Source: a virus (taxonomy: Duplodnaviria; Caudoviricetes). From it: a stretch of 42,481 bases of DNA. The notes below the pieces were generated by a model. That model did not search any database. It was not told the DNA's origin and saw only the letters and a list, made by a program, of their open reading frames with translations. The stretch covers positions 1 through 42,481 of IMG/VR virus record IMGVR_UViG_3300017655_000010. One strand, given 5' to 3'. Of this stretch, positions 1 through 42,481 are shown one piece after another (within the stretch, counting starts at the first letter, position 1; the number at the start of each line of letters is the position of its first letter). Both the position numbers and the translations under genes were made by a program.

Positions 1-65
1 CTGAACCGGCGGCGGCTTTGGCCGCGTAGCGCATCAAGCCTTCCCGGCGCTAAGCCGGGTGGCGC

Positions 66-123
66 TGGTGCGGACGGCGGGTCTCGAACCCGCACTCCCC
101 GAGGGGAAGCAGATTTTAAGTCT
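66..123 (-). pseudogene. 3' half of disrupted host tRNA-Leu(UAA) (anticodon arm to CCA)
   Basis: Minus strand reads AGACTTAAAATCTGC-TTCCCCTCGGGGAGT-GCGGGTTCGAGACCCGC-CGTCCGC-ACCA. The acceptor strand CGTCCGC pairs with GCGGACG at 42390-42396. Confidence 0.93.
114..123. repeat. att core (left junction) TTTTAAGTCT
   Basis: Identical 10-mer at 42359-42368; covers the 7-nt anticodon loop. Confidence 0.93.
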
Positions 124-134
124 CTTGGTGGGTC

Positions 135-219
135 TGCCGGGAGCGGGACTTGAACCCGCAAGCCTTTGATAAGGCGGGGCATTTTAAGTGCCATGTGTCT
201 ACCGTTCCACCATCCCGGC
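135..219 (-). tRNA. Phage-encoded tRNA-Leu(UAA), no encoded CCA
   Basis: GCCGGGA...TCCCGGC-A acceptor stem, D-arm TGGTGGAACGGTAGACAC, anticodon loop CT-TAA-AA (anticodon 186-184), long variable arm GCCTT-ATCA-AAGGC, T-arm GCGGG-TTCAAGT-CCCGC. Confidence 0.9.
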
Positions 220-225
220 ATGAGA

Positions 226-256
226 TGTGACAGGCCCCGTGTCACACGTTGTCACG
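226..256. repeat. TGTGAC/GTCACA motifs, putative integrase arm or accessory-protein sites (left)
   Basis: TGTGAC 226, GTCACA 241, GTCACG 251; the same hexamer is clustered at 42137-42280. Confidence 0.55.
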
Positions 257-315
257 GGGCCTTGGTAGGAAGTCGCAAGAGATTTACGGGGTAGTTGAGG
301 TGCAGGCAACTGCAC

Positions 316-1347
316 CTAATCGGCTGCCCCCATGTTCAGCGCGTCCGCCGCTCCCCGCAGATTGTGCGGCGCGAGGTGGGCGTAGCGCATCGTCATCTGC
401 ACCGTCTGGTGGCCCAGCCACTCCTTGACCACCGGCAGGGCCACGCCCCGCTGCACGAGGCGGCTCGCGCATGTGTGGCGGCAGATGTATGGGACGAAGT
501 TAGGGTCGCCCATGAGGCCCATGTGCGCCCGCGCCCGGTCCCAGGCAGCCCGCAGCCACCAGTTGTCGTAGGGGAACAGAGGCGCCCCAGGTGCAGTAGA
601 CTGCACTCGTCGCGACACGATCTCCTTCACCCGCTTGGTCATGTAGACCGTGCGGGGCTTGTCGGTCTTGGTCTGCCAGACCGTGATGGTCCCCTCGCGG
701 AGGTTCACGTCGGCCTTCTTCAACCCGTAAAGCTCGGAGTTGCGGAGGCCCGTGTCGATCAGACATTCGACCACCTCGGCGGCGTCGTCCTTGCCCCACT
801 GGCGGAACAGCGCCAGGAGGACAGTCTCCTCCTCGCCGGTCAGCCACCGGATGCGGCCCACGGGCACCTTCTCGCGCTCGATGCGGGGCATCTCCAGGTT
901 GCCTCCTCGGGCCTTCGCGAAGCGCAGCACCTTGGACAGCATCGCCAGCCGCCCGTTGATCGTGGAGCTGGCCTTACCCTCGGAGCGGAGGCGCTCGACG
1001 TAGCCGTCCAGGAACCCGCTGTCGATGTGGTGCAGGGGCATGTCGTCCCCCACGTCCGCACGAACGCGGGCCATGAGCTGCCACGTTTTCAGCTCCCACT
1101 TGGTCCCCTTGTAGTACCGCTGGAAGGCGCGGTCGCAGGCGTCCCCGAACGTCGCCGGGGCGTCTCCTCCGGGTTTGCGCCCAGGCGTGGGACCGTTGGG
1201 CGATGAAAAAGCCCGCTCCTTGGCGGGCGCCTTCATCTCCTGTTCCCAGGCTTTCGCCGCTTCCTCCGAGGTGAAGTCGCGACGTTTGCGCTTGCCGTTC
1301 ACGAACACGTCGGCCTGCCACGAGGCCCCGCGTTGACGGATCGCCAT
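316..1347 (-). CDS. int: Tyrosine recombinase / phage integrase
   Basis: N-terminal arm-binding-like region, TGLRNSEL (Arg), TKT (Lys), YICRHTCASRL, WLGH...TMRYAHL (His, Tyr); lies next to att. Confidence 0.95.
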   Translation of the reverse strand: MAIRQRGASWQADVFVNGKRKRRDFTSEEAAKAWEQEMKAPAKERAFSSPNGPTPGRKPGGDAPATFGDACDRAFQRYYKGTKWELKTWQLMARVRADVGDDMPLHHIDSGFLDGYVERLRSEGKASSTINGRLAMLSKVLRFAKARGGNLEMPRIEREKVPVGRIRWLTGEEETVLLALFRQWGKDDAAEVVECLIDTGLRNSELYGLKKADVNLREGTITVWQTKTDKPRTVYMTKRVKEIVSRRVQSTAPGAPLFPYDNWWLRAAWDRARAHMGLMGDPNFVPYICRHTCASRLVQRGVALPVVKEWLGHQTVQMTMRYAHLAPHNLRGAADALNMGAAD

Positions 1348-1689
1348 TTACCCCTCCACGAGGTGAACCAACGAGTTGACGAAGCGGCGCCCTTTCGCCG
1401 TCAGGAAGGCGCACCTCTCGCGGGCGTCCACCTGACCGGGCCGAACCTCGATCAGCTCGTAGCCGGGCTTGCCCACCGGCCAGCCCTTGTCGGATAGCTT
1501 TGCGAACGCCCGCTCGGCAGAGCTTTTGCCCATGCCCAGGGTGGCGGCCACCTTCTGCTGTGTGATGCCCTCCTCCCGTGCGATCAGGAGGAGAGCGGCG
1601 GCATGTTGAACAGGAAGCTCTTGGTCGAGCTTACGCAGCTCCTCGACGAACAGGAACGCCCTCGTCAGAGGGTTTCGGGTGGTCGGCAT
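1348..1689 (-). CDS. MarR-type winged-helix regulator, candidate prophage repressor
   Basis: EGITQQKVAATLGMGKSSAERAFAKL helix-turn-helix and DARERCAFLTAKG wing motif; abuts the integrase. Confidence 0.85.
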   Translation of the reverse strand: MPTTRNPLTRAFLFVEELRKLDQELPVQHAAALLLIAREEGITQQKVAATLGMGKSSAERAFAKLSDKGWPVGKPGYELIEVRPGQVDARERCAFLTAKGRRFVNSLVHLVEG

Positions 1690-1900
1690 TGGTGCCCCTT
1701 GGGTTACGTAGCAGCCCCGCCCCGATAAGGTCGATCACCTCCGCTCCACAAGTGCAGTCTGACTGCACCGGAGCCCAAGACGCGATCACAGTCCAGCCAA
1801 GGAGGTTCACCTCCACGGAGCCGGGCTCACGGATGATTGCGAATTTCGGGTCGTTTGGGTAGCCACGGTTAAGGTACAGGTCCAGGCCGCAAATATTCAT
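1631..1900 (-). CDS. Hypothetical protein (overlaps MarR start)
   Basis: 89-aa ORF with AGGA upstream of the ATG; no recognisable family. Confidence 0.35.
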   Translation of the reverse strand: MNICGLDLYLNRGYPNDPKFAIIREPGSVEVNLLGWTVIASWAPVQSDCTCGAEVIDLIGAGLLRNPRGTNADHPKPSDEGVPVRRGAA

Positions 1901-1991
1901 GTCACGTCATCCTGACGGTAAGCACTACCCGTTGGTCACGGTTTGGTAGCTATACGTTCTATTTCTTAACGGCCTCTTGACGGTGCGTGTT

Positions 1992-2087
1992 CTACGCCTT
2001 GCCCAGGTATGCAAAAAGCAGCCACAGGTAGGCGCCGAAACCAACGACGCCCACCACCGTCTCCACAATCCAACGACGCCAGCTCAC
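1992..2087 (-). CDS. Small membrane peptide (31 aa)
   Basis: GTG start overlaps the upstream TGA (GTGA); reads VSWRRWIVETVVGVVGFGAYLWLLFAYLGKA. Confidence 0.5.
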   Translation of the reverse strand: MSWRRWIVETVVGVVGFGAYLWLLFAYLGKA

Positions 2088-2350
2088 GCCGACTTCCGCA
2101 GGCGGTTGAGCGGCTCGTGCTGGCACAGCTCCGAGACAAGCCCGTCGTAGAGCGTGCGGCGCCCATAGATCGGATCACCGTGTGGCGAGGTCGTGATCTC
2201 CACGAAGTCCTGCTCGTCCTTCCGATACAGCCTGACGCTCACGCGCCCGTCGTAGGACATCACCTCGGCCACCAAGCCAGACTTCTTGGAGCCGCAGCGG
2301 GACGCGACGGTGCCGCTACGGCCCCGGATGTCCCCATAGAAATGCGCCAT
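2084..2350 (-). CDS. Hypothetical early protein
   Basis: 88-aa ORF with AAGGG RBS; co-oriented with the early operon. Confidence 0.75.
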   Translation of the reverse strand: MAHFYGDIRGRSGTVASRCGSKKSGLVAEVMSYDGRVSVRLYRKDEQDFVEITTSPHGDPIYGRRTLYDGLVSELCQHEPLNRLRKSA

Positions 2351-2409
2351 TCGCTACACCCTTTCGCATGTGTTAGCGGCCCCTCCCAGAGGTGGGAGGA
2401 GGCGGACGT

Positions 2410-2480
2410 ACCGCGACCGCAGGTGCAGTCGGCTGCACCTTTGGTTTCGGCCCCTCGTCAGGGGGCCATCGTCAGGCGGC
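2410..2480 (-). ncRNA. Hammerhead ribozyme HHR-1 (type I; extra U after A9)
   Basis: GCCGC-CUGACGA-U-GGCCCC(CUGACGA)GGGGCC-GAAA-CC..AGGUGCAG-CCGA-CUGCACCU..GG-UC/GCGGU; predicted cut between 2415 and 2414. Confidence 0.8.
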
Positions 2481-2481
2481 G

Positions 2482-3294
2482 TTACGAGATCGGGTCAGTG
2501 ATGACCGGCGTTCCGTCCTTGCGGAACATGAAGTTACCCATGTGCATGTCGGGCCACGCGGAGTGCCAGGGCACAGTCTCCGCCGTGCGGTTCTCGGGAG
2601 GCTCCGCATGGATGCGCTTGCGGATGTCCCGCACAAGGCTGGTCAGCTCCGGGAACATGATGACCTCGTGGTACTCCTCGTAGCGTTCGGCCTCGAAGTT
2701 GTACCGCTGCGACCACCCCTCGATGGCCTGCTCCGTCAGGGTCGCAAGCATACGCTCGCGCGTCCCACGCAGCTCCGCCTTCCACTGGTAGACGCAAGCC
2801 TCCAGGCGCTCCATCAGGGCCGCGCAACGCCCCGTGTCGTCCACGAGGAGCATCTTGATGCGCGGGACGTGCGGCCCCGTGTAGGTGCCAGACACCACGG
2901 CATGAGCCCAGATTTTATACTTGTCGTCAGACTTGGCGGACACCTTCCACACCAGGTTTCCCTTGCCCCAGGCAACCCCGAAGGCGCCATCCCCCAGCCG
3001 CTTCCAGCCCTTGGCGCGAAGGCGCCGCGTCAGGGCGTCCATGTCGGCCACCCGCACGACGCGCTCACCGTCGCACCACGCATCTCCAGCGCGGCACAGC
3101 CGCTCCTCCCGGCTCAGGGTGGAGGGCGTGACGCCAGAGTTACGTGTGCGGGGCGTGGTCGGTTCGATTGCCACCGCGCCAGCCGCGCGTACCGCGTCCC
3201 CGAACTCCCGAGGGGCGGCGTTCTCCTTCCGCACCAGGGCCGGGTCGATGCCCGGAAGCTGTGCCAGCGCCAGGAACGGATTAACACCCATCAT
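2482..3294 (-). CDS. T7 gp0.7-like Ser/Thr protein kinase
   Basis: LGDGAFG glycine loop, VWKV lysine, DMHMGNFMF catalytic loop and PVITDPIS, closely resembling the T7 gp0.7 kinase domain. Confidence 0.85.
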   Translation of the reverse strand: MMGVNPFLALAQLPGIDPALVRKENAAPREFGDAVRAAGAVAIEPTTPRTRNSGVTPSTLSREERLCRAGDAWCDGERVVRVADMDALTRRLRAKGWKRLGDGAFGVAWGKGNLVWKVSAKSDDKYKIWAHAVVSGTYTGPHVPRIKMLLVDDTGRCAALMERLEACVYQWKAELRGTRERMLATLTEQAIEGWSQRYNFEAERYEEYHEVIMFPELTSLVRDIRKRIHAEPPENRTAETVPWHSAWPDMHMGNFMFRKDGTPVITDPIS

Positions 3295-3356
3295 TCTACA
3301 CCTCTATCGCGTGCGTTTGCGGCGCTCCCACTCATGGGACCGCACGGGCGTTTTGA

Positions 3357-3420
3357 TCCCGCGACCATCGGTGCAGCGGACTGCACCTAGGTTTCGCCCT
3401 TACGGGCTCGTCAGGCGGAA
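3357..3420 (-). ncRNA. Hammerhead ribozyme HHR-2 (type I, canonical core)
   Basis: UUCCGC-CUGACGA-GCCC(GUAA)GGGC-GAAA-CC-UA-GGUGCAG(UCCG)CUGCACC-GAU-GG-UC/GCGGGA; predicted cut between 3363 and 3362. Confidence 0.9.
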
Positions 3421-3662
3421 AGAGTGCGGAGGCGGTAGCGCAGGGCGTCCACCTCCCGCTGCGCCCGCTCCCGGACGTGGGAGGGAAAGTTGAAACGCTT
3501 GGCCTCCGCGAGGCGGTCCACCCACAAGGCCAGCTTGGCGCTCACGCGGAGGGCCTCGCGGCGGGCTTGAGGCACCCCTAGCGGGCGGGCCTTGATGTCC
3601 CCGCCCACGTCAGTAAGGGCGCGGAACAAGTCCATCGCCCCCTTGAACTTCTTCCGGCTCAT
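3411..3662 (-). CDS. Hypothetical early protein (83 aa, start MSRKK)
   Basis: ATG overlaps the upstream stop (ATGA) and follows a GAGG RBS. Confidence 0.65.
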   Translation of the reverse strand: MSRKKFKGAMDLFRALTDVGGDIKARPLGVPQARREALRVSAKLALWVDRLAEAKRFNFPSHVRERAQREVDALRYRLRTLSA

Positions 3663-3874
3663 GCTGCCAGCCTCGCCTCGATGTCGGAGAGAACCCGGAA
3701 GGCGGCGCGGAAGGCGGCGTCTCCGGTGCAGTAGGTCGCGTCGCTCCACTCGGCCAGGATGCCGGGAGCCATCCACAGCCATCCCCGCCGGTTGCGGCAG
3801 AAGGCGACCGTGACGGTTCCGTAGTTGGAGTGTCGGTTGTCGCGTCCGATCAGGTCGTAGGGCTCGCGAACCAT
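3659..3874 (-). CDS. Hypothetical early protein (start MVREP)
   Basis: GAGGAGG RBS; translationally coupled to neighbours. Confidence 0.65.
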   Translation of the reverse strand: MVREPYDLIGRDNRHSNYGTVTVAFCRNRRGWLWMAPGILAEWSDATYCTGDAAFRAAFRVLSDIEARLAA

Positions 3875-3875
3875 G

Positions 3876-4133
3876 TCAGCCCTCCTCGATCTGCGCGGCG
3901 ATGACATGCTGCTTGGCGATGTAGATTGGCGTGCGGCAGCGGTCGTAGACCCACATGCCGTTGACCCTCTCGCCCAGAAGCTCGCCCATAATCAGGTCGC
4001 CCCTCGGCTGCCAGACAGCAACGTCGAGAACGCGCCCGCTCGTCAGTGTCAGGATCAGCGAGAAGCCCTCGCCGTCCTTGTGAGTGACTTCCTCGGCGTG
4101 GCGGATGGCCGCGCTGACGACATCGTGGCTCAT
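3876..4133 (-). CDS. Hypothetical early protein
   Basis: 85 aa, GGAGG RBS, tightly packed. Confidence 0.7.
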   Translation of the reverse strand: MSHDVVSAAIRHAEEVTHKDGEGFSLILTLTSGRVLDVAVWQPRGDLIMGELLGERVNGMWVYDRCRTPIYIAKQHVIAAQIEEG

Positions 4134-4136
4134 CTG

Positions 4137-4289
4137 TCAGCCCTCCACCGCGAAGCGGCAGCCGCCGACAAGGTTCATCAGCTCGCGGGCGGCCCGGACT
4201 GCGGCTCCGTAGGTGACGCAAGCGGCCAGGGTGGAGCGCAGAGCGCGGCCTCGGCGGTCATACGCAGTGATCCGGTAAAACGTAGGCAT
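4137..4289 (-). CDS. Hypothetical early protein (50 aa, start MPTFY)
   Basis: Preceded by the same AAGCAAGAGGATGCTTCAATG leader as the gene at 4824. Confidence 0.65.
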   Translation of the reverse strand: MPTFYRITAYDRRGRALRSTLAACVTYGAAVRAARELMNLVGGCRFAVEG

Positions 4290-4842
4290 TGAAGCATCCT
4301 CTTGCTTAGTCGCTTGGTGCAGTTGACTGCACCCAAAGGCACGGCCTTTGCCGTACCTGGAGCGATCCCATGGGTGGGACCGTCCAGGCGCGGGAAGGGT
4401 CGCGTTAGATGAAGGAGACGGCCACGGGCGACGAAACCGCCATGACCGCATCTTGCTTGAAGCGGCGCTTCCATTCCGCCGCAACGTTCCGCACCGCGTC
4501 AGCCTGCGCCGCGCTGTGCATCACCTCGACAATCAGCGAAGGCTCGCGGATCGGGCGCCCCGTGGCGCTATCCATCCACCCACCCTCGCCGTGCAGGACC
4601 GTGAAGCCGTCCGGGAAATGCTGCGCCACCACATCGGAAATGAAGCGGTCCACAGCGGCATCCCGGACGGTTGCCTGCCGCTCATCCACCGCGCCATCGG
4701 GGCGCCGCGCGACATGCTGGAGCGGGATGCGACGGCCCATGTAGAGGCGCGTCACCGTGTCCAGCGCGAAGGCGGGCGCCTCACCGATGGCGGGAGAGAC
4801 AAACGTGGCGTTGTCCAAAGGCATTGAAGCATCCTCTTGCTT
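4284..4842. repeat. 24-bp duplicated translation-initiation region (4284-4307 and 4819-4842)
   Basis: AGGCATTGAAGCATCCTCTTGCTT occurs twice and contains RBS plus ATG on the minus strand. Confidence 0.9.
4405..4824 (-). CDS. DUF3574-like protein, candidate SAM lyase (T3 gp0.3-like)
   Basis: FPDGFTVLHGEGGW...REPSLIVEV...WKRRFKQDAV pattern; 139 aa from MPLDN; early position. Confidence 0.65.
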   Translation of the reverse strand: MPLDNATFVSPAIGEAPAFALDTVTRLYMGRRIPLQHVARRPDGAVDERQATVRDAAVDRFISDVVAQHFPDGFTVLHGEGGWMDSATGRPIREPSLIVEVMHSAAQADAVRNVAAEWKRRFKQDAVMAVSSPVAVSFI

Positions 4843-4846
4843 GGTT

Positions 4847-4900
4847 GCGTTTCGCGCTTGCTCAAGGCGCTCATCAGTCGGCTTAGAGCTACCGAGACGC
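4847..4900 (-). ncRNA. Hammerhead ribozyme HHR-3 (type III)
   Basis: GCG-UC/UCGGU(AGCUCUAA)GCCGA-CUGAUGA-GCGC(CUUGAGCAA)GCGC-GAAA-CGC; predicted cut between 4896 and 4895. Confidence 0.88.
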
Positions 4901-4954
4901 GGGGCGCCGAAGGTGCAGTTGACTGCACCCTCGACACTCCCACCAATGGGACCG

Positions 4955-5731
4955 TTAGGCCAAACCGCAGGCCCGGACGAAAGCGTCGAAGTCCATACCG
5001 AACTTCTGCGCCATCTCCTCCAGGCGAGCCTTGGCCGCATCCCGCTCCCCTTGCGTGGCGCCCTTCTCATACAGGCCCCACACCTTCCGCGCCCTGTTCT
5101 TGGTCGCGCCGTCCACCGGCTTCGCGCCGCCCGGCTGCTCGGCCTTCTGTTCGGCCTTCGCGCCCGCCTTCTGGCCCTTCGCCTTGGCAAGCTCGGCCTC
5201 CAGCGCCCGGATGCGCTCCAGGGCCTCGGCCAGTTGCTCGCGGAGGATTTCCGCCTGAGACTTCTTCTTCGCCTTGGCGCTGGCGCCTTCGCCCTCGCCG
5301 CCTTCGCTGCCATCCTCGCCCTCGCCTTCCGGCGCGGGGTTGGTCGCCTTCTTCCACTCGTTGATGAACGCCAGGGCGCCATCCACCGAGTATTCCTTGC
5401 GACCAAGGAGACGGCCTTGCCCTTCCGCCCACTCCTTGGCGGCCAGGAAGTCATCCCAAGCGGCGGCCAGCTTCATCAGCCGCGCCCGCCACTCCTTGGA
5501 AAACTTAAAGTTGTCGTCGCACCACGCCCCGAAGGCGCCCTTTTGGCCGCTCAGGATTTCCTTAGCGTCCAAGAGGCTTGCACCCACGGAGCGGAAGGCG
5601 TGGAGAGTGTCCAGGCCCGCGCCGCTCGCCTTCGCCAGCCAGACATTCACCTCGGAAACGAGGTAGTCCAGCGCGGCGCCGCTGTTGCTGCCCGTGTTGG
5701 CGTTGGCGTCGGCGGTGTTGCAGTCAGTCAT
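4955..5731 (-). CDS. First early gene: DUF3102-like N-terminal domain, acidic linker/coiled coil, DUF2786-like C-terminus
   Basis: GASLLDAKEIL..GAFGAWCDDNFKFSKEWRARLMKLA pattern; C-terminal GATQGERDAAKARLEEMAQKFG. Confidence 0.65.
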   Translation of the reverse strand: MTDCNTADANANTGSNSGAALDYLVSEVNVWLAKASGAGLDTLHAFRSVGASLLDAKEILSGQKGAFGAWCDDNFKFSKEWRARLMKLAAAWDDFLAAKEWAEGQGRLLGRKEYSVDGALAFINEWKKATNPAPEGEGEDGSEGGEGEGASAKAKKKSQAEILREQLAEALERIRALEAELAKAKGQKAGAKAEQKAEQPGGAKPVDGATKNRARKVWGLYEKGATQGERDAAKARLEEMAQKFGMDFDAFVRACGLA

Positions 5732-5734
5732 TGT

Positions 5735-6027
5735 CTCAAACCCTCTCTAGCGTGGTCTTGCTGCCATGAGCGCCATTGCCCATGCCCGAGCCTTCCCATG
5801 TGTGGGACCGTTCGGGCATGAGCAACAGGCAGGCCCGAAGGCCCGCCCATTGTCATGTGCTAGAGGGTTGCTTAATGCGTGTCTCTGATCCGGCTCCGCA
5901 CCTAAGCGGATCACCTAAGCCGGGCATCCTCCGACTTGCGCTCAGGCCCCTTACTAGGCCCATGCCTCTATCCCGTCCGGGAGGCTTCCGGGTGGCGCCC
6001 GGTAGTGTGGGGCGCCTCGTTGTGTGA
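5735..6027 (-). other. Highly structured ~290-nt early 5' leader
   Basis: Serial hairpins including GGCGGGCC-UUCG-GGCCUGCC, a long stem at 5776-5825 capped by a family-B site, and an AACCCUCUAGC/GCUAGAGAGGGUU stem covering the RBS. Confidence 0.6.
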
Positions 6028-6032
6028 GAGGA

Positions 6033-6061
6033 GATTTAGTCCCACCAATGGGAGAATGCAA
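6033..6061 (-). promoter_or_regulatory. Host sigma70-type early promoter with a family-B operator in its spacer
   Basis: TTGCAT-N17-TAAATC with upstream A-tracts; the spacer contains TCCCATTGGTGGGA. Confidence 0.7.
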
Positions 6062-6245
6062 TAGGTTTTTTGCGTCCCATGACGACTTTTTTCGTGAGCC
6101 TTTGATTTCAACGGTTTAGCGGCCATCAGGGCGCCTCTTGGCGTGTCACATGGCAGCCTGATGCGCCCGCATATGGGAGCGATAGGGGCGCCGCATGGGC
6201 TGGCCGATAGGCTGGCCGCGTTGGTGCAGTTGACTGCACCTGTAG

Positions 6246-6268
6246 GGTGGACGGTAGGGCAACCTGAT
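6246..6268 (-). promoter_or_regulatory. Putative phage RNAP promoter (left-end, phiOL-like)
   Basis: ATCAGGTTGCCCTACCGTCC matches the repeated consensus ATTAGGTYGCSCTACC. Confidence 0.55.
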
Positions 6269-6580
6269 GGGAGGCCGGAGGCAAAACAACATCCCATGTC
6301 CAATGAAGGCATGGGACGCCAAGGGCAGCCAGCCTGCACCCATCAGGCCCCCCGATAGGCCCCCTCATGGGCAGATGTGACGGGCAACCGATCCTATATC
6401 TTCTGCGGAGGCCAACATTTTCAAGGGGTTAGCGGCCATCAGGCCCCCCATCAGGCCCCCTTGTGGCGCCACATGAGGCCCCCGCCGCGCCTCCCGGCTG
6501 GCCGACACCCCCACGGGGGGAAACCGCGCCCGGCCCGTTACGGGGTGGGCTCTGACAAATGTGCGCCTAAACGCCAGGTG

Positions 6581-6946
6581 CTACCTGGTAGACACCCGGA
6601 TGGAGGCGGTGCAGTAGGCGTAGGGGCCGGGGACCACCCCAGAGCCACTCTCAATCCGCCTTTCGTCCACCTTCAAGCCCCCCTCACCGCGCCTTTCGGC
6701 CTCCTCCAGGGCGATCCGAAGGGCATCCCGGCGGCATCCCTGCTCAATCCCGCCCAGGTCCACCGAACCACCCGCAGGAATGGCCGTAGAACGCCGCACA
6801 GAGGCCCTAAAGGCCCCGCTGGTGTCATCCCCCAGGGACCACTCCAGGCCGTCTGTACGGTGCTGGTAGGGGCCTCCAGGGAGGGATGGGCCGGTGGAGC
6901 AGGCAGAGAGGAGGATGAGGGGGAGGAGGAGGGGGTGGGGTCGCAT
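6581..6946 (-). CDS. Putative lipoprotein
   Basis: Signal peptide MRPHPLLLPLILLSAC with lipobox; AGGAG RBS. Confidence 0.65.
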   Translation of the reverse strand: MRPHPLLLPLILLSACSTGPSLPGGPYQHRTDGLEWSLGDDTSGAFRASVRRSTAIPAGGSVDLGGIEQGCRRDALRIALEEAERRGEGGLKVDERRIESGSGVVPGPYAYCTASIRVSTR

Positions 6947-7135
6947 GAGGCACTCCTAGGGACACCTTTAGGGCCACCCTAGGGCTATGCCCCCGAAGGA
7001 TGGACACCGAAGGTGGACATCCGTAGGGGGCGTGCCTGCGAGCAACCCTCGGTGGAAGGAGATAGGGGTGGATGTGGTGGTGGTGAACCCCTCACCCACC
7101 CCTCCTACTAACTATAACTGTAACCTAGGGGGAGG

Positions 7136-7155
7136 GTGGGGTAGCGCAACCTAAT
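7136..7155 (-). promoter_or_regulatory. Putative phage RNAP promoter (right-end, phiOR-like)
   Basis: ATTAGGTTGCGCTACCCCAC immediately after terL. Confidence 0.65.
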
Positions 7156-7176
7156 TGGGTGCAGTCAGACTGCACT

Positions 7177-8877
7177 TTAGGTCCGCACCCACATCGGTCC
7201 CACCGAGGTCCGTCCACCGCAGGCTTCGATGAACTTCTCCAGCTCCTTCCGCAGCGCCTCCTCGCGCAGCTCCTCCGCCGCCTTCTCCTGGTCCCGCGCC
7301 ATGCGCTCCGCGAAATAGGCGACAGCGCCAGCCAGCGCGTCCAGGCGGCCATCCTGCTTGAGGGCGCCCTTGTCCCGCGTGATGCGCGTGAGCTGGTGGA
7401 ACAGGCGGTAGGCGTGCTTGGTGTCGGAGCTGTAGCTCTCCACCGAGCGGTAGTCCTTCTCGATGACCCTGGGGTCCACGATCAGGCGATGCTGCGCCAG
7501 GACCGGGGCCAGGGTGTCGATGATCCGCAGCTCCTTCTGCCGCGTGTGCTTCACGCCCTCCACGCCGCACGGGTGCGTCTTGGCGAGGTACGGCTTGAGC
7601 AGCTCGCGGAACATGCCGTCACCGAAGTTGTCCTCCACCAGCACGAGGTTGACGTTGTGCGCCTTGGCGGCGTCCGCGAAGCCCTGGAGGGTGGCCGGTG
7701 CGTAGCCGTGCATGAAGCCGCCCACGTCCCGCAGGAACAGGTTGCCGTTGAGGAAGGACAGGGCCGCGTAGCTGGCCTCGTCGGCGCCGCCGCCCGCCGG
7801 GTCGATGAACATGACGGTGCCCTGGTAGGGCGCCCACTCGCGGGGATCGTCGGAGGTCCGCCACGGGCGATACCACTTGTCCCCCGAGAGGCCGACGTTC
7901 GGGAGGTCCGGGAGGGCCAGCTCGGGCATCGAGCCCCACGTCACCTTGCCGGGCGCCTCGTTGGGCGGGCAGGACATGACGATGAGGTCGGAGGTCTTGA
8001 GCGGGTAGCGGTCCACGTCGGACAGCTTCGGGTCCAGCATGAACTGGAGCGCGAAGCCCGCCTTGCCGTAGGACAGCTCGCGCTTCGCCAAGTCCTCGTC
8101 ATCGAACCGCTTGGGGTCCGTCGAGGCCCCCGCACGGGAACCCTTATCCAGCCCCCGGAGGATCATCGGGGCGAGGTCGTCGCCGTAGCTGCGGGCCTGC
8201 GCCGGGGTGGGGAACCGGGCGGGCCAGATGCGCGTCTCGTAGCCACGCTGCCGCAGGAGGCCGTAGAGGGTAAGCTCCGTCTGCGGGGTGCCCAGGTAGA
8301 CCACGCGACCACCTGGTTTCAGCACGGCGTCGAACTCCTTCACACGCTCCGCGAGCTTGTCCCGCATGGTCTGCGTTTCGGAGTTGTTCGGAACCTCCAC
8401 GTCGTCCGCGATGATGATGTTGGCGCGGGAGCCGGTGAGCTGGCCGAAGATGCCCACCGACTTGACGGACGGCGAGTGGTCCGGGCGGGCCGGGCCGACA
8501 TCGAACGCGAGGTTGGAGTTGCGCTGTTCGGGGCGGGACCGCAGGGGCGCGAGGATCGGCATGTCCTCGATCAGCCGCTTGACGAAGGTGGAGAACTGGT
8601 CGGCGCGGTCCTTCGAGGCGGACACGGCCATGATCTTCTGGTCGGGGTCGCGGAGCAGCTCCCAGGCGGTGAAGGCCGACGTGATGTAGGACTTACCGAC
8701 GCCTCGGAACGCCTGGATCATCTGGCGGTCGGGGCCGTGCTGGAGGTACTCGCAGATGTCGTACTGGACCGGAGTGGGGTCCGGGAGGTTGAGGTGCTTC
8801 CACACGAGAAAGACGAAGTTGCGGAAGTCCTCTAGCGGCCCGAGGCCGGGGGTGGGTTTGCCTTTCGGCTTGGTCAT
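7177..8877 (-). CDS. terL: Terminase large subunit (T7 gp19-like)
   Basis: AFRGVGKS Walker A, TGSRANIIIADDVE Walker B, LGTPQT, IDPAGGGADE nuclease motif. Confidence 0.97.
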   Translation of the reverse strand: MTKPKGKPTPGLGPLEDFRNFVFLVWKHLNLPDPTPVQYDICEYLQHGPDRQMIQAFRGVGKSYITSAFTAWELLRDPDQKIMAVSASKDRADQFSTFVKRLIEDMPILAPLRSRPEQRNSNLAFDVGPARPDHSPSVKSVGIFGQLTGSRANIIIADDVEVPNNSETQTMRDKLAERVKEFDAVLKPGGRVVYLGTPQTELTLYGLLRQRGYETRIWPARFPTPAQARSYGDDLAPMILRGLDKGSRAGASTDPKRFDDEDLAKRELSYGKAGFALQFMLDPKLSDVDRYPLKTSDLIVMSCPPNEAPGKVTWGSMPELALPDLPNVGLSGDKWYRPWRTSDDPREWAPYQGTVMFIDPAGGGADEASYAALSFLNGNLFLRDVGGFMHGYAPATLQGFADAAKAHNVNLVLVEDNFGDGMFRELLKPYLAKTHPCGVEGVKHTRQKELRIIDTLAPVLAQHRLIVDPRVIEKDYRSVESYSSDTKHAYRLFHQLTRITRDKGALKQDGRLDALAGAVAYFAERMARDQEKAAEELREEALRKELEKFIEACGGRTSVGPMWVRT

Positions 8878-8989
8878 GGGGCTCCAACAAAAAGCCCCGC
8901 AGAAGCCCGGAGAGGGCCGCCACGGGGCGAGAGGTAGGGGTGGACCGGCGGGAAGCTGGAGGGGCCTAGGCGGCCACCGGAGGGGCGCC

Positions 8990-9469
8990 CTAGGGCAGGA
9001 TTGCCCGGAGGTCCGCCAGGATCAGCTCGCACTCCTCCAGCGTCATGTCTGACCGCAGCCGGTTGTAGCGGTGGGACACCCAGCGGACGTTGCCGGGGAC
9101 GTAGCCCAGGGCCGCGATGATGCGGTCCAGGGAGGGGCTGTTGTCGGTGAGGACGCCTATGCCCCGCGTCAGGGGGATACCCAGGACCGGACACCGCGCC
9201 GGGATCGGCGGGATGTCGGGACGCCGCAAGGTGCAGGGAAGGCCCTTCCGCTTGGCCCGCTTACGGGCGGCGTCGAGCAGCTCCCCGATGGTGTCCTTGC
9301 GGTAGGGCTTGCGGCGCTCCGCGACGACCAGCGCGTTCTGCTGCCGGTAGGCGGCGCTACGGCGGGCCATACAGTCCCGGCAGTAAGTCGAGCGCCCGCC
9401 CGGACGGCTCTTGTCTTGGCCGAACTTGGCGGGGTCTTGCTCGTTACAGGAGGGACAGGGCGGAGACAT
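8990..9469 (-). CDS. HNH-like endonuclease with zinc-binding Cys pairs
   Basis: CPSC...CRDC, CPVLG, SPSLDRI..GYVPGNVRWVSHRYN. Confidence 0.75.
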   Translation of the reverse strand: MSPPCPSCNEQDPAKFGQDKSRPGGRSTYCRDCMARRSAAYRQQNALVVAERRKPYRKDTIGELLDAARKRAKRKGLPCTLRRPDIPPIPARCPVLGIPLTRGIGVLTDNSPSLDRIIAALGYVPGNVRWVSHRYNRLRSDMTLEECELILADLRAILP

Positions 9470-9510
9470 TTCAGTAGTCTATGCCCTGTTCTTCACCTCG
9501 TCTAGGAGGC

Positions 9511-9741
9511 TTAGTGCGGGTACTCCGTGTCGTCACTCGTGGGGAACGGCACCATCCGCGCTAGGTCGGCGGCGGGCGAGCCCGGCTGCACCACGGCGCT
9601 GATGTCGTTCTCCTTGAGGAAGCGGATGGCGGCCATGAAGTCCGCCGGTGCGGCGGTGCCGCTGCTGATCCGCTTGAGGAGCTGCTTCGCCGTCTCCTCG
9701 TGGAGCTGGGCGAGGATGTCCTGGAGGGCGTCCTTGTCCAT
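9511..9741 (-). CDS. terS: Terminase small subunit (T7 gp18-like)
   Basis: LAQLHEETAKQLLKRISSGTA.PADFMAAIRFLKENDI; start re-set to MDKD. Confidence 0.85.
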   Translation of the reverse strand: MDKDALQDILAQLHEETAKQLLKRISSGTAAPADFMAAIRFLKENDISAVVQPGSPAADLARMVPFPTSDDTEYPH

Positions 9742-9995
9742 CACAGCGGCTCCCCGGTAGGTGCAGTTGACTGCACTTCCGGCTCCGCGACAGCCCACAC
9801 GCCGAGGATGACAGCGGAAAGCTCCGGCCCGGTGCGCTTGAGGCCCGCCGGGATGGGAAGCGCCGCGTCGGTGCGGACGTTGACATAGGCCACCCCGTCC
9901 AAGTCGCGGGGGCCGAGGACGTTAGGCTGACCCTCGATGGCGGCAGCTACCGTCTCCAGGGGGCCATTCCAGAGGTTGTCGAAAGGTTCAGGCAT
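9741..9995 (-). CDS. Hypothetical protein
   Basis: 84 aa, GAGG RBS, coupled to terS. Confidence 0.65.
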   Translation of the reverse strand: MPEPFDNLWNGPLETVAAAIEGQPNVLGPRDLDGVAYVNVRTDAALPIPAGLKRTGPELSAVILGVWAVAEPEVQSTAPTGEPL

Positions 9996-10002
9996 AGGTT
10001 CC

Positions 10003-11268
10003 TCAGTTGGCGGAGATGAGAGACAGCTCGGCGTCCGACATGACGCGCGGGATGAAGTCGATCAGTGCGACGATGCCTGCGGTCGGGCTGACGCTGGTTC
10101 CAGGCCCCATCGGGCGGATCGGATACCGGAGCAACACGTCCAGCGGGAGCACCGCGTCGTTCCGCGAAGCTGCCACCCCGTTCAGGGCGTGTCCGAACCT
10201 GGAGCCACCATAGGTAAGCGCGTAGGTGTTCCAGGAACCGGGCCGGAAGCTGGATAGGGTGGGCGCGTCGTAGCCTGTCCCTCCGTTGGTGCAGCGCGTA
10301 GCCATGGCGATTGCGGAATTGGACGGGACGAACCCTAGGAGGCGGTTCGATGCCGAGCCGTCAGACCACGAGAACACACCCCGGTTGGGGGACTGCGCGG
10401 TGCCCGCCAAGTCCATCCAGCGGATCAGGAACGTCCCTTTGCGTCCGCCTCCGGGAAGCGTCCGGGGGTCGAGGCTAAGAGCGTCCACCGCTCGGGCCGT
10501 CGCGCCAAACGTTCCGGGGGCTGTCAGGATTGGCGTGGACGGGAAGGACGCCTGCTCGGCCTGTACGGCGCAAACGTCGAAGATCGTGTCGTAGACACCA
10601 TTCACCGATACCCCGAAGGAAAGGCCGGGCTGGAAGTAGGCGATGGTGCTGTCTGTCCCGAACTGCCGTGTGTGGTCGAAGCGGCGGAGCGTTTCATCAG
10701 GAGCGAACGAGTTGGTCGGACTTTCCCCTGAAACCGCGCCACCGCTGCTGTTGCGGACAATACTGCGGATGCCCCAATTCTCCGCGCCAGCTCCGCGCTT
10801 CTCCACGAGAGCGAGGGACAGGGAGGCCGCCCACCACTGGCCCGGACTGACCGCAATGGAGTTAGCCGTCTCCAGGTTGATGATGACGTTGCCGTTTGCG
10901 GTGGCCGTGCCGTAGAGCCTCACACGCTGTCCACGCTGGCCGATGCGAACCACAGGACCAAGCCACTCCAGAGTGATCCCGTAGTTGGTCTGCGGCTGCC
11001 AGTAGTTGGGGACCGCACCGACCGAGGAGGCGTCCCCGCCGGGGTTGCGGATGTTGTTGGTCCGCTGTTCCTCGATCAGGAAACCCGCAGGCCCACCCGC
11101 CGGGACGTAGTAGGGGCGCGGAGCGTCTGCCGGGAAGCTCAACAGACTTCCGCCCTCTCCGAACGCCCAGGCGGCCGAGGCGCGGCTCCAGGTTGCCAGC
11201 GGGGACAGGGAAGCCCCGGAGAGGAGGGACTGACGTCCCGCCCCTCCCCCGCCGAATAGCGGGAGCAT
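10003..11268 (-). CDS. Putative tail-associated / carbohydrate-binding protein
   Basis: RASAAW...GFLIEEQRTN..., QAEQASFPSTPILT...RAVD pattern seen in phage fibre and lectin-like proteins; beta-rich; lies in the tail module. Confidence 0.6.
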   Translation of the reverse strand: MLPLFGGGGAGRQSLLSGASLSPLATWSRASAAWAFGEGGSLLSFPADAPRPYYVPAGGPAGFLIEEQRTNNIRNPGGDASSVGAVPNYWQPQTNYGITLEWLGPVVRIGQRGQRVRLYGTATANGNVIINLETANSIAVSPGQWWAASLSLALVEKRGAGAENWGIRSIVRNSSGGAVSGESPTNSFAPDETLRRFDHTRQFGTDSTIAYFQPGLSFGVSVNGVYDTIFDVCAVQAEQASFPSTPILTAPGTFGATARAVDALSLDPRTLPGGGRKGTFLIRWMDLAGTAQSPNRGVFSWSDGSASNRLLGFVPSNSAIAMATRCTNGGTGYDAPTLSSFRPGSWNTYALTYGGSRFGHALNGVAASRNDAVLPLDVLLRYPIRPMGPGTSVSPTAGIVALIDFIPRVMSDAELSLISAN

Positions 11269-11615
11269 CAGTCGAACTCGCGGCTCGACACGACCAGGGT
11301 ACGTGCAGCCGACTGCACCACAGGGGCCGCCGAAGTGCCGCTGCGAAAGCGGACCAGCGGGAGGCCGAGGGGGAGCCGGATGTCGAGGAGGATCAGCCGC
11401 CCGGCGCTGGCCTGAATGGAAACCTCCATGCCGCTCTGGTCGAACACGTTGAACCAGGCGGCCCCGTCAGCGGAAGCCTGAAGGGTCAGCGCAGCGGCAT
11501 CCCACGCGGACGGCATGAGGATGCTCAGGAGGACGCGGTTCTCCACCGCGAACGCCCCCGAGGTGGAGGCGCCGCTGGAGAAGGAGACGTTGGTGCGGGA
11601 GAAGCGAGGGTTCAT
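11268..11615 (-). CDS. Hypothetical virion-associated protein
   Basis: 115 aa; MPSAWDAAALTLQASADG motif; AAAGGA RBS. Confidence 0.7.
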   Translation of the reverse strand: MNPRFSRTNVSFSSGASTSGAFAVENRVLLSILMPSAWDAAALTLQASADGAAWFNVFDQSGMEVSIQASAGRLILLDIRLPLGLPLVRFRSGTSAAPVVQSAARTLVVSSREFD

Positions 11616-11627
11616 GGCGTTCCTTTC

Positions 11628-12959
11628 TTAGATGGTCGGCAGGGTGCCGAAGCGTTCGTGGGAGGGCTTGTGCAGCCAGGGCAGGCCGGTGCGGCTGTTC
11701 TCGGCGGGCACCCCGCGCTTGGGCAGGATGACCGGAGCGTCGGCGCCTACGCGCCCGATCAGGCGGGCCAGGACGCGCTCCAGCGCCTCACCGCAGCGGC
11801 GGTAGCCAGCGGCGCTCAGGTGGGCACCAGAGGCGGCGCGGTACTCGGGACGCGGCAGGGTGGCGTCGGTGGGGTCCGCCACGGCGGCGTCGAAGTCCGC
11901 CAGGAGGATCGTACCGTCAGCCGCCATGCGACGGGCGCGGTTGTTGATCCCCACCCGGTAGGCGTCGGTGGATGCCGGGAGCTGGAACGGAACCGCCGTC
12001 GTCAGGATCGGCACCGCACCCTTCGACCGCGCGTACTCCGCCAGCGCCAGGGCACGCGAGAACGCGGCGTCGGCGTCAGCCTGGGTCTTGGGGTCGTTCG
12101 GGCTCCACACGGAGATCGTCACCACCTCCGGGAGGAACTTGTCGATGGCGTCCCGCCCACGGGCCGCGTAGGCGTCGGAGGTGAAGCCCGACTGTGCGGC
12201 GTTCACGAAGGACACCGGACGGCGGAGGGAGGACAGCCGCAGGGTGGCGAAGTGGCCGGGCGCCCAGAACTCGGAGGTGGACACGTCCTGCCCCTGCGTC
12301 AGGCTGTCGCCCACCGAGAGGACCGTGATGCCCGCCCCTCGGGTGTAGAACTGCAAGGCGCCGGGGATGATCCAGTTGTTCGGTCCAATGGGGTTGGTGA
12401 ACCCGGACACCACGGCGGTCCCGGACTTGTAGTAGCTGCGGAGCAGGCGACCCCCGTCCTGCGCGGGCCAGCCGGATGCCAGCGAGGCGCTGTTGGGGGC
12501 GCTACCGGCGGAGCCCGAGAAGTGGGTGCGGGCCATCAGCAGCGGGCGACCGTCGCTCCCCTCGTCCAGGCGCTCCAGGCTCGGCACCCGCATCCAGTCG
12601 GAGAAGCAGTAGGCCGGAGTGGTCCCATCAGAGGCCGGGATGGTCCCCGTCGCGGAGCCGCCAGGGGCGTAGGTCGGGGTGCCCGCAGCGGCCCCGAAGG
12701 TGACGGGCGTAAAGGCCACCGCGCTCCCGGCGGCGTCGGTCGGGCTGTAGCCATCCCCGATCCGGGCGGAGGGGGCGATGGCGGCGGCGTCGATGGTCGC
12801 GGCGGAGGTCGCCAGGGACGGGTAGACGAGGCGGACCAGATCGAAGTGGCCGTCCAGCGCCCATAGGGTCGAGAAGGTGTAGCTGGCGTTCACGTTCCCG
12901 AAGCCGCGCGAGAACGGCATCTGGGTACGGATCAGGGACAGCTTGGGGTCGTTGGGCAT
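11628..12959 (-). CDS. SGNH/GDSL hydrolase-domain protein (tail-spike-like esterase)
   Basis: VGDSLTQG block I, NAAQSG block II, PND block III, GAHLSAAGY block V; start MPNDP. Confidence 0.75.
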   Translation of the reverse strand: MPNDPKLSLIRTQMPFSRGFGNVNASYTFSTLWALDGHFDLVRLVYPSLATSAATIDAAAIAPSARIGDGYSPTDAAGSAVAFTPVTFGAAAGTPTYAPGGSATGTIPASDGTTPAYCFSDWMRVPSLERLDEGSDGRPLLMARTHFSGSAGSAPNSASLASGWPAQDGGRLLRSYYKSGTAVVSGFTNPIGPNNWIIPGALQFYTRGAGITVLSVGDSLTQGQDVSTSEFWAPGHFATLRLSSLRRPVSFVNAAQSGFTSDAYAARGRDAIDKFLPEVVTISVWSPNDPKTQADADAAFSRALALAEYARSKGAVPILTTAVPFQLPASTDAYRVGINNRARRMAADGTILLADFDAAVADPTDATLPRPEYRAASGAHLSAAGYRRCGEALERVLARLIGRVGADAPVILPKRGVPAENSRTGLPWLHKPSHERFGTLPTI

Positions 12960-12967
12960 CGGGTTCC

Positions 12968-13207
12968 TTACTTGAGCAATTCGAGGAGGGAGGTGAGGGT
13001 AGCGGCGCCGCCACCGGCCAGGGCAGCGAGCGCGGCGAGCCAGCCAACGGCGCGGTTCTTCCACCCTTCGAGTTGCGCGGTGCGAACTTCGAGGGCTTCC
13101 AACCGGCGTTCGTGCTGGTCGTGCCGGGTCAGTAGTAGATCGAGCTTGCCGTCCATCCTCCCGATCAACAGGAGGATGTCCGGGTTGCCCTCGGGCGTGG
13201 TTGTCAC
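12968..13207 (-). CDS. Small coiled-coil protein with C-terminal TM (holin-like candidate)
   Basis: IGRMDGKLD...RRLEALE..., hydrophobic C-terminus. Confidence 0.55.
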   Translation of the reverse strand: MTTTPEGNPDILLLIGRMDGKLDLLLTRHDQHERRLEALEVRTAQLEGWKNRAVGWLAALAALAGGGAATLTSLLELLK

Positions 13208-14226
13208 TTGTTCAGAGACGCGACTTGCTCGCGGAGTGCGCGAACTTCGGCGTCAAGCTCCTGGATGGCTTTCAAGGCGTTGGTGAGAAGGAGCGGGGCG
13301 TTCAGCGAGAGCGTCCCGTCCGATGCGGTGTTGACCCACTCGGGCCGGATGGCCTGGGCGTCCTGGGCGATGACGCCGCCCTTCTGGAGCGGCAGCACGG
13401 TCCCTTCGGGGGCGCCGGGGAACGGCTTGAAGCGGAAGTCGCGGAACGCGAGCTGGCGGATCAGTGGGAGGACCGGCTCGGCGGACGGGGTGATGTCCTT
13501 CTTGAGCCGGGCGTCCGAGAAGAACACGTTGATCCCGCCTGCGGTGCCGTCGATGTTGAACTCGATGTACCCACCGTCAGACCATTTCCAGGGGCCGAAA
13601 CGGTCGAGGGCGTCCACCATGGCGCTGCCCCGCCCGACGCCGCGAGGAGACGCGCAGATGGTCTTGCCGTCCGTGACAAGGCTGGCCTGGGAGTAAATCT
13701 GCCCGGTGGCTGCGAACTGACCGGCGAGGTTGTAGTCGCCCGTCATCGTGGCCCCGCCCGTCAGCGGGACGAAGGAGGCCGACCACCCGTAGGTGTTGCC
13801 TGCCTGGGCGACCAGCGCCTTACCCACGTCCGAGGAGGTCGCGGTCGGGACGGCACGGGCCACCTCGCTCGCCGCGCCGGTCGCCGCCTCCACGGCCTCA
13901 CCCACGATGTCCTCGGCCTTATCGTCAGCCTCCTGGGCGATCAGGAGGTTCTGCCGGGTGGCGAGGTCGAGGGCGCTCTCGGTGAGAACGGAGGCGTCGT
14001 TGAAGTCCACCAGCGCCACTTCCTTCGGGGTGTTCCGGCGGACGCGGACCACGGCCCCCACAGGGGGAGCCGAGGGGAGCTGGATGGTGTTGGAGTTGAG
14101 CCAGGTGAACGAGGCCGAAGCCCCATCCACGGTGACGGAAACATGGTCCTGCGAGATATACTCGAACGGGACCGAGAACAGCTTGGTGGAGCCGTCTCCG
14201 GTGTAGTCGCTGTAGCTGTAGCGCAT
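13204..14226 (-). CDS. Tail fibre: T7 gp17 N-terminal anchor plus C-terminal S74 intramolecular chaperone
   Basis: YTGDGSTKLFSVPFEYI...VRRNTP...VDFNDASVLTESALD...QEA anchor; SDARLKKDI...GVIAQD...KAIQELDAEV chaperone. Confidence 0.9.
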   Translation of the reverse strand: MRYSYSDYTGDGSTKLFSVPFEYISQDHVSVTVDGASASFTWLNSNTIQLPSAPPVGAVVRVRRNTPKEVALVDFNDASVLTESALDLATRQNLLIAQEADDKAEDIVGEAVEAATGAASEVARAVPTATSSDVGKALVAQAGNTYGWSASFVPLTGGATMTGDYNLAGQFAATGQIYSQASLVTDGKTICASPRGVGRGSAMVDALDRFGPWKWSDGGYIEFNIDGTAGGINVFFSDARLKKDITPSAEPVLPLIRQLAFRDFRFKPFPGAPEGTVLPLQKGGVIAQDAQAIRPEWVNTASDGTLSLNAPLLLTNALKAIQELDAEVRALREQVASLNK

Positions 14227-14256
14227 GTCCTTCTTGGGTGCAGTCTACTGCACCTG

Positions 14257-17200
14257 TCAGCGGTTGACTTTGGTACGGGCACGGAGGAAGTCCTCGTCCC
14301 GCATTGCCTTCCGAAGCGCCGGGATTTCCCGGTGCAGCTCCGCCATCGCAGCCAAGCGGTATTCCCCGAGGACACGCCGAAGCACGTCCACGCGGGAGCC
14401 GTCATGGTCGAAGGTGCCGTCCGTCGCGCGGTTCCTGTAGGTGTCGGACTTGATGACCTTCTCCAGGCTCTCGGAGAGGGTCCGCCCGTTCCGCTTGATG
14501 GTCCCCGTCAGCTCCAGGTAGCGGTCGTAGGCGCTCCGCCCGGTGATGGGCGAAGTGTAATCCCGCATGTCCACCGGACCGTACTCGGGGGACGGAGGCC
14601 GGATGGAGGCGCCGTGGATGATGAGCTGCCGGGCGATCTCGTCGTGGACGTTATCCTGGACCGTGTGGCGCCACTCCGGGGTGTTGGGCTGCTGCCCGCC
14701 CTGGTGGACACCCTTGGCGATGGGGGAGATGAAGCTCGGCCCCCAACCCGGCGGGACGTGGATGATCTCGCCCAGGATGTTCCGCTGCGGGTCCACGTCC
14801 TGCGAGAGGCCGGGCGTCTTGGCCCGCATGGCGTCCGCGATGGACCGCACCTCGCGCAGATGCGGGTCGTCTCCGACAAGCTGGTTGAGGGCGGACGGCA
14901 CGAAGCTCCCGGCCACGCCCCACACGAACCGCTCGCCGCGCCGCTCGGGCTCCGCAAGGGCTCCCAAAGCCCGCGTGAGGCCGGACAGGTAGGACTTGCT
15001 CTGGAGGTTCCGGGCGAGCGCCACGGTGGCATCCATGGCGAGCTGCTCGAACTCACGCTCCCCCGCGAACCCGGACACCTCGGCCATGTCTGCGGCGAGG
15101 CCGAAGAACATCCCGAACGGGTCCAGGCGGTCGAAGGCGCGGTACTCGACCGAGCCGTCCTCCTTGGTGATGCGGAAGGAGTAGGGACGCCACCCCGTCT
15201 GCATCAGCTCCTTCTTGGCCTGCGGGTCCGCCGGGCCGCCGCCCGTCACCGTGCCGTCGAAGGCGTAGGTCATGGCCGTGGCCCACAGCGCCCCGCCGGT
15301 CGCCATCTTGGCAGCCGCAGCGCCCCGTGCCTCCGCCCCGTTCCGGCCCAACAGATCATTGCGGAACTGCGTCCGCAGCATGTTGAGGCCAGGGGTGCGG
15401 TCAGCCGCGAACCGGATGATGTTGGTCGGGGTGCGGATGAACGGCAGGATCAGGGTCAGGCCGGGGTGGTTGCCCGCGAGCTTCTGGAGGCTCTCGCCCC
15501 AGGTCGGTCCCCCGGTGAGGGTCTGGGCCTGGAGGTCGGAGGAGAACGTCACCTCACGGGCGGCGCGGATGTGCCGGTCGTCGAGCGCCTGCCCCGTCAC
15601 GGGATCGAACTTCCCGCGCAGAGAGCCCTCGGCGTGTTCGGCCACCTTCTTCACGTTGAGGCCGTACTGAGAGAACCCCTCCCGCAGTCCTTCGGCCCGG
15701 ATGCGGGACCGATAGGTGAGCTGCTTGAAGAACTCGTCCTCCGCCATCAGGAAGCGCGACGGCATACGGATCATCGTGCCCAGGCCGTCCACCACCAGGG
15801 CGGATACCGGGTCGATGGAGGAGGCCGAAGAAGGCGTCCCCAGGCGGCGCGTAGTGATGGCGCTGCGCTGCTCCACCGGGAGGTGCCCAGGGTCCAGCAA
15901 GGTGTCGCCCATACGGAGCGCCTTGGCGGCGGTCCTTGTGGCGTCCACCAGGGACATCGCGATGCCCGCGTACTGGAGCGCACCCTCGGTGAACTCCTTG
16001 CGTCCGCCCGGAGAGGCGATCCGCACGGCCCCTGCGATCATCCGCTCGGCGGGCTGGAGGATCGTGGTCAGGGAGTTGGACATCATGTTGACGGCGTGGG
16101 TCTTGGGACCGGAGAGGACCGAGTTGATCCAATACTCGTTCACCGCCCCGATGGCGTTACGGACCCAGCCGCCACGCACCACGTTGTTGAACGCGGTGAG
16201 GTCGCCCGAGGCCGCCACCTTCGCCGCCATGCGCTTGATCGCATCCTCGCCGCCCTCGAAGAAGGCGTCGGCGCCGTGCTTGAGGAGCGCGGGGTCGAGC
16301 TTCGACGGGAGGCGCATGGAGTTGAGCGCCCGCGCCACATTCGTCTGGATGCCCTTGTAGGCAACCTGGACGTTGGCCGCCAATTCGACGTGGCGCTGGA
16401 ACTGGTTCATCAGCTCCACCCGCGTCTTGTAGCCAGCCGTCGCGGTGCCGGTCGGGTCGTTGATCGCCTCCGCCAGTCGCCGGGTCTTGTCGTGGACCGT
16501 GGCGAGCATGTCGCGATAGACGAGCAGCTCGGCGTCGAGGTTCTTGGTGGTGCCGTGGATGGACGACATCCGCTGCCAGAACAGGTCCGGGTCGTCGCCC
16601 AGCACGTCCGCCAGCCGGTCGGCGTTCTTCCGCACATCCTCCAGGGAGCGGACGGGGAAGTCCCCACCACCTGGTTTCCCGCCGATGGCCTTGTCCAGCT
16701 CCTCCCGATAGACAACCCGGAGGCTGTTCATCATGGAGGCGATGTCCTCGCCGCTCTCGATCAGGTCGGTGCGGATGCCCGAGATGGACCGCCCCTGTCC
16801 GAACCCCGTCTCGCGGAGGTTCTGCTGGACGACTTCCCGCAGCCCCGCATCGTCCACCTCGATCAGCTTCGGGGCGGCGTTACGGTGCGGCGTCGGGTCC
16901 GCCGTGGGGTTGGCCTTCACCTCCGCCGCCGGGCTGTCCGGGTGCGGGCTAGAGCCGCCCTGGAGGTCCAGCTCGGGCTGGTCGGGGCTAGGTGCAGTTG
17001 ACTGCACTTTCTCCTCGGCCTTCCCGCCTGTGGGAGCTTCCGGTTGCGGCTGCGCCCGGCGGTCCTGAGCGAGGATGTCCACGGGGTCCGCAGGACCGCC
17101 CTTGGGGGCCGCCTTGTCCAGCTCGTCGGCTGCCGCAGCGGTGGCCGCCTTGTCGCCCTTGCGGGCCGCCCGGAGGAGCCCCAGGCCCCGGATCAGACCG

Positions 17201-17895
17201 TCCGCCGCAGCGCCCAGGCCGAGGCCCTCGATGACGTTCTTGAAGCGCCCCAGCGCCTCGCTGTCCTCTGGCTTGGCGGCCAGGAACTCCGTCACCGGAT
17301 TGTGGAGCGCCGGGTACTTCTCGATCAGGTTCGAGAGGCGTTCCTCGTGCGGGTCGAAGGCCACGAAGTCCGCGATGGCGCCGTGGGCGGCGGCCTTGAC
17401 CATACCGCCCACCGCGATCTCACCGACGCCAGCCCCCGCCTGGACGACCTTGGCCGCCCCGCCCGCCAGCTTGAGGATGCGCCCGGCGGGGATCAGGCCC
17501 GCCACGAACTGCGACACGTCGTTGACGATGCCGCCCGTGACGGTGCTGGCTTCCGGGGCCACGTTGGGGGCCACCGGGGTCGCCGGGTTGGACGCCATGA
17601 ACTCGTCGCTGACGAGCCCCGTAGCGCCCACCGCAGCGCGGAGCCCGGAGGCGGCGCTGTCGAGGGCCTCAGTGGCGCCCCGGACGATCTGCCCAGGGGC
17701 CTCCCGGATGCCGCCCGCGATGTCGGACGCCACGCCCCAGATAGCCTGCCCTACGCGGGTGGGCAGCCCGGAGGCCGCCCTCGCCCGATCCTGCTGGTTC
17801 GCCGCCTCCGCCAGGGTGGAGAGGAGCGCCTGCTGATCGGGCGATAGTACCAGCTCGCCCGTGGGCTGCTGCTGTTGCGTGATGCTTTCGCTCAT
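14257..17895 (-). CDS. Large internal virion (ejection) protein, gp16-like
   Basis: 1212 aa, helical, position before the fibre gene; PFIRTPTNI and GWRPYS motifs typical of these proteins. Confidence 0.8.
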   Translation of the reverse strand: MSESITQQQQPTGELVLSPDQQALLSTLAEAANQQDRARAASGLPTRVGQAIWGVASDIAGGIREAPGQIVRGATEALDSAASGLRAAVGATGLVSDEFMASNPATPVAPNVAPEASTVTGGIVNDVSQFVAGLIPAGRILKLAGGAAKVVQAGAGVGEIAVGGMVKAAAHGAIADFVAFDPHEERLSNLIEKYPALHNPVTEFLAAKPEDSEALGRFKNVIEGLGLGAAADGLIRGLGLLRAARKGDKAATAAAADELDKAAPKGGPADPVDILAQDRRAQPQPEAPTGGKAEEKVQSTAPSPDQPELDLQGGSSPHPDSPAAEVKANPTADPTPHRNAAPKLIEVDDAGLREVVQQNLRETGFGQGRSISGIRTDLIESGEDIASMMNSLRVVYREELDKAIGGKPGGGDFPVRSLEDVRKNADRLADVLGDDPDLFWQRMSSIHGTTKNLDAELLVYRDMLATVHDKTRRLAEAINDPTGTATAGYKTRVELMNQFQRHVELAANVQVAYKGIQTNVARALNSMRLPSKLDPALLKHGADAFFEGGEDAIKRMAAKVAASGDLTAFNNVVRGGWVRNAIGAVNEYWINSVLSGPKTHAVNMMSNSLTTILQPAERMIAGAVRIASPGGRKEFTEGALQYAGIAMSLVDATRTAAKALRMGDTLLDPGHLPVEQRSAITTRRLGTPSSASSIDPVSALVVDGLGTMIRMPSRFLMAEDEFFKQLTYRSRIRAEGLREGFSQYGLNVKKVAEHAEGSLRGKFDPVTGQALDDRHIRAAREVTFSSDLQAQTLTGGPTWGESLQKLAGNHPGLTLILPFIRTPTNIIRFAADRTPGLNMLRTQFRNDLLGRNGAEARGAAAAKMATGGALWATAMTYAFDGTVTGGGPADPQAKKELMQTGWRPYSFRITKEDGSVEYRAFDRLDPFGMFFGLAADMAEVSGFAGEREFEQLAMDATVALARNLQSKSYLSGLTRALGALAEPERRGERFVWGVAGSFVPSALNQLVGDDPHLREVRSIADAMRAKTPGLSQDVDPQRNILGEIIHVPPGWGPSFISPIAKGVHQGGQQPNTPEWRHTVQDNVHDEIARQLIIHGASIRPPSPEYGPVDMRDYTSPITGRSAYDRYLELTGTIKRNGRTLSESLEKVIKSDTYRNRATDGTFDHDGSRVDVLRRVLGEYRLAAMAELHREIPALRKAMRDEDFLRARTKVNR

Positions 17896-17898
17896 TCC

Positions 17899-20235
17899 TT
17901 ACCTACTGTTGGTGTTCTGCCCCTGCGCCTGGAGGAGCTTCTTCTGCTGGTCGTAGAACCGTCCCACGTCCTGCACCCCGCCCTCGATGATCCATCGGGC
18001 GATGGCGATGCCGGGTCCGCTGGTCGCGGTCGGGTTCTGTCTCCAGGAGGAGAAGGCCGTTTCCAGCTCTTGCAGGGAGCCGAACACAGCCACGCGCTGC
18101 GTGTTGACGGAGGGGTTGGGCTCGACCGTGAGGGCGGCCTTCTGCTCCTCCTGCTTGGGTGCCGGTGCGGCCCCGCTCGCCTTCCGCTCTGCGCCCTGGA
18201 GGTCCACGTCGCTGTTGAACTTCGGGACCAGCTCTTTCTGCTTCTGGCGGAGGTGCGCGATCAGCTCGGCCTGCGTTGCCGCCGGGTTCTTCCGGGCGAA
18301 CTCCGCCGCCTCCTCTCGCATGGCGTTCCCCACGGTCACGCCGATGGAGTAGTCCTTGAGGACGCCGCTGCCCTCCATGCCCGCTGCCGCCTCCTGCGTC
18401 TCGCGGATGATCTGCGTGACGGCGGAGTTGCGGAACACGTTGTCGGAGGACTGCACCTCCAGCGCCTTCTGCATCAGGCGGCGGATGGTCTGCGGGTCTT
18501 TGATGGTGACACCGAGGGCGTCCCGAACGTCCTGGATGGTGGCCTCTCCGGTGTTCACCCGCAGCTCCAGCTCCGCCACATCCCGAGTGTCCTCGGTCTG
18601 CTTCACGCCCTGGAGGCTGTCCGCGAGCTGGGAGAAGGTGCGGATCAGGCCGGGGTCCACCCGCGCCGCGATGCGGAGCTGGTCCGGGGTGAGCTTCGGG
18701 GTTTCCCCGGCGGCGAGCTGCTCCACGAGGGTCTGGGCGACACTCGACGCGAGCGTCTCCCCCGCCAGCTCCCGCGCCCGGACGTGCCGGGTGTAGGCGA
18801 TGTTCTCGTCCTGCACCCTCTTGGACAGGACGGTGTTCTTGGCGTTCTCCAGGGCGATCCGGCCCTCCGCCGTGGAGGCGAAGCCGGGGGTGCCATCGGG
18901 GCGCGGCATGAGGCCGAGGTCCGCGAAGTCCACCCGCCCGTGGCGGATCATGGCCGCCACCGTGGCCTGGGTGAGAACCTTGTTAAGGGTCCGCCCATCC
19001 ACGCCCTGCGCCCGCGCCTCGGCCTCGATGCGTTGCAGCTCGGCGGCCAGCCCGTAGGGGTTCGGCCCGGCGCCCGGAACAGGCCCCGAGGTGGAGCCCC
19101 GCGCCTGCTCGGCCAGGGAGAACACGGTACGGGCATAGCCCTGCGCCTGCTCCCCCACGCCGTTGTAGGCCGCGAGGCCGATCATGGCCTGCCGGGGATC
19201 GGTCCAGTCCTTGACGCCCGCCGCCGAGCCCCTCGCCTTGAGGTAGCGGGCCTGGAAGCGGATGGCCTTCTCGGGGTCCAGGAGGCCCTTCTCGTCAATC
19301 GGGTCGAGCCCATAGCCGGGGGCCGACGCGGTGGACGGGAGAACCTGTGCCAGCCCGATCTCGCCCTTGGAGCCGCGCTTCTTGCCGCTCAGAACGTCCG
19401 ACGCAAAGCCGCCGCTCTCGTGGTAGCCTTGGGCTATCAATAGCGCAGCCGGAACGCCCTCCTCCTTGGCGACCTTCTCGTAGACCCTGCGGATGTCGTC
19501 AGGGACCGCGAAGGCCGCATCGGTGCTGGAGGAGCCGCCCGTGCGGAGGCTGTAGGTGTCGAACGCCGCCGAGGCCGAACGGGAGAGGCTGTCCTCGTTC
19601 TGGGCGACGAGGTTCTTGACGGCGTTCTGCTGGTGGGTGCGGACGAGGGAGTGGGCTTGGTTCCGCAGCTCCTCCGCCGCCGCCGCCCGCTGGGCCGGGC
19701 TGTCCTGGAACTGGTCCAGGATGTCCTTCATGTTCCCCGTCAGCCACTTCTGGATGGCCGCAGGGTCGGCGCTCCCGGCCAGCTCGGAGCCCCAATACTC
19801 GCCGTGGAGCTGGTTGCCCTTGCGGATGACCGCTTCCCGCGCCAGCCGGTCCTCGAAGATTTGCCGGTAGAACGGGGAGCGGTCGGCCAGCGCCGGGTTG
19901 TCCTTGACGGCCTGGGACCAGGTGGACACCTGGCCCTTGATCGCAAGCGCCGTGGCGTCCGCGTCGGCGTTCTGGGCGTCCTCCTGCCGCTGCCCCTTGA
20001 ACCACAGATCGGCGGCCCCGTTGAGGATCGGAGAGAGGCCCGAGAGGGCAGCCGCGAGGCTCGCTAGGTCGTCGGAAGGCTTCGGGCGGGCGATAGGCGT
20101 GGGCGCGTTCGGGGCCACCGGGTCGGGGGCGCGAACGGGTGCCGCACGGTCCATAGGACGCCCAGGCAGCCCCGCCACCTGGGTAACGGTGGTGGTGGGG
20201 CGGAGCCGCTCGCGGTCGAAGATGGAGCCGCTCAA
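17899..20235 (-). CDS. Internal virion protein with lytic transglycosylase (SLT) domain, gp15-like position
   Basis: HESGG, GEIGLAQVLPSTA and LAAYNG transglycosylase motifs. Confidence 0.8.
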   Translation of the reverse strand: MSGSIFDRERLRPTTTVTQVAGLPGRPMDRAAPVRAPDPVAPNAPTPIARPKPSDDLASLAAALSGLSPILNGAADLWFKGQRQEDAQNADADATALAIKGQVSTWSQAVKDNPALADRSPFYRQIFEDRLAREAVIRKGNQLHGEYWGSELAGSADPAAIQKWLTGNMKDILDQFQDSPAQRAAAAEELRNQAHSLVRTHQQNAVKNLVAQNEDSLSRSASAAFDTYSLRTGGSSSTDAAFAVPDDIRRVYEKVAKEEGVPAALLIAQGYHESGGFASDVLSGKKRGSKGEIGLAQVLPSTASAPGYGLDPIDEKGLLDPEKAIRFQARYLKARGSAAGVKDWTDPRQAMIGLAAYNGVGEQAQGYARTVFSLAEQARGSTSGPVPGAGPNPYGLAAELQRIEAEARAQGVDGRTLNKVLTQATVAAMIRHGRVDFADLGLMPRPDGTPGFASTAEGRIALENAKNTVLSKRVQDENIAYTRHVRARELAGETLASSVAQTLVEQLAAGETPKLTPDQLRIAARVDPGLIRTFSQLADSLQGVKQTEDTRDVAELELRVNTGEATIQDVRDALGVTIKDPQTIRRLMQKALEVQSSDNVFRNSAVTQIIRETQEAAAGMEGSGVLKDYSIGVTVGNAMREEAAEFARKNPAATQAELIAHLRQKQKELVPKFNSDVDLQGAERKASGAAPAPKQEEQKAALTVEPNPSVNTQRVAVFGSLQELETAFSSWRQNPTATSGPGIAIARWIIEGGVQDVGRFYDQQKKLLQAQGQNTNSR

Positions 20236-20247
20236 ACGGTTTCCTCC

Positions 20248-21045
20248 TTAGCTGATGGTGAACTGGCGCGAGAGCCAGTTGCCGGTTTGGTTCAAGGTCT
20301 GCTGCATGGTCTGTCCGGTCCACGAGGAGTAGTTGGTGAACCCGGACGCGACCGCGCCGGACAGGCCCGTGATGAGCTGGCCCACGTTGGGACCTGCGAC
20401 GGGGGCCGCAGGGGCTACCGGATTGACCGGCGACGGCTCCCTGATCTGGGTGGACGGCGCGTAGGTCTTGAGCTGGATGCTGGCAAGCTGCTGGTCGCCC
20501 TGGGCGTCAATCGCGATGGCCTCCCGGTTGAGCTGCCGCAGGGAGGACGCACGGTTCATCGCCATGACGTTCAGCACCTCACCTTCTTGGCGGGTCACAT
20601 CGTTGACGATGGCGTCCACGGAGTTGCCCTCCACGCCCCGATCACGGACGGAGAGCTGGGCGCGAGCCTGGGCTCCACGGGTGCGGGTGTCCACGCCCTG
20701 CGCCACCACAGCCATGTCCTCCTCCACCTGACGGAGCATGACCTGACCCACAGCGGCGAGTGTGTTCTTCTCGACCGCCTGCCGGGCCTTCACATCGTAG
20801 CGGACCTGTCGGTTCCACTCCTCCTCGGACCAGGAGAGCATGTCGCGGGCGTAGTCGATGTCCTGCTGCCAGACCTTGTTCTGGTAGTCCAGGACTTGCA
20901 GGCGGTAGTCGTTCTGCTGGAGCGAAACCTGACGGTTGTAGGTTTTCTGCTTGTTCGCGGCGTCGCTCTGCTGCGCGTAGCTCGCGACCGTACCGGCTGC
21001 GGAGACAGCGACGGCGCCCGCCGCGAGCGTGATAACGTCACACAT
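20248..21045 (-). CDS. Internal virion protein, gp14-like
   Basis: MCD start, Ala/Gln-rich, GVEGNSVD motif, position. Confidence 0.75.
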   Translation of the reverse strand: MCDVITLAAGAVAVSAAGTVASYAQQSDAANKQKTYNRQVSLQQNDYRLQVLDYQNKVWQQDIDYARDMLSWSEEEWNRQVRYDVKARQAVEKNTLAAVGQVMLRQVEEDMAVVAQGVDTRTRGAQARAQLSVRDRGVEGNSVDAIVNDVTRQEGEVLNVMAMNRASSLRQLNREAIAIDAQGDQQLASIQLKTYAPSTQIREPSPVNPVAPAAPVAGPNVGQLITGLSGAVASGFTNYSSWTGQTMQQTLNQTGNWLSRQFTIS

Positions 21046-21511
21046 TCGGGGCCTTTCTGAAAAACGGGTGGAAGGGGAGCCGGAACGGCCCCCACGGCAC
21101 GGGCTCCATGACCATGAAGCCCGCCCACCGGAGCCACCGGACGTGCGCCGTGTTCCTCGCGTCCACCCTGTTGAAGTAGCGGTGGAAGTAGGCGTCGGGC
21201 GTCTGGACGATGCGCTGTGTATTCCGCAGGAGCCAGCGTCGGTGGGTCGTGACCAGGGCGTCAGAGCCGAGGAGCCAAGGGGCGCCGCAATGGACGCCCA
21301 TCAGTGAGGTGCAGTCGGCTGCACCAAAGAGAGCCAGCGGCTCCCCCTCCTCGACCACCGCCCAGGCCGCCTCACCGGAGGCGAGAAGGGAGCCGACAAG
21401 CCCCTCCTCGGGGGACAGGGCGCTGGCCTCCAGCTCCGCCACATCGGCGGCCCGGAGGTTCCCCGAGAGGCGTACCGCGTGGTCCTGCGTGGCGGGGATG
21501 ATGTCAGGCAT
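21038..21511 (-). CDS. gp13-like internal virion protein / acetyltransferase-like
   Basis: LRAADVAELEA, PWLLGS, NRVDARNTAHVRWLRWAGF. Confidence 0.8.
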   Translation of the reverse strand: MPDIIPATQDHAVRLSGNLRAADVAELEASALSPEEGLVGSLLASGEAAWAVVEEGEPLALFGAADCTSLMGVHCGAPWLLGSDALVTTHRRWLLRNTQRIVQTPDAYFHRYFNRVDARNTAHVRWLRWAGFMVMEPVPWGPFRLPFHPFFRKAPNV

Positions 21512-23865
21512 CAGTCCACCCTGCGGGTACGCGGCGAGTAGTCGCCTTCCCACTCCAGGTTCAGGAAGCGGGACGGCAACGGGCTATCGTTCACGAGGTC
21601 CACCTTCACGTTGAGGTTGTTGCTGCGGACAGCGAAGTCGAACTTCCCCGTCTCCAGCCCGGACTGGCCGAGGAGGGTGCGGGCGGAGCCGACAACCCGG
21701 CCCGAGAACACCTTCCAGAAGGTCCGCCGCCGGAAGGGCGTCACCTCGACGCGGAAGTAGCCGCTGTCGGTGTAGTAGAGGGACGCGGTGCCGATCTGGA
21801 GGCGGCCCTCGGTGGACGCCACGGTGCCCCCGCCGGGCGCGTTCACGCGGACCAGGAAGGGCGAGAAGGTGTGCCGCATCTCGTACTGCCGCCCCACCAC
21901 GAAGCACTCCCCTGCGGCTTCCCCAGGGAACTCGATGCGGGTGCTGGAGGGTCGCGTTGGGGTGATGACCTGACCGGCCCGGAAGCCCACCGTGTCTGCG
22001 GTGAACATGACCTGGAGCGGCCCGTCCTCGGCGTAGCCCAGCTCCACCCAGGTCTTGGCCCCGTCGAAGCCAGCCGAGGCCCACCGCGTAGAGCCGCAGA
22101 GGCGGTCCAATCGTGGGACGAAGGGGAGGCTCCCCATGGTCCGCCCAGGGTCCATGTCCATCCGCTCCAGGAACAGCCCGTCAGGCCGGGCGATCAGGAG
22201 GTAGAGGGCGCTGCGGATGAACTCGACGGCGAGGAGCCTGTCGGTCGGCGCGAAGTCCCACCGGCCCCAGCCCGACTGCACCTTCTCCTGCTGGGCGAAC
22301 TGGAACTTGTAGACCCAGAGGGAGGAGCGGTTCCCCGACGCCAGGACGGCGATCATGTTCTCGGTGGAGCTGCCCGCCATGTCCAGGATTTCGCCATGGA
22401 TGTAGTTGGGACAGTGGGCGGTGATGTCGGTGCTGTCCCCTGCCCGCGTGTTGCCGTCGATGAAGTATTCCCGGACGGACGTGAAGCCGCCGCGAGGTGC
22501 CCCGAAGTAGACGTAGGGGCCAAGCCCGATGGGCCGCGCCCGGAGGCTGGCCTCGAACTCCGTACTCTGGTTGATGGCGATGGTGGCAGGGGTGAGCGCA
22601 TCCCCCGGCGGGATGGTGAACTGCGTCTGGTCGGAGAACAGGAGCAGCGCCTCGTTGAAGGGCACCGCATGGCGGAGGTTGCTGACCTTCACATGGGACA
22701 CCGCCACGTCGATGGGGTCGGTTTCCAGGATGGTCGTCGCCGTCTCCCGCCAGAAGTCGAAGAACTCCCCGTTCTTGGAGAACAGCACTTGCTCCCCGCC
22801 GATCAGCCCCAGGCGGTTGCGGTAGAAGAACACGTCCGCGACGGGGAGGCCGATGATGCCGGGGACCGGGTTGGTGTTCTCGTCACCCGCCCTACAGTCC
22901 GACCATTGGGCCTGCCGGAAGGTGAACGAGCCGTCAGCCTCACGGACCAGGACGTGCGGCATGGTGGCCGCGTTGAACCTGATCTGCCGGGTCGGCTTCG
23001 GGATTTCCTTCCACACGCCAGCCGTCTCGGAGCCCCCGTCAACCCGGTACTCCACGAAGTAGTTGTCGTAGCGGTTGCCGGGGCTGCCCTCGATTTCGAG
23101 CTGGAAGCCCGCCACGCCACGGGTCGGTAAAAGTGCAGCCGACTGCACCTTCCCCTTGAGGGAGAGGAGGGCCTGGTCTGCGTAGCTGTCCGTGGTGGCG
23201 ATGGTGAAGTCCAGACCGTCCGGGCGGTAGATGTGCAGGGTCGAGCCGGTCTGATTGGCCTGGAACCCCTGCCCCGCCGTGTTGATGATGTTGCCGATCT
23301 GGTTGGCGATGGCCTCGGTCTTGACCGCATCGGCCCCCGTGGCGGCGGTCGTGTGGGAGGCCGTAATCGTCTGCCCATTGGTGGCCGTGACGTAGACCGT
23401 GTAGGTGGTCGAGTAGTTGCCCACGCGCACCGACACCAGGGCCTCCGGGGTGCGGTTCGGCTGGAGCGTTCCATCCATCGCCGTGACCACCGAGCGGTTC
23501 ACCAGGAAGGTGAAGTCTGCCACCGTGACGGCGGAGAAGTCGGCCCCAGAGAGGTAGCCTTTACCGTTCGGGAAGTTGACCGTGCGGGGCGAACCGTCGA
23601 AGGCGTAGACCGAGAGGTTGCCCGAGTGGACGACAACGACGTACCGCTCCGCGCTGTCGCGGTTGATGACATGGAGGAAGGTGCTGTCCGGGACGGCGCT
23701 GGAGAGCTTGGCGACGTGTTCGGTGCCGGGGCGCTTGTCCAGGCCCATCACGACGGACGGGTAGCCGTTGACGCTCTCCTCCGCCTGCGAGGCGAGCCGC
23801 AGCGCGAACGCCTGCTGGCTCACCCCGGAGATGAGGTTCGGGACGCTTCCCGAGACGAGGCTCAA
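21511..23865 (-). CDS. Tail tubular protein B (T7 gp12-like)
   Basis: SVPNLISGVSQQ, GLDKRPG, TMPHVLVR, FFYRNRLG motifs. Confidence 0.95.
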   Translation of the reverse strand: MSLVSGSVPNLISGVSQQAFALRLASQAEESVNGYPSVVMGLDKRPGTEHVAKLSSAVPDSTFLHVINRDSAERYVVVVHSGNLSVYAFDGSPRTVNFPNGKGYLSGADFSAVTVADFTFLVNRSVVTAMDGTLQPNRTPEALVSVRVGNYSTTYTVYVTATNGQTITASHTTAATGADAVKTEAIANQIGNIINTAGQGFQANQTGSTLHIYRPDGLDFTIATTDSYADQALLSLKGKVQSAALLPTRGVAGFQLEIEGSPGNRYDNYFVEYRVDGGSETAGVWKEIPKPTRQIRFNAATMPHVLVREADGSFTFRQAQWSDCRAGDENTNPVPGIIGLPVADVFFYRNRLGLIGGEQVLFSKNGEFFDFWRETATTILETDPIDVAVSHVKVSNLRHAVPFNEALLLFSDQTQFTIPPGDALTPATIAINQSTEFEASLRARPIGLGPYVYFGAPRGGFTSVREYFIDGNTRAGDSTDITAHCPNYIHGEILDMAGSSTENMIAVLASGNRSSLWVYKFQFAQQEKVQSGWGRWDFAPTDRLLAVEFIRSALYLLIARPDGLFLERMDMDPGRTMGSLPFVPRLDRLCGSTRWASAGFDGAKTWVELGYAEDGPLQVMFTADTVGFRAGQVITPTRPSSTRIEFPGEAAGECFVVGRQYEMRHTFSPFLVRVNAPGGGTVASTEGRLQIGTASLYYTDSGYFRVEVTPFRRRTFWKVFSGRVVGSARTLLGQSGLETGKFDFAVRSNNLNVKVDLVNDSPLPSRFLNLEWEGDYSPRTRRVD

Positions 23866-24464
23866 CGCCAGCCCCCGCTGATGCTCGGGCGGAAGCCCAG
23901 GACACGGGAGACGCTGTAGCTGTCGGCCATCGAGTAGTCCGCCGTCTCCGCCTCGTACTGCTGGAGCGCCACGAGGGCCATCGTCTCGTCCCGCTGGGTA
24001 AACCCGTTGCGGGCCTCAGAGCCGACTGTGCGGTCCTGGAAGATGCGCCCAGCGCGGACGGCGATGTATTGGCGGGCCGCCTGCGGGACATCCTCGAACG
24101 GCAGGAGCCGGATGATGTCGCACTTGACGGTGCGGTCGAACAGGGTGGTGTGGTTGCGCCGGTCCCACAGCCGCTTGCCCCGGATCACGGCGTCGATGGT
24201 GGTGTCCACCGGGTCCACCTGGAGGGCATCGGAGGGGACGATGATCTCCCCCGGAGCGGGGGCCGTAGGGGTCAGCGGGAAGCCCTTGTCGGTGTTCCAG
24301 GACCAGCCCCGCGTCTGCACCTCGCGGGAGGTGTCGCGGAGGAGCTGGCGGGCCATCGAGGCATCGAGGAGGCCGCTGTCCTCCAGGGTGTTCACTGGAG
24401 CCTCACCGATGACCGCCAGCATGGCGTTCACGGCCTCCAGCTCGGTCGTCAGGGAGACTTGCAT
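23862..24464 (-). CDS. Tail tubular protein A (T7 gp11-like)
   Basis: TELEAVNAMLAVIGEAPVNTL, VQTRGWSWN. Confidence 0.95.
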   Translation of the reverse strand: MQVSLTTELEAVNAMLAVIGEAPVNTLEDSGLLDASMARQLLRDTSREVQTRGWSWNTDKGFPLTPTAPAPGEIIVPSDALQVDPVDTTIDAVIRGKRLWDRRNHTTLFDRTVKCDIIRLLPFEDVPQAARQYIAVRAGRIFQDRTVGSEARNGFTQRDETMALVALQQYEAETADYSMADSYSVSRVLGFRPSISGGWR

Positions 24465-24481
24465 GGGTTCCTTTCGGGGCG

Positions 24482-24517
24482 AAAAAATGCCCCCCGCAGC
24501 GCGGGGCTACGAGGGGC
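24482..24517 (-). terminator. Tphi-like intrinsic terminator after the capsid gene
   Basis: GCCCCTCGTAGC-loop-GCTGCGGGGGGC followed by ATTTTTT. Confidence 0.8.
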
Positions 24518-24525
24518 GTTTAGGA

Positions 24526-25467
24526 TCAGGCGGACTTGGTGATCTCCACCGCGCACTCCGGACGCAGGACGCCGTGGCCCGTGGCATACTTCGCCACGAT
24601 CAGCGTGCCCTGCTTGGAGAGCTGGTATTCACCCTCCACCGCGAGGTCCATCAGCTTGAGGGTGCCGATGGCGGACGGGTGCATCACGACGCCGACCGTG
24701 TTGGTCGCGTCCACCTGGTACTTGGTGTTGCCCGTGTTGACGTTGGTGGACGGCAGGTTGTTCGACTTCACGATGTCGATGCCAGCCACCTCCCACACCT
24801 TGCCGGTGCGGATGTCGGCGCCCGCGTTGGCGCTGTAGTCACGGTTCGGGATCAGCGGGTCCGTGACCAGGGTGTAATACTGCGCGGGCTTGAGGACCAC
24901 GAAGCGGCTGTCCTCCGGGACATCCTTCTCGTCAAGCGCCTGGGCCGCCGAGAACAGGGCGGAGCGCAGGGCGCCGTTGGAGTTGGTGACGACGCCAGCG
25001 CCAGCGTTCAGCACGGTGCCGCCGGGGTTGCCGGTGATGACCGCCGAAGCGCGGGCCGCCAGGATCGCCGTCTGGAGGACGTTCTTGTCCATCTTCTTCG
25101 AGAGGGCACGAGCCACCTCGGTCGTGTAGATGGAGCGCACGTCGTAGTGGTTCATCGCCTCGTCGATGTTCGCGATGAACACGTCGGAGACGATCAGGCC
25201 GTCCAGGGTCAGGATGCGCTCGGCGTGCTTGATCGAGCGGCCAGTCAGCTCCGTGCCCGGCGTGTGGTCGTAGGCGTCCGCAATGCCGGTCGCGGGGAAC
25301 TGCGCCGACTTGCCCTCGGTGATGGTGCGGACCAGATGGCGCTCCATCATCACGTTGACGCTGGAGAAGGTCGTCAGGACTTCGCCCGCGAACTTCTGGA
25401 GGAACAGCGCGTCGGTCGCGCCGCTGCCGTTGATCTGACCGAGGCGGGACGGGTTGCTATCAGCCAT
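24526..25467 (-). CDS. Major capsid protein (T7 gp10-like)
   Basis: ALFLQKFAGEVLTTF, RTITEGKSAQFP, DEAMNHYDVRS, GHGVLRPECAV. Confidence 0.97.
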   Translation of the reverse strand: MADSNPSRLGQINGSGATDALFLQKFAGEVLTTFSSVNVMMERHLVRTITEGKSAQFPATGIADAYDHTPGTELTGRSIKHAERILTLDGLIVSDVFIANIDEAMNHYDVRSIYTTEVARALSKKMDKNVLQTAILAARASAVITGNPGGTVLNAGAGVVTNSNGALRSALFSAAQALDEKDVPEDSRFVVLKPAQYYTLVTDPLIPNRDYSANAGADIRTGKVWEVAGIDIVKSNNLPSTNVNTGNTKYQVDATNTVGVVMHPSAIGTLKLMDLAVEGEYQLSKQGTLIVAKYATGHGVLRPECAVEITKSA

Positions 25468-25706
25468 AGTGAGATTTCCTTGTGAGGGGGTTCGGATCGA
25501 ACCGTCAGTCGTCCGGGCCTCTCACCACTTCCACGCCGCAAGGTTGTCGCCCGCAGGCGGCCAGGGGGTTTGCGTGTGGGGAGAAGGATACCGGCAGCGA
25601 ACTGCCGTCGCCCTCCGATGCGCTGTGCGCGGGGAGGAGCGGCTGACGCGGCTCACACAGGAAAGGTGCAGCCGACTGCACTTTGGACAATCGGCTGCGG
25701 TTGGGG

Positions 25707-25901
25707 TTACTGCTTCGCCTTGCTGGTGATGATGCCAGCGACGATCTCGACACCCCGGTAGACCTTCGCGACGATCTCGTCGTCCTTCGGGGTCGGGGTC
25801 AGGTTGACGATCAGCTTCGCGAGGGCCTGGGTGCCCAGGATCGCGAGGAGGGCGGTGGTCACGTTGTCAGCGTCTCCTAGCCAGTGGATGATTTCGATCA
25901 C
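25707..25901 (-). CDS. Small hydrophobic protein (holin-like candidate)
   Basis: 64 aa; hydrophobic helix plus LTPTPKDD motif. Confidence 0.55.
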   Translation of the reverse strand: MIEIIHWLGDADNVTTALLAILGTQALAKLIVNLTPTPKDDEIVAKVYRGVEIVAGIITSKAKQ

Positions 25902-26710
25902 TTGGTCACTCGCACATTGAGGACCGGCTTGGCGGCGAGCTTGCGCTCCACCTCGGCACGGTACTGAGGGTCGTTGCGGTAGCGCGGATCGGACATGGCC
26001 TTGACCACCTCGGCCTGGGAGCCGAAGCCGTCCGCGCTGGGGGCCGTACCGCCGCCGATCAGGGTCGGACGGTTGCCCACCGTGGCGATGTAGCGGGAGT
26101 GCAGGCCGCGAACGGCCAGCGCCATAACCTCCACGTCGCCCTGGTTCACGGCTGCGTTGTAGGCCCGCAGCTCGCGCTCAGAGAGGTTCGACAAGGCCCA
26201 ATCGCGGACCTTGGTGAACACCTCCTCGCCGCCCACTTCCTGGAACAGGCGGGTCTTGACCTTCTCGGCAGCCGCTTCCCGGCCCTCGATCCAGCCGTCC
26301 ACGAACCCCTTCGGGAGGCCAGCCTTCGCCAGCTTCTCGTAGGTTTCGGCGGACAGCTTGCCCTTGGACAGGTACTCCTCGGCCACCTCGTCGGCGCTGA
26401 CGCCGCGCTGGGACAGGATGAAGTTGGCGTCCTCCTCGCGGAGGTTGCTCGGGTCGGGCAGATGCGGCGGGATCGGCTCGGGGGCCGTCTGCTGCTGCGG
26501 AGCTTCCGGCGCCTTCGGGGCACCACTCAGCTTCTTCTCCAGCTCGGAGTAGGCTCGCGCCAAGTCCTCCGGGCTCTTGAACTTCTCGGGCAGCCAGCCG
26601 GGCCGCTCGGAAGTCTGGCTCTCCGGTGCAGTTGACTGCACCTGTGCGGGGGCCGCAGGGGCGGCGTTCGGTGTCGCCTCGGGGGCCGGGGCGGCGGTCG
26701 CTTCGGTCAT
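25898..26710 (-). CDS. Capsid assembly scaffold (T7 gp9-like)
   Basis: RPGWLPEKFKSPEDLARAYSELEKKL, VGGEE, AMSDPRY. Confidence 0.93.
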   Translation of the reverse strand: MTEATAAPAPEATPNAAPAAPAQVQSTAPESQTSERPGWLPEKFKSPEDLARAYSELEKKLSGAPKAPEAPQQQTAPEPIPPHLPDPSNLREEDANFILSQRGVSADEVAEEYLSKGKLSAETYEKLAKAGLPKGFVDGWIEGREAAAEKVKTRLFQEVGGEEVFTKVRDWALSNLSERELRAYNAAVNQGDVEVMALAVRGLHSRYIATVGNRPTLIGGGTAPSADGFGSQAEVVKAMSDPRYRNDPQYRAEVERKLAAKPVLNVRVTK

Positions 26711-26841
26711 CAGTGATCTACCCTGCGGATGGTGGGCCAGACGGTGGGGGTGGGCTCCTCCTGCGGAGGGGCCTCGGGTTGGGGTTCGGGAGCCTGGGGT
26801 TCGACCTTCGGCTCCTCCTTGGGTTTACGCGGGCGGGCCAC
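26710..26841 (-). CDS. Small Pro/Glu-rich protein (43 aa) between portal and scaffold
   Basis: GTG start VARPRKPKEEP...IRRVDH; TGATG overlap with the scaffold start; below the ORF-track cutoff. Confidence 0.55.
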   Translation of the reverse strand: MARPRKPKEEPKVEPQAPEPQPEAPPQEEPTPTVWPTIRRVDH

Positions 26842-28378
26842 TCGGCTGCTGCTCCTGCTGCTGTTGGGTCATTGCGTTCTTCGCCAGCTCCGGTCCCACG
26901 GCCTGGAGCATCGCCTGCCGCTGGGCCTGCTGCTGCTCCTGCGCCATCTCCTGCGCCGTCTTGAGGAGGTCGTCAGGGATGCCGAGAGAGGTGGCGACCT
27001 TCTGGCTCACCTTGTCGGGCTTGAGGGCTGCCATGCCCTGGTCGCCCAGGATTTCCCGGATGACCCTCCCGAACATCAGCAAGCGGTTCACCTCATGGGA
27101 GCGCCCGAGGGCCTCCATGCCAGTGACCACCGCAGGCTTCACCTTCGGGGGCAGCTTCGGGATACGCCGCTCGTTGGCGAGACGGGCCATCCGAAGGCGG
27201 ACAAAGGGGAGCTGTAGCTCCTGCGCCAGGAGGGCGTAGACACCGCCCAGCGCATCCTCCAGCTCACCGGCCAGGAGGCGAACCTCCTCCGCCGTCACGC
27301 GCTCGGCCTGACGCTGGACGGAGCTGGTCATCAGGAACGCCTGCGCGAGGCGCCGCTCGATGCCGCTCAGGGTGTTGAGGGCGACCGTGAAGTCATTCGC
27401 CTTGTCGATCTTCAAGACGGTGACATCAGTGGCCTTGCCGGGGCGCACAGCGAGGTTCGGTGCTTCGGACACCGTGCGGACCTGCGTTACGCCAGTGGGG
27501 TCTACGAAGATGACCACCTTCGCGGCGGCTGCGGAGCCTTCCACGATGGCGGCCTGTAGGGCCTCACACGAGCGGAGGTCGCCGTAGTATTCCTCGGCGT
27601 GGCCCCGGCCATAGTCCTCTCCGTCGATGCGCGTCCAGCGCAGCACGACGAAGGGACATTCCTCCACCGGCCACTCACCCTCGGACTGAGGGACGATGTG
27701 ACCGGCGATCTCCTGATGAACGCGCATGAAGCGCCCGTCCCGGCGGACCCAGGTGTAGAGGTCCAGGGTGTCCTCGGTGGAACCCGTGCCGGGCGTCGGC
27801 TTCTCGGAGCTGACGAGCTTCCGCACCTTTGGCGGCAGGCTCGACGGGCTGACCTTCTCGTGGACAACCAGCTCCAGCAAGTCGCCGTTCGGCGCCCGCT
27901 TCACGACGTAGCGGTCCAGGCGGTAGGTCTTGAGGCCGCCATCGGGCAGCTCGAACAGGCACACGTTGCCGGTCGCGATGAGCTGCTTGAGGGCCTCGAA
28001 GATCGCCACCCGTGCGGCGGTCGTCTCCACGTCCGTCATCACAGCGTTCTCGATCTTGCCGAGGGCCGCTTCGACTTCCGTGCGGAACTCCTCGGAGCCC
28101 GCCAGCTCGGCCACCAGGGCATCGTCCAGAAGCAGCCGGAAGAAGGGCTGGTTGGGCGGCAGGAGGGCGAGCAGGAGCTTCGAGGCGAGGTTGTTCACGC
28201 CCCGCGCCCCCATGGACTGGTAGGGCTTGGGGAGATTGGTGGAGCCGTTGGCCCCTTCCGGCGGCAGAAGCGCCGGGATGGTTAGGGCGGCGCAGTCCCG
28301 CGCCCGCTCCAGGTAGGGAGAGCGGGTCGTGGAAAGCTGCTCATAGCGCCCCTGTGCGGTGGTCGCTGGTTGGGCCAT
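26825..28378 (-). CDS. Portal / head-tail connector (T7 gp8-like)
   Basis: YQSMGARGVNNLASKLLLALLP, GEDYGRG, ERVTAEEVR. Confidence 0.97.
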   Translation of the reverse strand: MAQPATTAQGRYEQLSTTRSPYLERARDCAALTIPALLPPEGANGSTNLPKPYQSMGARGVNNLASKLLLALLPPNQPFFRLLLDDALVAELAGSEEFRTEVEAALGKIENAVMTDVETTAARVAIFEALKQLIATGNVCLFELPDGGLKTYRLDRYVVKRAPNGDLLELVVHEKVSPSSLPPKVRKLVSSEKPTPGTGSTEDTLDLYTWVRRDGRFMRVHQEIAGHIVPQSEGEWPVEECPFVVLRWTRIDGEDYGRGHAEEYYGDLRSCEALQAAIVEGSAAAAKVVIFVDPTGVTQVRTVSEAPNLAVRPGKATDVTVLKIDKANDFTVALNTLSGIERRLAQAFLMTSSVQRQAERVTAEEVRLLAGELEDALGGVYALLAQELQLPFVRLRMARLANERRIPKLPPKVKPAVVTGMEALGRSHEVNRLLMFGRVIREILGDQGMAALKPDKVSQKVATSLGIPDDLLKTAQEMAQEQQQAQRQAMLQAVGPELAKNAMTQQQQEQQPSGPPA

Positions 28379-28381
28379 GCG

Positions 28382-28822
28382 TTACCCGCGAGGGACGTTC
28401 AGGCCCGCGCCACCAGAACCCGGAGCGGTTGTCTGGAGGTCGATGCGGAGGGCGCGGCGGCCCTTGCGCTGACTGTCCAGGAGCGCGTCGTCCTCGCTCA
28501 CCGGGGCATCCTCCTGCCCGTTGTTGGTCTGCACCAGGGACGGCAGGGAGGCGGCGTGCTGGGCCGCGATCAGGGCGTTGTATTGCGCGGCCTCGCGCTC
28601 GGCGGCCTGCGTCTGCAAGTCCTCGATCTTGGAGATGTAGGTGTTCTGCGTCTGCTGGAACGCCTTCTGGCTCTCATAGAGCGCAGCCTGCTGCTTCTCC
28701 ATGGCGGCCCGCTGTTCCGCGATCAGACGCTCCTGCTCCTGCTGCCGGGCTTGTGCGGCCAGCTCCTCGGCGGACGGACCCTTCTTCTTGCCGCCGCCAA
28801 AGATGCTCGAAAACCAACCCAT
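28382..28822 (-). CDS. Small virion protein (gp6.7/7.3-like position)
   Basis: MGWFSSIFGG start, KGRRALRIDL...GLNVP end, directly upstream of portal. Confidence 0.7.
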   Translation of the reverse strand: MGWFSSIFGGGKKKGPSAEELAAQARQQEQERLIAEQRAAMEKQQAALYESQKAFQQTQNTYISKIEDLQTQAAEREAAQYNALIAAQHAASLPSLVQTNNGQEDAPVSEDDALLDSQRKGRRALRIDLQTTAPGSGGAGLNVPRG

Positions 28823-28825
28823 AGG

Positions 28826-29014
28826 TTATCCTTCTCCTGTCAGGGTGTTGGCCTGCTGGCGGGCGTGCGTGTCGCGGAGGAAGTCCACGACGCGGCGCTG
28901 GCCCACCTCGATCCAGATGTGACGGTCGGATTGCTCGGGGTCGGGGGAGCGGAGCGGGAACAGCTTATCCAATGCCGCCACCAGCTCGGCTGGGACTGTG
29001 GGAAATCTTTCCAA
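28826..29014 (-). CDS. Hypothetical protein (62 aa, TTG start)
   Basis: LDKLFPLRSP...GQRRVVDFL; GGAG RBS just downstream of a phage promoter. Confidence 0.65.
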   Translation of the reverse strand: MERFPTVPAELVAALDKLFPLRSPDPEQSDRHIWIEVGQRRVVDFLRDTHARQQANTLTGEG

Positions 29015-29030
29015 GGGAGAATTTTCTCCA

Positions 29031-29050
29031 GTGGGGTAGGGAAACCTATT
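29031..29050 (-). promoter_or_regulatory. Putative late phage RNAP promoter
   Basis: AATAGGTTTCCCTACCCCAC variant at the start of the structural module; family-B site at 29056. Confidence 0.6.
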
Positions 29051-29073
29051 CGGCCTCCCACCCGTGGGACCAA

Positions 29074-29670
29074 TCAGGCGCGGGTTGAGCCCGTCCAGGC
29101 GTAGGAGCTGACCTTCGGGGCCACATCCAGCGCATACTGGACGGCGTTCGGGTAGTCGTTGACGACCTTGATGGAGAACACCTCGTTGTCCAGGGCGCCC
29201 TCCGAGGAGTGCCCCCCTGCCCGCTCGACGCCTGGCTTGGAGACGTGGACGGTGATGCCGTCGTCCTCCGCGATGGCGTCGTACTCGTTGGGGAACCGCA
29301 TGTCGTCCGTCACCACGGCGACACCCATGTCCCGAAGCTTGTTGGCCTTCACGCGGAACATCTCCACCCAGAAGTTGGAGCCCATGCAAGCGCGGCCCCA
29401 TTCGGTGCCGAGGGTCTGCATGGCGTGGCGGGTGGTTGCGCCGCCGAGGTACGGGTTCGGGGCCTCCTTGAGGTCGCCCTCAATGTATCGCTCGATGTCG
29501 CCTGCGGGGCACCCCACCTCGACCAGGAGGGCGCGGATCATCGCCTTCAAAGGTGCAGCGAACTTCACCGTCTGCCAGCCGAAGCCGCCGAGGGCCTTGG
29601 CGAGGGTGGTCTTTCCGCTCTGGGCGGCGGGGGCGTAGAGCCCCACGAGGGGGGCGCGGCGCTTCTGCAT
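29074..29670 (-). CDS. Deoxynucleoside monophosphate kinase
   Basis: AQSGKTT P-loop, FAAPLK, RHAMQTLGTEWGR, DDMRFPNE, HSSE. Confidence 0.9.
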   Translation of the reverse strand: MQKRRAPLVGLYAPAAQSGKTTLAKALGGFGWQTVKFAAPLKAMIRALLVEVGCPAGDIERYIEGDLKEAPNPYLGGATTRHAMQTLGTEWGRACMGSNFWVEMFRVKANKLRDMGVAVVTDDMRFPNEYDAIAEDDGITVHVSKPGVERAGGHSSEGALDNEVFSIKVVNDYPNAVQYALDVAPKVSSYAWTGSTRA

Positions 29671-29882
29671 CAGACGGACACCTCCTCGTCCGAGGCGTAC
29701 ACGGGGACGATCTTCATGCGGGCGGCAAACGCCCCGTCGCTCTCCCGGTAGGCCCGCTGCGCGGCTCGGGCATAGGCGGGGGTCTTGTAAATCTTGCCCC
29801 GGTAGCCGCCCCGATACACGTCGGCCTGGTGGGTTCGATGGAAGGCGATGTAGCCGATAACGGCGGGCTTCACGGGGTCCAT
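29670..29882 (-). CDS. Hypothetical protein (70 aa, start MDPVK)
   Basis: AAGGA RBS; coupled to neighbours. Confidence 0.55.
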   Translation of the reverse strand: MDPVKPAVIGYIAFHRTHQADVYRGGYRGKIYKTPAYARAAQRAYRESDGAFAARMKIVPVYASDEEVSV

Positions 29883-30610
29883 AGGATGGGTTCCTTTTTG
29901 GTGAAGTCGTAGTCGGTTGAACGGAGGATGCGGGCGCAGCGGGCCTGCACGATGGCGTCGTCCTCGGTGAGGCCGTACTTCTCGTAGGTGCGGACCACCG
30001 CGTCCCACGAACATTCCTTGTCGAGGATGTCCTTGGCCTTCTTCGGGCCGATGCCTGGGCAGCCCGGATACTCGTCCGTCGTGTCCCCCGTGAGGGTCTG
30101 GTAGAGGTGCGCCCGGTCGGCGTCCTCCTCGGACACGTCCACGACACCCTTGTCCGGGTCGGTCGTGCGGTAGAACTTGCCGGGGATCGTGAAGAAGTCC
30201 TTGTCGGCGGACACGATGATCTTCTCGCCCTTGATGATGGACGGGTGCGTGGCGAGGATGCCCAGCACGTCGTCGGCCTCCAGGTTCGGGCGGAGGCGGG
30301 CGCTGTAGTTGTCGATCAGGTGTTGCCGCATGACGGGCAGGACGAGCGGCTTGCGCTTGAGCTTGCGCTTGCCCTTGTAGTCGGGCCAGACGGAGTTGCG
30401 GAAGTTGGCGCCCTGGTCGGTGACGGCCACGGCAATCTTCTTCACGCCGAGGGCTTCCTGCACGGAGGCCAGCGCATCGTCCAGGCGAGCGAGCGCCTCG
30501 TCCTCGTTGGCGTGGAGGGTCCAGATGCCTCCACCCCAATCCGTGGCCCGCTCGACGGCGGCAGCGGCGTTGTAGGCGAAGCCGTCGCCGTCGATCAGGA
30601 GAGTGGTCAA
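29870..30610 (-). CDS. 5'-3' exonuclease (T7 gp6-like)
   Basis: LLIDGD, YKGKR, LEADDVLGI, SADKDF, GDTTDEYPGCPGIG. Confidence 0.95.
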   Translation of the reverse strand: MTTLLIDGDGFAYNAAAAVERATDWGGGIWTLHANEDEALARLDDALASVQEALGVKKIAVAVTDQGANFRNSVWPDYKGKRKLKRKPLVLPVMRQHLIDNYSARLRPNLEADDVLGILATHPSIIKGEKIIVSADKDFFTIPGKFYRTTDPDKGVVDVSEEDADRAHLYQTLTGDTTDEYPGCPGIGPKKAKDILDKECSWDAVVRTYEKYGLTEDDAIVQARCARILRSTDYDFTKKEPILWTP

Positions 30611-30616
30611 GTCGGG

Positions 30617-30949
30617 TCAGCCCTTTCGCTTGTAGATGGGGGAACCTTCCAGGGCGTCCTGGATGGTGAGCATCAGCTCGGGATTGTCGCGGATCACTTG
30701 GGCCAGGCCCTTCGCGAGCAGCGTGGCGGCCTCCTCCTCGTCCACCTTCGGGGGCAGCCCGTAGGCATCCCAGATGGCGTGGATGGTTTCGTGGATCGCG
30801 ACTTCGGCCTGCACGTCGGCGGGCTGCGAGCTGTCAACGCTGATGGTTCCGGCGCCGGGGCGGAACAGGCCGATGGCGCCGTTGTCGCTCGCCTCCCCTG
30901 GGTCCATGGGACGCAGGGAGATGGTGCGGTGGCCTACGCGGATGTCCAT
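30617..30949 (-). CDS. HExxH metallopeptidase-like protein
   Basis: IHETIHAI...EEE motif. Confidence 0.65.
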   Translation of the reverse strand: MDIRVGHRTISLRPMDPGEASDNGAIGLFRPGAGTISVDSSQPADVQAEVAIHETIHAIWDAYGLPPKVDEEEAATLLAKGLAQVIRDNPELMLTIQDALEGSPIYKRKG

Positions 30950-31001
30950 TAGTCTCGGAACAGGGCGTCGTAGAGGATCAGCGCGAGGGCAGCGACGACG
31001 A

Positions 31002-31190
31002 TCAGCGCCGCCACTTCGGACCAGCCACGATGAGGTACACCAGGGCGGTCGTGAGGGCGCCGAAACCGGCGATGCACCAGAGGATGAACGGGGCGAGGAT
31101 GATGCCCCCGATGACCGTCCATGACACGGCGGCGAGGCCAGCCGCGTTGAGGACGGCGAGGAGGAACGCGAACAGGAGGAGGGTGGTCAG
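31002..31190 (-). CDS. Small membrane protein (start uncertain)
   Basis: Two hydrophobic segments after a GGAG RBS; only a CTG candidate start. Confidence 0.35.
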   Translation of the reverse strand: MTTLLLFAFLLAVLNAAGLAAVSWTVIGGIILAPFILWCIAGFGALTTALVYLIVAGPKWRR

Positions 31191-31786
31191 GATGGTTCTC
31201 CGATGTGTTGGGCCTCGGCGGCAAGGATCGCCTCTCCCTCCGCGTCGTAGAGGAAGGAGACGAAGGCGAAGCGGCGACCAGAGGTGACGGGGCGGACAAG
31301 GTGCAGTTGACTGCACTCGAACAGGACGGCGGTTCCGGCGGGCGGCTTGAGGCTCATGCCCAGCTCGGGAAGCTCCAGCTCGCCGCCCTCGAAGTCGTCG
31401 TTGAGGATGACCGAGAGGGCCACCTGACGATGCCGGGTACCGGGGTACTCGTCGTCCCGGTGGGCCTTGAAGTGGCCTCCAGCGGCGCTGTCGTAGGAGC
31501 CCACCAGGAGCCGCTCCAGGCGGGTCAGCTCCCGTCCGAAGGCTACCCTAGCGGCGGGCAGGACGCGGGCCTGTAGCTGCGCCAGGACCACCTTGCCGAC
31601 GAACTCGGTCGGGTCCAGGAGGAGGTCCGAACGGCTCTTGACGGAGCGGTCCAGAACCTCCCATGTCTTGCCGTCCGCGCCCGGCTGCATGAAGCCGCTC
31701 TCGCGCACCTCACCGATGCCGTGCAGGGACCGTAGGCCGAGGCAGAGGGTGGGCGTGAAGGCGCCCGGAATGACCAGGACCGTCAC
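31187..31786 (-). CDS. 2OG-Fe(II) oxygenase
   Basis: HRDD (HxD), LNDDFEGGEL, LHLVRPVTSGRR; GTGA overlap start. Confidence 0.9.
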   Translation of the reverse strand: MTVLVIPGAFTPTLCLGLRSLHGIGEVRESGFMQPGADGKTWEVLDRSVKSRSDLLLDPTEFVGKVVLAQLQARVLPAARVAFGRELTRLERLLVGSYDSAAGGHFKAHRDDEYPGTRHRQVALSVILNDDFEGGELELPELGMSLKPPAGTAVLFECSQLHLVRPVTSGRRFAFVSFLYDAEGEAILAAEAQHIGEPS

Positions 31787-31953
31787 TTCACCCACGCCTC
31801 CACCAGGGGGATCGGCATGAGATGGACGGGGAGCTTCACGCCCTTGTCCGCCACCTCCTGGAGCAGCTCGCCCAGCGTCTTTCCGGGCGGCACCACGAGG
31901 ACACCGCAAACCCCGGTGTCCATGCGGTAGCTGTAGGCGCGGTACTCAGTCAT
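31783..31953 (-). CDS. Hypothetical protein (56 aa, start MTEYR)
   Basis: ATGA overlap; GGAG RBS. Confidence 0.55.
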   Translation of the reverse strand: MTEYRAYSYRMDTGVCGVLVVPPGKTLGELLQEVADKGVKLPVHLMPIPLVEAWVK

Positions 31954-32390
31954 CGCCGCCGCTCCCGGATGCGGAGGCCCCGCAGGATGCGGAGCGCCCG
32001 CTCGGGCTCGATGACGAACCACTCTCCACGAAGGCGGCAGTCCCGCAGGACGTGATGAACAGCCGCCTCGGCAGCGTGATAGTCGGTGAAGTGGACTGCA
32101 CCAACGAGACGGTAACGGGAGTGGGGGGACCAAGTGTTGGCTGCGGCGAGCCGCCGAGCCGGATCAACAGCGCGGCCCACCTTAGCGTTGCCAGGGTAAG
32201 CCGGATGAGAGAGGACATAGAGGTATCCCTCAGTGGGTGTCGGCCCAGGTGCGGCCTTTCTCGAACTGGCCTGCGAGCGGACAGCGGAACCCGAAGCTCT
32301 TTCCTGCGACGTGGATCGCGTCTGCCGCCGCTTGGCCGACTTCATCGGCAATCTCGGGGCGAACCTCGATCTGCCATTCATCGTGGACAT
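31950..32390 (-). CDS. T5orf172/GIY-YIG-like domain protein (start uncertain)
   Basis: YLYVL...KVGRAVDPARRL...EAAVHHVL...GEWF. Confidence 0.65.
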   Translation of the reverse strand: MSTMNGRSRFAPRLPMKSAKRRQTRSTSQERASGSAVRSQASSRKAAPGPTPTEGYLYVLSHPAYPGNAKVGRAVDPARRLAAANTWSPHSRYRLVGAVHFTDYHAAEAAVHHVLRDCRLRGEWFVIEPERALRILRGLRIRERRR

Positions 32391-34095
32391 TGGCGACGAA
32401 CTCGTAGTCCTTTCCGGGGACGTAGCCCCGTCCTTGAAGGTTCACGTCCAGGAGGACGAGGCCCAGCTTCATCACGAGGGCGCCCGCCGACTGGAGCAGG
32501 GTGTTGAGGGCGGCGTGTTCGGAGCGGACGTAGAGCTTCCGACCGTCCAGCCCGATGAGGTACTTGCGCTGCCGTGCGGCGACCTTGACGGCCTCCACCA
32601 GCTTGCCCAGCGCGGGGAGGTTCTTGAGGAACCGTGCGCGGGACCGCTTGCCAGCGAGGCGGGCTGCCTCACCCGGCGCCTTGCCGAGGATCAGGCCGAG
32701 CTTCTCGTCGCCCGCCCCGTAGATGAAGGCGTAGAACCAGGTCTTGGCGATGTCGCGCCCAGGCTGTTCCTTGCCGCCGACGAGGTACTTCCCCTTCGGC
32801 TCCATCCCGAGGGCTCGGCAGTTGACCGAGTGGATGTCGGTGCCGTCCTCTTTCCGGCCCTCCAGGACCGTCTTGACGTAGGCGCCCTCGTCGTACCGCG
32901 CCATGAAGTGGGCGAGGCAGCGAAGCTCCAGGGCGTCCGCGTCACATCCGACCAGAACGAAGCCCACGCCTGCGATGAACAGGGCGCGGCACTCGTGGCC
33001 GTAGGGCGACCGTGAGGCGGGCACTTGGGCCATGTTCGGCTTGCTGTGCGTCATCCGTCCGGTGACTGCGCCGTTGGTTTCGACGCGACCGTGGATGCGC
33101 CCGTCCGCCTGCACCGCCTTGAGCCACGCCTCGTTGCCCGTGGCGAGCTGGCCGATGCGCTTCTCCAGGAGGAGGAACGAGGAGAGGAGCTTCGCCTCGG
33201 GGTACGGGAGCTGCGAGAGGACCGTCTCGTCCACCTTCGCTTTGCCGTTCTCGGTGAACTCGGTGGGTTCCCAGCCGAGCATCCGAAGGCGCTTCGCGAT
33301 GTGGTCGCGAGAGGCGGGGTTGAACTCCTCGATGCGGACCTTCTCGGTCGGCACGCCCTTGACGTAACCGAGCTTCCGGTTGGAGGACTTCGGCGTGAAC
33401 GGGGTGCGGATGGTCAGCGGCGGGAACGCCGTCGCCAGCTCCTTCTCCACGTCCAGGCGCTTCTGCACCAGGATGGCGTAGAGCCGGTGGGCGGCCTCAC
33501 TGTCGAAGGTGAAGCCGTGGCGCTCCTGCCGGGAGACGATAGTGGCTACGTCGTGTTCGAGGGCGTAGCTGCGCTCGTCCCACTCCTCGCGAACGAGGCG
33601 ACCATAGAGCGCGAACGTGACTTCCACGTCCTGCTCGCAGTAGTCCTGCATCTCGCGGGACCACGCGCCCCACGGACCCTTGTAGTCGCCCTTGTAGTTG
33701 ACCAGCCGGTAGCCGAAGGCTTCCAGCGAGTACCGCCCGATCAGGTTCCCTGGGAGCTTCCCGGCCTTGTGGAGCCCGAAGTCCTTGTCCTTGATGACAT
33801 CCTTCGGCCAGACCACGCGGGCCATGACCAGGGTGTCCCGGACGGTTCCCTTCGGCTTCCACCCAGGAACGACCTTCTGGATCGCCGGGATGTCGAAGTT
33901 GATGACGTTGTGGCCGACGATGAGGTCAGCCTCGGCCAGATGGCGGAGCCCCTCCGCGACGGACTGGTAGGTCCGGTCGTCGTCGGTGCAGCTCCACACC
34001 TTGCCGGTGTCGATGTCCTTGATGACGAGCGAGTGGATGCGGGTCAGCTCAGGGAGCAGCCCGTCCGTCTCGATGTCGAAGATGTAGCGTGACAA
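32230..34095 (-). CDS. DNA polymerase family A (T7 gp5-like)
   Basis: FDIETDG Exo I, GHNVINFD Exo II, YCEQDV Exo III, DADALELR motif A, AKTWFYAFIYG motif B, VHDEWQ motif C. Confidence 0.97.
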   Translation of the reverse strand: MSRYIFDIETDGLLPELTRIHSLVIKDIDTGKVWSCTDDDRTYQSVAEGLRHLAEADLIVGHNVINFDIPAIQKVVPGWKPKGTVRDTLVMARVVWPKDVIKDKDFGLHKAGKLPGNLIGRYSLEAFGYRLVNYKGDYKGPWGAWSREMQDYCEQDVEVTFALYGRLVREEWDERSYALEHDVATIVSRQERHGFTFDSEAAHRLYAILVQKRLDVEKELATAFPPLTIRTPFTPKSSNRKLGYVKGVPTEKVRIEEFNPASRDHIAKRLRMLGWEPTEFTENGKAKVDETVLSQLPYPEAKLLSSFLLLEKRIGQLATGNEAWLKAVQADGRIHGRVETNGAVTGRMTHSKPNMAQVPASRSPYGHECRALFIAGVGFVLVGCDADALELRCLAHFMARYDEGAYVKTVLEGRKEDGTDIHSVNCRALGMEPKGKYLVGGKEQPGRDIAKTWFYAFIYGAGDEKLGLILGKAPGEAARLAGKRSRARFLKNLPALGKLVEAVKVAARQRKYLIGLDGRKLYVRSEHAALNTLLQSAGALVMKLGLVLLDVNLQGRGYVPGKDYEFVANVHDEWQIEVRPEIADEVGQAAADAIHVAGKSFGFRCPLAGQFEKGRTWADTH

Positions 34096-34140
34096 ATAGC
34101 CTTCCCTTACGAAGGCCAGGAAGCTCCCAGGGGCGGGAGC

Positions 34141-34566
34141 TTACAGGCGATAGAACTGGTGGTTGCCGAGGATGGCGACCGGCTTCTGGCCCTTGGCCCA
34201 GGCGGTGCGGTTGGCGACGGCCTTGGTGCAGTAGTGGTTGGCGCCGTTGGTGATGTCCGGGAGGCCCTCCAGGAACACCGCCTGGGCGGCCATGATGCAC
34301 TTGTCCCAGACCGGGTTCTGGCCGCGCACCGGGGGCTCGCGAACGAGGCTCTCCAGGTGGGGCCGGTTGGGGTCGTTGGGGTTCCAGCAAGAGAACTGCC
34401 AGGGCTTGGTGCAGACGCTCCGGATGTCGGTGCCCCACCAGCCGGGTTTGTTGGCCCGGTTGCTGATGACGCAAGCGACGGCGAGCAGGCCGGTCAGTCC
34501 CTCCCCTCGCGCCTCGCCCCAGAGGGTGGCCGCCAGGGTGTTCAGGGTGGTGTAGTCAGTGGACAT
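34141..34566 (-). CDS. SleB-like cell wall hydrolase (Hydrolase_2)
   Basis: WGEARGEG...VISNR, QFSCWN, GANHY, GNHQFY. Confidence 0.9.
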   Translation of the reverse strand: MSTDYTTLNTLAATLWGEARGEGLTGLLAVACVISNRANKPGWWGTDIRSVCTKPWQFSCWNPNDPNRPHLESLVREPPVRGQNPVWDKCIMAAQAVFLEGLPDITNGANHYCTKAVANRTAWAKGQKPVAILGNHQFYRL

Positions 34567-34753
34567 CGGTGCCCCCTACGAGGCGCGGCTTGGGCAGGAG
34601 TGCCATCAGCTCGCGCCGCTGGTTGATGAGTTGCTGGAGGGACACGGCGGCGGCTGCCGACTTGTCCACCTCCACGGCCTTGCGGGCGCGTTGGATTGCG
34701 CCCGACAAAGCGATGACCTTGGTGAGCTTCTCGCCCGCCTCGTGGTTGAGCAT
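34556..34753 (-). CDS. Hypothetical protein
   Basis: 65 aa, coupled between gp4 and the hydrolase. Confidence 0.6.
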   Translation of the reverse strand: MLNHEAGEKLTKVIALSGAIQRARKAVEVDKSAAAAVSLQQLINQRRELMALLPKPRLVGGTDVH

Positions 34754-36432
34754 CAGAACTCTCCGTCTACGCTCCCGAAGGTGGGAGCATCATCGCGCAT
34801 GAAATCCAGGCTCACCTCGCGGAGGCGCCCCGTCTCGCGGTCGTACTCCAGGTTGCAGGCGATACCCGTGTCCCCGGTGAACCGCATCTTGAGGACGCGG
34901 AGCGTGGTGATGTTCTTGGTTTTCTCGTCCTGCTGGTCGCGCTCGGCGCCGATCACGCAGTCGGAGAGCTGGGCGATGGAGTGGGAACCCCGGAGCTGGG
35001 ACAGCGAAGTCTCGGCGCCCTGCTCGTGCCCCTTGTCCCCCGCCGGGCGGCGAAGGTGAGACACAATCAGCATTCCGCAGCCCAGCTCTTGGACCAGGGT
35101 ACGGAGCTTGGTCATCAGAACGTCGATGGTCTTGCGCTCGTCGCCGTCCTCCATGCCCGACACCACAATGGAGAGGTGGTCGAGGATGATCCAGCCGCAG
35201 CCACAGGACTGCACCAGGAACCGGATGCGGTTGAGGAGGTTGTCGCCCTCGGTCGAGCCGAAGTGGTCGTACAGGTGCAGTCTACTGCACCCTCCGATCC
35301 GCTCGAAGGCTTCCCTTCGGGCCTGCTGCTCCTCCTCCCCGAGGTCGTCCCACGGGGTCATGTCCAGGTGGATCGGGCGGGACAGCTCGATGCCGATCAG
35401 GCCGTCCAGGGTGCGGTCGTTGCCCTCCTCCAGCATCAGCATCCCCACCGTCTCGCCCTCCCGCAGGAGGTGGTGGGTCAGCTCGCGGACGATGGCCGAC
35501 TTGCCGACACCGGAGCCCGCCGTGAAGGTCCACAGCTCGCCCCGTCGCAGGCCCATGGTCTTGTCCTGGAGGCCCTTCCACGGGAGCGGGACCGGGGTGG
35601 CGGTGGCCTGCTGCTTCTTGGCCTTGTAGGCTTCCCACAGCTCCTCGCCCCCGACGATCCCGTCCGGGCGCCAGGTCTTGGCTCCCCAGATGGCGTCGAT
35701 GACGAGCTTGCCTTGGCCCGCCTTGAGGGCGTCGTTCGCGTCCTTGAAGCCAGGTATCCGGGCCACCTTGACGCGGCCCACAGGGAGCAGCGGGGCGCAC
35801 TCCTCGACGGCCTCGCGGCCCACCTCGTCGTCATCGAAGAACAGGACGATCTCCTCGAACCCGAGGAGCCACTCCATTTCCTTCTTGATGTCGCGCTTGG
35901 CGCCGCCCGCCCCGTTCTTGACGGAGACGACAGGCCACTTGTTGTCCTGGAGCTGGCTCACCGTGAGGCAGTCGATCTCGCCCTCACAGATGATGAGCTT
36001 CTTGCCCTTGTCCCTCCAGCGGTGCTGCCCGTAGAAGCCGAGCGCCGCCTTCGGGTCGCCCAGGAAGGTGAAGTCCTTGTTGCCGAAGCGGACCTTCTGC
36101 GCCACCACCCGCCCGTTGGCGTCGTGGTACTGCGCCACCTGGACGGCCTGCCCCTTGAAGTCGTCGCAGAGCTGGTAGCCGAAGAACTTACAGGTGTCCT
36201 CTTTGATCCCGCGCTTGGTCAGCGGGCCGAGATACCCGTCAGTGATGAGGTCTTTCGTCACGGCTCCTCTCTTGGGGGCGGACGAGGCCGAAGCCCCGTC
36301 GCCGGGTTTCCAGGTGTCGCAGGCGAAGCAGTAGGTGTGCCCGTCCGAGTAGAGGCTGTTCGCGTCGGACGAGCCGCACTCCTCGCATGGGACGTGCTGG
36401 ACGAACTCGCTCTCGTCAGTTGCCGAGCGCAT
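34753..36432 (-). CDS. Primase-helicase (T7 gp4-like)
   Basis: CEECGSSDANS...CFAC zinc finger, EGEIDC toprim, AGSGVGKS, ILDHLSIV, LRGSHSIAQLSD. Confidence 0.97.
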   Translation of the reverse strand: MRSATDESEFVQHVPCEECGSSDANSLYSDGHTYCFACDTWKPGDGASASSAPKRGAVTKDLITDGYLGPLTKRGIKEDTCKFFGYQLCDDFKGQAVQVAQYHDANGRVVAQKVRFGNKDFTFLGDPKAALGFYGQHRWRDKGKKLIICEGEIDCLTVSQLQDNKWPVVSVKNGAGGAKRDIKKEMEWLLGFEEIVLFFDDDEVGREAVEECAPLLPVGRVKVARIPGFKDANDALKAGQGKLVIDAIWGAKTWRPDGIVGGEELWEAYKAKKQQATATPVPLPWKGLQDKTMGLRRGELWTFTAGSGVGKSAIVRELTHHLLREGETVGMLMLEEGNDRTLDGLIGIELSRPIHLDMTPWDDLGEEEQQARREAFERIGGCSRLHLYDHFGSTEGDNLLNRIRFLVQSCGCGWIILDHLSIVVSGMEDGDERKTIDVLMTKLRTLVQELGCGMLIVSHLRRPAGDKGHEQGAETSLSQLRGSHSIAQLSDCVIGAERDQQDEKTKNITTLRVLKMRFTGDTGIACNLEYDRETGRLREVSLDFMRDDAPTFGSVDGEF

Positions 36433-36652
36433 AGCGCGTGTATTTGCGCCCGGTGATCGGATGCTCACGACGCAGACGACGCACCCGAACCCCGGCCTGC
36501 TCCAGGTCGCACACCCGGCGGGCCAGCGTGGCGCTCGTGATGGAGTAGTCGGACATCGCCTCGCGGGCGGAGATGCTCCCCGTCCGTTCGATGTGGTCGT
36601 GGACCAGGAGCGCCTGCGGGGACAGGAGGTAACGCTGCTTGGAGGACAGCAT
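36416..36652 (-). CDS. Small winged-HTH protein
   Basis: GSISAREAM...LARRVCDL...YTRY. Confidence 0.75.
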   Translation of the reverse strand: MLSSKQRYLLSPQALLVHDHIERTGSISAREAMSDYSITSATLARRVCDLEQAGVRVRRLRREHPITGRKYTRYALGN

Positions 36653-36679
36653 GGTGATGCCTTTCAGGTTGTGGGGTTT

Positions 36680-36702
36680 GGGATGCGGTAGGGCGACCTA
36701 AT
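36680..36702 (-). promoter_or_regulatory. Phage RNAP promoter
   Basis: ATTAGGTCGCCCTACCGCATCCC, identical to 38517-38539. Confidence 0.8.
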
Positions 36703-37127
36703 CAGTCGCGGCGTTCGGCCCACCAGCTCCGCACGTCGAAGCTCGGACACGCCTTCGCCACGCCGGGGAAGTCGCGATGGCCCAGCACTTCGGCGCCGGG
36801 GTAGCGGACGAGCAGCTCGCGGATCAGCGCCTCAAGTGCAGCGAACTGCACCTTTGCGAAGTCGCCATCCGGCTTGCCCTTGCTGTCCACGCCGCCGACC
36901 ATGCACACGCCGATGGAGTTGGCGTTGTGGCCCTGGACGTGGGCGCCCGGCTCGCTCTCAGGGCGGCCAGGGTGGACGGTGCCGTCCGTGTAGATGACGT
37001 GGTGGTAGCCGATCTTTCGGTAGCCGCGCTGCCGGTGCCAGTAGTCCACGTCTTTGACGGTGACGTGGCGACCGTTGGGCGTGGCGGAGCAATGCACCAC
37101 GATTTGGGAGATGGTTCGGGGGTTCAC
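36702..37127 (-). CDS. N-acetylmuramoyl-L-alanine amidase (T7 lysozyme gp3.5-like)
   Basis: IVVHCSAT, IGYH, GAHVQGHNANSIGVC, GHRD, KACPSFDV. Confidence 0.95.
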   Translation of the reverse strand: MNPRTISQIVVHCSATPNGRHVTVKDVDYWHRQRGYRKIGYHHVIYTDGTVHPGRPESEPGAHVQGHNANSIGVCMVGGVDSKGKPDGDFAKVQFAALEALIRELLVRYPGAEVLGHRDFPGVAKACPSFDVRSWWAERRD

Positions 37128-37579
37128 TTGGCAGTCTTGCGGAGACGATCCACGGCGGCCATGCGGGCGGCCTGCGGTGCCTCGTCGATCCAGGCTTGGG
37201 GGATGTCGCCCTCCGCCCAGGCGAAGCCGTTCTTCTCGGCCCACGTAGCGTAGGTCGTGCGGCTGCCCTTACGGAGCGGGTTGCGGGCGCGGGAGAACAC
37301 GAAGCGGATGTCGAGGTCCGGGTGCTGTTCCTTGACGAGGAGGTGCTTGGTGCGGTCCTCGGCCAGGAAGTAGCCTTTCGTCTCGATCAGGATGCCGTTC
37401 GAGAGGAGCAGGAAGTCCGGGCGATAGGTCGCCGGGCGCTTCACGTAGGGGATGACGATGCTCTCGTACTCGTAGGGGACGCCGAGGTCCGACAGGCGTT
37501 CTGCCTGCCGGTCCTCTAGCCCCGACCGATGGCCGAGAGCGACCGCCGGATCAGAAGTCCGGGGTCTGGGTCGCGCCAC
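37124..37579 (-). CDS. Endonuclease I (T7 gp3-like)
   Basis: RSGLE, YRPDF, IETKG, QHPDLDIRFVF. Confidence 0.95.
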   Translation of the reverse strand: MARPRPRTSDPAVALGHRSGLEDRQAERLSDLGVPYEYESIVIPYVKRPATYRPDFLLLSNGILIETKGYFLAEDRTKHLLVKEQHPDLDIRFVFSRARNPLRKGSRTTYATWAEKNGFAWAEGDIPQAWIDEAPQAARMAAVDRLRKTAK

Positions 37580-38294
37580 TGGTGCCCTCGTCGCCTTCCT
37601 CGTCAGAGAAGCGACCGCCGCTCTCGTTGTCCTCCTCGTGGGCGTAGCCGTCCTCGGCGCCGAAGCCGTAGCTGCTGGCGCTGCGGGCGCCGCCGCCCAG
37701 CTCGATGATCTGCACGGCCTCCAGGTTCAGCTTGAGGCCCGCCGCCCCGGTGCCGGGGATGAAGTAGGCGGACGGCTCGAAGCTGACGCGGGCAAGCGTC
37801 CCGCCCCACACCTTCGGCGCATCCGGGCGGACATCGCCGTTCTTGTCGTGCGTCGGGATCAGGCGGCCCTTCGCGTCGAACAGCGGCACAGTCGCCTGCC
37901 ACCGCTTGCCCGCCTTCGGACCCTTCTTGTATTCGCCGCTCGCCTTGCGGGCGAACTTGAACTCGATCTCGCCGGTCGGCTCCTCGGTTTCCTTGTCGAG
38001 CAGCTCAGTGAACAGCGGGTTCATCTTGTAGGAGCCGAGCTTCTTCCGCGTCTCGGCCTTGAGGGCGGCGAACTTCTCCTTCGCCTCGTCCTCCGCCGTG
38101 TCGAAGAACGGCTGGAGCTTCTCGATGAACGCCTTCACCGCCGGGTCATCGGCGTTCACGACCAGCTTGGTCGAGAACTCGCCATCCGGCTTCGGGTACT
38201 GCTGGTTGCCATAGTCGGGCTCGACCAGCTTGGGGAAGCCGAGACGGCCCTTCGGAGAGGTGATCTTGGGGAGGCGCTGCTTGGCGTCGGCCAT
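37551..38294 (-). CDS. ssDNA-binding protein (T7 gp2.5-like)
   Basis: PKLVEPDYG, LEAVQIIEL, acidic tail ending in F. Confidence 0.93.
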   Translation of the reverse strand: MADAKQRLPKITSPKGRLGFPKLVEPDYGNQQYPKPDGEFSTKLVVNADDPAVKAFIEKLQPFFDTAEDEAKEKFAALKAETRKKLGSYKMNPLFTELLDKETEEPTGEIEFKFARKASGEYKKGPKAGKRWQATVPLFDAKGRLIPTHDKNGDVRPDAPKVWGGTLARVSFEPSAYFIPGTGAAGLKLNLEAVQIIELGGGARSASSYGFGAEDGYAHEEDNESGGRFSDEEGDEGTSGATQTPDF

Positions 38295-38310
38295 GTCGTG
38301 TCCTTTAGTC

Positions 38311-38511
38311 TCAGATGTGGGAGGAATTGGGCGTGATCGAGCGGATCAGGCCGGTGATGTCGTGGCCCTCGTCCAGGAGGTCGCGGACCAGGGAACGCGG
38401 CAGGCTTCCGCCGTTACGCAGGATGATGACTGCGCGGGCCAGAGGTGCAGGCGACTGCACTTCGGCCTCGGTACGGGCCAGCTCGGAGATTGCGGGCATT
38501 GCTGCCTCCAT
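38311..38511 (-). CDS. Hypothetical protein (start may be 38499)
   Basis: Directly downstream of a phage promoter. Confidence 0.6.
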   Translation of the reverse strand: MEAAMPAISELARTEAEVQSPAPLARAVIILRNGGSLPRSLVRDLLDEGHDITGLIRSITPNSSHI

Positions 38512-38516
38512 GTTTC

Positions 38517-38539
38517 GGGATGCGGTAGGGCGACCTAAT
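38517..38539 (-). promoter_or_regulatory. Phage RNAP promoter
   Basis: ATTAGGTCGCCCTACCGCATCCC, intergenic. Confidence 0.8.
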
Positions 38540-38548
38540 CGCCGCCGG

Positions 38549-38824
38549 TCAGCGAACCTCGTTTGCCAGGTACGCGCGGACGGCCTTGAACTCGTGGCTC
38601 AGGGTGCCGTCGTGTTCGTTCATCAGGTTCTTCGCTGCGGTGAACGCATCCTGGGCGGACACGCCGAACCGCTCGCAGAGCATGAGGAACAGCGCCGAGG
38701 CGGCCACCACCTGGACGCCAGGATGCTCCTCGATGAAGTCCTGGAGGCGGTCGATCAGGAGGACCGTGGCGGCGGCGGAGGTGTCACGCGGGGCGTTGAC
38801 CAGCTTGTCGTAGATGCCGGGCAC
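38549..38824 (-). CDS. Hypothetical protein
   Basis: 91 aa, GGAG RBS. Confidence 0.7.
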   Translation of the reverse strand: MPGIYDKLVNAPRDTSAAATVLLIDRLQDFIEEHPGVQVVAASALFLMLCERFGVSAQDAFTAAKNLMNEHDGTLSHEFKAVRAYLANEVR

Positions 38825-38827
38825 GGA

Positions 38828-39172
38828 TCAGAACTCCAGCTCGGTCTGCGACGGGGCGATGCCCAGCTTGCTGCGGATGAAGCCCTGCACAGCAAGGTTC
38901 ACTTGCGGGGCGTCGGAGCCGTACTTGACGGCCAGCTCCAGGACCGTGCGGCCCAGGCGCTCTAGGTCGGACAGCGGAACCGGCGGGGGGACCACGGTGG
39001 GGCCGTCGTGGACGCCGCTCAGGATGTCATTGGCGAAGCGGCGGACATCGCGGCGGGTGAAGTGGCCCACGATCTGGTTGTCCTCGTCGGACACCGTGAT
39101 GTCGCCCACGGGGGACACGTCGATGGTGACGCGACCGGCGGCGGACGTGACGGAGGCGATGGCCTTGCTCAT
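38828..39172 (-). CDS. Hypothetical protein
   Basis: 114 aa, GGGGAG RBS. Confidence 0.7.
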   Translation of the reverse strand: MSKAIASVTSAAGRVTIDVSPVGDITVSDEDNQIVGHFTRRDVRRFANDILSGVHDGPTVVPPPVPLSDLERLGRTVLELAVKYGSDAPQVNLAVQGFIRSKLGIAPSQTELEF

Positions 39173-39173
39173 G

Positions 39174-39374
39174 TCAGTTGCTCCCCTTCTGGGCGTTGCG
39201 GCGGGACTTGCGGCGGCGCGGCTGCGGGTTGGCCTCGCGGATACCGGCGGCCTGGGCGATATGATGGGCCGCGTCCGAGAGCTGCGTCTTGGACAGCGGG
39301 GTCAGGTCCACGTCCCCGGCGGAGCCAGAGAGGCGGATGCCGGAAGCGGAGTGGCGGATAGTGATGCCGAGCAT
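39174..39374 (-). CDS. Hypothetical basic protein
   Basis: 66 aa, GAGGAG RBS after a phage promoter. Confidence 0.65.
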   Translation of the reverse strand: MLGITIRHSASGIRLSGSAGDVDLTPLSKTQLSDAAHHIAQAAGIREANPQPRRRKSRRNAQKGSN

Positions 39375-39392
39375 TTCGATCTCCTCGGTTTC

Positions 39393-39415
39393 GGGATGCG
39401 GTAGCGCGACCTAAT
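39393..39415 (-). promoter_or_regulatory. Phage RNAP promoter (phi1.1-like)
   Basis: ATTAGGTCGCGCTACCGCATCCC just downstream of the RNAP gene. Confidence 0.8.
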
Positions 39416-39435
39416 TGCCGGGGCGCTGAAACGGC

Positions 39436-39469
39436 GAAGGGCCGGTGCAGTCTCCTGCACCAGCCCCTC
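39436..39469 (-). terminator. Long hairpin after RNAP built on a family-A site
   Basis: GAGGGGCTGGTGCAG-GAGA-CTGCACCGGCCCTTC; weak U-tract. Confidence 0.4.
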
Positions 39470-39492
39470 AATCCTCCCGTAGGTGGGAGCAA

Positions 39493-42063
39493 TTAGGCAA
39501 AGAAGTAGTCAGACTTGCGGATCAGAGACACGTCCAGGTCGCCCTTAGCGGGCGGCGTGGGCAGCATGTCGATCTCCCCCTCCGGGAGCTGGTCCAGCAT
39601 GTCCAGGTAGAACTCCACGATAGGGTCGAAGTCCGTGTAGAGGCGGACGAACGCCTCCTTGAGGCACTCGGCCATCAGCTCCACCTTCGCCGCCGGGGCG
39701 CCGTAGCTGTCATGCACCAGGGCGTACTCGGTCAGGCCCCGCTCCTTCGCCAGGACGACGAACATGCGGAGCGCCGTGGCGTCCTGCGAGTGGACCCAAT
39801 TCGGGGCGATGCCCTGGGCCTGCGCCCGCTTGTCCACGTCCAGCCCCACCGTCGAGACGACTGGCATGATGATGTGCCCGTCGATCATGGTCTTGACGCG
39901 GTGGGCCTCCCACTTCCGGTACGCCTGCTGCACCAGGAAGCCGTCCGCCGTCCGCCAGGAGACGGGCAGGCCGAGGCCAGCCACCACCTTCGCGCACGCC
40001 TGGAGCCAGTCCATGCCCACGCGGGCGGCCTTCACCGTCTCCCCGATGGCCTGCCACACGAGCGGCTGGAGGAACAGCGTGGCGTCGAACATGCACCGCC
40101 GCGCCTCCACGATGTCGTTGCCAGCGTAGAAGGGGTTCGGGGCGCCCTTCTCGATGCGCTCCATGGCGGCATCCTCCAGGAACTCCCGGCAGGAGAACGT
40201 GGTGGAGCCGTAGGGCAGCGTCATCACGGGCCGCTTGCACAGCTTGCGGTCCAGCCCGAACGCCAGCCACCGCTCCGCCATCATGCGCGGGTTGATGCCC
40301 CGCTCCTTCCAGAAGCCGAGCAGCCGGTCGAGGTGCATAATGCGCCCATTTGTGGGACCATCTGGACGCAAGAACTCCTTGGCCAGCTCACCCGCCAGCT
40401 TGGCAACCGTCGCGTAGATGTCCGAGGGCAGCTCTCCCGGCAGGAGGTTCACCGCCGCGCCACCCACCGGATCGCGCAGAGCCGAGGAATAGTGCTGGAG
40501 GCCATTGCACGATCCATCAAGGGCCACCGGGAGGGACGACACAAAGCCCCAGCCGTGGTCCCGGAAGGCCGCCCACTCGAAGCAGAAGGCGAGGAACTGC
40601 CAGGGCTTGTCGGCCTTGGTCCAGAAGTCGAAGCCAGGCCCCCACGGGTCGGCGGCCACGGCGCGGATCGCCTCCTCGTTCGCCTGGGTCCACTTCACCC
40701 GGTCAAGTAGACTGCACTTATCCACCCCGTAGTGGTTGGCCCCCGAGATGGCGAGCCAGTCGGCAGCCTTCTGGTCCACGATGGGATAGCCCCGCCCGAA
40801 GGTCAGGAGGGCCTTCACATAGTCAGGCCCCTGCGGGTTGAGGACGGCGGGCAGCGGGTAGAGGCGGCCACGAAAGTCCATCTGGTGCGGGAAGTAGATC
40901 AGCCTCCCCTGGAACCGCTCCGCAAGGCTCACCGCTTTGTGAACCTGGAGGCGCTTCCCGAGGTTCTTCCGCTTCTTGGCGTGGGCCTTGGCGGCGCTCC
41001 GCTTCCACGCCTTTTTCGCATCCTCGTTATGCTCCGCCTCGGGCGGGAATGGGGGGATTTCCGGGTCGCGCTCAGGCAGCCCGGCGATGCCCCGCTCCGT
41101 GTCCAGGGCCTCCCGGAGGACTTCCAGCACCCGGTCGTTGATCCGCCAGGGGGTGTCCTGCACCGCGTTCACGGCGGTCAGCACCCGGCTCAAGTCCTGG
41201 TTCGCCAGCTCCTCCAGGGCGGCATCGCTCCAGGTCTTGACCAGCCGCAGGCGCTTGAACAGGCCCGAGTGATATCCCCCCTCGAACGGGTCAGACCACG
41301 GCTTGGGCGGCACCAGCGAGGGCATGAGGGACGGCGCCACCATGCCAGCCGCCTTGCACACCTCCTTCATCCGGGCGGACGCGGCCTCGGACAGCTCCAG
41401 GACGTACTCGGTCTTGGACTTGCCCTCCCGCACCAGCACCAGCTTGAACAGGCCGGTCGCCTCCCGAACGATGTCCAGGAGCTTCATCCCGACGTGGAGC
41501 TGGGCGGCGGGCGTCCACTCCCCCCGGACGTTGGCCTTGCGGGCGAACTTGCGGGCGATGGCGTGGCGCTGCTGCGGCCCGGAGTGTTCGTCCAGCTCCG
41601 CCATCGTCACCTTGAACAGCTCGCGGTTCTCCTTCTTGAACTCCCTCATCCACAGCTCAAGCTCGATGCCCCGGCCCACGTTCCGGGCCACGGCGGTCAG
41701 CTTCGGGGCGTCCCCGCCGGTCAGGTCATTCAGGACCGTGCGGAGGGCGATGTAGGCCGCCTCCTTGTCCCCGCAGATGGCCACGGGCGGGAGGGCGGTG
41801 TGCTTCGGCCCCGCCTTGCCAGACATCGCCTCGTCCAGGAAGGCCGTGACAGCCTTGGAGACAGGCTCCAGGAGGTGGCGCATCAGGTAGCGGGCGCCAG
41901 GGCTAGCGGCAGCTTCGCCGCGCTCCTCGGCCTGCTGCGCGGCCTTAAGGACACGATCCATCCCGCCGGTCAGCATCTCCTCCTCCAGCTTGATCTGCTC
42001 ATCCATAGGAGAGAGGTCAGAGGAGGTGTTCTCATGTGTGGGAGGAATAAGAGGAAGGTTCAT
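39493..42063 (-). CDS. Single-subunit DNA-directed RNA polymerase (T7 gp1-like)
   Basis: DFRGRLYP, DGSCNGLQH motif A, RKLCKRPVMTLPYG motif B, VHSQDA, VHDSYG motif C, YFFA end; start re-set to MNLP after AGAGG. Confidence 0.98.
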   Translation of the reverse strand: MNLPLIPPTHENTSSDLSPMDEQIKLEEEMLTGGMDRVLKAAQQAEERGEAAASPGARYLMRHLLEPVSKAVTAFLDEAMSGKAGPKHTALPPVAICGDKEAAYIALRTVLNDLTGGDAPKLTAVARNVGRGIELELWMREFKKENRELFKVTMAELDEHSGPQQRHAIARKFARKANVRGEWTPAAQLHVGMKLLDIVREATGLFKLVLVREGKSKTEYVLELSEAASARMKEVCKAAGMVAPSLMPSLVPPKPWSDPFEGGYHSGLFKRLRLVKTWSDAALEELANQDLSRVLTAVNAVQDTPWRINDRVLEVLREALDTERGIAGLPERDPEIPPFPPEAEHNEDAKKAWKRSAAKAHAKKRKNLGKRLQVHKAVSLAERFQGRLIYFPHQMDFRGRLYPLPAVLNPQGPDYVKALLTFGRGYPIVDQKAADWLAISGANHYGVDKCSLLDRVKWTQANEEAIRAVAADPWGPGFDFWTKADKPWQFLAFCFEWAAFRDHGWGFVSSLPVALDGSCNGLQHYSSALRDPVGGAAVNLLPGELPSDIYATVAKLAGELAKEFLRPDGPTNGRIMHLDRLLGFWKERGINPRMMAERWLAFGLDRKLCKRPVMTLPYGSTTFSCREFLEDAAMERIEKGAPNPFYAGNDIVEARRCMFDATLFLQPLVWQAIGETVKAARVGMDWLQACAKVVAGLGLPVSWRTADGFLVQQAYRKWEAHRVKTMIDGHIIMPVVSTVGLDVDKRAQAQGIAPNWVHSQDATALRMFVVLAKERGLTEYALVHDSYGAPAAKVELMAECLKEAFVRLYTDFDPIVEFYLDMLDQLPEGEIDMLPTPPAKGDLDVSLIRKSDYFFA

Positions 42064-42098
42064 AGGAATTACCTCTAAGAGGATGTTTTTCAGGGAGG

Positions 42099-42121
42099 GG
42101 GATGCGGTAGCGCAACCTAAT
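42099..42121 (-). promoter_or_regulatory. Phage RNAP promoter upstream of the RNAP gene
   Basis: ATTAGGTTGCGCTACCGCATCCC. Confidence 0.75.
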
Positions 42122-42136
42122 CCCACCGATTTTCGC

Positions 42137-42280
42137 GTCACACAGGGGCGTCACAGCCCACTGTCACAGGGCACCGTCACACCCGGTTAGGTTGCCCTCT
42201 TTGTGACACGGGCGAGCGTGTGACACGTCACATCAGGCACAGGCCCGTGTGACGCTCCCACTTCTGATTTTCGGTGTGAC
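42137..42280. repeat. GTCACA/TGTGAC repeat cluster (att arm region)
   Basis: GTCACA at 42137, 42150, 42163, 42176 (13-bp period) and 42227; TGTGAC at 42202, 42219, 42248, 42275. Confidence 0.75.
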
Positions 42281-42283
42281 ACC

Positions 42284-42309
42284 AGAAAGGCAGCTCGAAA
42301 GCCGCCTTC
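42284..42309 (-). terminator. Hairpin/terminator between att and RNAP
   Basis: AGGCGGCT-TTCG-AGCTGCCT followed by TTCT. Confidence 0.55.
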
Positions 42310-42358
42310 CGCCTGGGTTTTCGGGCTTCCGCCCACAGGTGGGACTAATCCCGCCCGC

Positions 42359-42368
42359 TTTTAAGTCT
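42359..42368. repeat. att core (right junction) TTTTAAGTCT
   Basis: Direct repeat of 114-123. Confidence 0.93.
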
Positions 42369-42396
42369 GCTGCGTCTACCGTTTCGCCACGTCCGC
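42359..42396 (-). pseudogene. 5' half of disrupted host tRNA-Leu(UAA)
   Basis: GCGGACGTGGCGAAACGGTAGACGCAGCAGACTTAAAA followed by non-tRNA phage sequence. Confidence 0.93.
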
Positions 42397-42481
42397 GCCG
42401 AGAGCCTCTCCTGCCACAGCGGCGCGGCGGGCAAAAGGGTCAGCCCGCTTCCGCGACGATCCGGCGGCAGTGATTCAGCGC

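Follow-up and report, generated by a model that had tools for sequence, protein, structure and literature searches.

A dispersed palindrome array and its candidate ParB-like binder in a T7-like prophage

A complete T7-like prophage integrated in a bacterial chromosome carries 25 copies of the palindrome GTGCAG-N4-CTGCAC and its close variants, spread in and between its genes, and the protein that binds them is probably the 258-amino-acid (aa) product of the first early gene, an assignment that draws on co-occurrence, co-variation and a predicted fold. We see about even chances that the palindromes are double-stranded DNA docking sites at which dimers of this protein coat the phage genome. The window analysed is the whole 42,481-nucleotide stretch of IMG/VR record IMGVR_UViG_3300017655_000010; the minus strand holds every annotated phage gene (Table 1).

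Table 1 Features of the prophage, candidate binders and palindromic sites
Feature	Position	Strand	Description
T7-like prophage	114..42368	-	bounded by two TTTTAAGTCT cores (114-123, 42359-42368), split tRNA-Leu
MarR-like regulator	1348..1689	-	Pfam MarR_2 E 5e-7; rival binder, disfavoured
First early gene, 258 aa	4955..5731	-	candidate site binder; co-occurrence, Pfam, model, structure match
HTH_39 winged-helix protein	36416..36652	-	Pfam HTH_39 E 1e-16; rival binder, disfavoured
Site 1	300..315	.	perfect N4, immediately past int stop
Site 2	591..606	.	N4, int (VQSTAP); position common to G009, G042, G043
Site 3	1752..1768	.	N5, inside uncertain 89-aa ORF upstream of MarR
Site 4	2423..2438	.	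N4, intergenic; stem III tip of predicted type I hammerhead
Site 5	3371..3386	.	N4, intergenic; stem III tip of predicted type I hammerhead
Site 6	4317..4332	.	N4, intergenic, past DUF3574 gene
Site 7	4913..4928	.	N4, 26 bp beyond stop of 258-aa gene
Site 8	6224..6239	.	N4, directly downstream of putative phage promoter 6253-6267
Site 9	7159..7175	.	N5, past terL stop, directly upstream of putative phage promoter 7140-7154
Site 10	9761..9776	.	N4, 84-aa ORF (VQSTAP)
Site 11	11303..11318	.	N4, 115-aa ORF (VQSAA)
Site 12	14238..14253	.	N4, between gp16-like and tail fibre genes
Site 13	16992..17007	.	N4, gp16-like protein, variable linker (VQSTAP)
Site 14	21309..21324	.	N4, gp13-like gene (GAADCT)
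Site 15	23133..23148	.	N4, gp12-like tail gene (VQSAA); position kept in G009
Site 16	25666..25681	.	N4, between scaffold and capsid genes
Site 17	26626..26641	.	N4, scaffold, N-terminal linker (VQSTAP)
Site 18	29553..29568	.	1 mismatch, dNMP kinase (VKFAA)
Site 19	31301..31316	.	N4, 2OG-Fe(II) oxygenase (CSQLH)
Site 20	32086..32101	.	1 mismatch, T5orf172 gene (GAVHFT); position kept in G009
Site 21	35275..35290	.	N4, primase-helicase (CSRLH); position kept in G009
Site 22	36836..36851	.	N4, amidase (VQFAA); position kept in G009
Site 23	38445..38460	.	N4, 66-aa ORF (VQSPAP)
Site 24	39445..39460	.	N4, between RNAP stop and putative phage promoter 39400-39414
Site 25	40702..40717	.	2 mismatches, one half-site GTCAAG (the form of G045), RNAP (CSLLD)

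The array is specific to the phage

Scanning the window for GTGCAG-N4/5-CTGCAC returned 22 exact matches, 20 with an N4 and two with an N5 spacer (1752 and 7159), whereas 100 dinucleotide shuffles averaged 0.01 matches and never exceeded one. Three degenerate copies were added, with one mismatch each at 29553 and 32086 and two at 40702; two more two-mismatch matches, at 22430 and 30519, do not exceed the chance expectation (mean 3.1). The initial annotation had arrived at the same tally and had expected fewer than 0.01 copies by chance, and our scan confirms the tally. Its 16-bp palindrome is present as the core word, but the consensus is longer than it stated, gGTGCAGT-N2-ACTGCACy.

ORFs contain 15 of the 25 sites. 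The peptides read from them earlier are all present (VQSTAP in int, scaffold and gp16; VQSAA in gp12; CSRLH in the helicase; CSQLH in the oxygenase; GAADCT in gp13; VQFAA in the amidase), and all three frames are represented. The codons at the sites are indeed rare, with 0–6% use elsewhere in 12 major phage genes, as for GCA CTT TTA in gp12, and alignment with orthologues showed that sites in aligned ORFs arose by substitution, using such codons. The proposal that selection acts on the DNA, not the protein, is supported.

Sites occur on average about once per 1.7 kb and are more evenly spaced than random (gap CV 0.57, P = 0.0025 for 25 sites), as they are in the relatives G040, G042, G043 and G009 (gap CV 0.49–0.59, P ≤ 0.002). 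Their density is 2.8 times higher in the first-entering 7 kb (P = 0.016). A second motif, GGTCCCA-N4-TGGGA, was found in the early region.

Outside the prophage, the rest of the 5.3-Mb host holds no perfect N4 palindrome and 13 one-mismatch copies. Among 400 genomes of the host family, only 12 have the 14-base palindrome core, at one or two copies, about the frequency of a reversed control. The palindrome is thus not a generic host repeat, the outcome against which the initial annotation had proposed this check, and we rejected REP-like, uptake and Chi-like repeats on these counts.

The first early gene co-varies with the sites

At least three related palindromes are carried by 10 of 16 related records with the 258-aa gene, whereas all seven temperate T7-like phages without the gene are also without the array, with only 0–2 poor matches each; the array-bearing T7-like records are not independent, because most belong to two clades, and the generalised palindrome patterns were derived from the same records in which they were counted. 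Helix type and site type pair off: KEWRAR..RKEYSVDG goes with the N4 spacer (window and L475), DKTWRAR..KRKWSVDG with N3 (G040, G042, G043, G044, G047 and L471–L473) and RQWRA with GTCAAG-N4-CTTGAC (G045 and G046). In the last two, the RNAP is only 33–34% identical and the DUF3102-like gene lies at a different place. G041 (30.7 kb) has the gene with an altered helix, yet no detectable array; G039 has the helix type of the window and only four or five two-mismatch look-alikes in 7.4 kb; and G009 has 17–18 sites with no gene copy seen in a record that stops inside the early region. Sites also turn over. Of eight in-gene sites alignable with G009, five fall at the same column, and positions in the N3 clade are mostly other than those of the window.

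Homologous prophage genes also occur in the cultured soil bacteria Azorhizobium caulinodans ORS 571 (AZC_3573) and Chelatococcus sambhunathii DSM 18167, the latter with an N3 array on the same contig.

The 258-aa gene is the first of the early region and adjoins a DUF3574/SAM-lyase-like gene. Its product comprises a helical domain of DNA-binding type (residues ~13–131, DUF3102-like and ParB-DBD-like), a linker, a predicted coiled coil (159–187) and a small C-terminal helical domain (208–254); the predicted structure (pLDDT 85.7) is all-helical from residue 15, with a long helix at 159–187. It scores 18.9 bits against Pfam DUF3102 (PF11300; E = 0.0018, cut-off 24.4 bits), and its homologue P0007 (52% identical) scores 28.4 bits. 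Structure matching in the Atlas gave a DUF3102 cluster (TM 0.78 by target, under the Atlas naming bar). The best VIA match among 48,161 chains was Spo0J (1vz0; Z 8.0, rmsd 3.4 Å, 87 residues), which is middling for a helical domain, and ParB 6s6h gave Z 6.0. Foldseek returned nothing at E 0.001 or better, and there was no profile match to the ParB DNA-binding domain.

Pfam gave no match to a CTP-binding (ParB/Srx) domain at E 0.1. The ParB CTPase signature is a GxxRxxA-type motif, which is absent from the 258-aa protein, and a PHROGs scan of 47 chosen ORFs out of 246 mechanical ORFs found no ParA ATPase. No GTGCAG-type site lies inside the gene, the nearest being site 7 (Table 1). Among the three binders put forward in the initial annotation, the comparative data favour this protein over the MarR and small HTH proteins, and at the sequence level they support its reading of the palindromes as sites for a dimeric protein.

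The same word recurs in unrelated phages

The identical 16-mer was found in phages of widely differing GC content and type. A DUF3102-like protein is common to 11 of 17 fetched records that carry it and went undetected in five (G008, G015, G017, G020 and G031). In Mu-like phages the palindrome lies within the DUF3102-like gene, where both arms vary (VQSTA, VHSSA, VSPGT) and a change of helix from RRQVYSYI to RRQVYRYI accompanies the changes in the arms. In a clade of ~100-kb phages, 55 of 69 loci have at least three related sites, compared with 1 of 69 for the control, and a half-site A or C goes with GWTKL-K or GWTKL-R, respectively. In distant members of the family, sites lie inside or upstream of their own gene. 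The window and Mu-like families are weakly linked: hhalign gave 74% (E 3e-5) from deep alignments and 2% (E 0.02) from shallow ones, and their recognition helices differ despite the identical 16-mer. DUF3102 members in Mu-like and other phages resemble the window in their weak sequence and structural match and in their same or related palindromes, but have 1–6 copies with a site in their own gene, whereas the window has a genome-wide array and no site inside the gene.

Comparison with known systems

Dispersed phage dyads are already published. Cluster O mycobacteriophages carry a 17-bp dyad repeat, TGTTCGGNNNCCGAACA, as more than 30 dyads that lie across the genome both inside and between genes, do not occur in the host and are mostly not near promoters; they were proposed as dimeric-protein sites, with a ParB-like gene among the candidates and no binder assigned (PMC4351075). 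The window answers the same description, with dozens of dyads dispersed in and between genes and absent from the host. It differs in the sequence of the dyad, in the phage group and in having a candidate binder that co-occurs and co-varies with the word.

ParB–parS, Noc–NBS and KorB–OB, as described in PMC7383237 and PMC11790492, share with the window a 16-bp dyad, a putatively similar helix-turn-helix core and, probably, specificity set by a few residues in and after the recognition helix. Those systems have a CTPase domain, whereas the 258-aa protein has none N-terminally and hence no predicted sliding clamp; the window further differs in that no ParA was found and that 25 evenly spaced sites lie on a 42-kb phage genome.

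Mycobacteriophage L5 has a repressor–stoperator system, in which many sites for one phage protein lie across a temperate phage genome. Stoperators are asymmetric and oriented with transcription. Streptomyces phage R4 stoperators likewise provide many sites for one phage protein in a temperate genome (PMC10276819). Compared with both, the sites of the window are symmetric, non-polar and mostly in ORFs, and the protein likely to bind them is distinct from the predicted immunity repressor. The window departs from the repressor–stoperator class in that the sites are symmetric and not mainly intergenic and asymmetric variants in relatives lie both ways.

The window shares its plan of early genes, MarR, integrase, att site and RNAP with the MarR-controlled phages LUZ100, Pasto and HTVC019P, as outlined in PMC10134795. 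Pasto, HTVC019P and four other such phages have neither the 258-aa gene nor the array. The MarR-operator layout of temperate T7-like phages was rejected, as no sites flank the putative promoter 42106–42120 upstream of the RNAP gene.

Alternative readings of the sites

The same protein and sites could instead have a transcriptional job, acting like KorB or a stoperator repressor, or as a roadblock, to dampen early transcription, curb the protein's own synthesis or help silence the prophage; we hold this to be somewhat unlikely. Sites 6224 and 7159 do adjoin promoters, as first noted, but the window has seven putative phage promoters, not two, and a site lies no more than 40 bp from three of them (6253, 7140 and 39400; P = 0.007). 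The sites in or upstream of the family's own genes also fit, as do KorB, a ParB-family repressor (PMC11790492), and the R4 stoperators, which work at many sites (PMC10276819). However, 22 of 25 sites lie away from those promoters, and none in the prophage comes within 1.4 kb of the RNAP-gene promoter, the switch proposed for such phages in PMC10134795, the nearest being 40702. Asymmetric variants in G009 occur in both orientations, seven versus five, although its genes run one way, and the cores of G040, G042 and G043 also occur both ways; the seven TCAA cores of the window are all in one orientation. Even spacing and position turnover suit coverage better than control of particular promoters. 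We favour organising or protecting the infecting DNA over promoter repression and, given the 4955–5731 protein as binder, put such a role at about two chances in three.

That the sites are operators of the MarR-like regulator or the HTH_39 protein is improbable. Both belong to bona fide DNA-binding families and are present in G009, where the 258-aa gene was not seen, and MarR has been proposed to bind near the RNAP promoter (PMC10134795, citing Boeckman 2022). Yet G041, which has no array, has nearly the same MarR helix as G042 and L473; in G045 a related array goes with a very different MarR; the array is missing from five named phages that have a MarR match; and the early-region GGTCCCA motif is available as a MarR operator. 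HTH_39 is present without the array in Pasto and YIMV22061 and was not found in G045, and unrelated phages with the same 16-mer gave neither a MarR nor an HTH_39 match.

More doubtful still are centromere-like or tethering sites, through which the 258-aa protein would position phage DNA in the cell, or segregate it, when excised or replicating. The ParB-type core and 16-bp dyad would suit such a role, as in parS and NBS (PMC7383237), and the C-terminal domain is free for a partner, but the CTPase domain is missing, the 47 ORFs scanned include no ParA, the sites are scattered, not clustered, and the phage integrates.

RNA hairpins in transcripts, which the initial annotation had offered as its alternative, are very unlikely. 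Sites 2423 and 3371 and one G047 site tip stem III of predicted hammerheads, but relatives carry different hairpins there, so this position is a neutral slot. The stems are just 6–8 bp and barely extendable. In the loop, the bases T..A are conserved, and each phage has its own loop length. A C-T/A-G mismatch, unpaired on either strand, marks the commonest variant in G009, and the hairpin reading is disfavoured because common variants lose pairing on both strands. Equally remote is recruitment or blocking of a conserved host protein, which the identical 16-mer in such different phages might suggest, but which sits poorly with its absence as a perfect copy from the host, its background levels in 400 related genomes and the shift of spacer and half-site in step with phage proteins.

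Model and implications

In the docking-site model, the 4955–5731 protein would coat phage DNA at intervals of about 1.7 kb, shortly after entry or induction. Its N-terminal ParB-type helix-turn-helix would read one half-site, and its coiled coil would dimerise the protein. Because it lacks a CTPase clamp domain, the protein presumably cannot slide, so that many fixed sites would replace spreading. In the weakest step of the model, the coat may mark phage DNA as self and organise or shield it during the lytic phase, possibly by compacting or bridging it or by recruiting a partner through the C-terminal domain. Repression at the few promoters that adjoin sites would be a side role.

Few viruses are as well studied as T7-like phages, and in the literature we found no report of a genome-wide protein-binding lattice in them. 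Codons rewritten in helicase, RNA polymerase and tail genes so that a site recurs every 1.7 kb imply strong selection for an as yet undescribed trait. The array provides a testable protein–site pair for the large, functionally uncharacterised DUF3102 family, with natural N3, N4 and half-site variants as built-in specificity controls, and also bears on the unexplained dispersed dyads of other phages. We tentatively raise the possibility that a clamp-less ParB-type protein made first on infection, together with a self-written site lattice, forms a phage chromatin. With this transferable self-marking system, T7-like, Mu-like and 100-kb phages of different bacterial phyla would each coat their own DNA and so conceal it from nucleases, translocases or silencers of the host.

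A palindrome array private to a T7-like prophage

The window corresponds to contig C10:40460-82940 of a 5.34-Mb host genome (69.8% GC) and holds a complete T7-like prophage. A PHROGs scan of 47 ORFs, all on the minus strand, returned integrase, regulator, terminase, tail, capsid, portal, DNA polymerase, primase-helicase, SSB and RNA polymerase, and the layout agrees with the temperate T7-like plan of early genes, MarR, int, att and RNAP described in PMC10134795. A repeat with the form TAGGTYGCSCTACC(G/C)CA is likely to be the phage RNAP promoter; a sigma-70 promoter spotted by eye near 6060 was not returned by the promoter scan and was dropped. The DUF3574 gene product, which has a weak match to SAM lyases, is a possible anti-restriction protein. 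An Rfam scan matched the tRNA alone and called none of the predicted hammerheads. Similar predicted hammerheads are present in five related records (G040, G042, G043, G044 and G047), and hammerheads in the same arrangement have been published for prophages of this kind (PMC3088659).

Features of the prophage
Feature	Position	Strand	Remarks
att core TTTTAAGTCT	114-123 and 42359-42368		split host tRNA-Leu; 10-bp core, prophage between copies
tRNA-Leu(TAA), phage-borne	134-220		brought along by integrating phage
MarR gene	1348-1689	minus	rival candidate binder
Predicted hammerhead ribozymes (three)	about 4843-4900, 3350-3425, 2405-2485	minus	between early genes; cores 4877, 3414, 2475
Protein kinase-like early gene	2482-3294		T7 gp0.7-like; PHROG E 1e-11
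DUF3574 gene	4405-4809		second early gene; weak SAM-lyase match, E 0.006
258-aa protein gene	4955-5731	minus	first early gene; candidate binder
HTH_39 gene	36416-36652	minus	rival candidate binder
Putative phage RNAP promoter TAGGTYGCSCTACC(G/C)CA	6253, 7140, 29035, 36687, 38524, 39400, 42106	minus	7 copies, all on coding strand
Second motif CGGTCCCA-N4-TGGGA	1178, 2383, 3325, 4365, 4937, 5793, 6039, 29055, 42330		mostly early gene boundaries

The array is real and private to the phage. The initial annotation had claimed 20 perfect GTGCAG-N4-CTGCAC copies, two exact copies with an N5 spacer and three degenerate ones, far above chance; these counts were borne out (degenerate copies at 29553, 32086 and 40702), with 22 exact N4/N5 copies against 0.01 expected. 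A generic host repeat is ruled out, because the host has no perfect N4 copy outside the prophage (13 with one mismatch) and the 14-base core stays at background in the host family, with one or two copies in 12 of 400 genomes, approximately the frequency of the reversed control. Gaps between sites average 1.69 kb with a CV of 0.57, evener than random (P = 0.0025), and sites are 2.8-fold denser over the early 7 kb (P = 0.016).

Coverage of the genome appears to be selected

As first proposed, many sites lie in coding DNA, and they occupy all three frames (15 of 25 inside ORFs, two of these ORFs being uncertain; the other 10 are intergenic), and in-gene copies indeed use rare codons, at 0–6% relative frequency. 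In the orthologue alignments that the initial annotation had suggested, the gp12, helicase, amidase, RNAP and T5orf172 sites are gap-free substitutions, and those in gp16 and scaffold fall in variable linkers. Five of eight alignable in-gene sites share their alignment column with G009, the closest full relative; in relatives using GTGCAG-N3-CTGCAC, positions are mostly other than those of the window. Two intergenic sites form the stem III tips of predicted hammerheads, where relatives have other hairpins. Placement by substitution or in linkers, turnover of positions and neutral hairpin slots thus suggest that coverage is what is selected, with sites going wherever they are tolerated.

A candidate binder in the first early gene

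The array is likely to be a protein-binding lattice, and the candidate binder is the 258-aa protein that the first early gene encodes. This protein has a weak DUF3102 match, the sole one in the host genome. Its predicted model (pLDDT 85.7) starts with a helical N-terminal domain, followed by a long helix and then a small domain, also helical, and the best match of the N-terminal domain among 48,161 chains was the Spo0J DNA-binding domain, with a middling Z of 8.0 (rmsd 3.4 Å over 87 residues). The ParB CTPase domain is absent from the model. Foldseek gave no match in PDB or BFVD at E 0.001, profile comparison with PDB sequences yielded only coiled-coil noise, and tblastn found no match in cultured phages; in the literature searched, DUF3102 occurred in unrelated papers only.

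We compared gene and array across 16 distinct other records carrying the gene, counting the duplicate pairs L143/G043 and L476/G044 once and excluding a record identical to the window. At least three sites were present in 10 of the 16, by a generalised pattern derived from the same records. Eight have GTGCAG-N3-CTGCAC (G040, 20; G042, 25; G043, 21; G044, 10; G047, 7; L471, 4; L472, 5; L473, 8) and two a GTCAAG type (G045, 7; G046, 3). Four records have a single site (L475, perfect N4 in 2.3 kb; L142 and L474, degenerate; L477, poor). Just four or five two-mismatch look-alikes occur in the 7.4 kb of G039, and G041 has zero sites in 30.7 kb. Seven temperate T7-like genomes lacking the gene (Pasto, Lo5R7ANS, RHEph01, RHEph21, YIMV22061, HTVC019P and G306, the last from the host's genus) have 0–2 poor matches. 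The TerL-based controls, 37 of 80 loci with a length of at least 8 kb, all lacked both gene and GTGCAG array; being partial genomes, these were left uncounted. G009 has 17–18 sites and no gene copy was seen in its record, which ends inside the early region; G449 is uninformative: it has no gene, and its three N3 sites surround a T7-like integrase that lies at the record's end.

The helix KEWRAR..RKEYSVDG pairs with N4, DKTWRAR..KRKWSVDG with N3 and RQWRA with GTCAAG; G041, where the array is absent, has the altered helix HRSWRAKIMK. In G045 and G046, RNAP identity is 33–34% and the homologue of the 258-aa gene follows RNAP. These two distant records provide one partly independent case; the other array records fall in two clades.

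MarR and HTH_39 fit less well as site binders. The G041 MarR helix is nearly identical to those of G042 and L473, yet G041 has no array, and the G045 MarR is strongly different, yet its array is present. HTH_39 was not found in G045 and is present in two phages that lack an array, Pasto and YIMV22061. In G009 (C1:34321-34620), the MarR gene is apparently frameshifted, possibly through sequence error, and the array is intact.

The second motif, GGTCCCA-N4-TGGGA, has five exact copies in the window and none in the host, and may serve MarR as an operator or fold as an RNA hairpin. G041, G045, G046 and G039 carry related words; different dyads are present in Pasto, RHEph01 and YIMV22061. We had considered GTCCCA-N4-TGGGAC and GTCTCA-N4-TGAGAC (G041, G046, G039) as alternative specificities, and dropped this because the window has the second motif too. 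Separately, L144 (G039) carries about six copies of a tandem 12-bp repeat, CCAGGTTCACCA, at 5330-5400, upstream of the early region. Three other T7-like contigs (L202, L209 and L210) repeat CCGAA-N3-TTCGG (six copies) or GCGAA-N3-TTCGC (four copies); no homologue of the 258-aa gene was seen in range.

A proposed organising or shielding coat

Published systems include the dispersed dyads, without known function, that Cluster O mycobacteriophages carry (PMC4351075), repression through many sites in phage R4 (PMC10276819) and KorB, a repressor of the ParB family (PMC11790492). The literature searched, which did not cover Boeckman 2022, contained neither the exact motifs nor a T7-like phage with such an array.

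The 258-aa protein would be produced early and dimerise through its coiled coil, a dimer binding each dyad; with no sliding clamp, many fixed sites would be needed. The main rival, which we consider rather unlikely, is that the sites serve repression. The initial annotation had sites abutting two promoters; the adjacency holds, with a site within 40 bp of three of the seven putative promoters (P = 0.007), and the promoter total is seven, not two. We nevertheless favour a coat that would organise or shield the DNA during infection, because the majority of sites lie well away from promoters, none is near the RNAP promoter, site orientation is mixed in relatives, spacing is maintained while positions turn over (arrays of G040, G042, G043 and G009 are likewise evenly spaced), the host has no sites, and the first-entering DNA has the densest. 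The gene also occupies an anti-restriction position, beside the DUF3574/SAM-lyase-like gene. T7 and T3 carry anti-restriction genes at the matching genome position, and Pasto has ArdA there.

Related palindromes beyond T7-like phages

Among viral contigs, 101 stretches contain the identical 16-mer. It is not T7-specific, as a T7-like RNAP was present in one of 38 tested viral records with the 16-mer, a collection in which many single matches are possibly chance. A further 17 records were picked because they held several sites or were complete. A DUF3102-like protein is common to 11 of them and such a gene was not detected in five; the remaining record is G009.

In a clade of approximately 100-kb phages, at least three related sites were found in 55 of 69 loci (≥10 kb); a control pattern reached that number in one of the 69. 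The three GWTKLR proteins pair with C where GWTKLK proteins have A in the site. Similarly few residues switch specificity in ParB and Noc (PMC7383237).

Mu-like members carry the palindrome inside the DUF3102-like gene, encoding VQSTA. A perfect 7/7 in-gene palindrome occurs in 11 of 41 distinct Mu-like proteins, a set for which one of two search patterns was biased toward the VQSTA type, compared with 80 of 3,000 control windows. The window and Mu-like families are linked weakly by profile (74%, E 3e-5 in one comparison, 2% in another), the Mu-like model has only weak helix-turn-helix matches (Z ≤ 5.7), and the recognition helices differ though the palindrome word is identical. In some Mu-like members the in-gene palindrome has switched, with both arms altered, to GTGCACTCGAGTGCAC or GTGTCCCCGGGGACAC; in the GTGTCCCCGGGGACAC form, the recognition helix also has R in place of S. 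Such switched palindromes (GTGTCCCCGGGGACAC; GTGCACTCGAGTGCAC) are found in the Mu-like DUF3102 genes of L548, L551, L552, L555, L544 and L546, which are ready-made specificity variants.

What the first reader, a model, noticed from the sequence alone, without database searches (positions are those of the whole stretch)
2410..4900. Three hammerhead ribozymes punctuate the early polycistronic transcript
Seen: complete sense-strand hammerhead cores (CUGANGA, GAAA, GUC) with all three stems at 2410-2480, 3357-3420 and 4847-4900. Each lies in an intergenic gap just upstream of a gene's RBS: the 88-aa gene, the kinase and the SAM-lyase-like gene. Two of them bracket the kinase exactly. Known: T7 cuts its early mRNA with host RNase III at intergenic hairpins, and hammerheads have been reported in some prophages with unclear roles. 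Inference: self-processing of the early mRNA into separately controlled 5'-OH pieces, a ribozyme equivalent of the T7 RNase III sites. It could also uncouple the host-takeover genes from the downstream marR-int-tRNA unit.
Basis: partly seen in the sequence, partly recalled or inferred. Interest (0 to 1): 0.9.

Follow-up and report, generated by a model that had tools for sequence, protein, structure and literature searches.

The report
Hammerhead ribozymes between prophage early genes
Three complete hammerhead-type RNA motifs sit between early genes of a T7-like prophage and likely cut its long early message into pieces; the same layout was described and tested in 2011 in a closely related prophage, so this is a new example of a known but still unexplained arrangement.

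Summary
Observation confirmed. Three canonical hammerheads lie on the sense (minus) strand of the early region of a complete temperate T7-like prophage: one type III (cut 4896|4895) and two type I (3363|3362, 2415|2414). They are the only three descriptor hits in the 5.3-Mb genome, and each has a plausible tertiary contact. The arrangement is known. Perreault et al. 2011 showed cleavage of clustered hammerheads in Azorhizobium and Agrobacterium prophage regions and proposed processing into gene-sized mRNAs. Their Azorhizobium primers map to a prophage with 61% TerL identity, and one tested ribozyme occupies the same gap as the window's type III. Such ribozymes occur in 18 of 61 related early regions. 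The type III is predicted to fold worst. This scan has reported the same arrangement on other DNA at least eight times. A side observation is less familiar: a GTGCAG-N4/5-CTGCAC palindrome, 22 copies in the prophage and none in the host, extends stem III of two ribozymes.

The parts
4847..4900 (-). HHR3, type III hammerhead; predicted cut 4896|4895; loop I GCUC (4889-4886) can pair with loop II GAGC (4863-4860)
   Evidence: clade model R1 33.2 bits, E about 7e-8; secondary fold 6.0 kcal/mol above the MFE
3356..3420 (-). HHR2, type I hammerhead; predicted cut 3363|3362; GUAA tetraloop on stem II and unpaired U1.7 (3356); core UGA is the stop codon of the upstream ORF
   Evidence: MFE equals the catalytic fold, z -2.79
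2405..2480 (-). HHR1, type I hammerhead with one extra U after A9; predicted cut 2415|2414; loop II GACG (2459-2456) can pair with CGUC (2408-2405)
   Evidence: MFE equals the catalytic fold, z -3.43
2423..2438 (.). GTGCAG-N4-CTGCAC palindrome forming the outer stem III of HHR1
3371..3386 (.). GTGCAG-N4-CTGCAC palindrome forming the outer stem III of HHR2
4913..4928 (.). GTGCAG-N4-CTGCAC palindrome in a hairpin just 5' of HHR3
4938..4951 (-). UCCCA-N4-UGGGA hairpin right after the g258 stop codon; likely 3' cap of the upstream piece
   Evidence: variants with G-U pairs before type III ribozymes in relatives
3326..3339 (-). UCCCA-N4-UGGGA hairpin in the 5' leader of the kinase piece
2384..2397 (-). 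UCCCA-N4-UGGGA hairpin in the 5' leader of the 88-aa gene
5775..5826 (-). long hairpin (15 bp, internal loop, 5 bp) before the first early gene; candidate RNase III site (inferred)
   Evidence: z -4.81 for 5720-5880
4955..5731 (-). g258, first early gene, DUF3102-like clade marker; homologue AZC_3573 in A. caulinodans
4405..4824 (-). DUF3574 gene downstream of HHR3 (weak SAM-lyase resemblance only)
3411..3659 (-). 82-aa ORF whose stop codon is the UGA of the HHR2 core
2482..3294 (-). protein kinase related to T7 gp0.7-type kinases; alone on a predicted 948-nt piece
   Evidence: PHROG 15752, E 1.4e-11; size
2084..2350 (-). 88-aa gene downstream of HHR1
   Evidence: PHROG 5927, unknown function
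316..1689 (-). marR-like regulator (1348-1689) and tyrosine integrase (316-1347); context

Best explanation
These are three hammerhead ribozyme motifs between early genes of a temperate T7-like prophage, and they likely cleave the early transcript by themselves, during or soon after transcription, into four structured pieces. The predicted pieces are: g258; a 1533-nt five-ORF block starting with DUF3574; the kinase alone (948 nt); and the 88-aa gene with what follows. Each new start is a 5'-OH 64-71 nt before a start codon, with hairpins in its leader. Each new end is a cyclic phosphate behind the ribozyme body (type I) or behind a conserved hairpin (type III). The likely purpose is insulation: each freely swapped early gene gets fixed ends, and so a decay rate and translation level independent of its neighbours, without a host enzyme. 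Shown here: sequence, stems, position, conservation, covariation in relatives. Shown in print for relatives: cleavage. Inferred: cleavage of these three, in vivo processing, and the purpose.
For: Canonical cores and stems, the only 3 hits in 5.34 Mb. In 61 related terL-to-int regions (window included), 46 hits are sense-strand and early (337 kb) against 1 in 522 kb upstream of terL and 0 antisense; 18 of 61 loci carry at least one. G10.1-C11.1 and A15.1-U16.1 are invariant in 50 of 50 while other stem pairs vary (the descriptor demands pairing at these places). Ten clade type III ribozymes: 99.4% of cells paired, 10 of 18 pairs with double changes, 0 of 500 shuffles as high, one compensatory change in the loop-loop pairing. 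Loop-loop complementarity, which was not used for selection, beats partner swaps for types II and III (0 of 2000 each). Perreault's A. caulinodans primers map to L167 (4 of 4 tried), whose TerL is 61% identical; their HH2 follows the g258 homologue as HHR3 does, and those RNAs cleaved in vitro. A type III follows g258 in 8 of 15 distinct loci (my count). Gene content between ribozymes varies between phages.
Against: No RNA data and no assay for these three. HHR3's catalytic secondary fold is 6.0 kcal/mol above a rod-like alternative, the largest gap among 50 bare ribozymes (relatives' median 0; z -1.03); the model cannot score the loop-loop contact. In longer context stem I is predicted at only 0.07 for HHR2 (0.9 in a co-transcriptional snapshot) and 0.08 for HHR1. 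For type I the loop-tail signal is weak (92 of 2000 swaps as high). 43 of 61 related early regions and 4 of 4 cultured temperate T7-like phages (Pasto, ProddE, LUZ100, Lo5R7ANS) have no early-region descriptor hit, so the device is dispensable for this lifestyle. The paralogous gap at 4290-4404 shares hairpin, palindrome and RBS but has no ribozyme. No promoter was located, so one continuous early transcript is assumed.
Confidence: 0.7

Rival explanations
1. Cleavage is gated by translation. Type I ribozymes sit on or right behind the upstream stop codon, so a terminating ribosome unfolds the core and cutting happens mainly when the upstream gene is not being translated.
For: The HHR2 core UGA is the upstream stop; the kinase stop ends 1 nt before HHR1. 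In 8 of 11 type I ribozymes the upstream stop ends within 4 nt before, or inside, the ribozyme (4 use the core UGA), against 5 of 35 for types II and III (my count; heuristic ORF calls; related loci).
Against: Genome compaction explains it equally well, since a type I body stays on the upstream piece as its 3' end. No regulatory input is evident. Co-transcriptional folding of HHR2 is predicted to be favourable.
Confidence: 0.15
2. The cuts are timers that shorten the life of early messages: the 5'-OH pieces are fed to RNase J, as for glmS, which limits host-takeover genes such as the kinase.
For: The host has an RNase J-like gene (E 1e-116, just under the family cut-off). glmS cleavage is followed by degradation (review passage; the RNase J1 identity is recalled).
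Against: The new ends carry conserved hairpins, which look protective. In E. coli 5'-OH ends resist the 5'-end-dependent RNase E route (recalled).
Confidence: 0.15
3. One or more motifs, HHR3 first, are slow or decayed passengers of a repeated intergenic module that survives mainly because it helps gene swapping.
For: HHR3 folding penalty. A near-repeat of the module without a ribozyme at 4290-4404. A CCGCCTGA remnant after the kinase stop in L124. The clade's first type III, before g258, is missing in the window.
Against: All 13 core positions and all three stems are intact in all three. HHR3's loops keep a 4-bp match in the same register (1.7-1.10) as HHR1 and the type I ribozymes of L008 and L050.
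Confidence: 0.1
4. Paired ribozymes excise the kinase message for circularisation or splicing.
For: The 948-nt piece would have a 5'-OH and a cyclic phosphate, the ends that ligate.
Against: Perreault et al. looked for circular or spliced products and found none. No RtcB was found in the host genome (100% complete). After the cut, the HHR1 5' arm is predicted to re-pair within the upstream piece, which opposes resealing.
Confidence: 0.03

Closest known systems
Clustered hammerhead ribozymes of the Azorhizobium caulinodans ORS571 prophage region (Perreault et al. 2011, PMC3088659, Fig. S1B)
   Same: Same prophage clade (TerL 61%, g258 homologue AZC_3573 46%); same location downstream of terL; a type III ribozyme in the same gap with matching stem III flanks; a type I with the same CCUA...GA(U/C)GGUC stem III; the same dispersed GTGCAG palindrome.
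   Different: Order is III-III-I there and III-I-I here; the window lacks the ribozyme before g258; HHR3's loops follow a different pairing register; a kinase gene is bracketed here; the palindrome is built into stem III here.
[quoted passage not shown] S2, S3)
   Same: Three ribozymes between small genes upstream of marR and integrase; active in vitro and when expressed in E. coli; same proposed processing role.
   Different: Different flanked genes (ardA there). I did not fetch the C58 locus, so its ribozyme types and its T7-like identity were not checked here.
T7 early-mRNA processing by host RNase III (recalled, not read here)
   Same: Cuts between early genes of a T7-like genome give gene-sized messages.
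   Different: Host enzyme, long hairpins and 5'-phosphate/3'-OH ends, against protein-free cleavage with 5'-OH/cyclic-phosphate ends. An analogy of outcome, not homology.
Temperate T7-like (Autographiviridae) phages with marR-integrase: Pasto, LUZ100, Lo5R7ANS, ProddE
   Same: Gene order, RNAP 36-40% and integrase 32-37% identical, tRNA-Leu nearby in three.
   Different: None of these four has an early-region hammerhead by my descriptor.

Membership tests
Hammerhead ribozyme | Core C3 U4 G5 A6 N7 G8 A9, G12 A13 A14 A15, U16 H17 | tested here: met
   All three, GUC triplet; HHR1 has one extra U after A9, also seen in 16 of 50 ribozymes of this set
Hammerhead ribozyme | Three stems closing the core, with paired 10.1-11.1, 1.1-2.1 and 15.1-16.1 | tested here: met
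   the catalytic fold is the MFE for HHR1 and HHR2
Hammerhead ribozyme | Catalytic fold is thermodynamically accessible in context | tested here: inconclusive
   HHR3 is 6.0 kcal/mol above a rod; flanks compete for HHR1 and HHR2; pseudoknots are not modelled
Hammerhead ribozyme | Tertiary contact between stem I and stem II regions | tested here: met
   HHR1 GACG/CGUC and HHR3 GCUC/GAGC, 4 bp each; HHR2 GNRA loop with U1.7 (role of this pair recalled); by sequence only
Hammerhead ribozyme | Site-specific self-cleavage to 5'-OH and 2',3'-cyclic phosphate | not testable with these tools
   Shown for the A. caulinodans counterparts only
Rfam Hammerhead_3 / Hammerhead_1 models | Score at or above the gathering threshold | tested here: not met
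   HHR3 31 bits against 48.5; HHR1 and HHR2 not listed at E up to 1. Most relatives also miss: 3 gathering hits where the descriptor finds 12 in the same six loci
Clustered prophage hammerheads (Perreault 2011) | Two or more ribozymes flanking single genes or short gene blocks in a prophage, near an integrase | tested here: met
Clustered prophage hammerheads (Perreault 2011) | Homology of the element to a tested locus | tested here: met
   Published primers map to L167; shared TerL, g258 and ribozyme position
T7-type RNase III processing site | Long, largely double-stranded hairpin cut by host RNase III | tested here: not met
   The three motifs are three-way junctions; a separate hairpin at 5826-5775 may qualify but was not tested
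Temperate T7-like (Autographiviridae) prophage | T7-type RNA polymerase and TerL, one-strand gene order, marR-integrase, matching att cores | tested here: met
   TTTTAAGTC at 114 and 42359 between two halves of a tRNA-like sequence
SAM lyase (gene 4405-4824) | Pfam S-AdoMet_lyase above cut-off or a solved relative | tested here: not met
   16.9 bits against 28; no PDB match

The most novel reading that the evidence does not exclude
The ribozymes are a ribosome-gated processing switch: type I hammerheads of this phage clade are parked on stop codons, here with the catalytic UGA as the stop itself, so the kinase message is released only when translation of the upstream gene falters. A phage protein bound to the genome-wide GTGCAG-N4-CTGCAC sites, which double as stem III, would further time folding by pausing the polymerase. 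That would be a natural regulated hammerhead controlling a host-takeover gene.
Probability: 0.12. Interest if true: 0.65.

Novelty: new member of a known kind. Interest (0 to 1): 0.25.

Why it matters
The biological job of bacterial and phage self-cleaving ribozymes is still open (review PMC6765202). This window does not solve it but sharpens the test. It ties the 2011 'presumed prophage' clusters to a definite virus group, temperate T7-like phages (no paper held both 'hammerhead' and 'Autographiviridae'; two hits for 'self-cleaving ribozyme' with 'T7-like' and 'phage' were unrelated by their listings). It shows regularities that any function must explain: early region only, sense strand only, a type III first in every mixed array, type I on stop codons. 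It also points to a cultured lysogen candidate, A. caulinodans ORS571, for mutant tests. As a single finding it is a further example, seen repeatedly in this scan.

Tried and rejected
a hand-written structure string was out of register with alignment A2, so its null result is meaningless; redone on a gap-free alignment (the window's HHR3 and the L168 rows were left out there because their loop lengths differ). RNA evidence: no RNA holder listed; DNA contigs laid on the region were identical fragments with no variants. A fourth ribozyme with one core mismatch in 1300-7150: none; clade model R1 found no extra strong hit. Sigma-70 promoter scan: 0 sites in 1-7200. Close relatives of the prophage in 200 related genomes and 400 genomes of the class: not found in those searched. 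Kinase relatives: none beyond itself, so bracketing could be tested on L124 only. TCCCA-N4-TGGGA as a DNA operator or phage promoter: disfavoured, because relatives show TTCC/GGGA and TTCC/GGAA variants that keep RNA pairing but break DNA symmetry; an operator role is not excluded. g258 as the binder of the GTGCAG palindrome: not supported, since 8 of 19 distinct loci with a g258 match lack it and its model had no structural match. A paper search for the palindrome returned only unrelated primer matches in the 12 of 49 listed; a search on 5'-OH stability returned nothing. L169 is the window's own record and was dropped; L179, L180, L181, L183 and L185 duplicate L168, L167, L006, L008 and L175; L171 and L172 look like the same phage.
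Full report
Context. The window is a complete temperate T7-like prophage. All phage genes lie on the minus strand: integrase 316-1347, marR-like regulator 1348-1689, small early genes up to 5731, terminase 7177-8877, then structural and replication genes and the RNA polymerase at the right end. A shared core TTTTAAGTC at 114 and 42359 lies between two halves of a tRNA-like sequence, and an intact tRNA-Leu sits at 134-220. The closest cultured phages by RNA polymerase are Pasto, LUZ100 and kin, 36-40% identical. The finding lies in the early region, between terminase and marR in prophage order.

Observation. A descriptor for the hammerhead core and three stems found exactly three sites in the window, all sense: type III with cut 4896|4895, type I with cut 3363|3362, and type I with cut 2415|2414. 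One hundred shuffles gave 0.01 cores on average, and the rest of the 5.34-Mb genome gave none. Rfam lists only the type III, below its gathering score; this is usual for this set, as six related loci gave 3 gathering hits where the descriptor found 12. The cuts lie 71, 68 and 64 nt before the start codons of the DUF3574 gene, the kinase and the 88-aa gene. Predicted pieces are 1533 nt (five ORFs) and 948 nt (kinase alone). HHR2's core UGA is the stop codon of the 82-aa ORF, and the kinase stop ends one base before HHR1.

Signs of activity. Each motif has a candidate tertiary contact: HHR1 loop II GACG with CGUC at 1.7-1.10; HHR3 loop I GCUC (also 1.7-1.10) with loop II GAGC; HHR2 a GUAA tetraloop with an unpaired U1.7 (the role of the GNRA-U1.7 pair is recalled). 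Bare HHR1 and HHR2 fold into the catalytic structure (z -3.43 and -2.79). Against: HHR3's catalytic secondary fold is 6.0 kcal/mol above a rod in which the same loop bases pair in nested fashion, the largest gap of 50, though the energy model cannot credit the loop-loop contact. With flanks, stem I is predicted at 0.08 for HHR1 and 0.07 for HHR2; HHR2 reaches 0.9 when the transcript ends just after the ribozyme. HHR2 may therefore have to cut soon after synthesis, after which a hairpin in its 3' tail takes over stem I.

Relatives. Of 168 loci plus the window, 61 span terL to integrase. They hold 46 sense-strand hits in 337 kb of early region, 1 hit in 522 kb upstream of terL and none antisense; 18 of 61 have at least one, up to six. 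The named positives are all Alphaproteobacteria by record title, but several alphaproteobacterial loci and the four cultured phages checked have none. In all 8 mixed arrays containing a type III it comes first, and again in six further mixed arrays of the window's own clade. Loci are related, so these counts are not independent. Loop-loop complementarity exceeds partner swaps for types II (n 23) and III (n 13), 0 of 2000 each, and only weakly for type I (n 12), 92 of 2000. Ten clade type III ribozymes show 10 of 18 pairs with changes on both sides; they were chosen by a descriptor that demands the three stems, so only the pseudoknot and the variety of pair types are free of that bias. Genes between ribozymes differ from phage to phage. 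The only kinase homologue, in L124, has no intact ribozyme beside it, only a CCGCCTGA remnant after its stop.

What is known. Perreault et al. [quoted passage not shown] The A. caulinodans TerL is 61% identical to the window's; its locus L167 carries three ribozymes (III, III, I), and four of four published primers tried map there. Their HH2 directly follows the homologue of g258, as HHR3 does here. A 2019 review (PMC6765202, passages) repeats the processing idea and calls the purpose unresolved. The LUZ100 paper (PMC10134795, passages) shows marR and integrase co-transcribed from their own promoter and does not mention ribozymes. T7 RNase III processing is recalled, not read. Eight earlier notes of this scan describe the same kind of arrangement on other DNA; they are not used as support.

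Mechanism. The best reading is constitutive self-segmentation of the early transcript into capped pieces that insulate interchangeable early genes (confidence 0.7 for cleavage and segmentation; the purpose is inferred). Type III leaves its body as a 5' leader on the downstream piece, while a conserved hairpin closes the upstream piece (the end-cap reading is taken from scan note e1-3260898 and checked on these loci by pattern only). Type I leaves its body as the 3' end of the upstream piece. Rivals are ribosome gating, timed decay through RNase J (gene present), partial decay of the motifs, and circularisation (no RtcB found).

Side observation. GTGCAG-N4/5-CTGCAC occurs 22 times along the prophage, 10 inside and 12 outside listed ORFs, and never in the other 5.29 Mb. 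It or a GTCTAG variant recurs in 11 of 19 distinct loci with a g258 match. It lies inside 3 and beside 5 of 40 clade ribozymes, so its link to the ribozymes is loose. It looks like the site of a dimeric DNA-binding protein; the binder was not identified.

Verdict. Real, likely functional, already described in the same prophage clade: a new member of a known kind, interest 0.25.

Noticed in passing
window 300-39460 (22 sites, e.g. 300, 591, 1752, 6224, 7159, 14238, 26626, 39445); L008, L167, L172, L175, L182, L188; variant GTCTAG in L168: A 16-17 bp palindrome GTGCAG-N4/5-CTGCAC (N3 in relatives) is dispersed about every 2 kb over the whole prophage, in and between genes, with 0 copies in the remaining 5.29 Mb of the host. 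It marks one clade of temperate T7-like phages and suggests a genome-coating DNA-binding protein. No matching paper or scan note was found. Possibly more novel than the ribozymes.
   Followed up: partly
window 2384, 3326, 4366, 4938, 5794, 6040, 29056; one-mismatch copy at 42331: TCCCA-N4-TGGGA occurs 7 times, six in the early region, and never in the host. Most copies top an RNA hairpin at a gene boundary; the copy at 42331 lies upstream of the RNA polymerase gene, where MarR sites are proposed for this phage group.
   Followed up: partly
window 5732-5880 (-): Where relatives have their first type III ribozyme with the RBS in stem III, the window has a multi-hairpin structure (z -4.81) whose outer stem also pairs with the g258 RBS and whose inner 15+5-bp hairpin resembles an RNase III substrate.
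   Followed up: partly
window 4287-4310 and 4822-4845: An identical RBS-start cassette (23 nt) precedes two different early genes, consistent with gene swapping at repeated intergenic modules.
   Followed up: no
window 62-220 and 42359-42400: The prophage appears to be inserted in the anticodon loop of a host tRNA-Leu(TAA) gene and carries a full replacement tRNA-Leu(TAA) just inside its left end.
   Followed up: partly
window 2461-2455 (-); L175 11578-12360; L188 9296-9800: Loop II of HHR1 holds a second copy of the core heptamer CUGACGA; similar (CU)GACGA loops occur in several clade ribozymes.
   Followed up: no
L050 12931-16250; L175 9782-13000: Two related prophages carry six hammerheads each in about 3.3 kb of early region, mixing all three types.
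   Followed up: no
L005 (Lo5R7ANS) 8855-10050: This cultured temperate T7-like phage is annotated with two tRNA-splicing-ligase genes beside its tRNA but shows no early hammerhead by my descriptor.
   Followed up: no
window 4955-5731: g258 family (54 clusters; DUF3102-like N-terminal part, coiled coil, small C-terminal helical domain) has a confident model but no structural match; function unexplained.
   Followed up: partly
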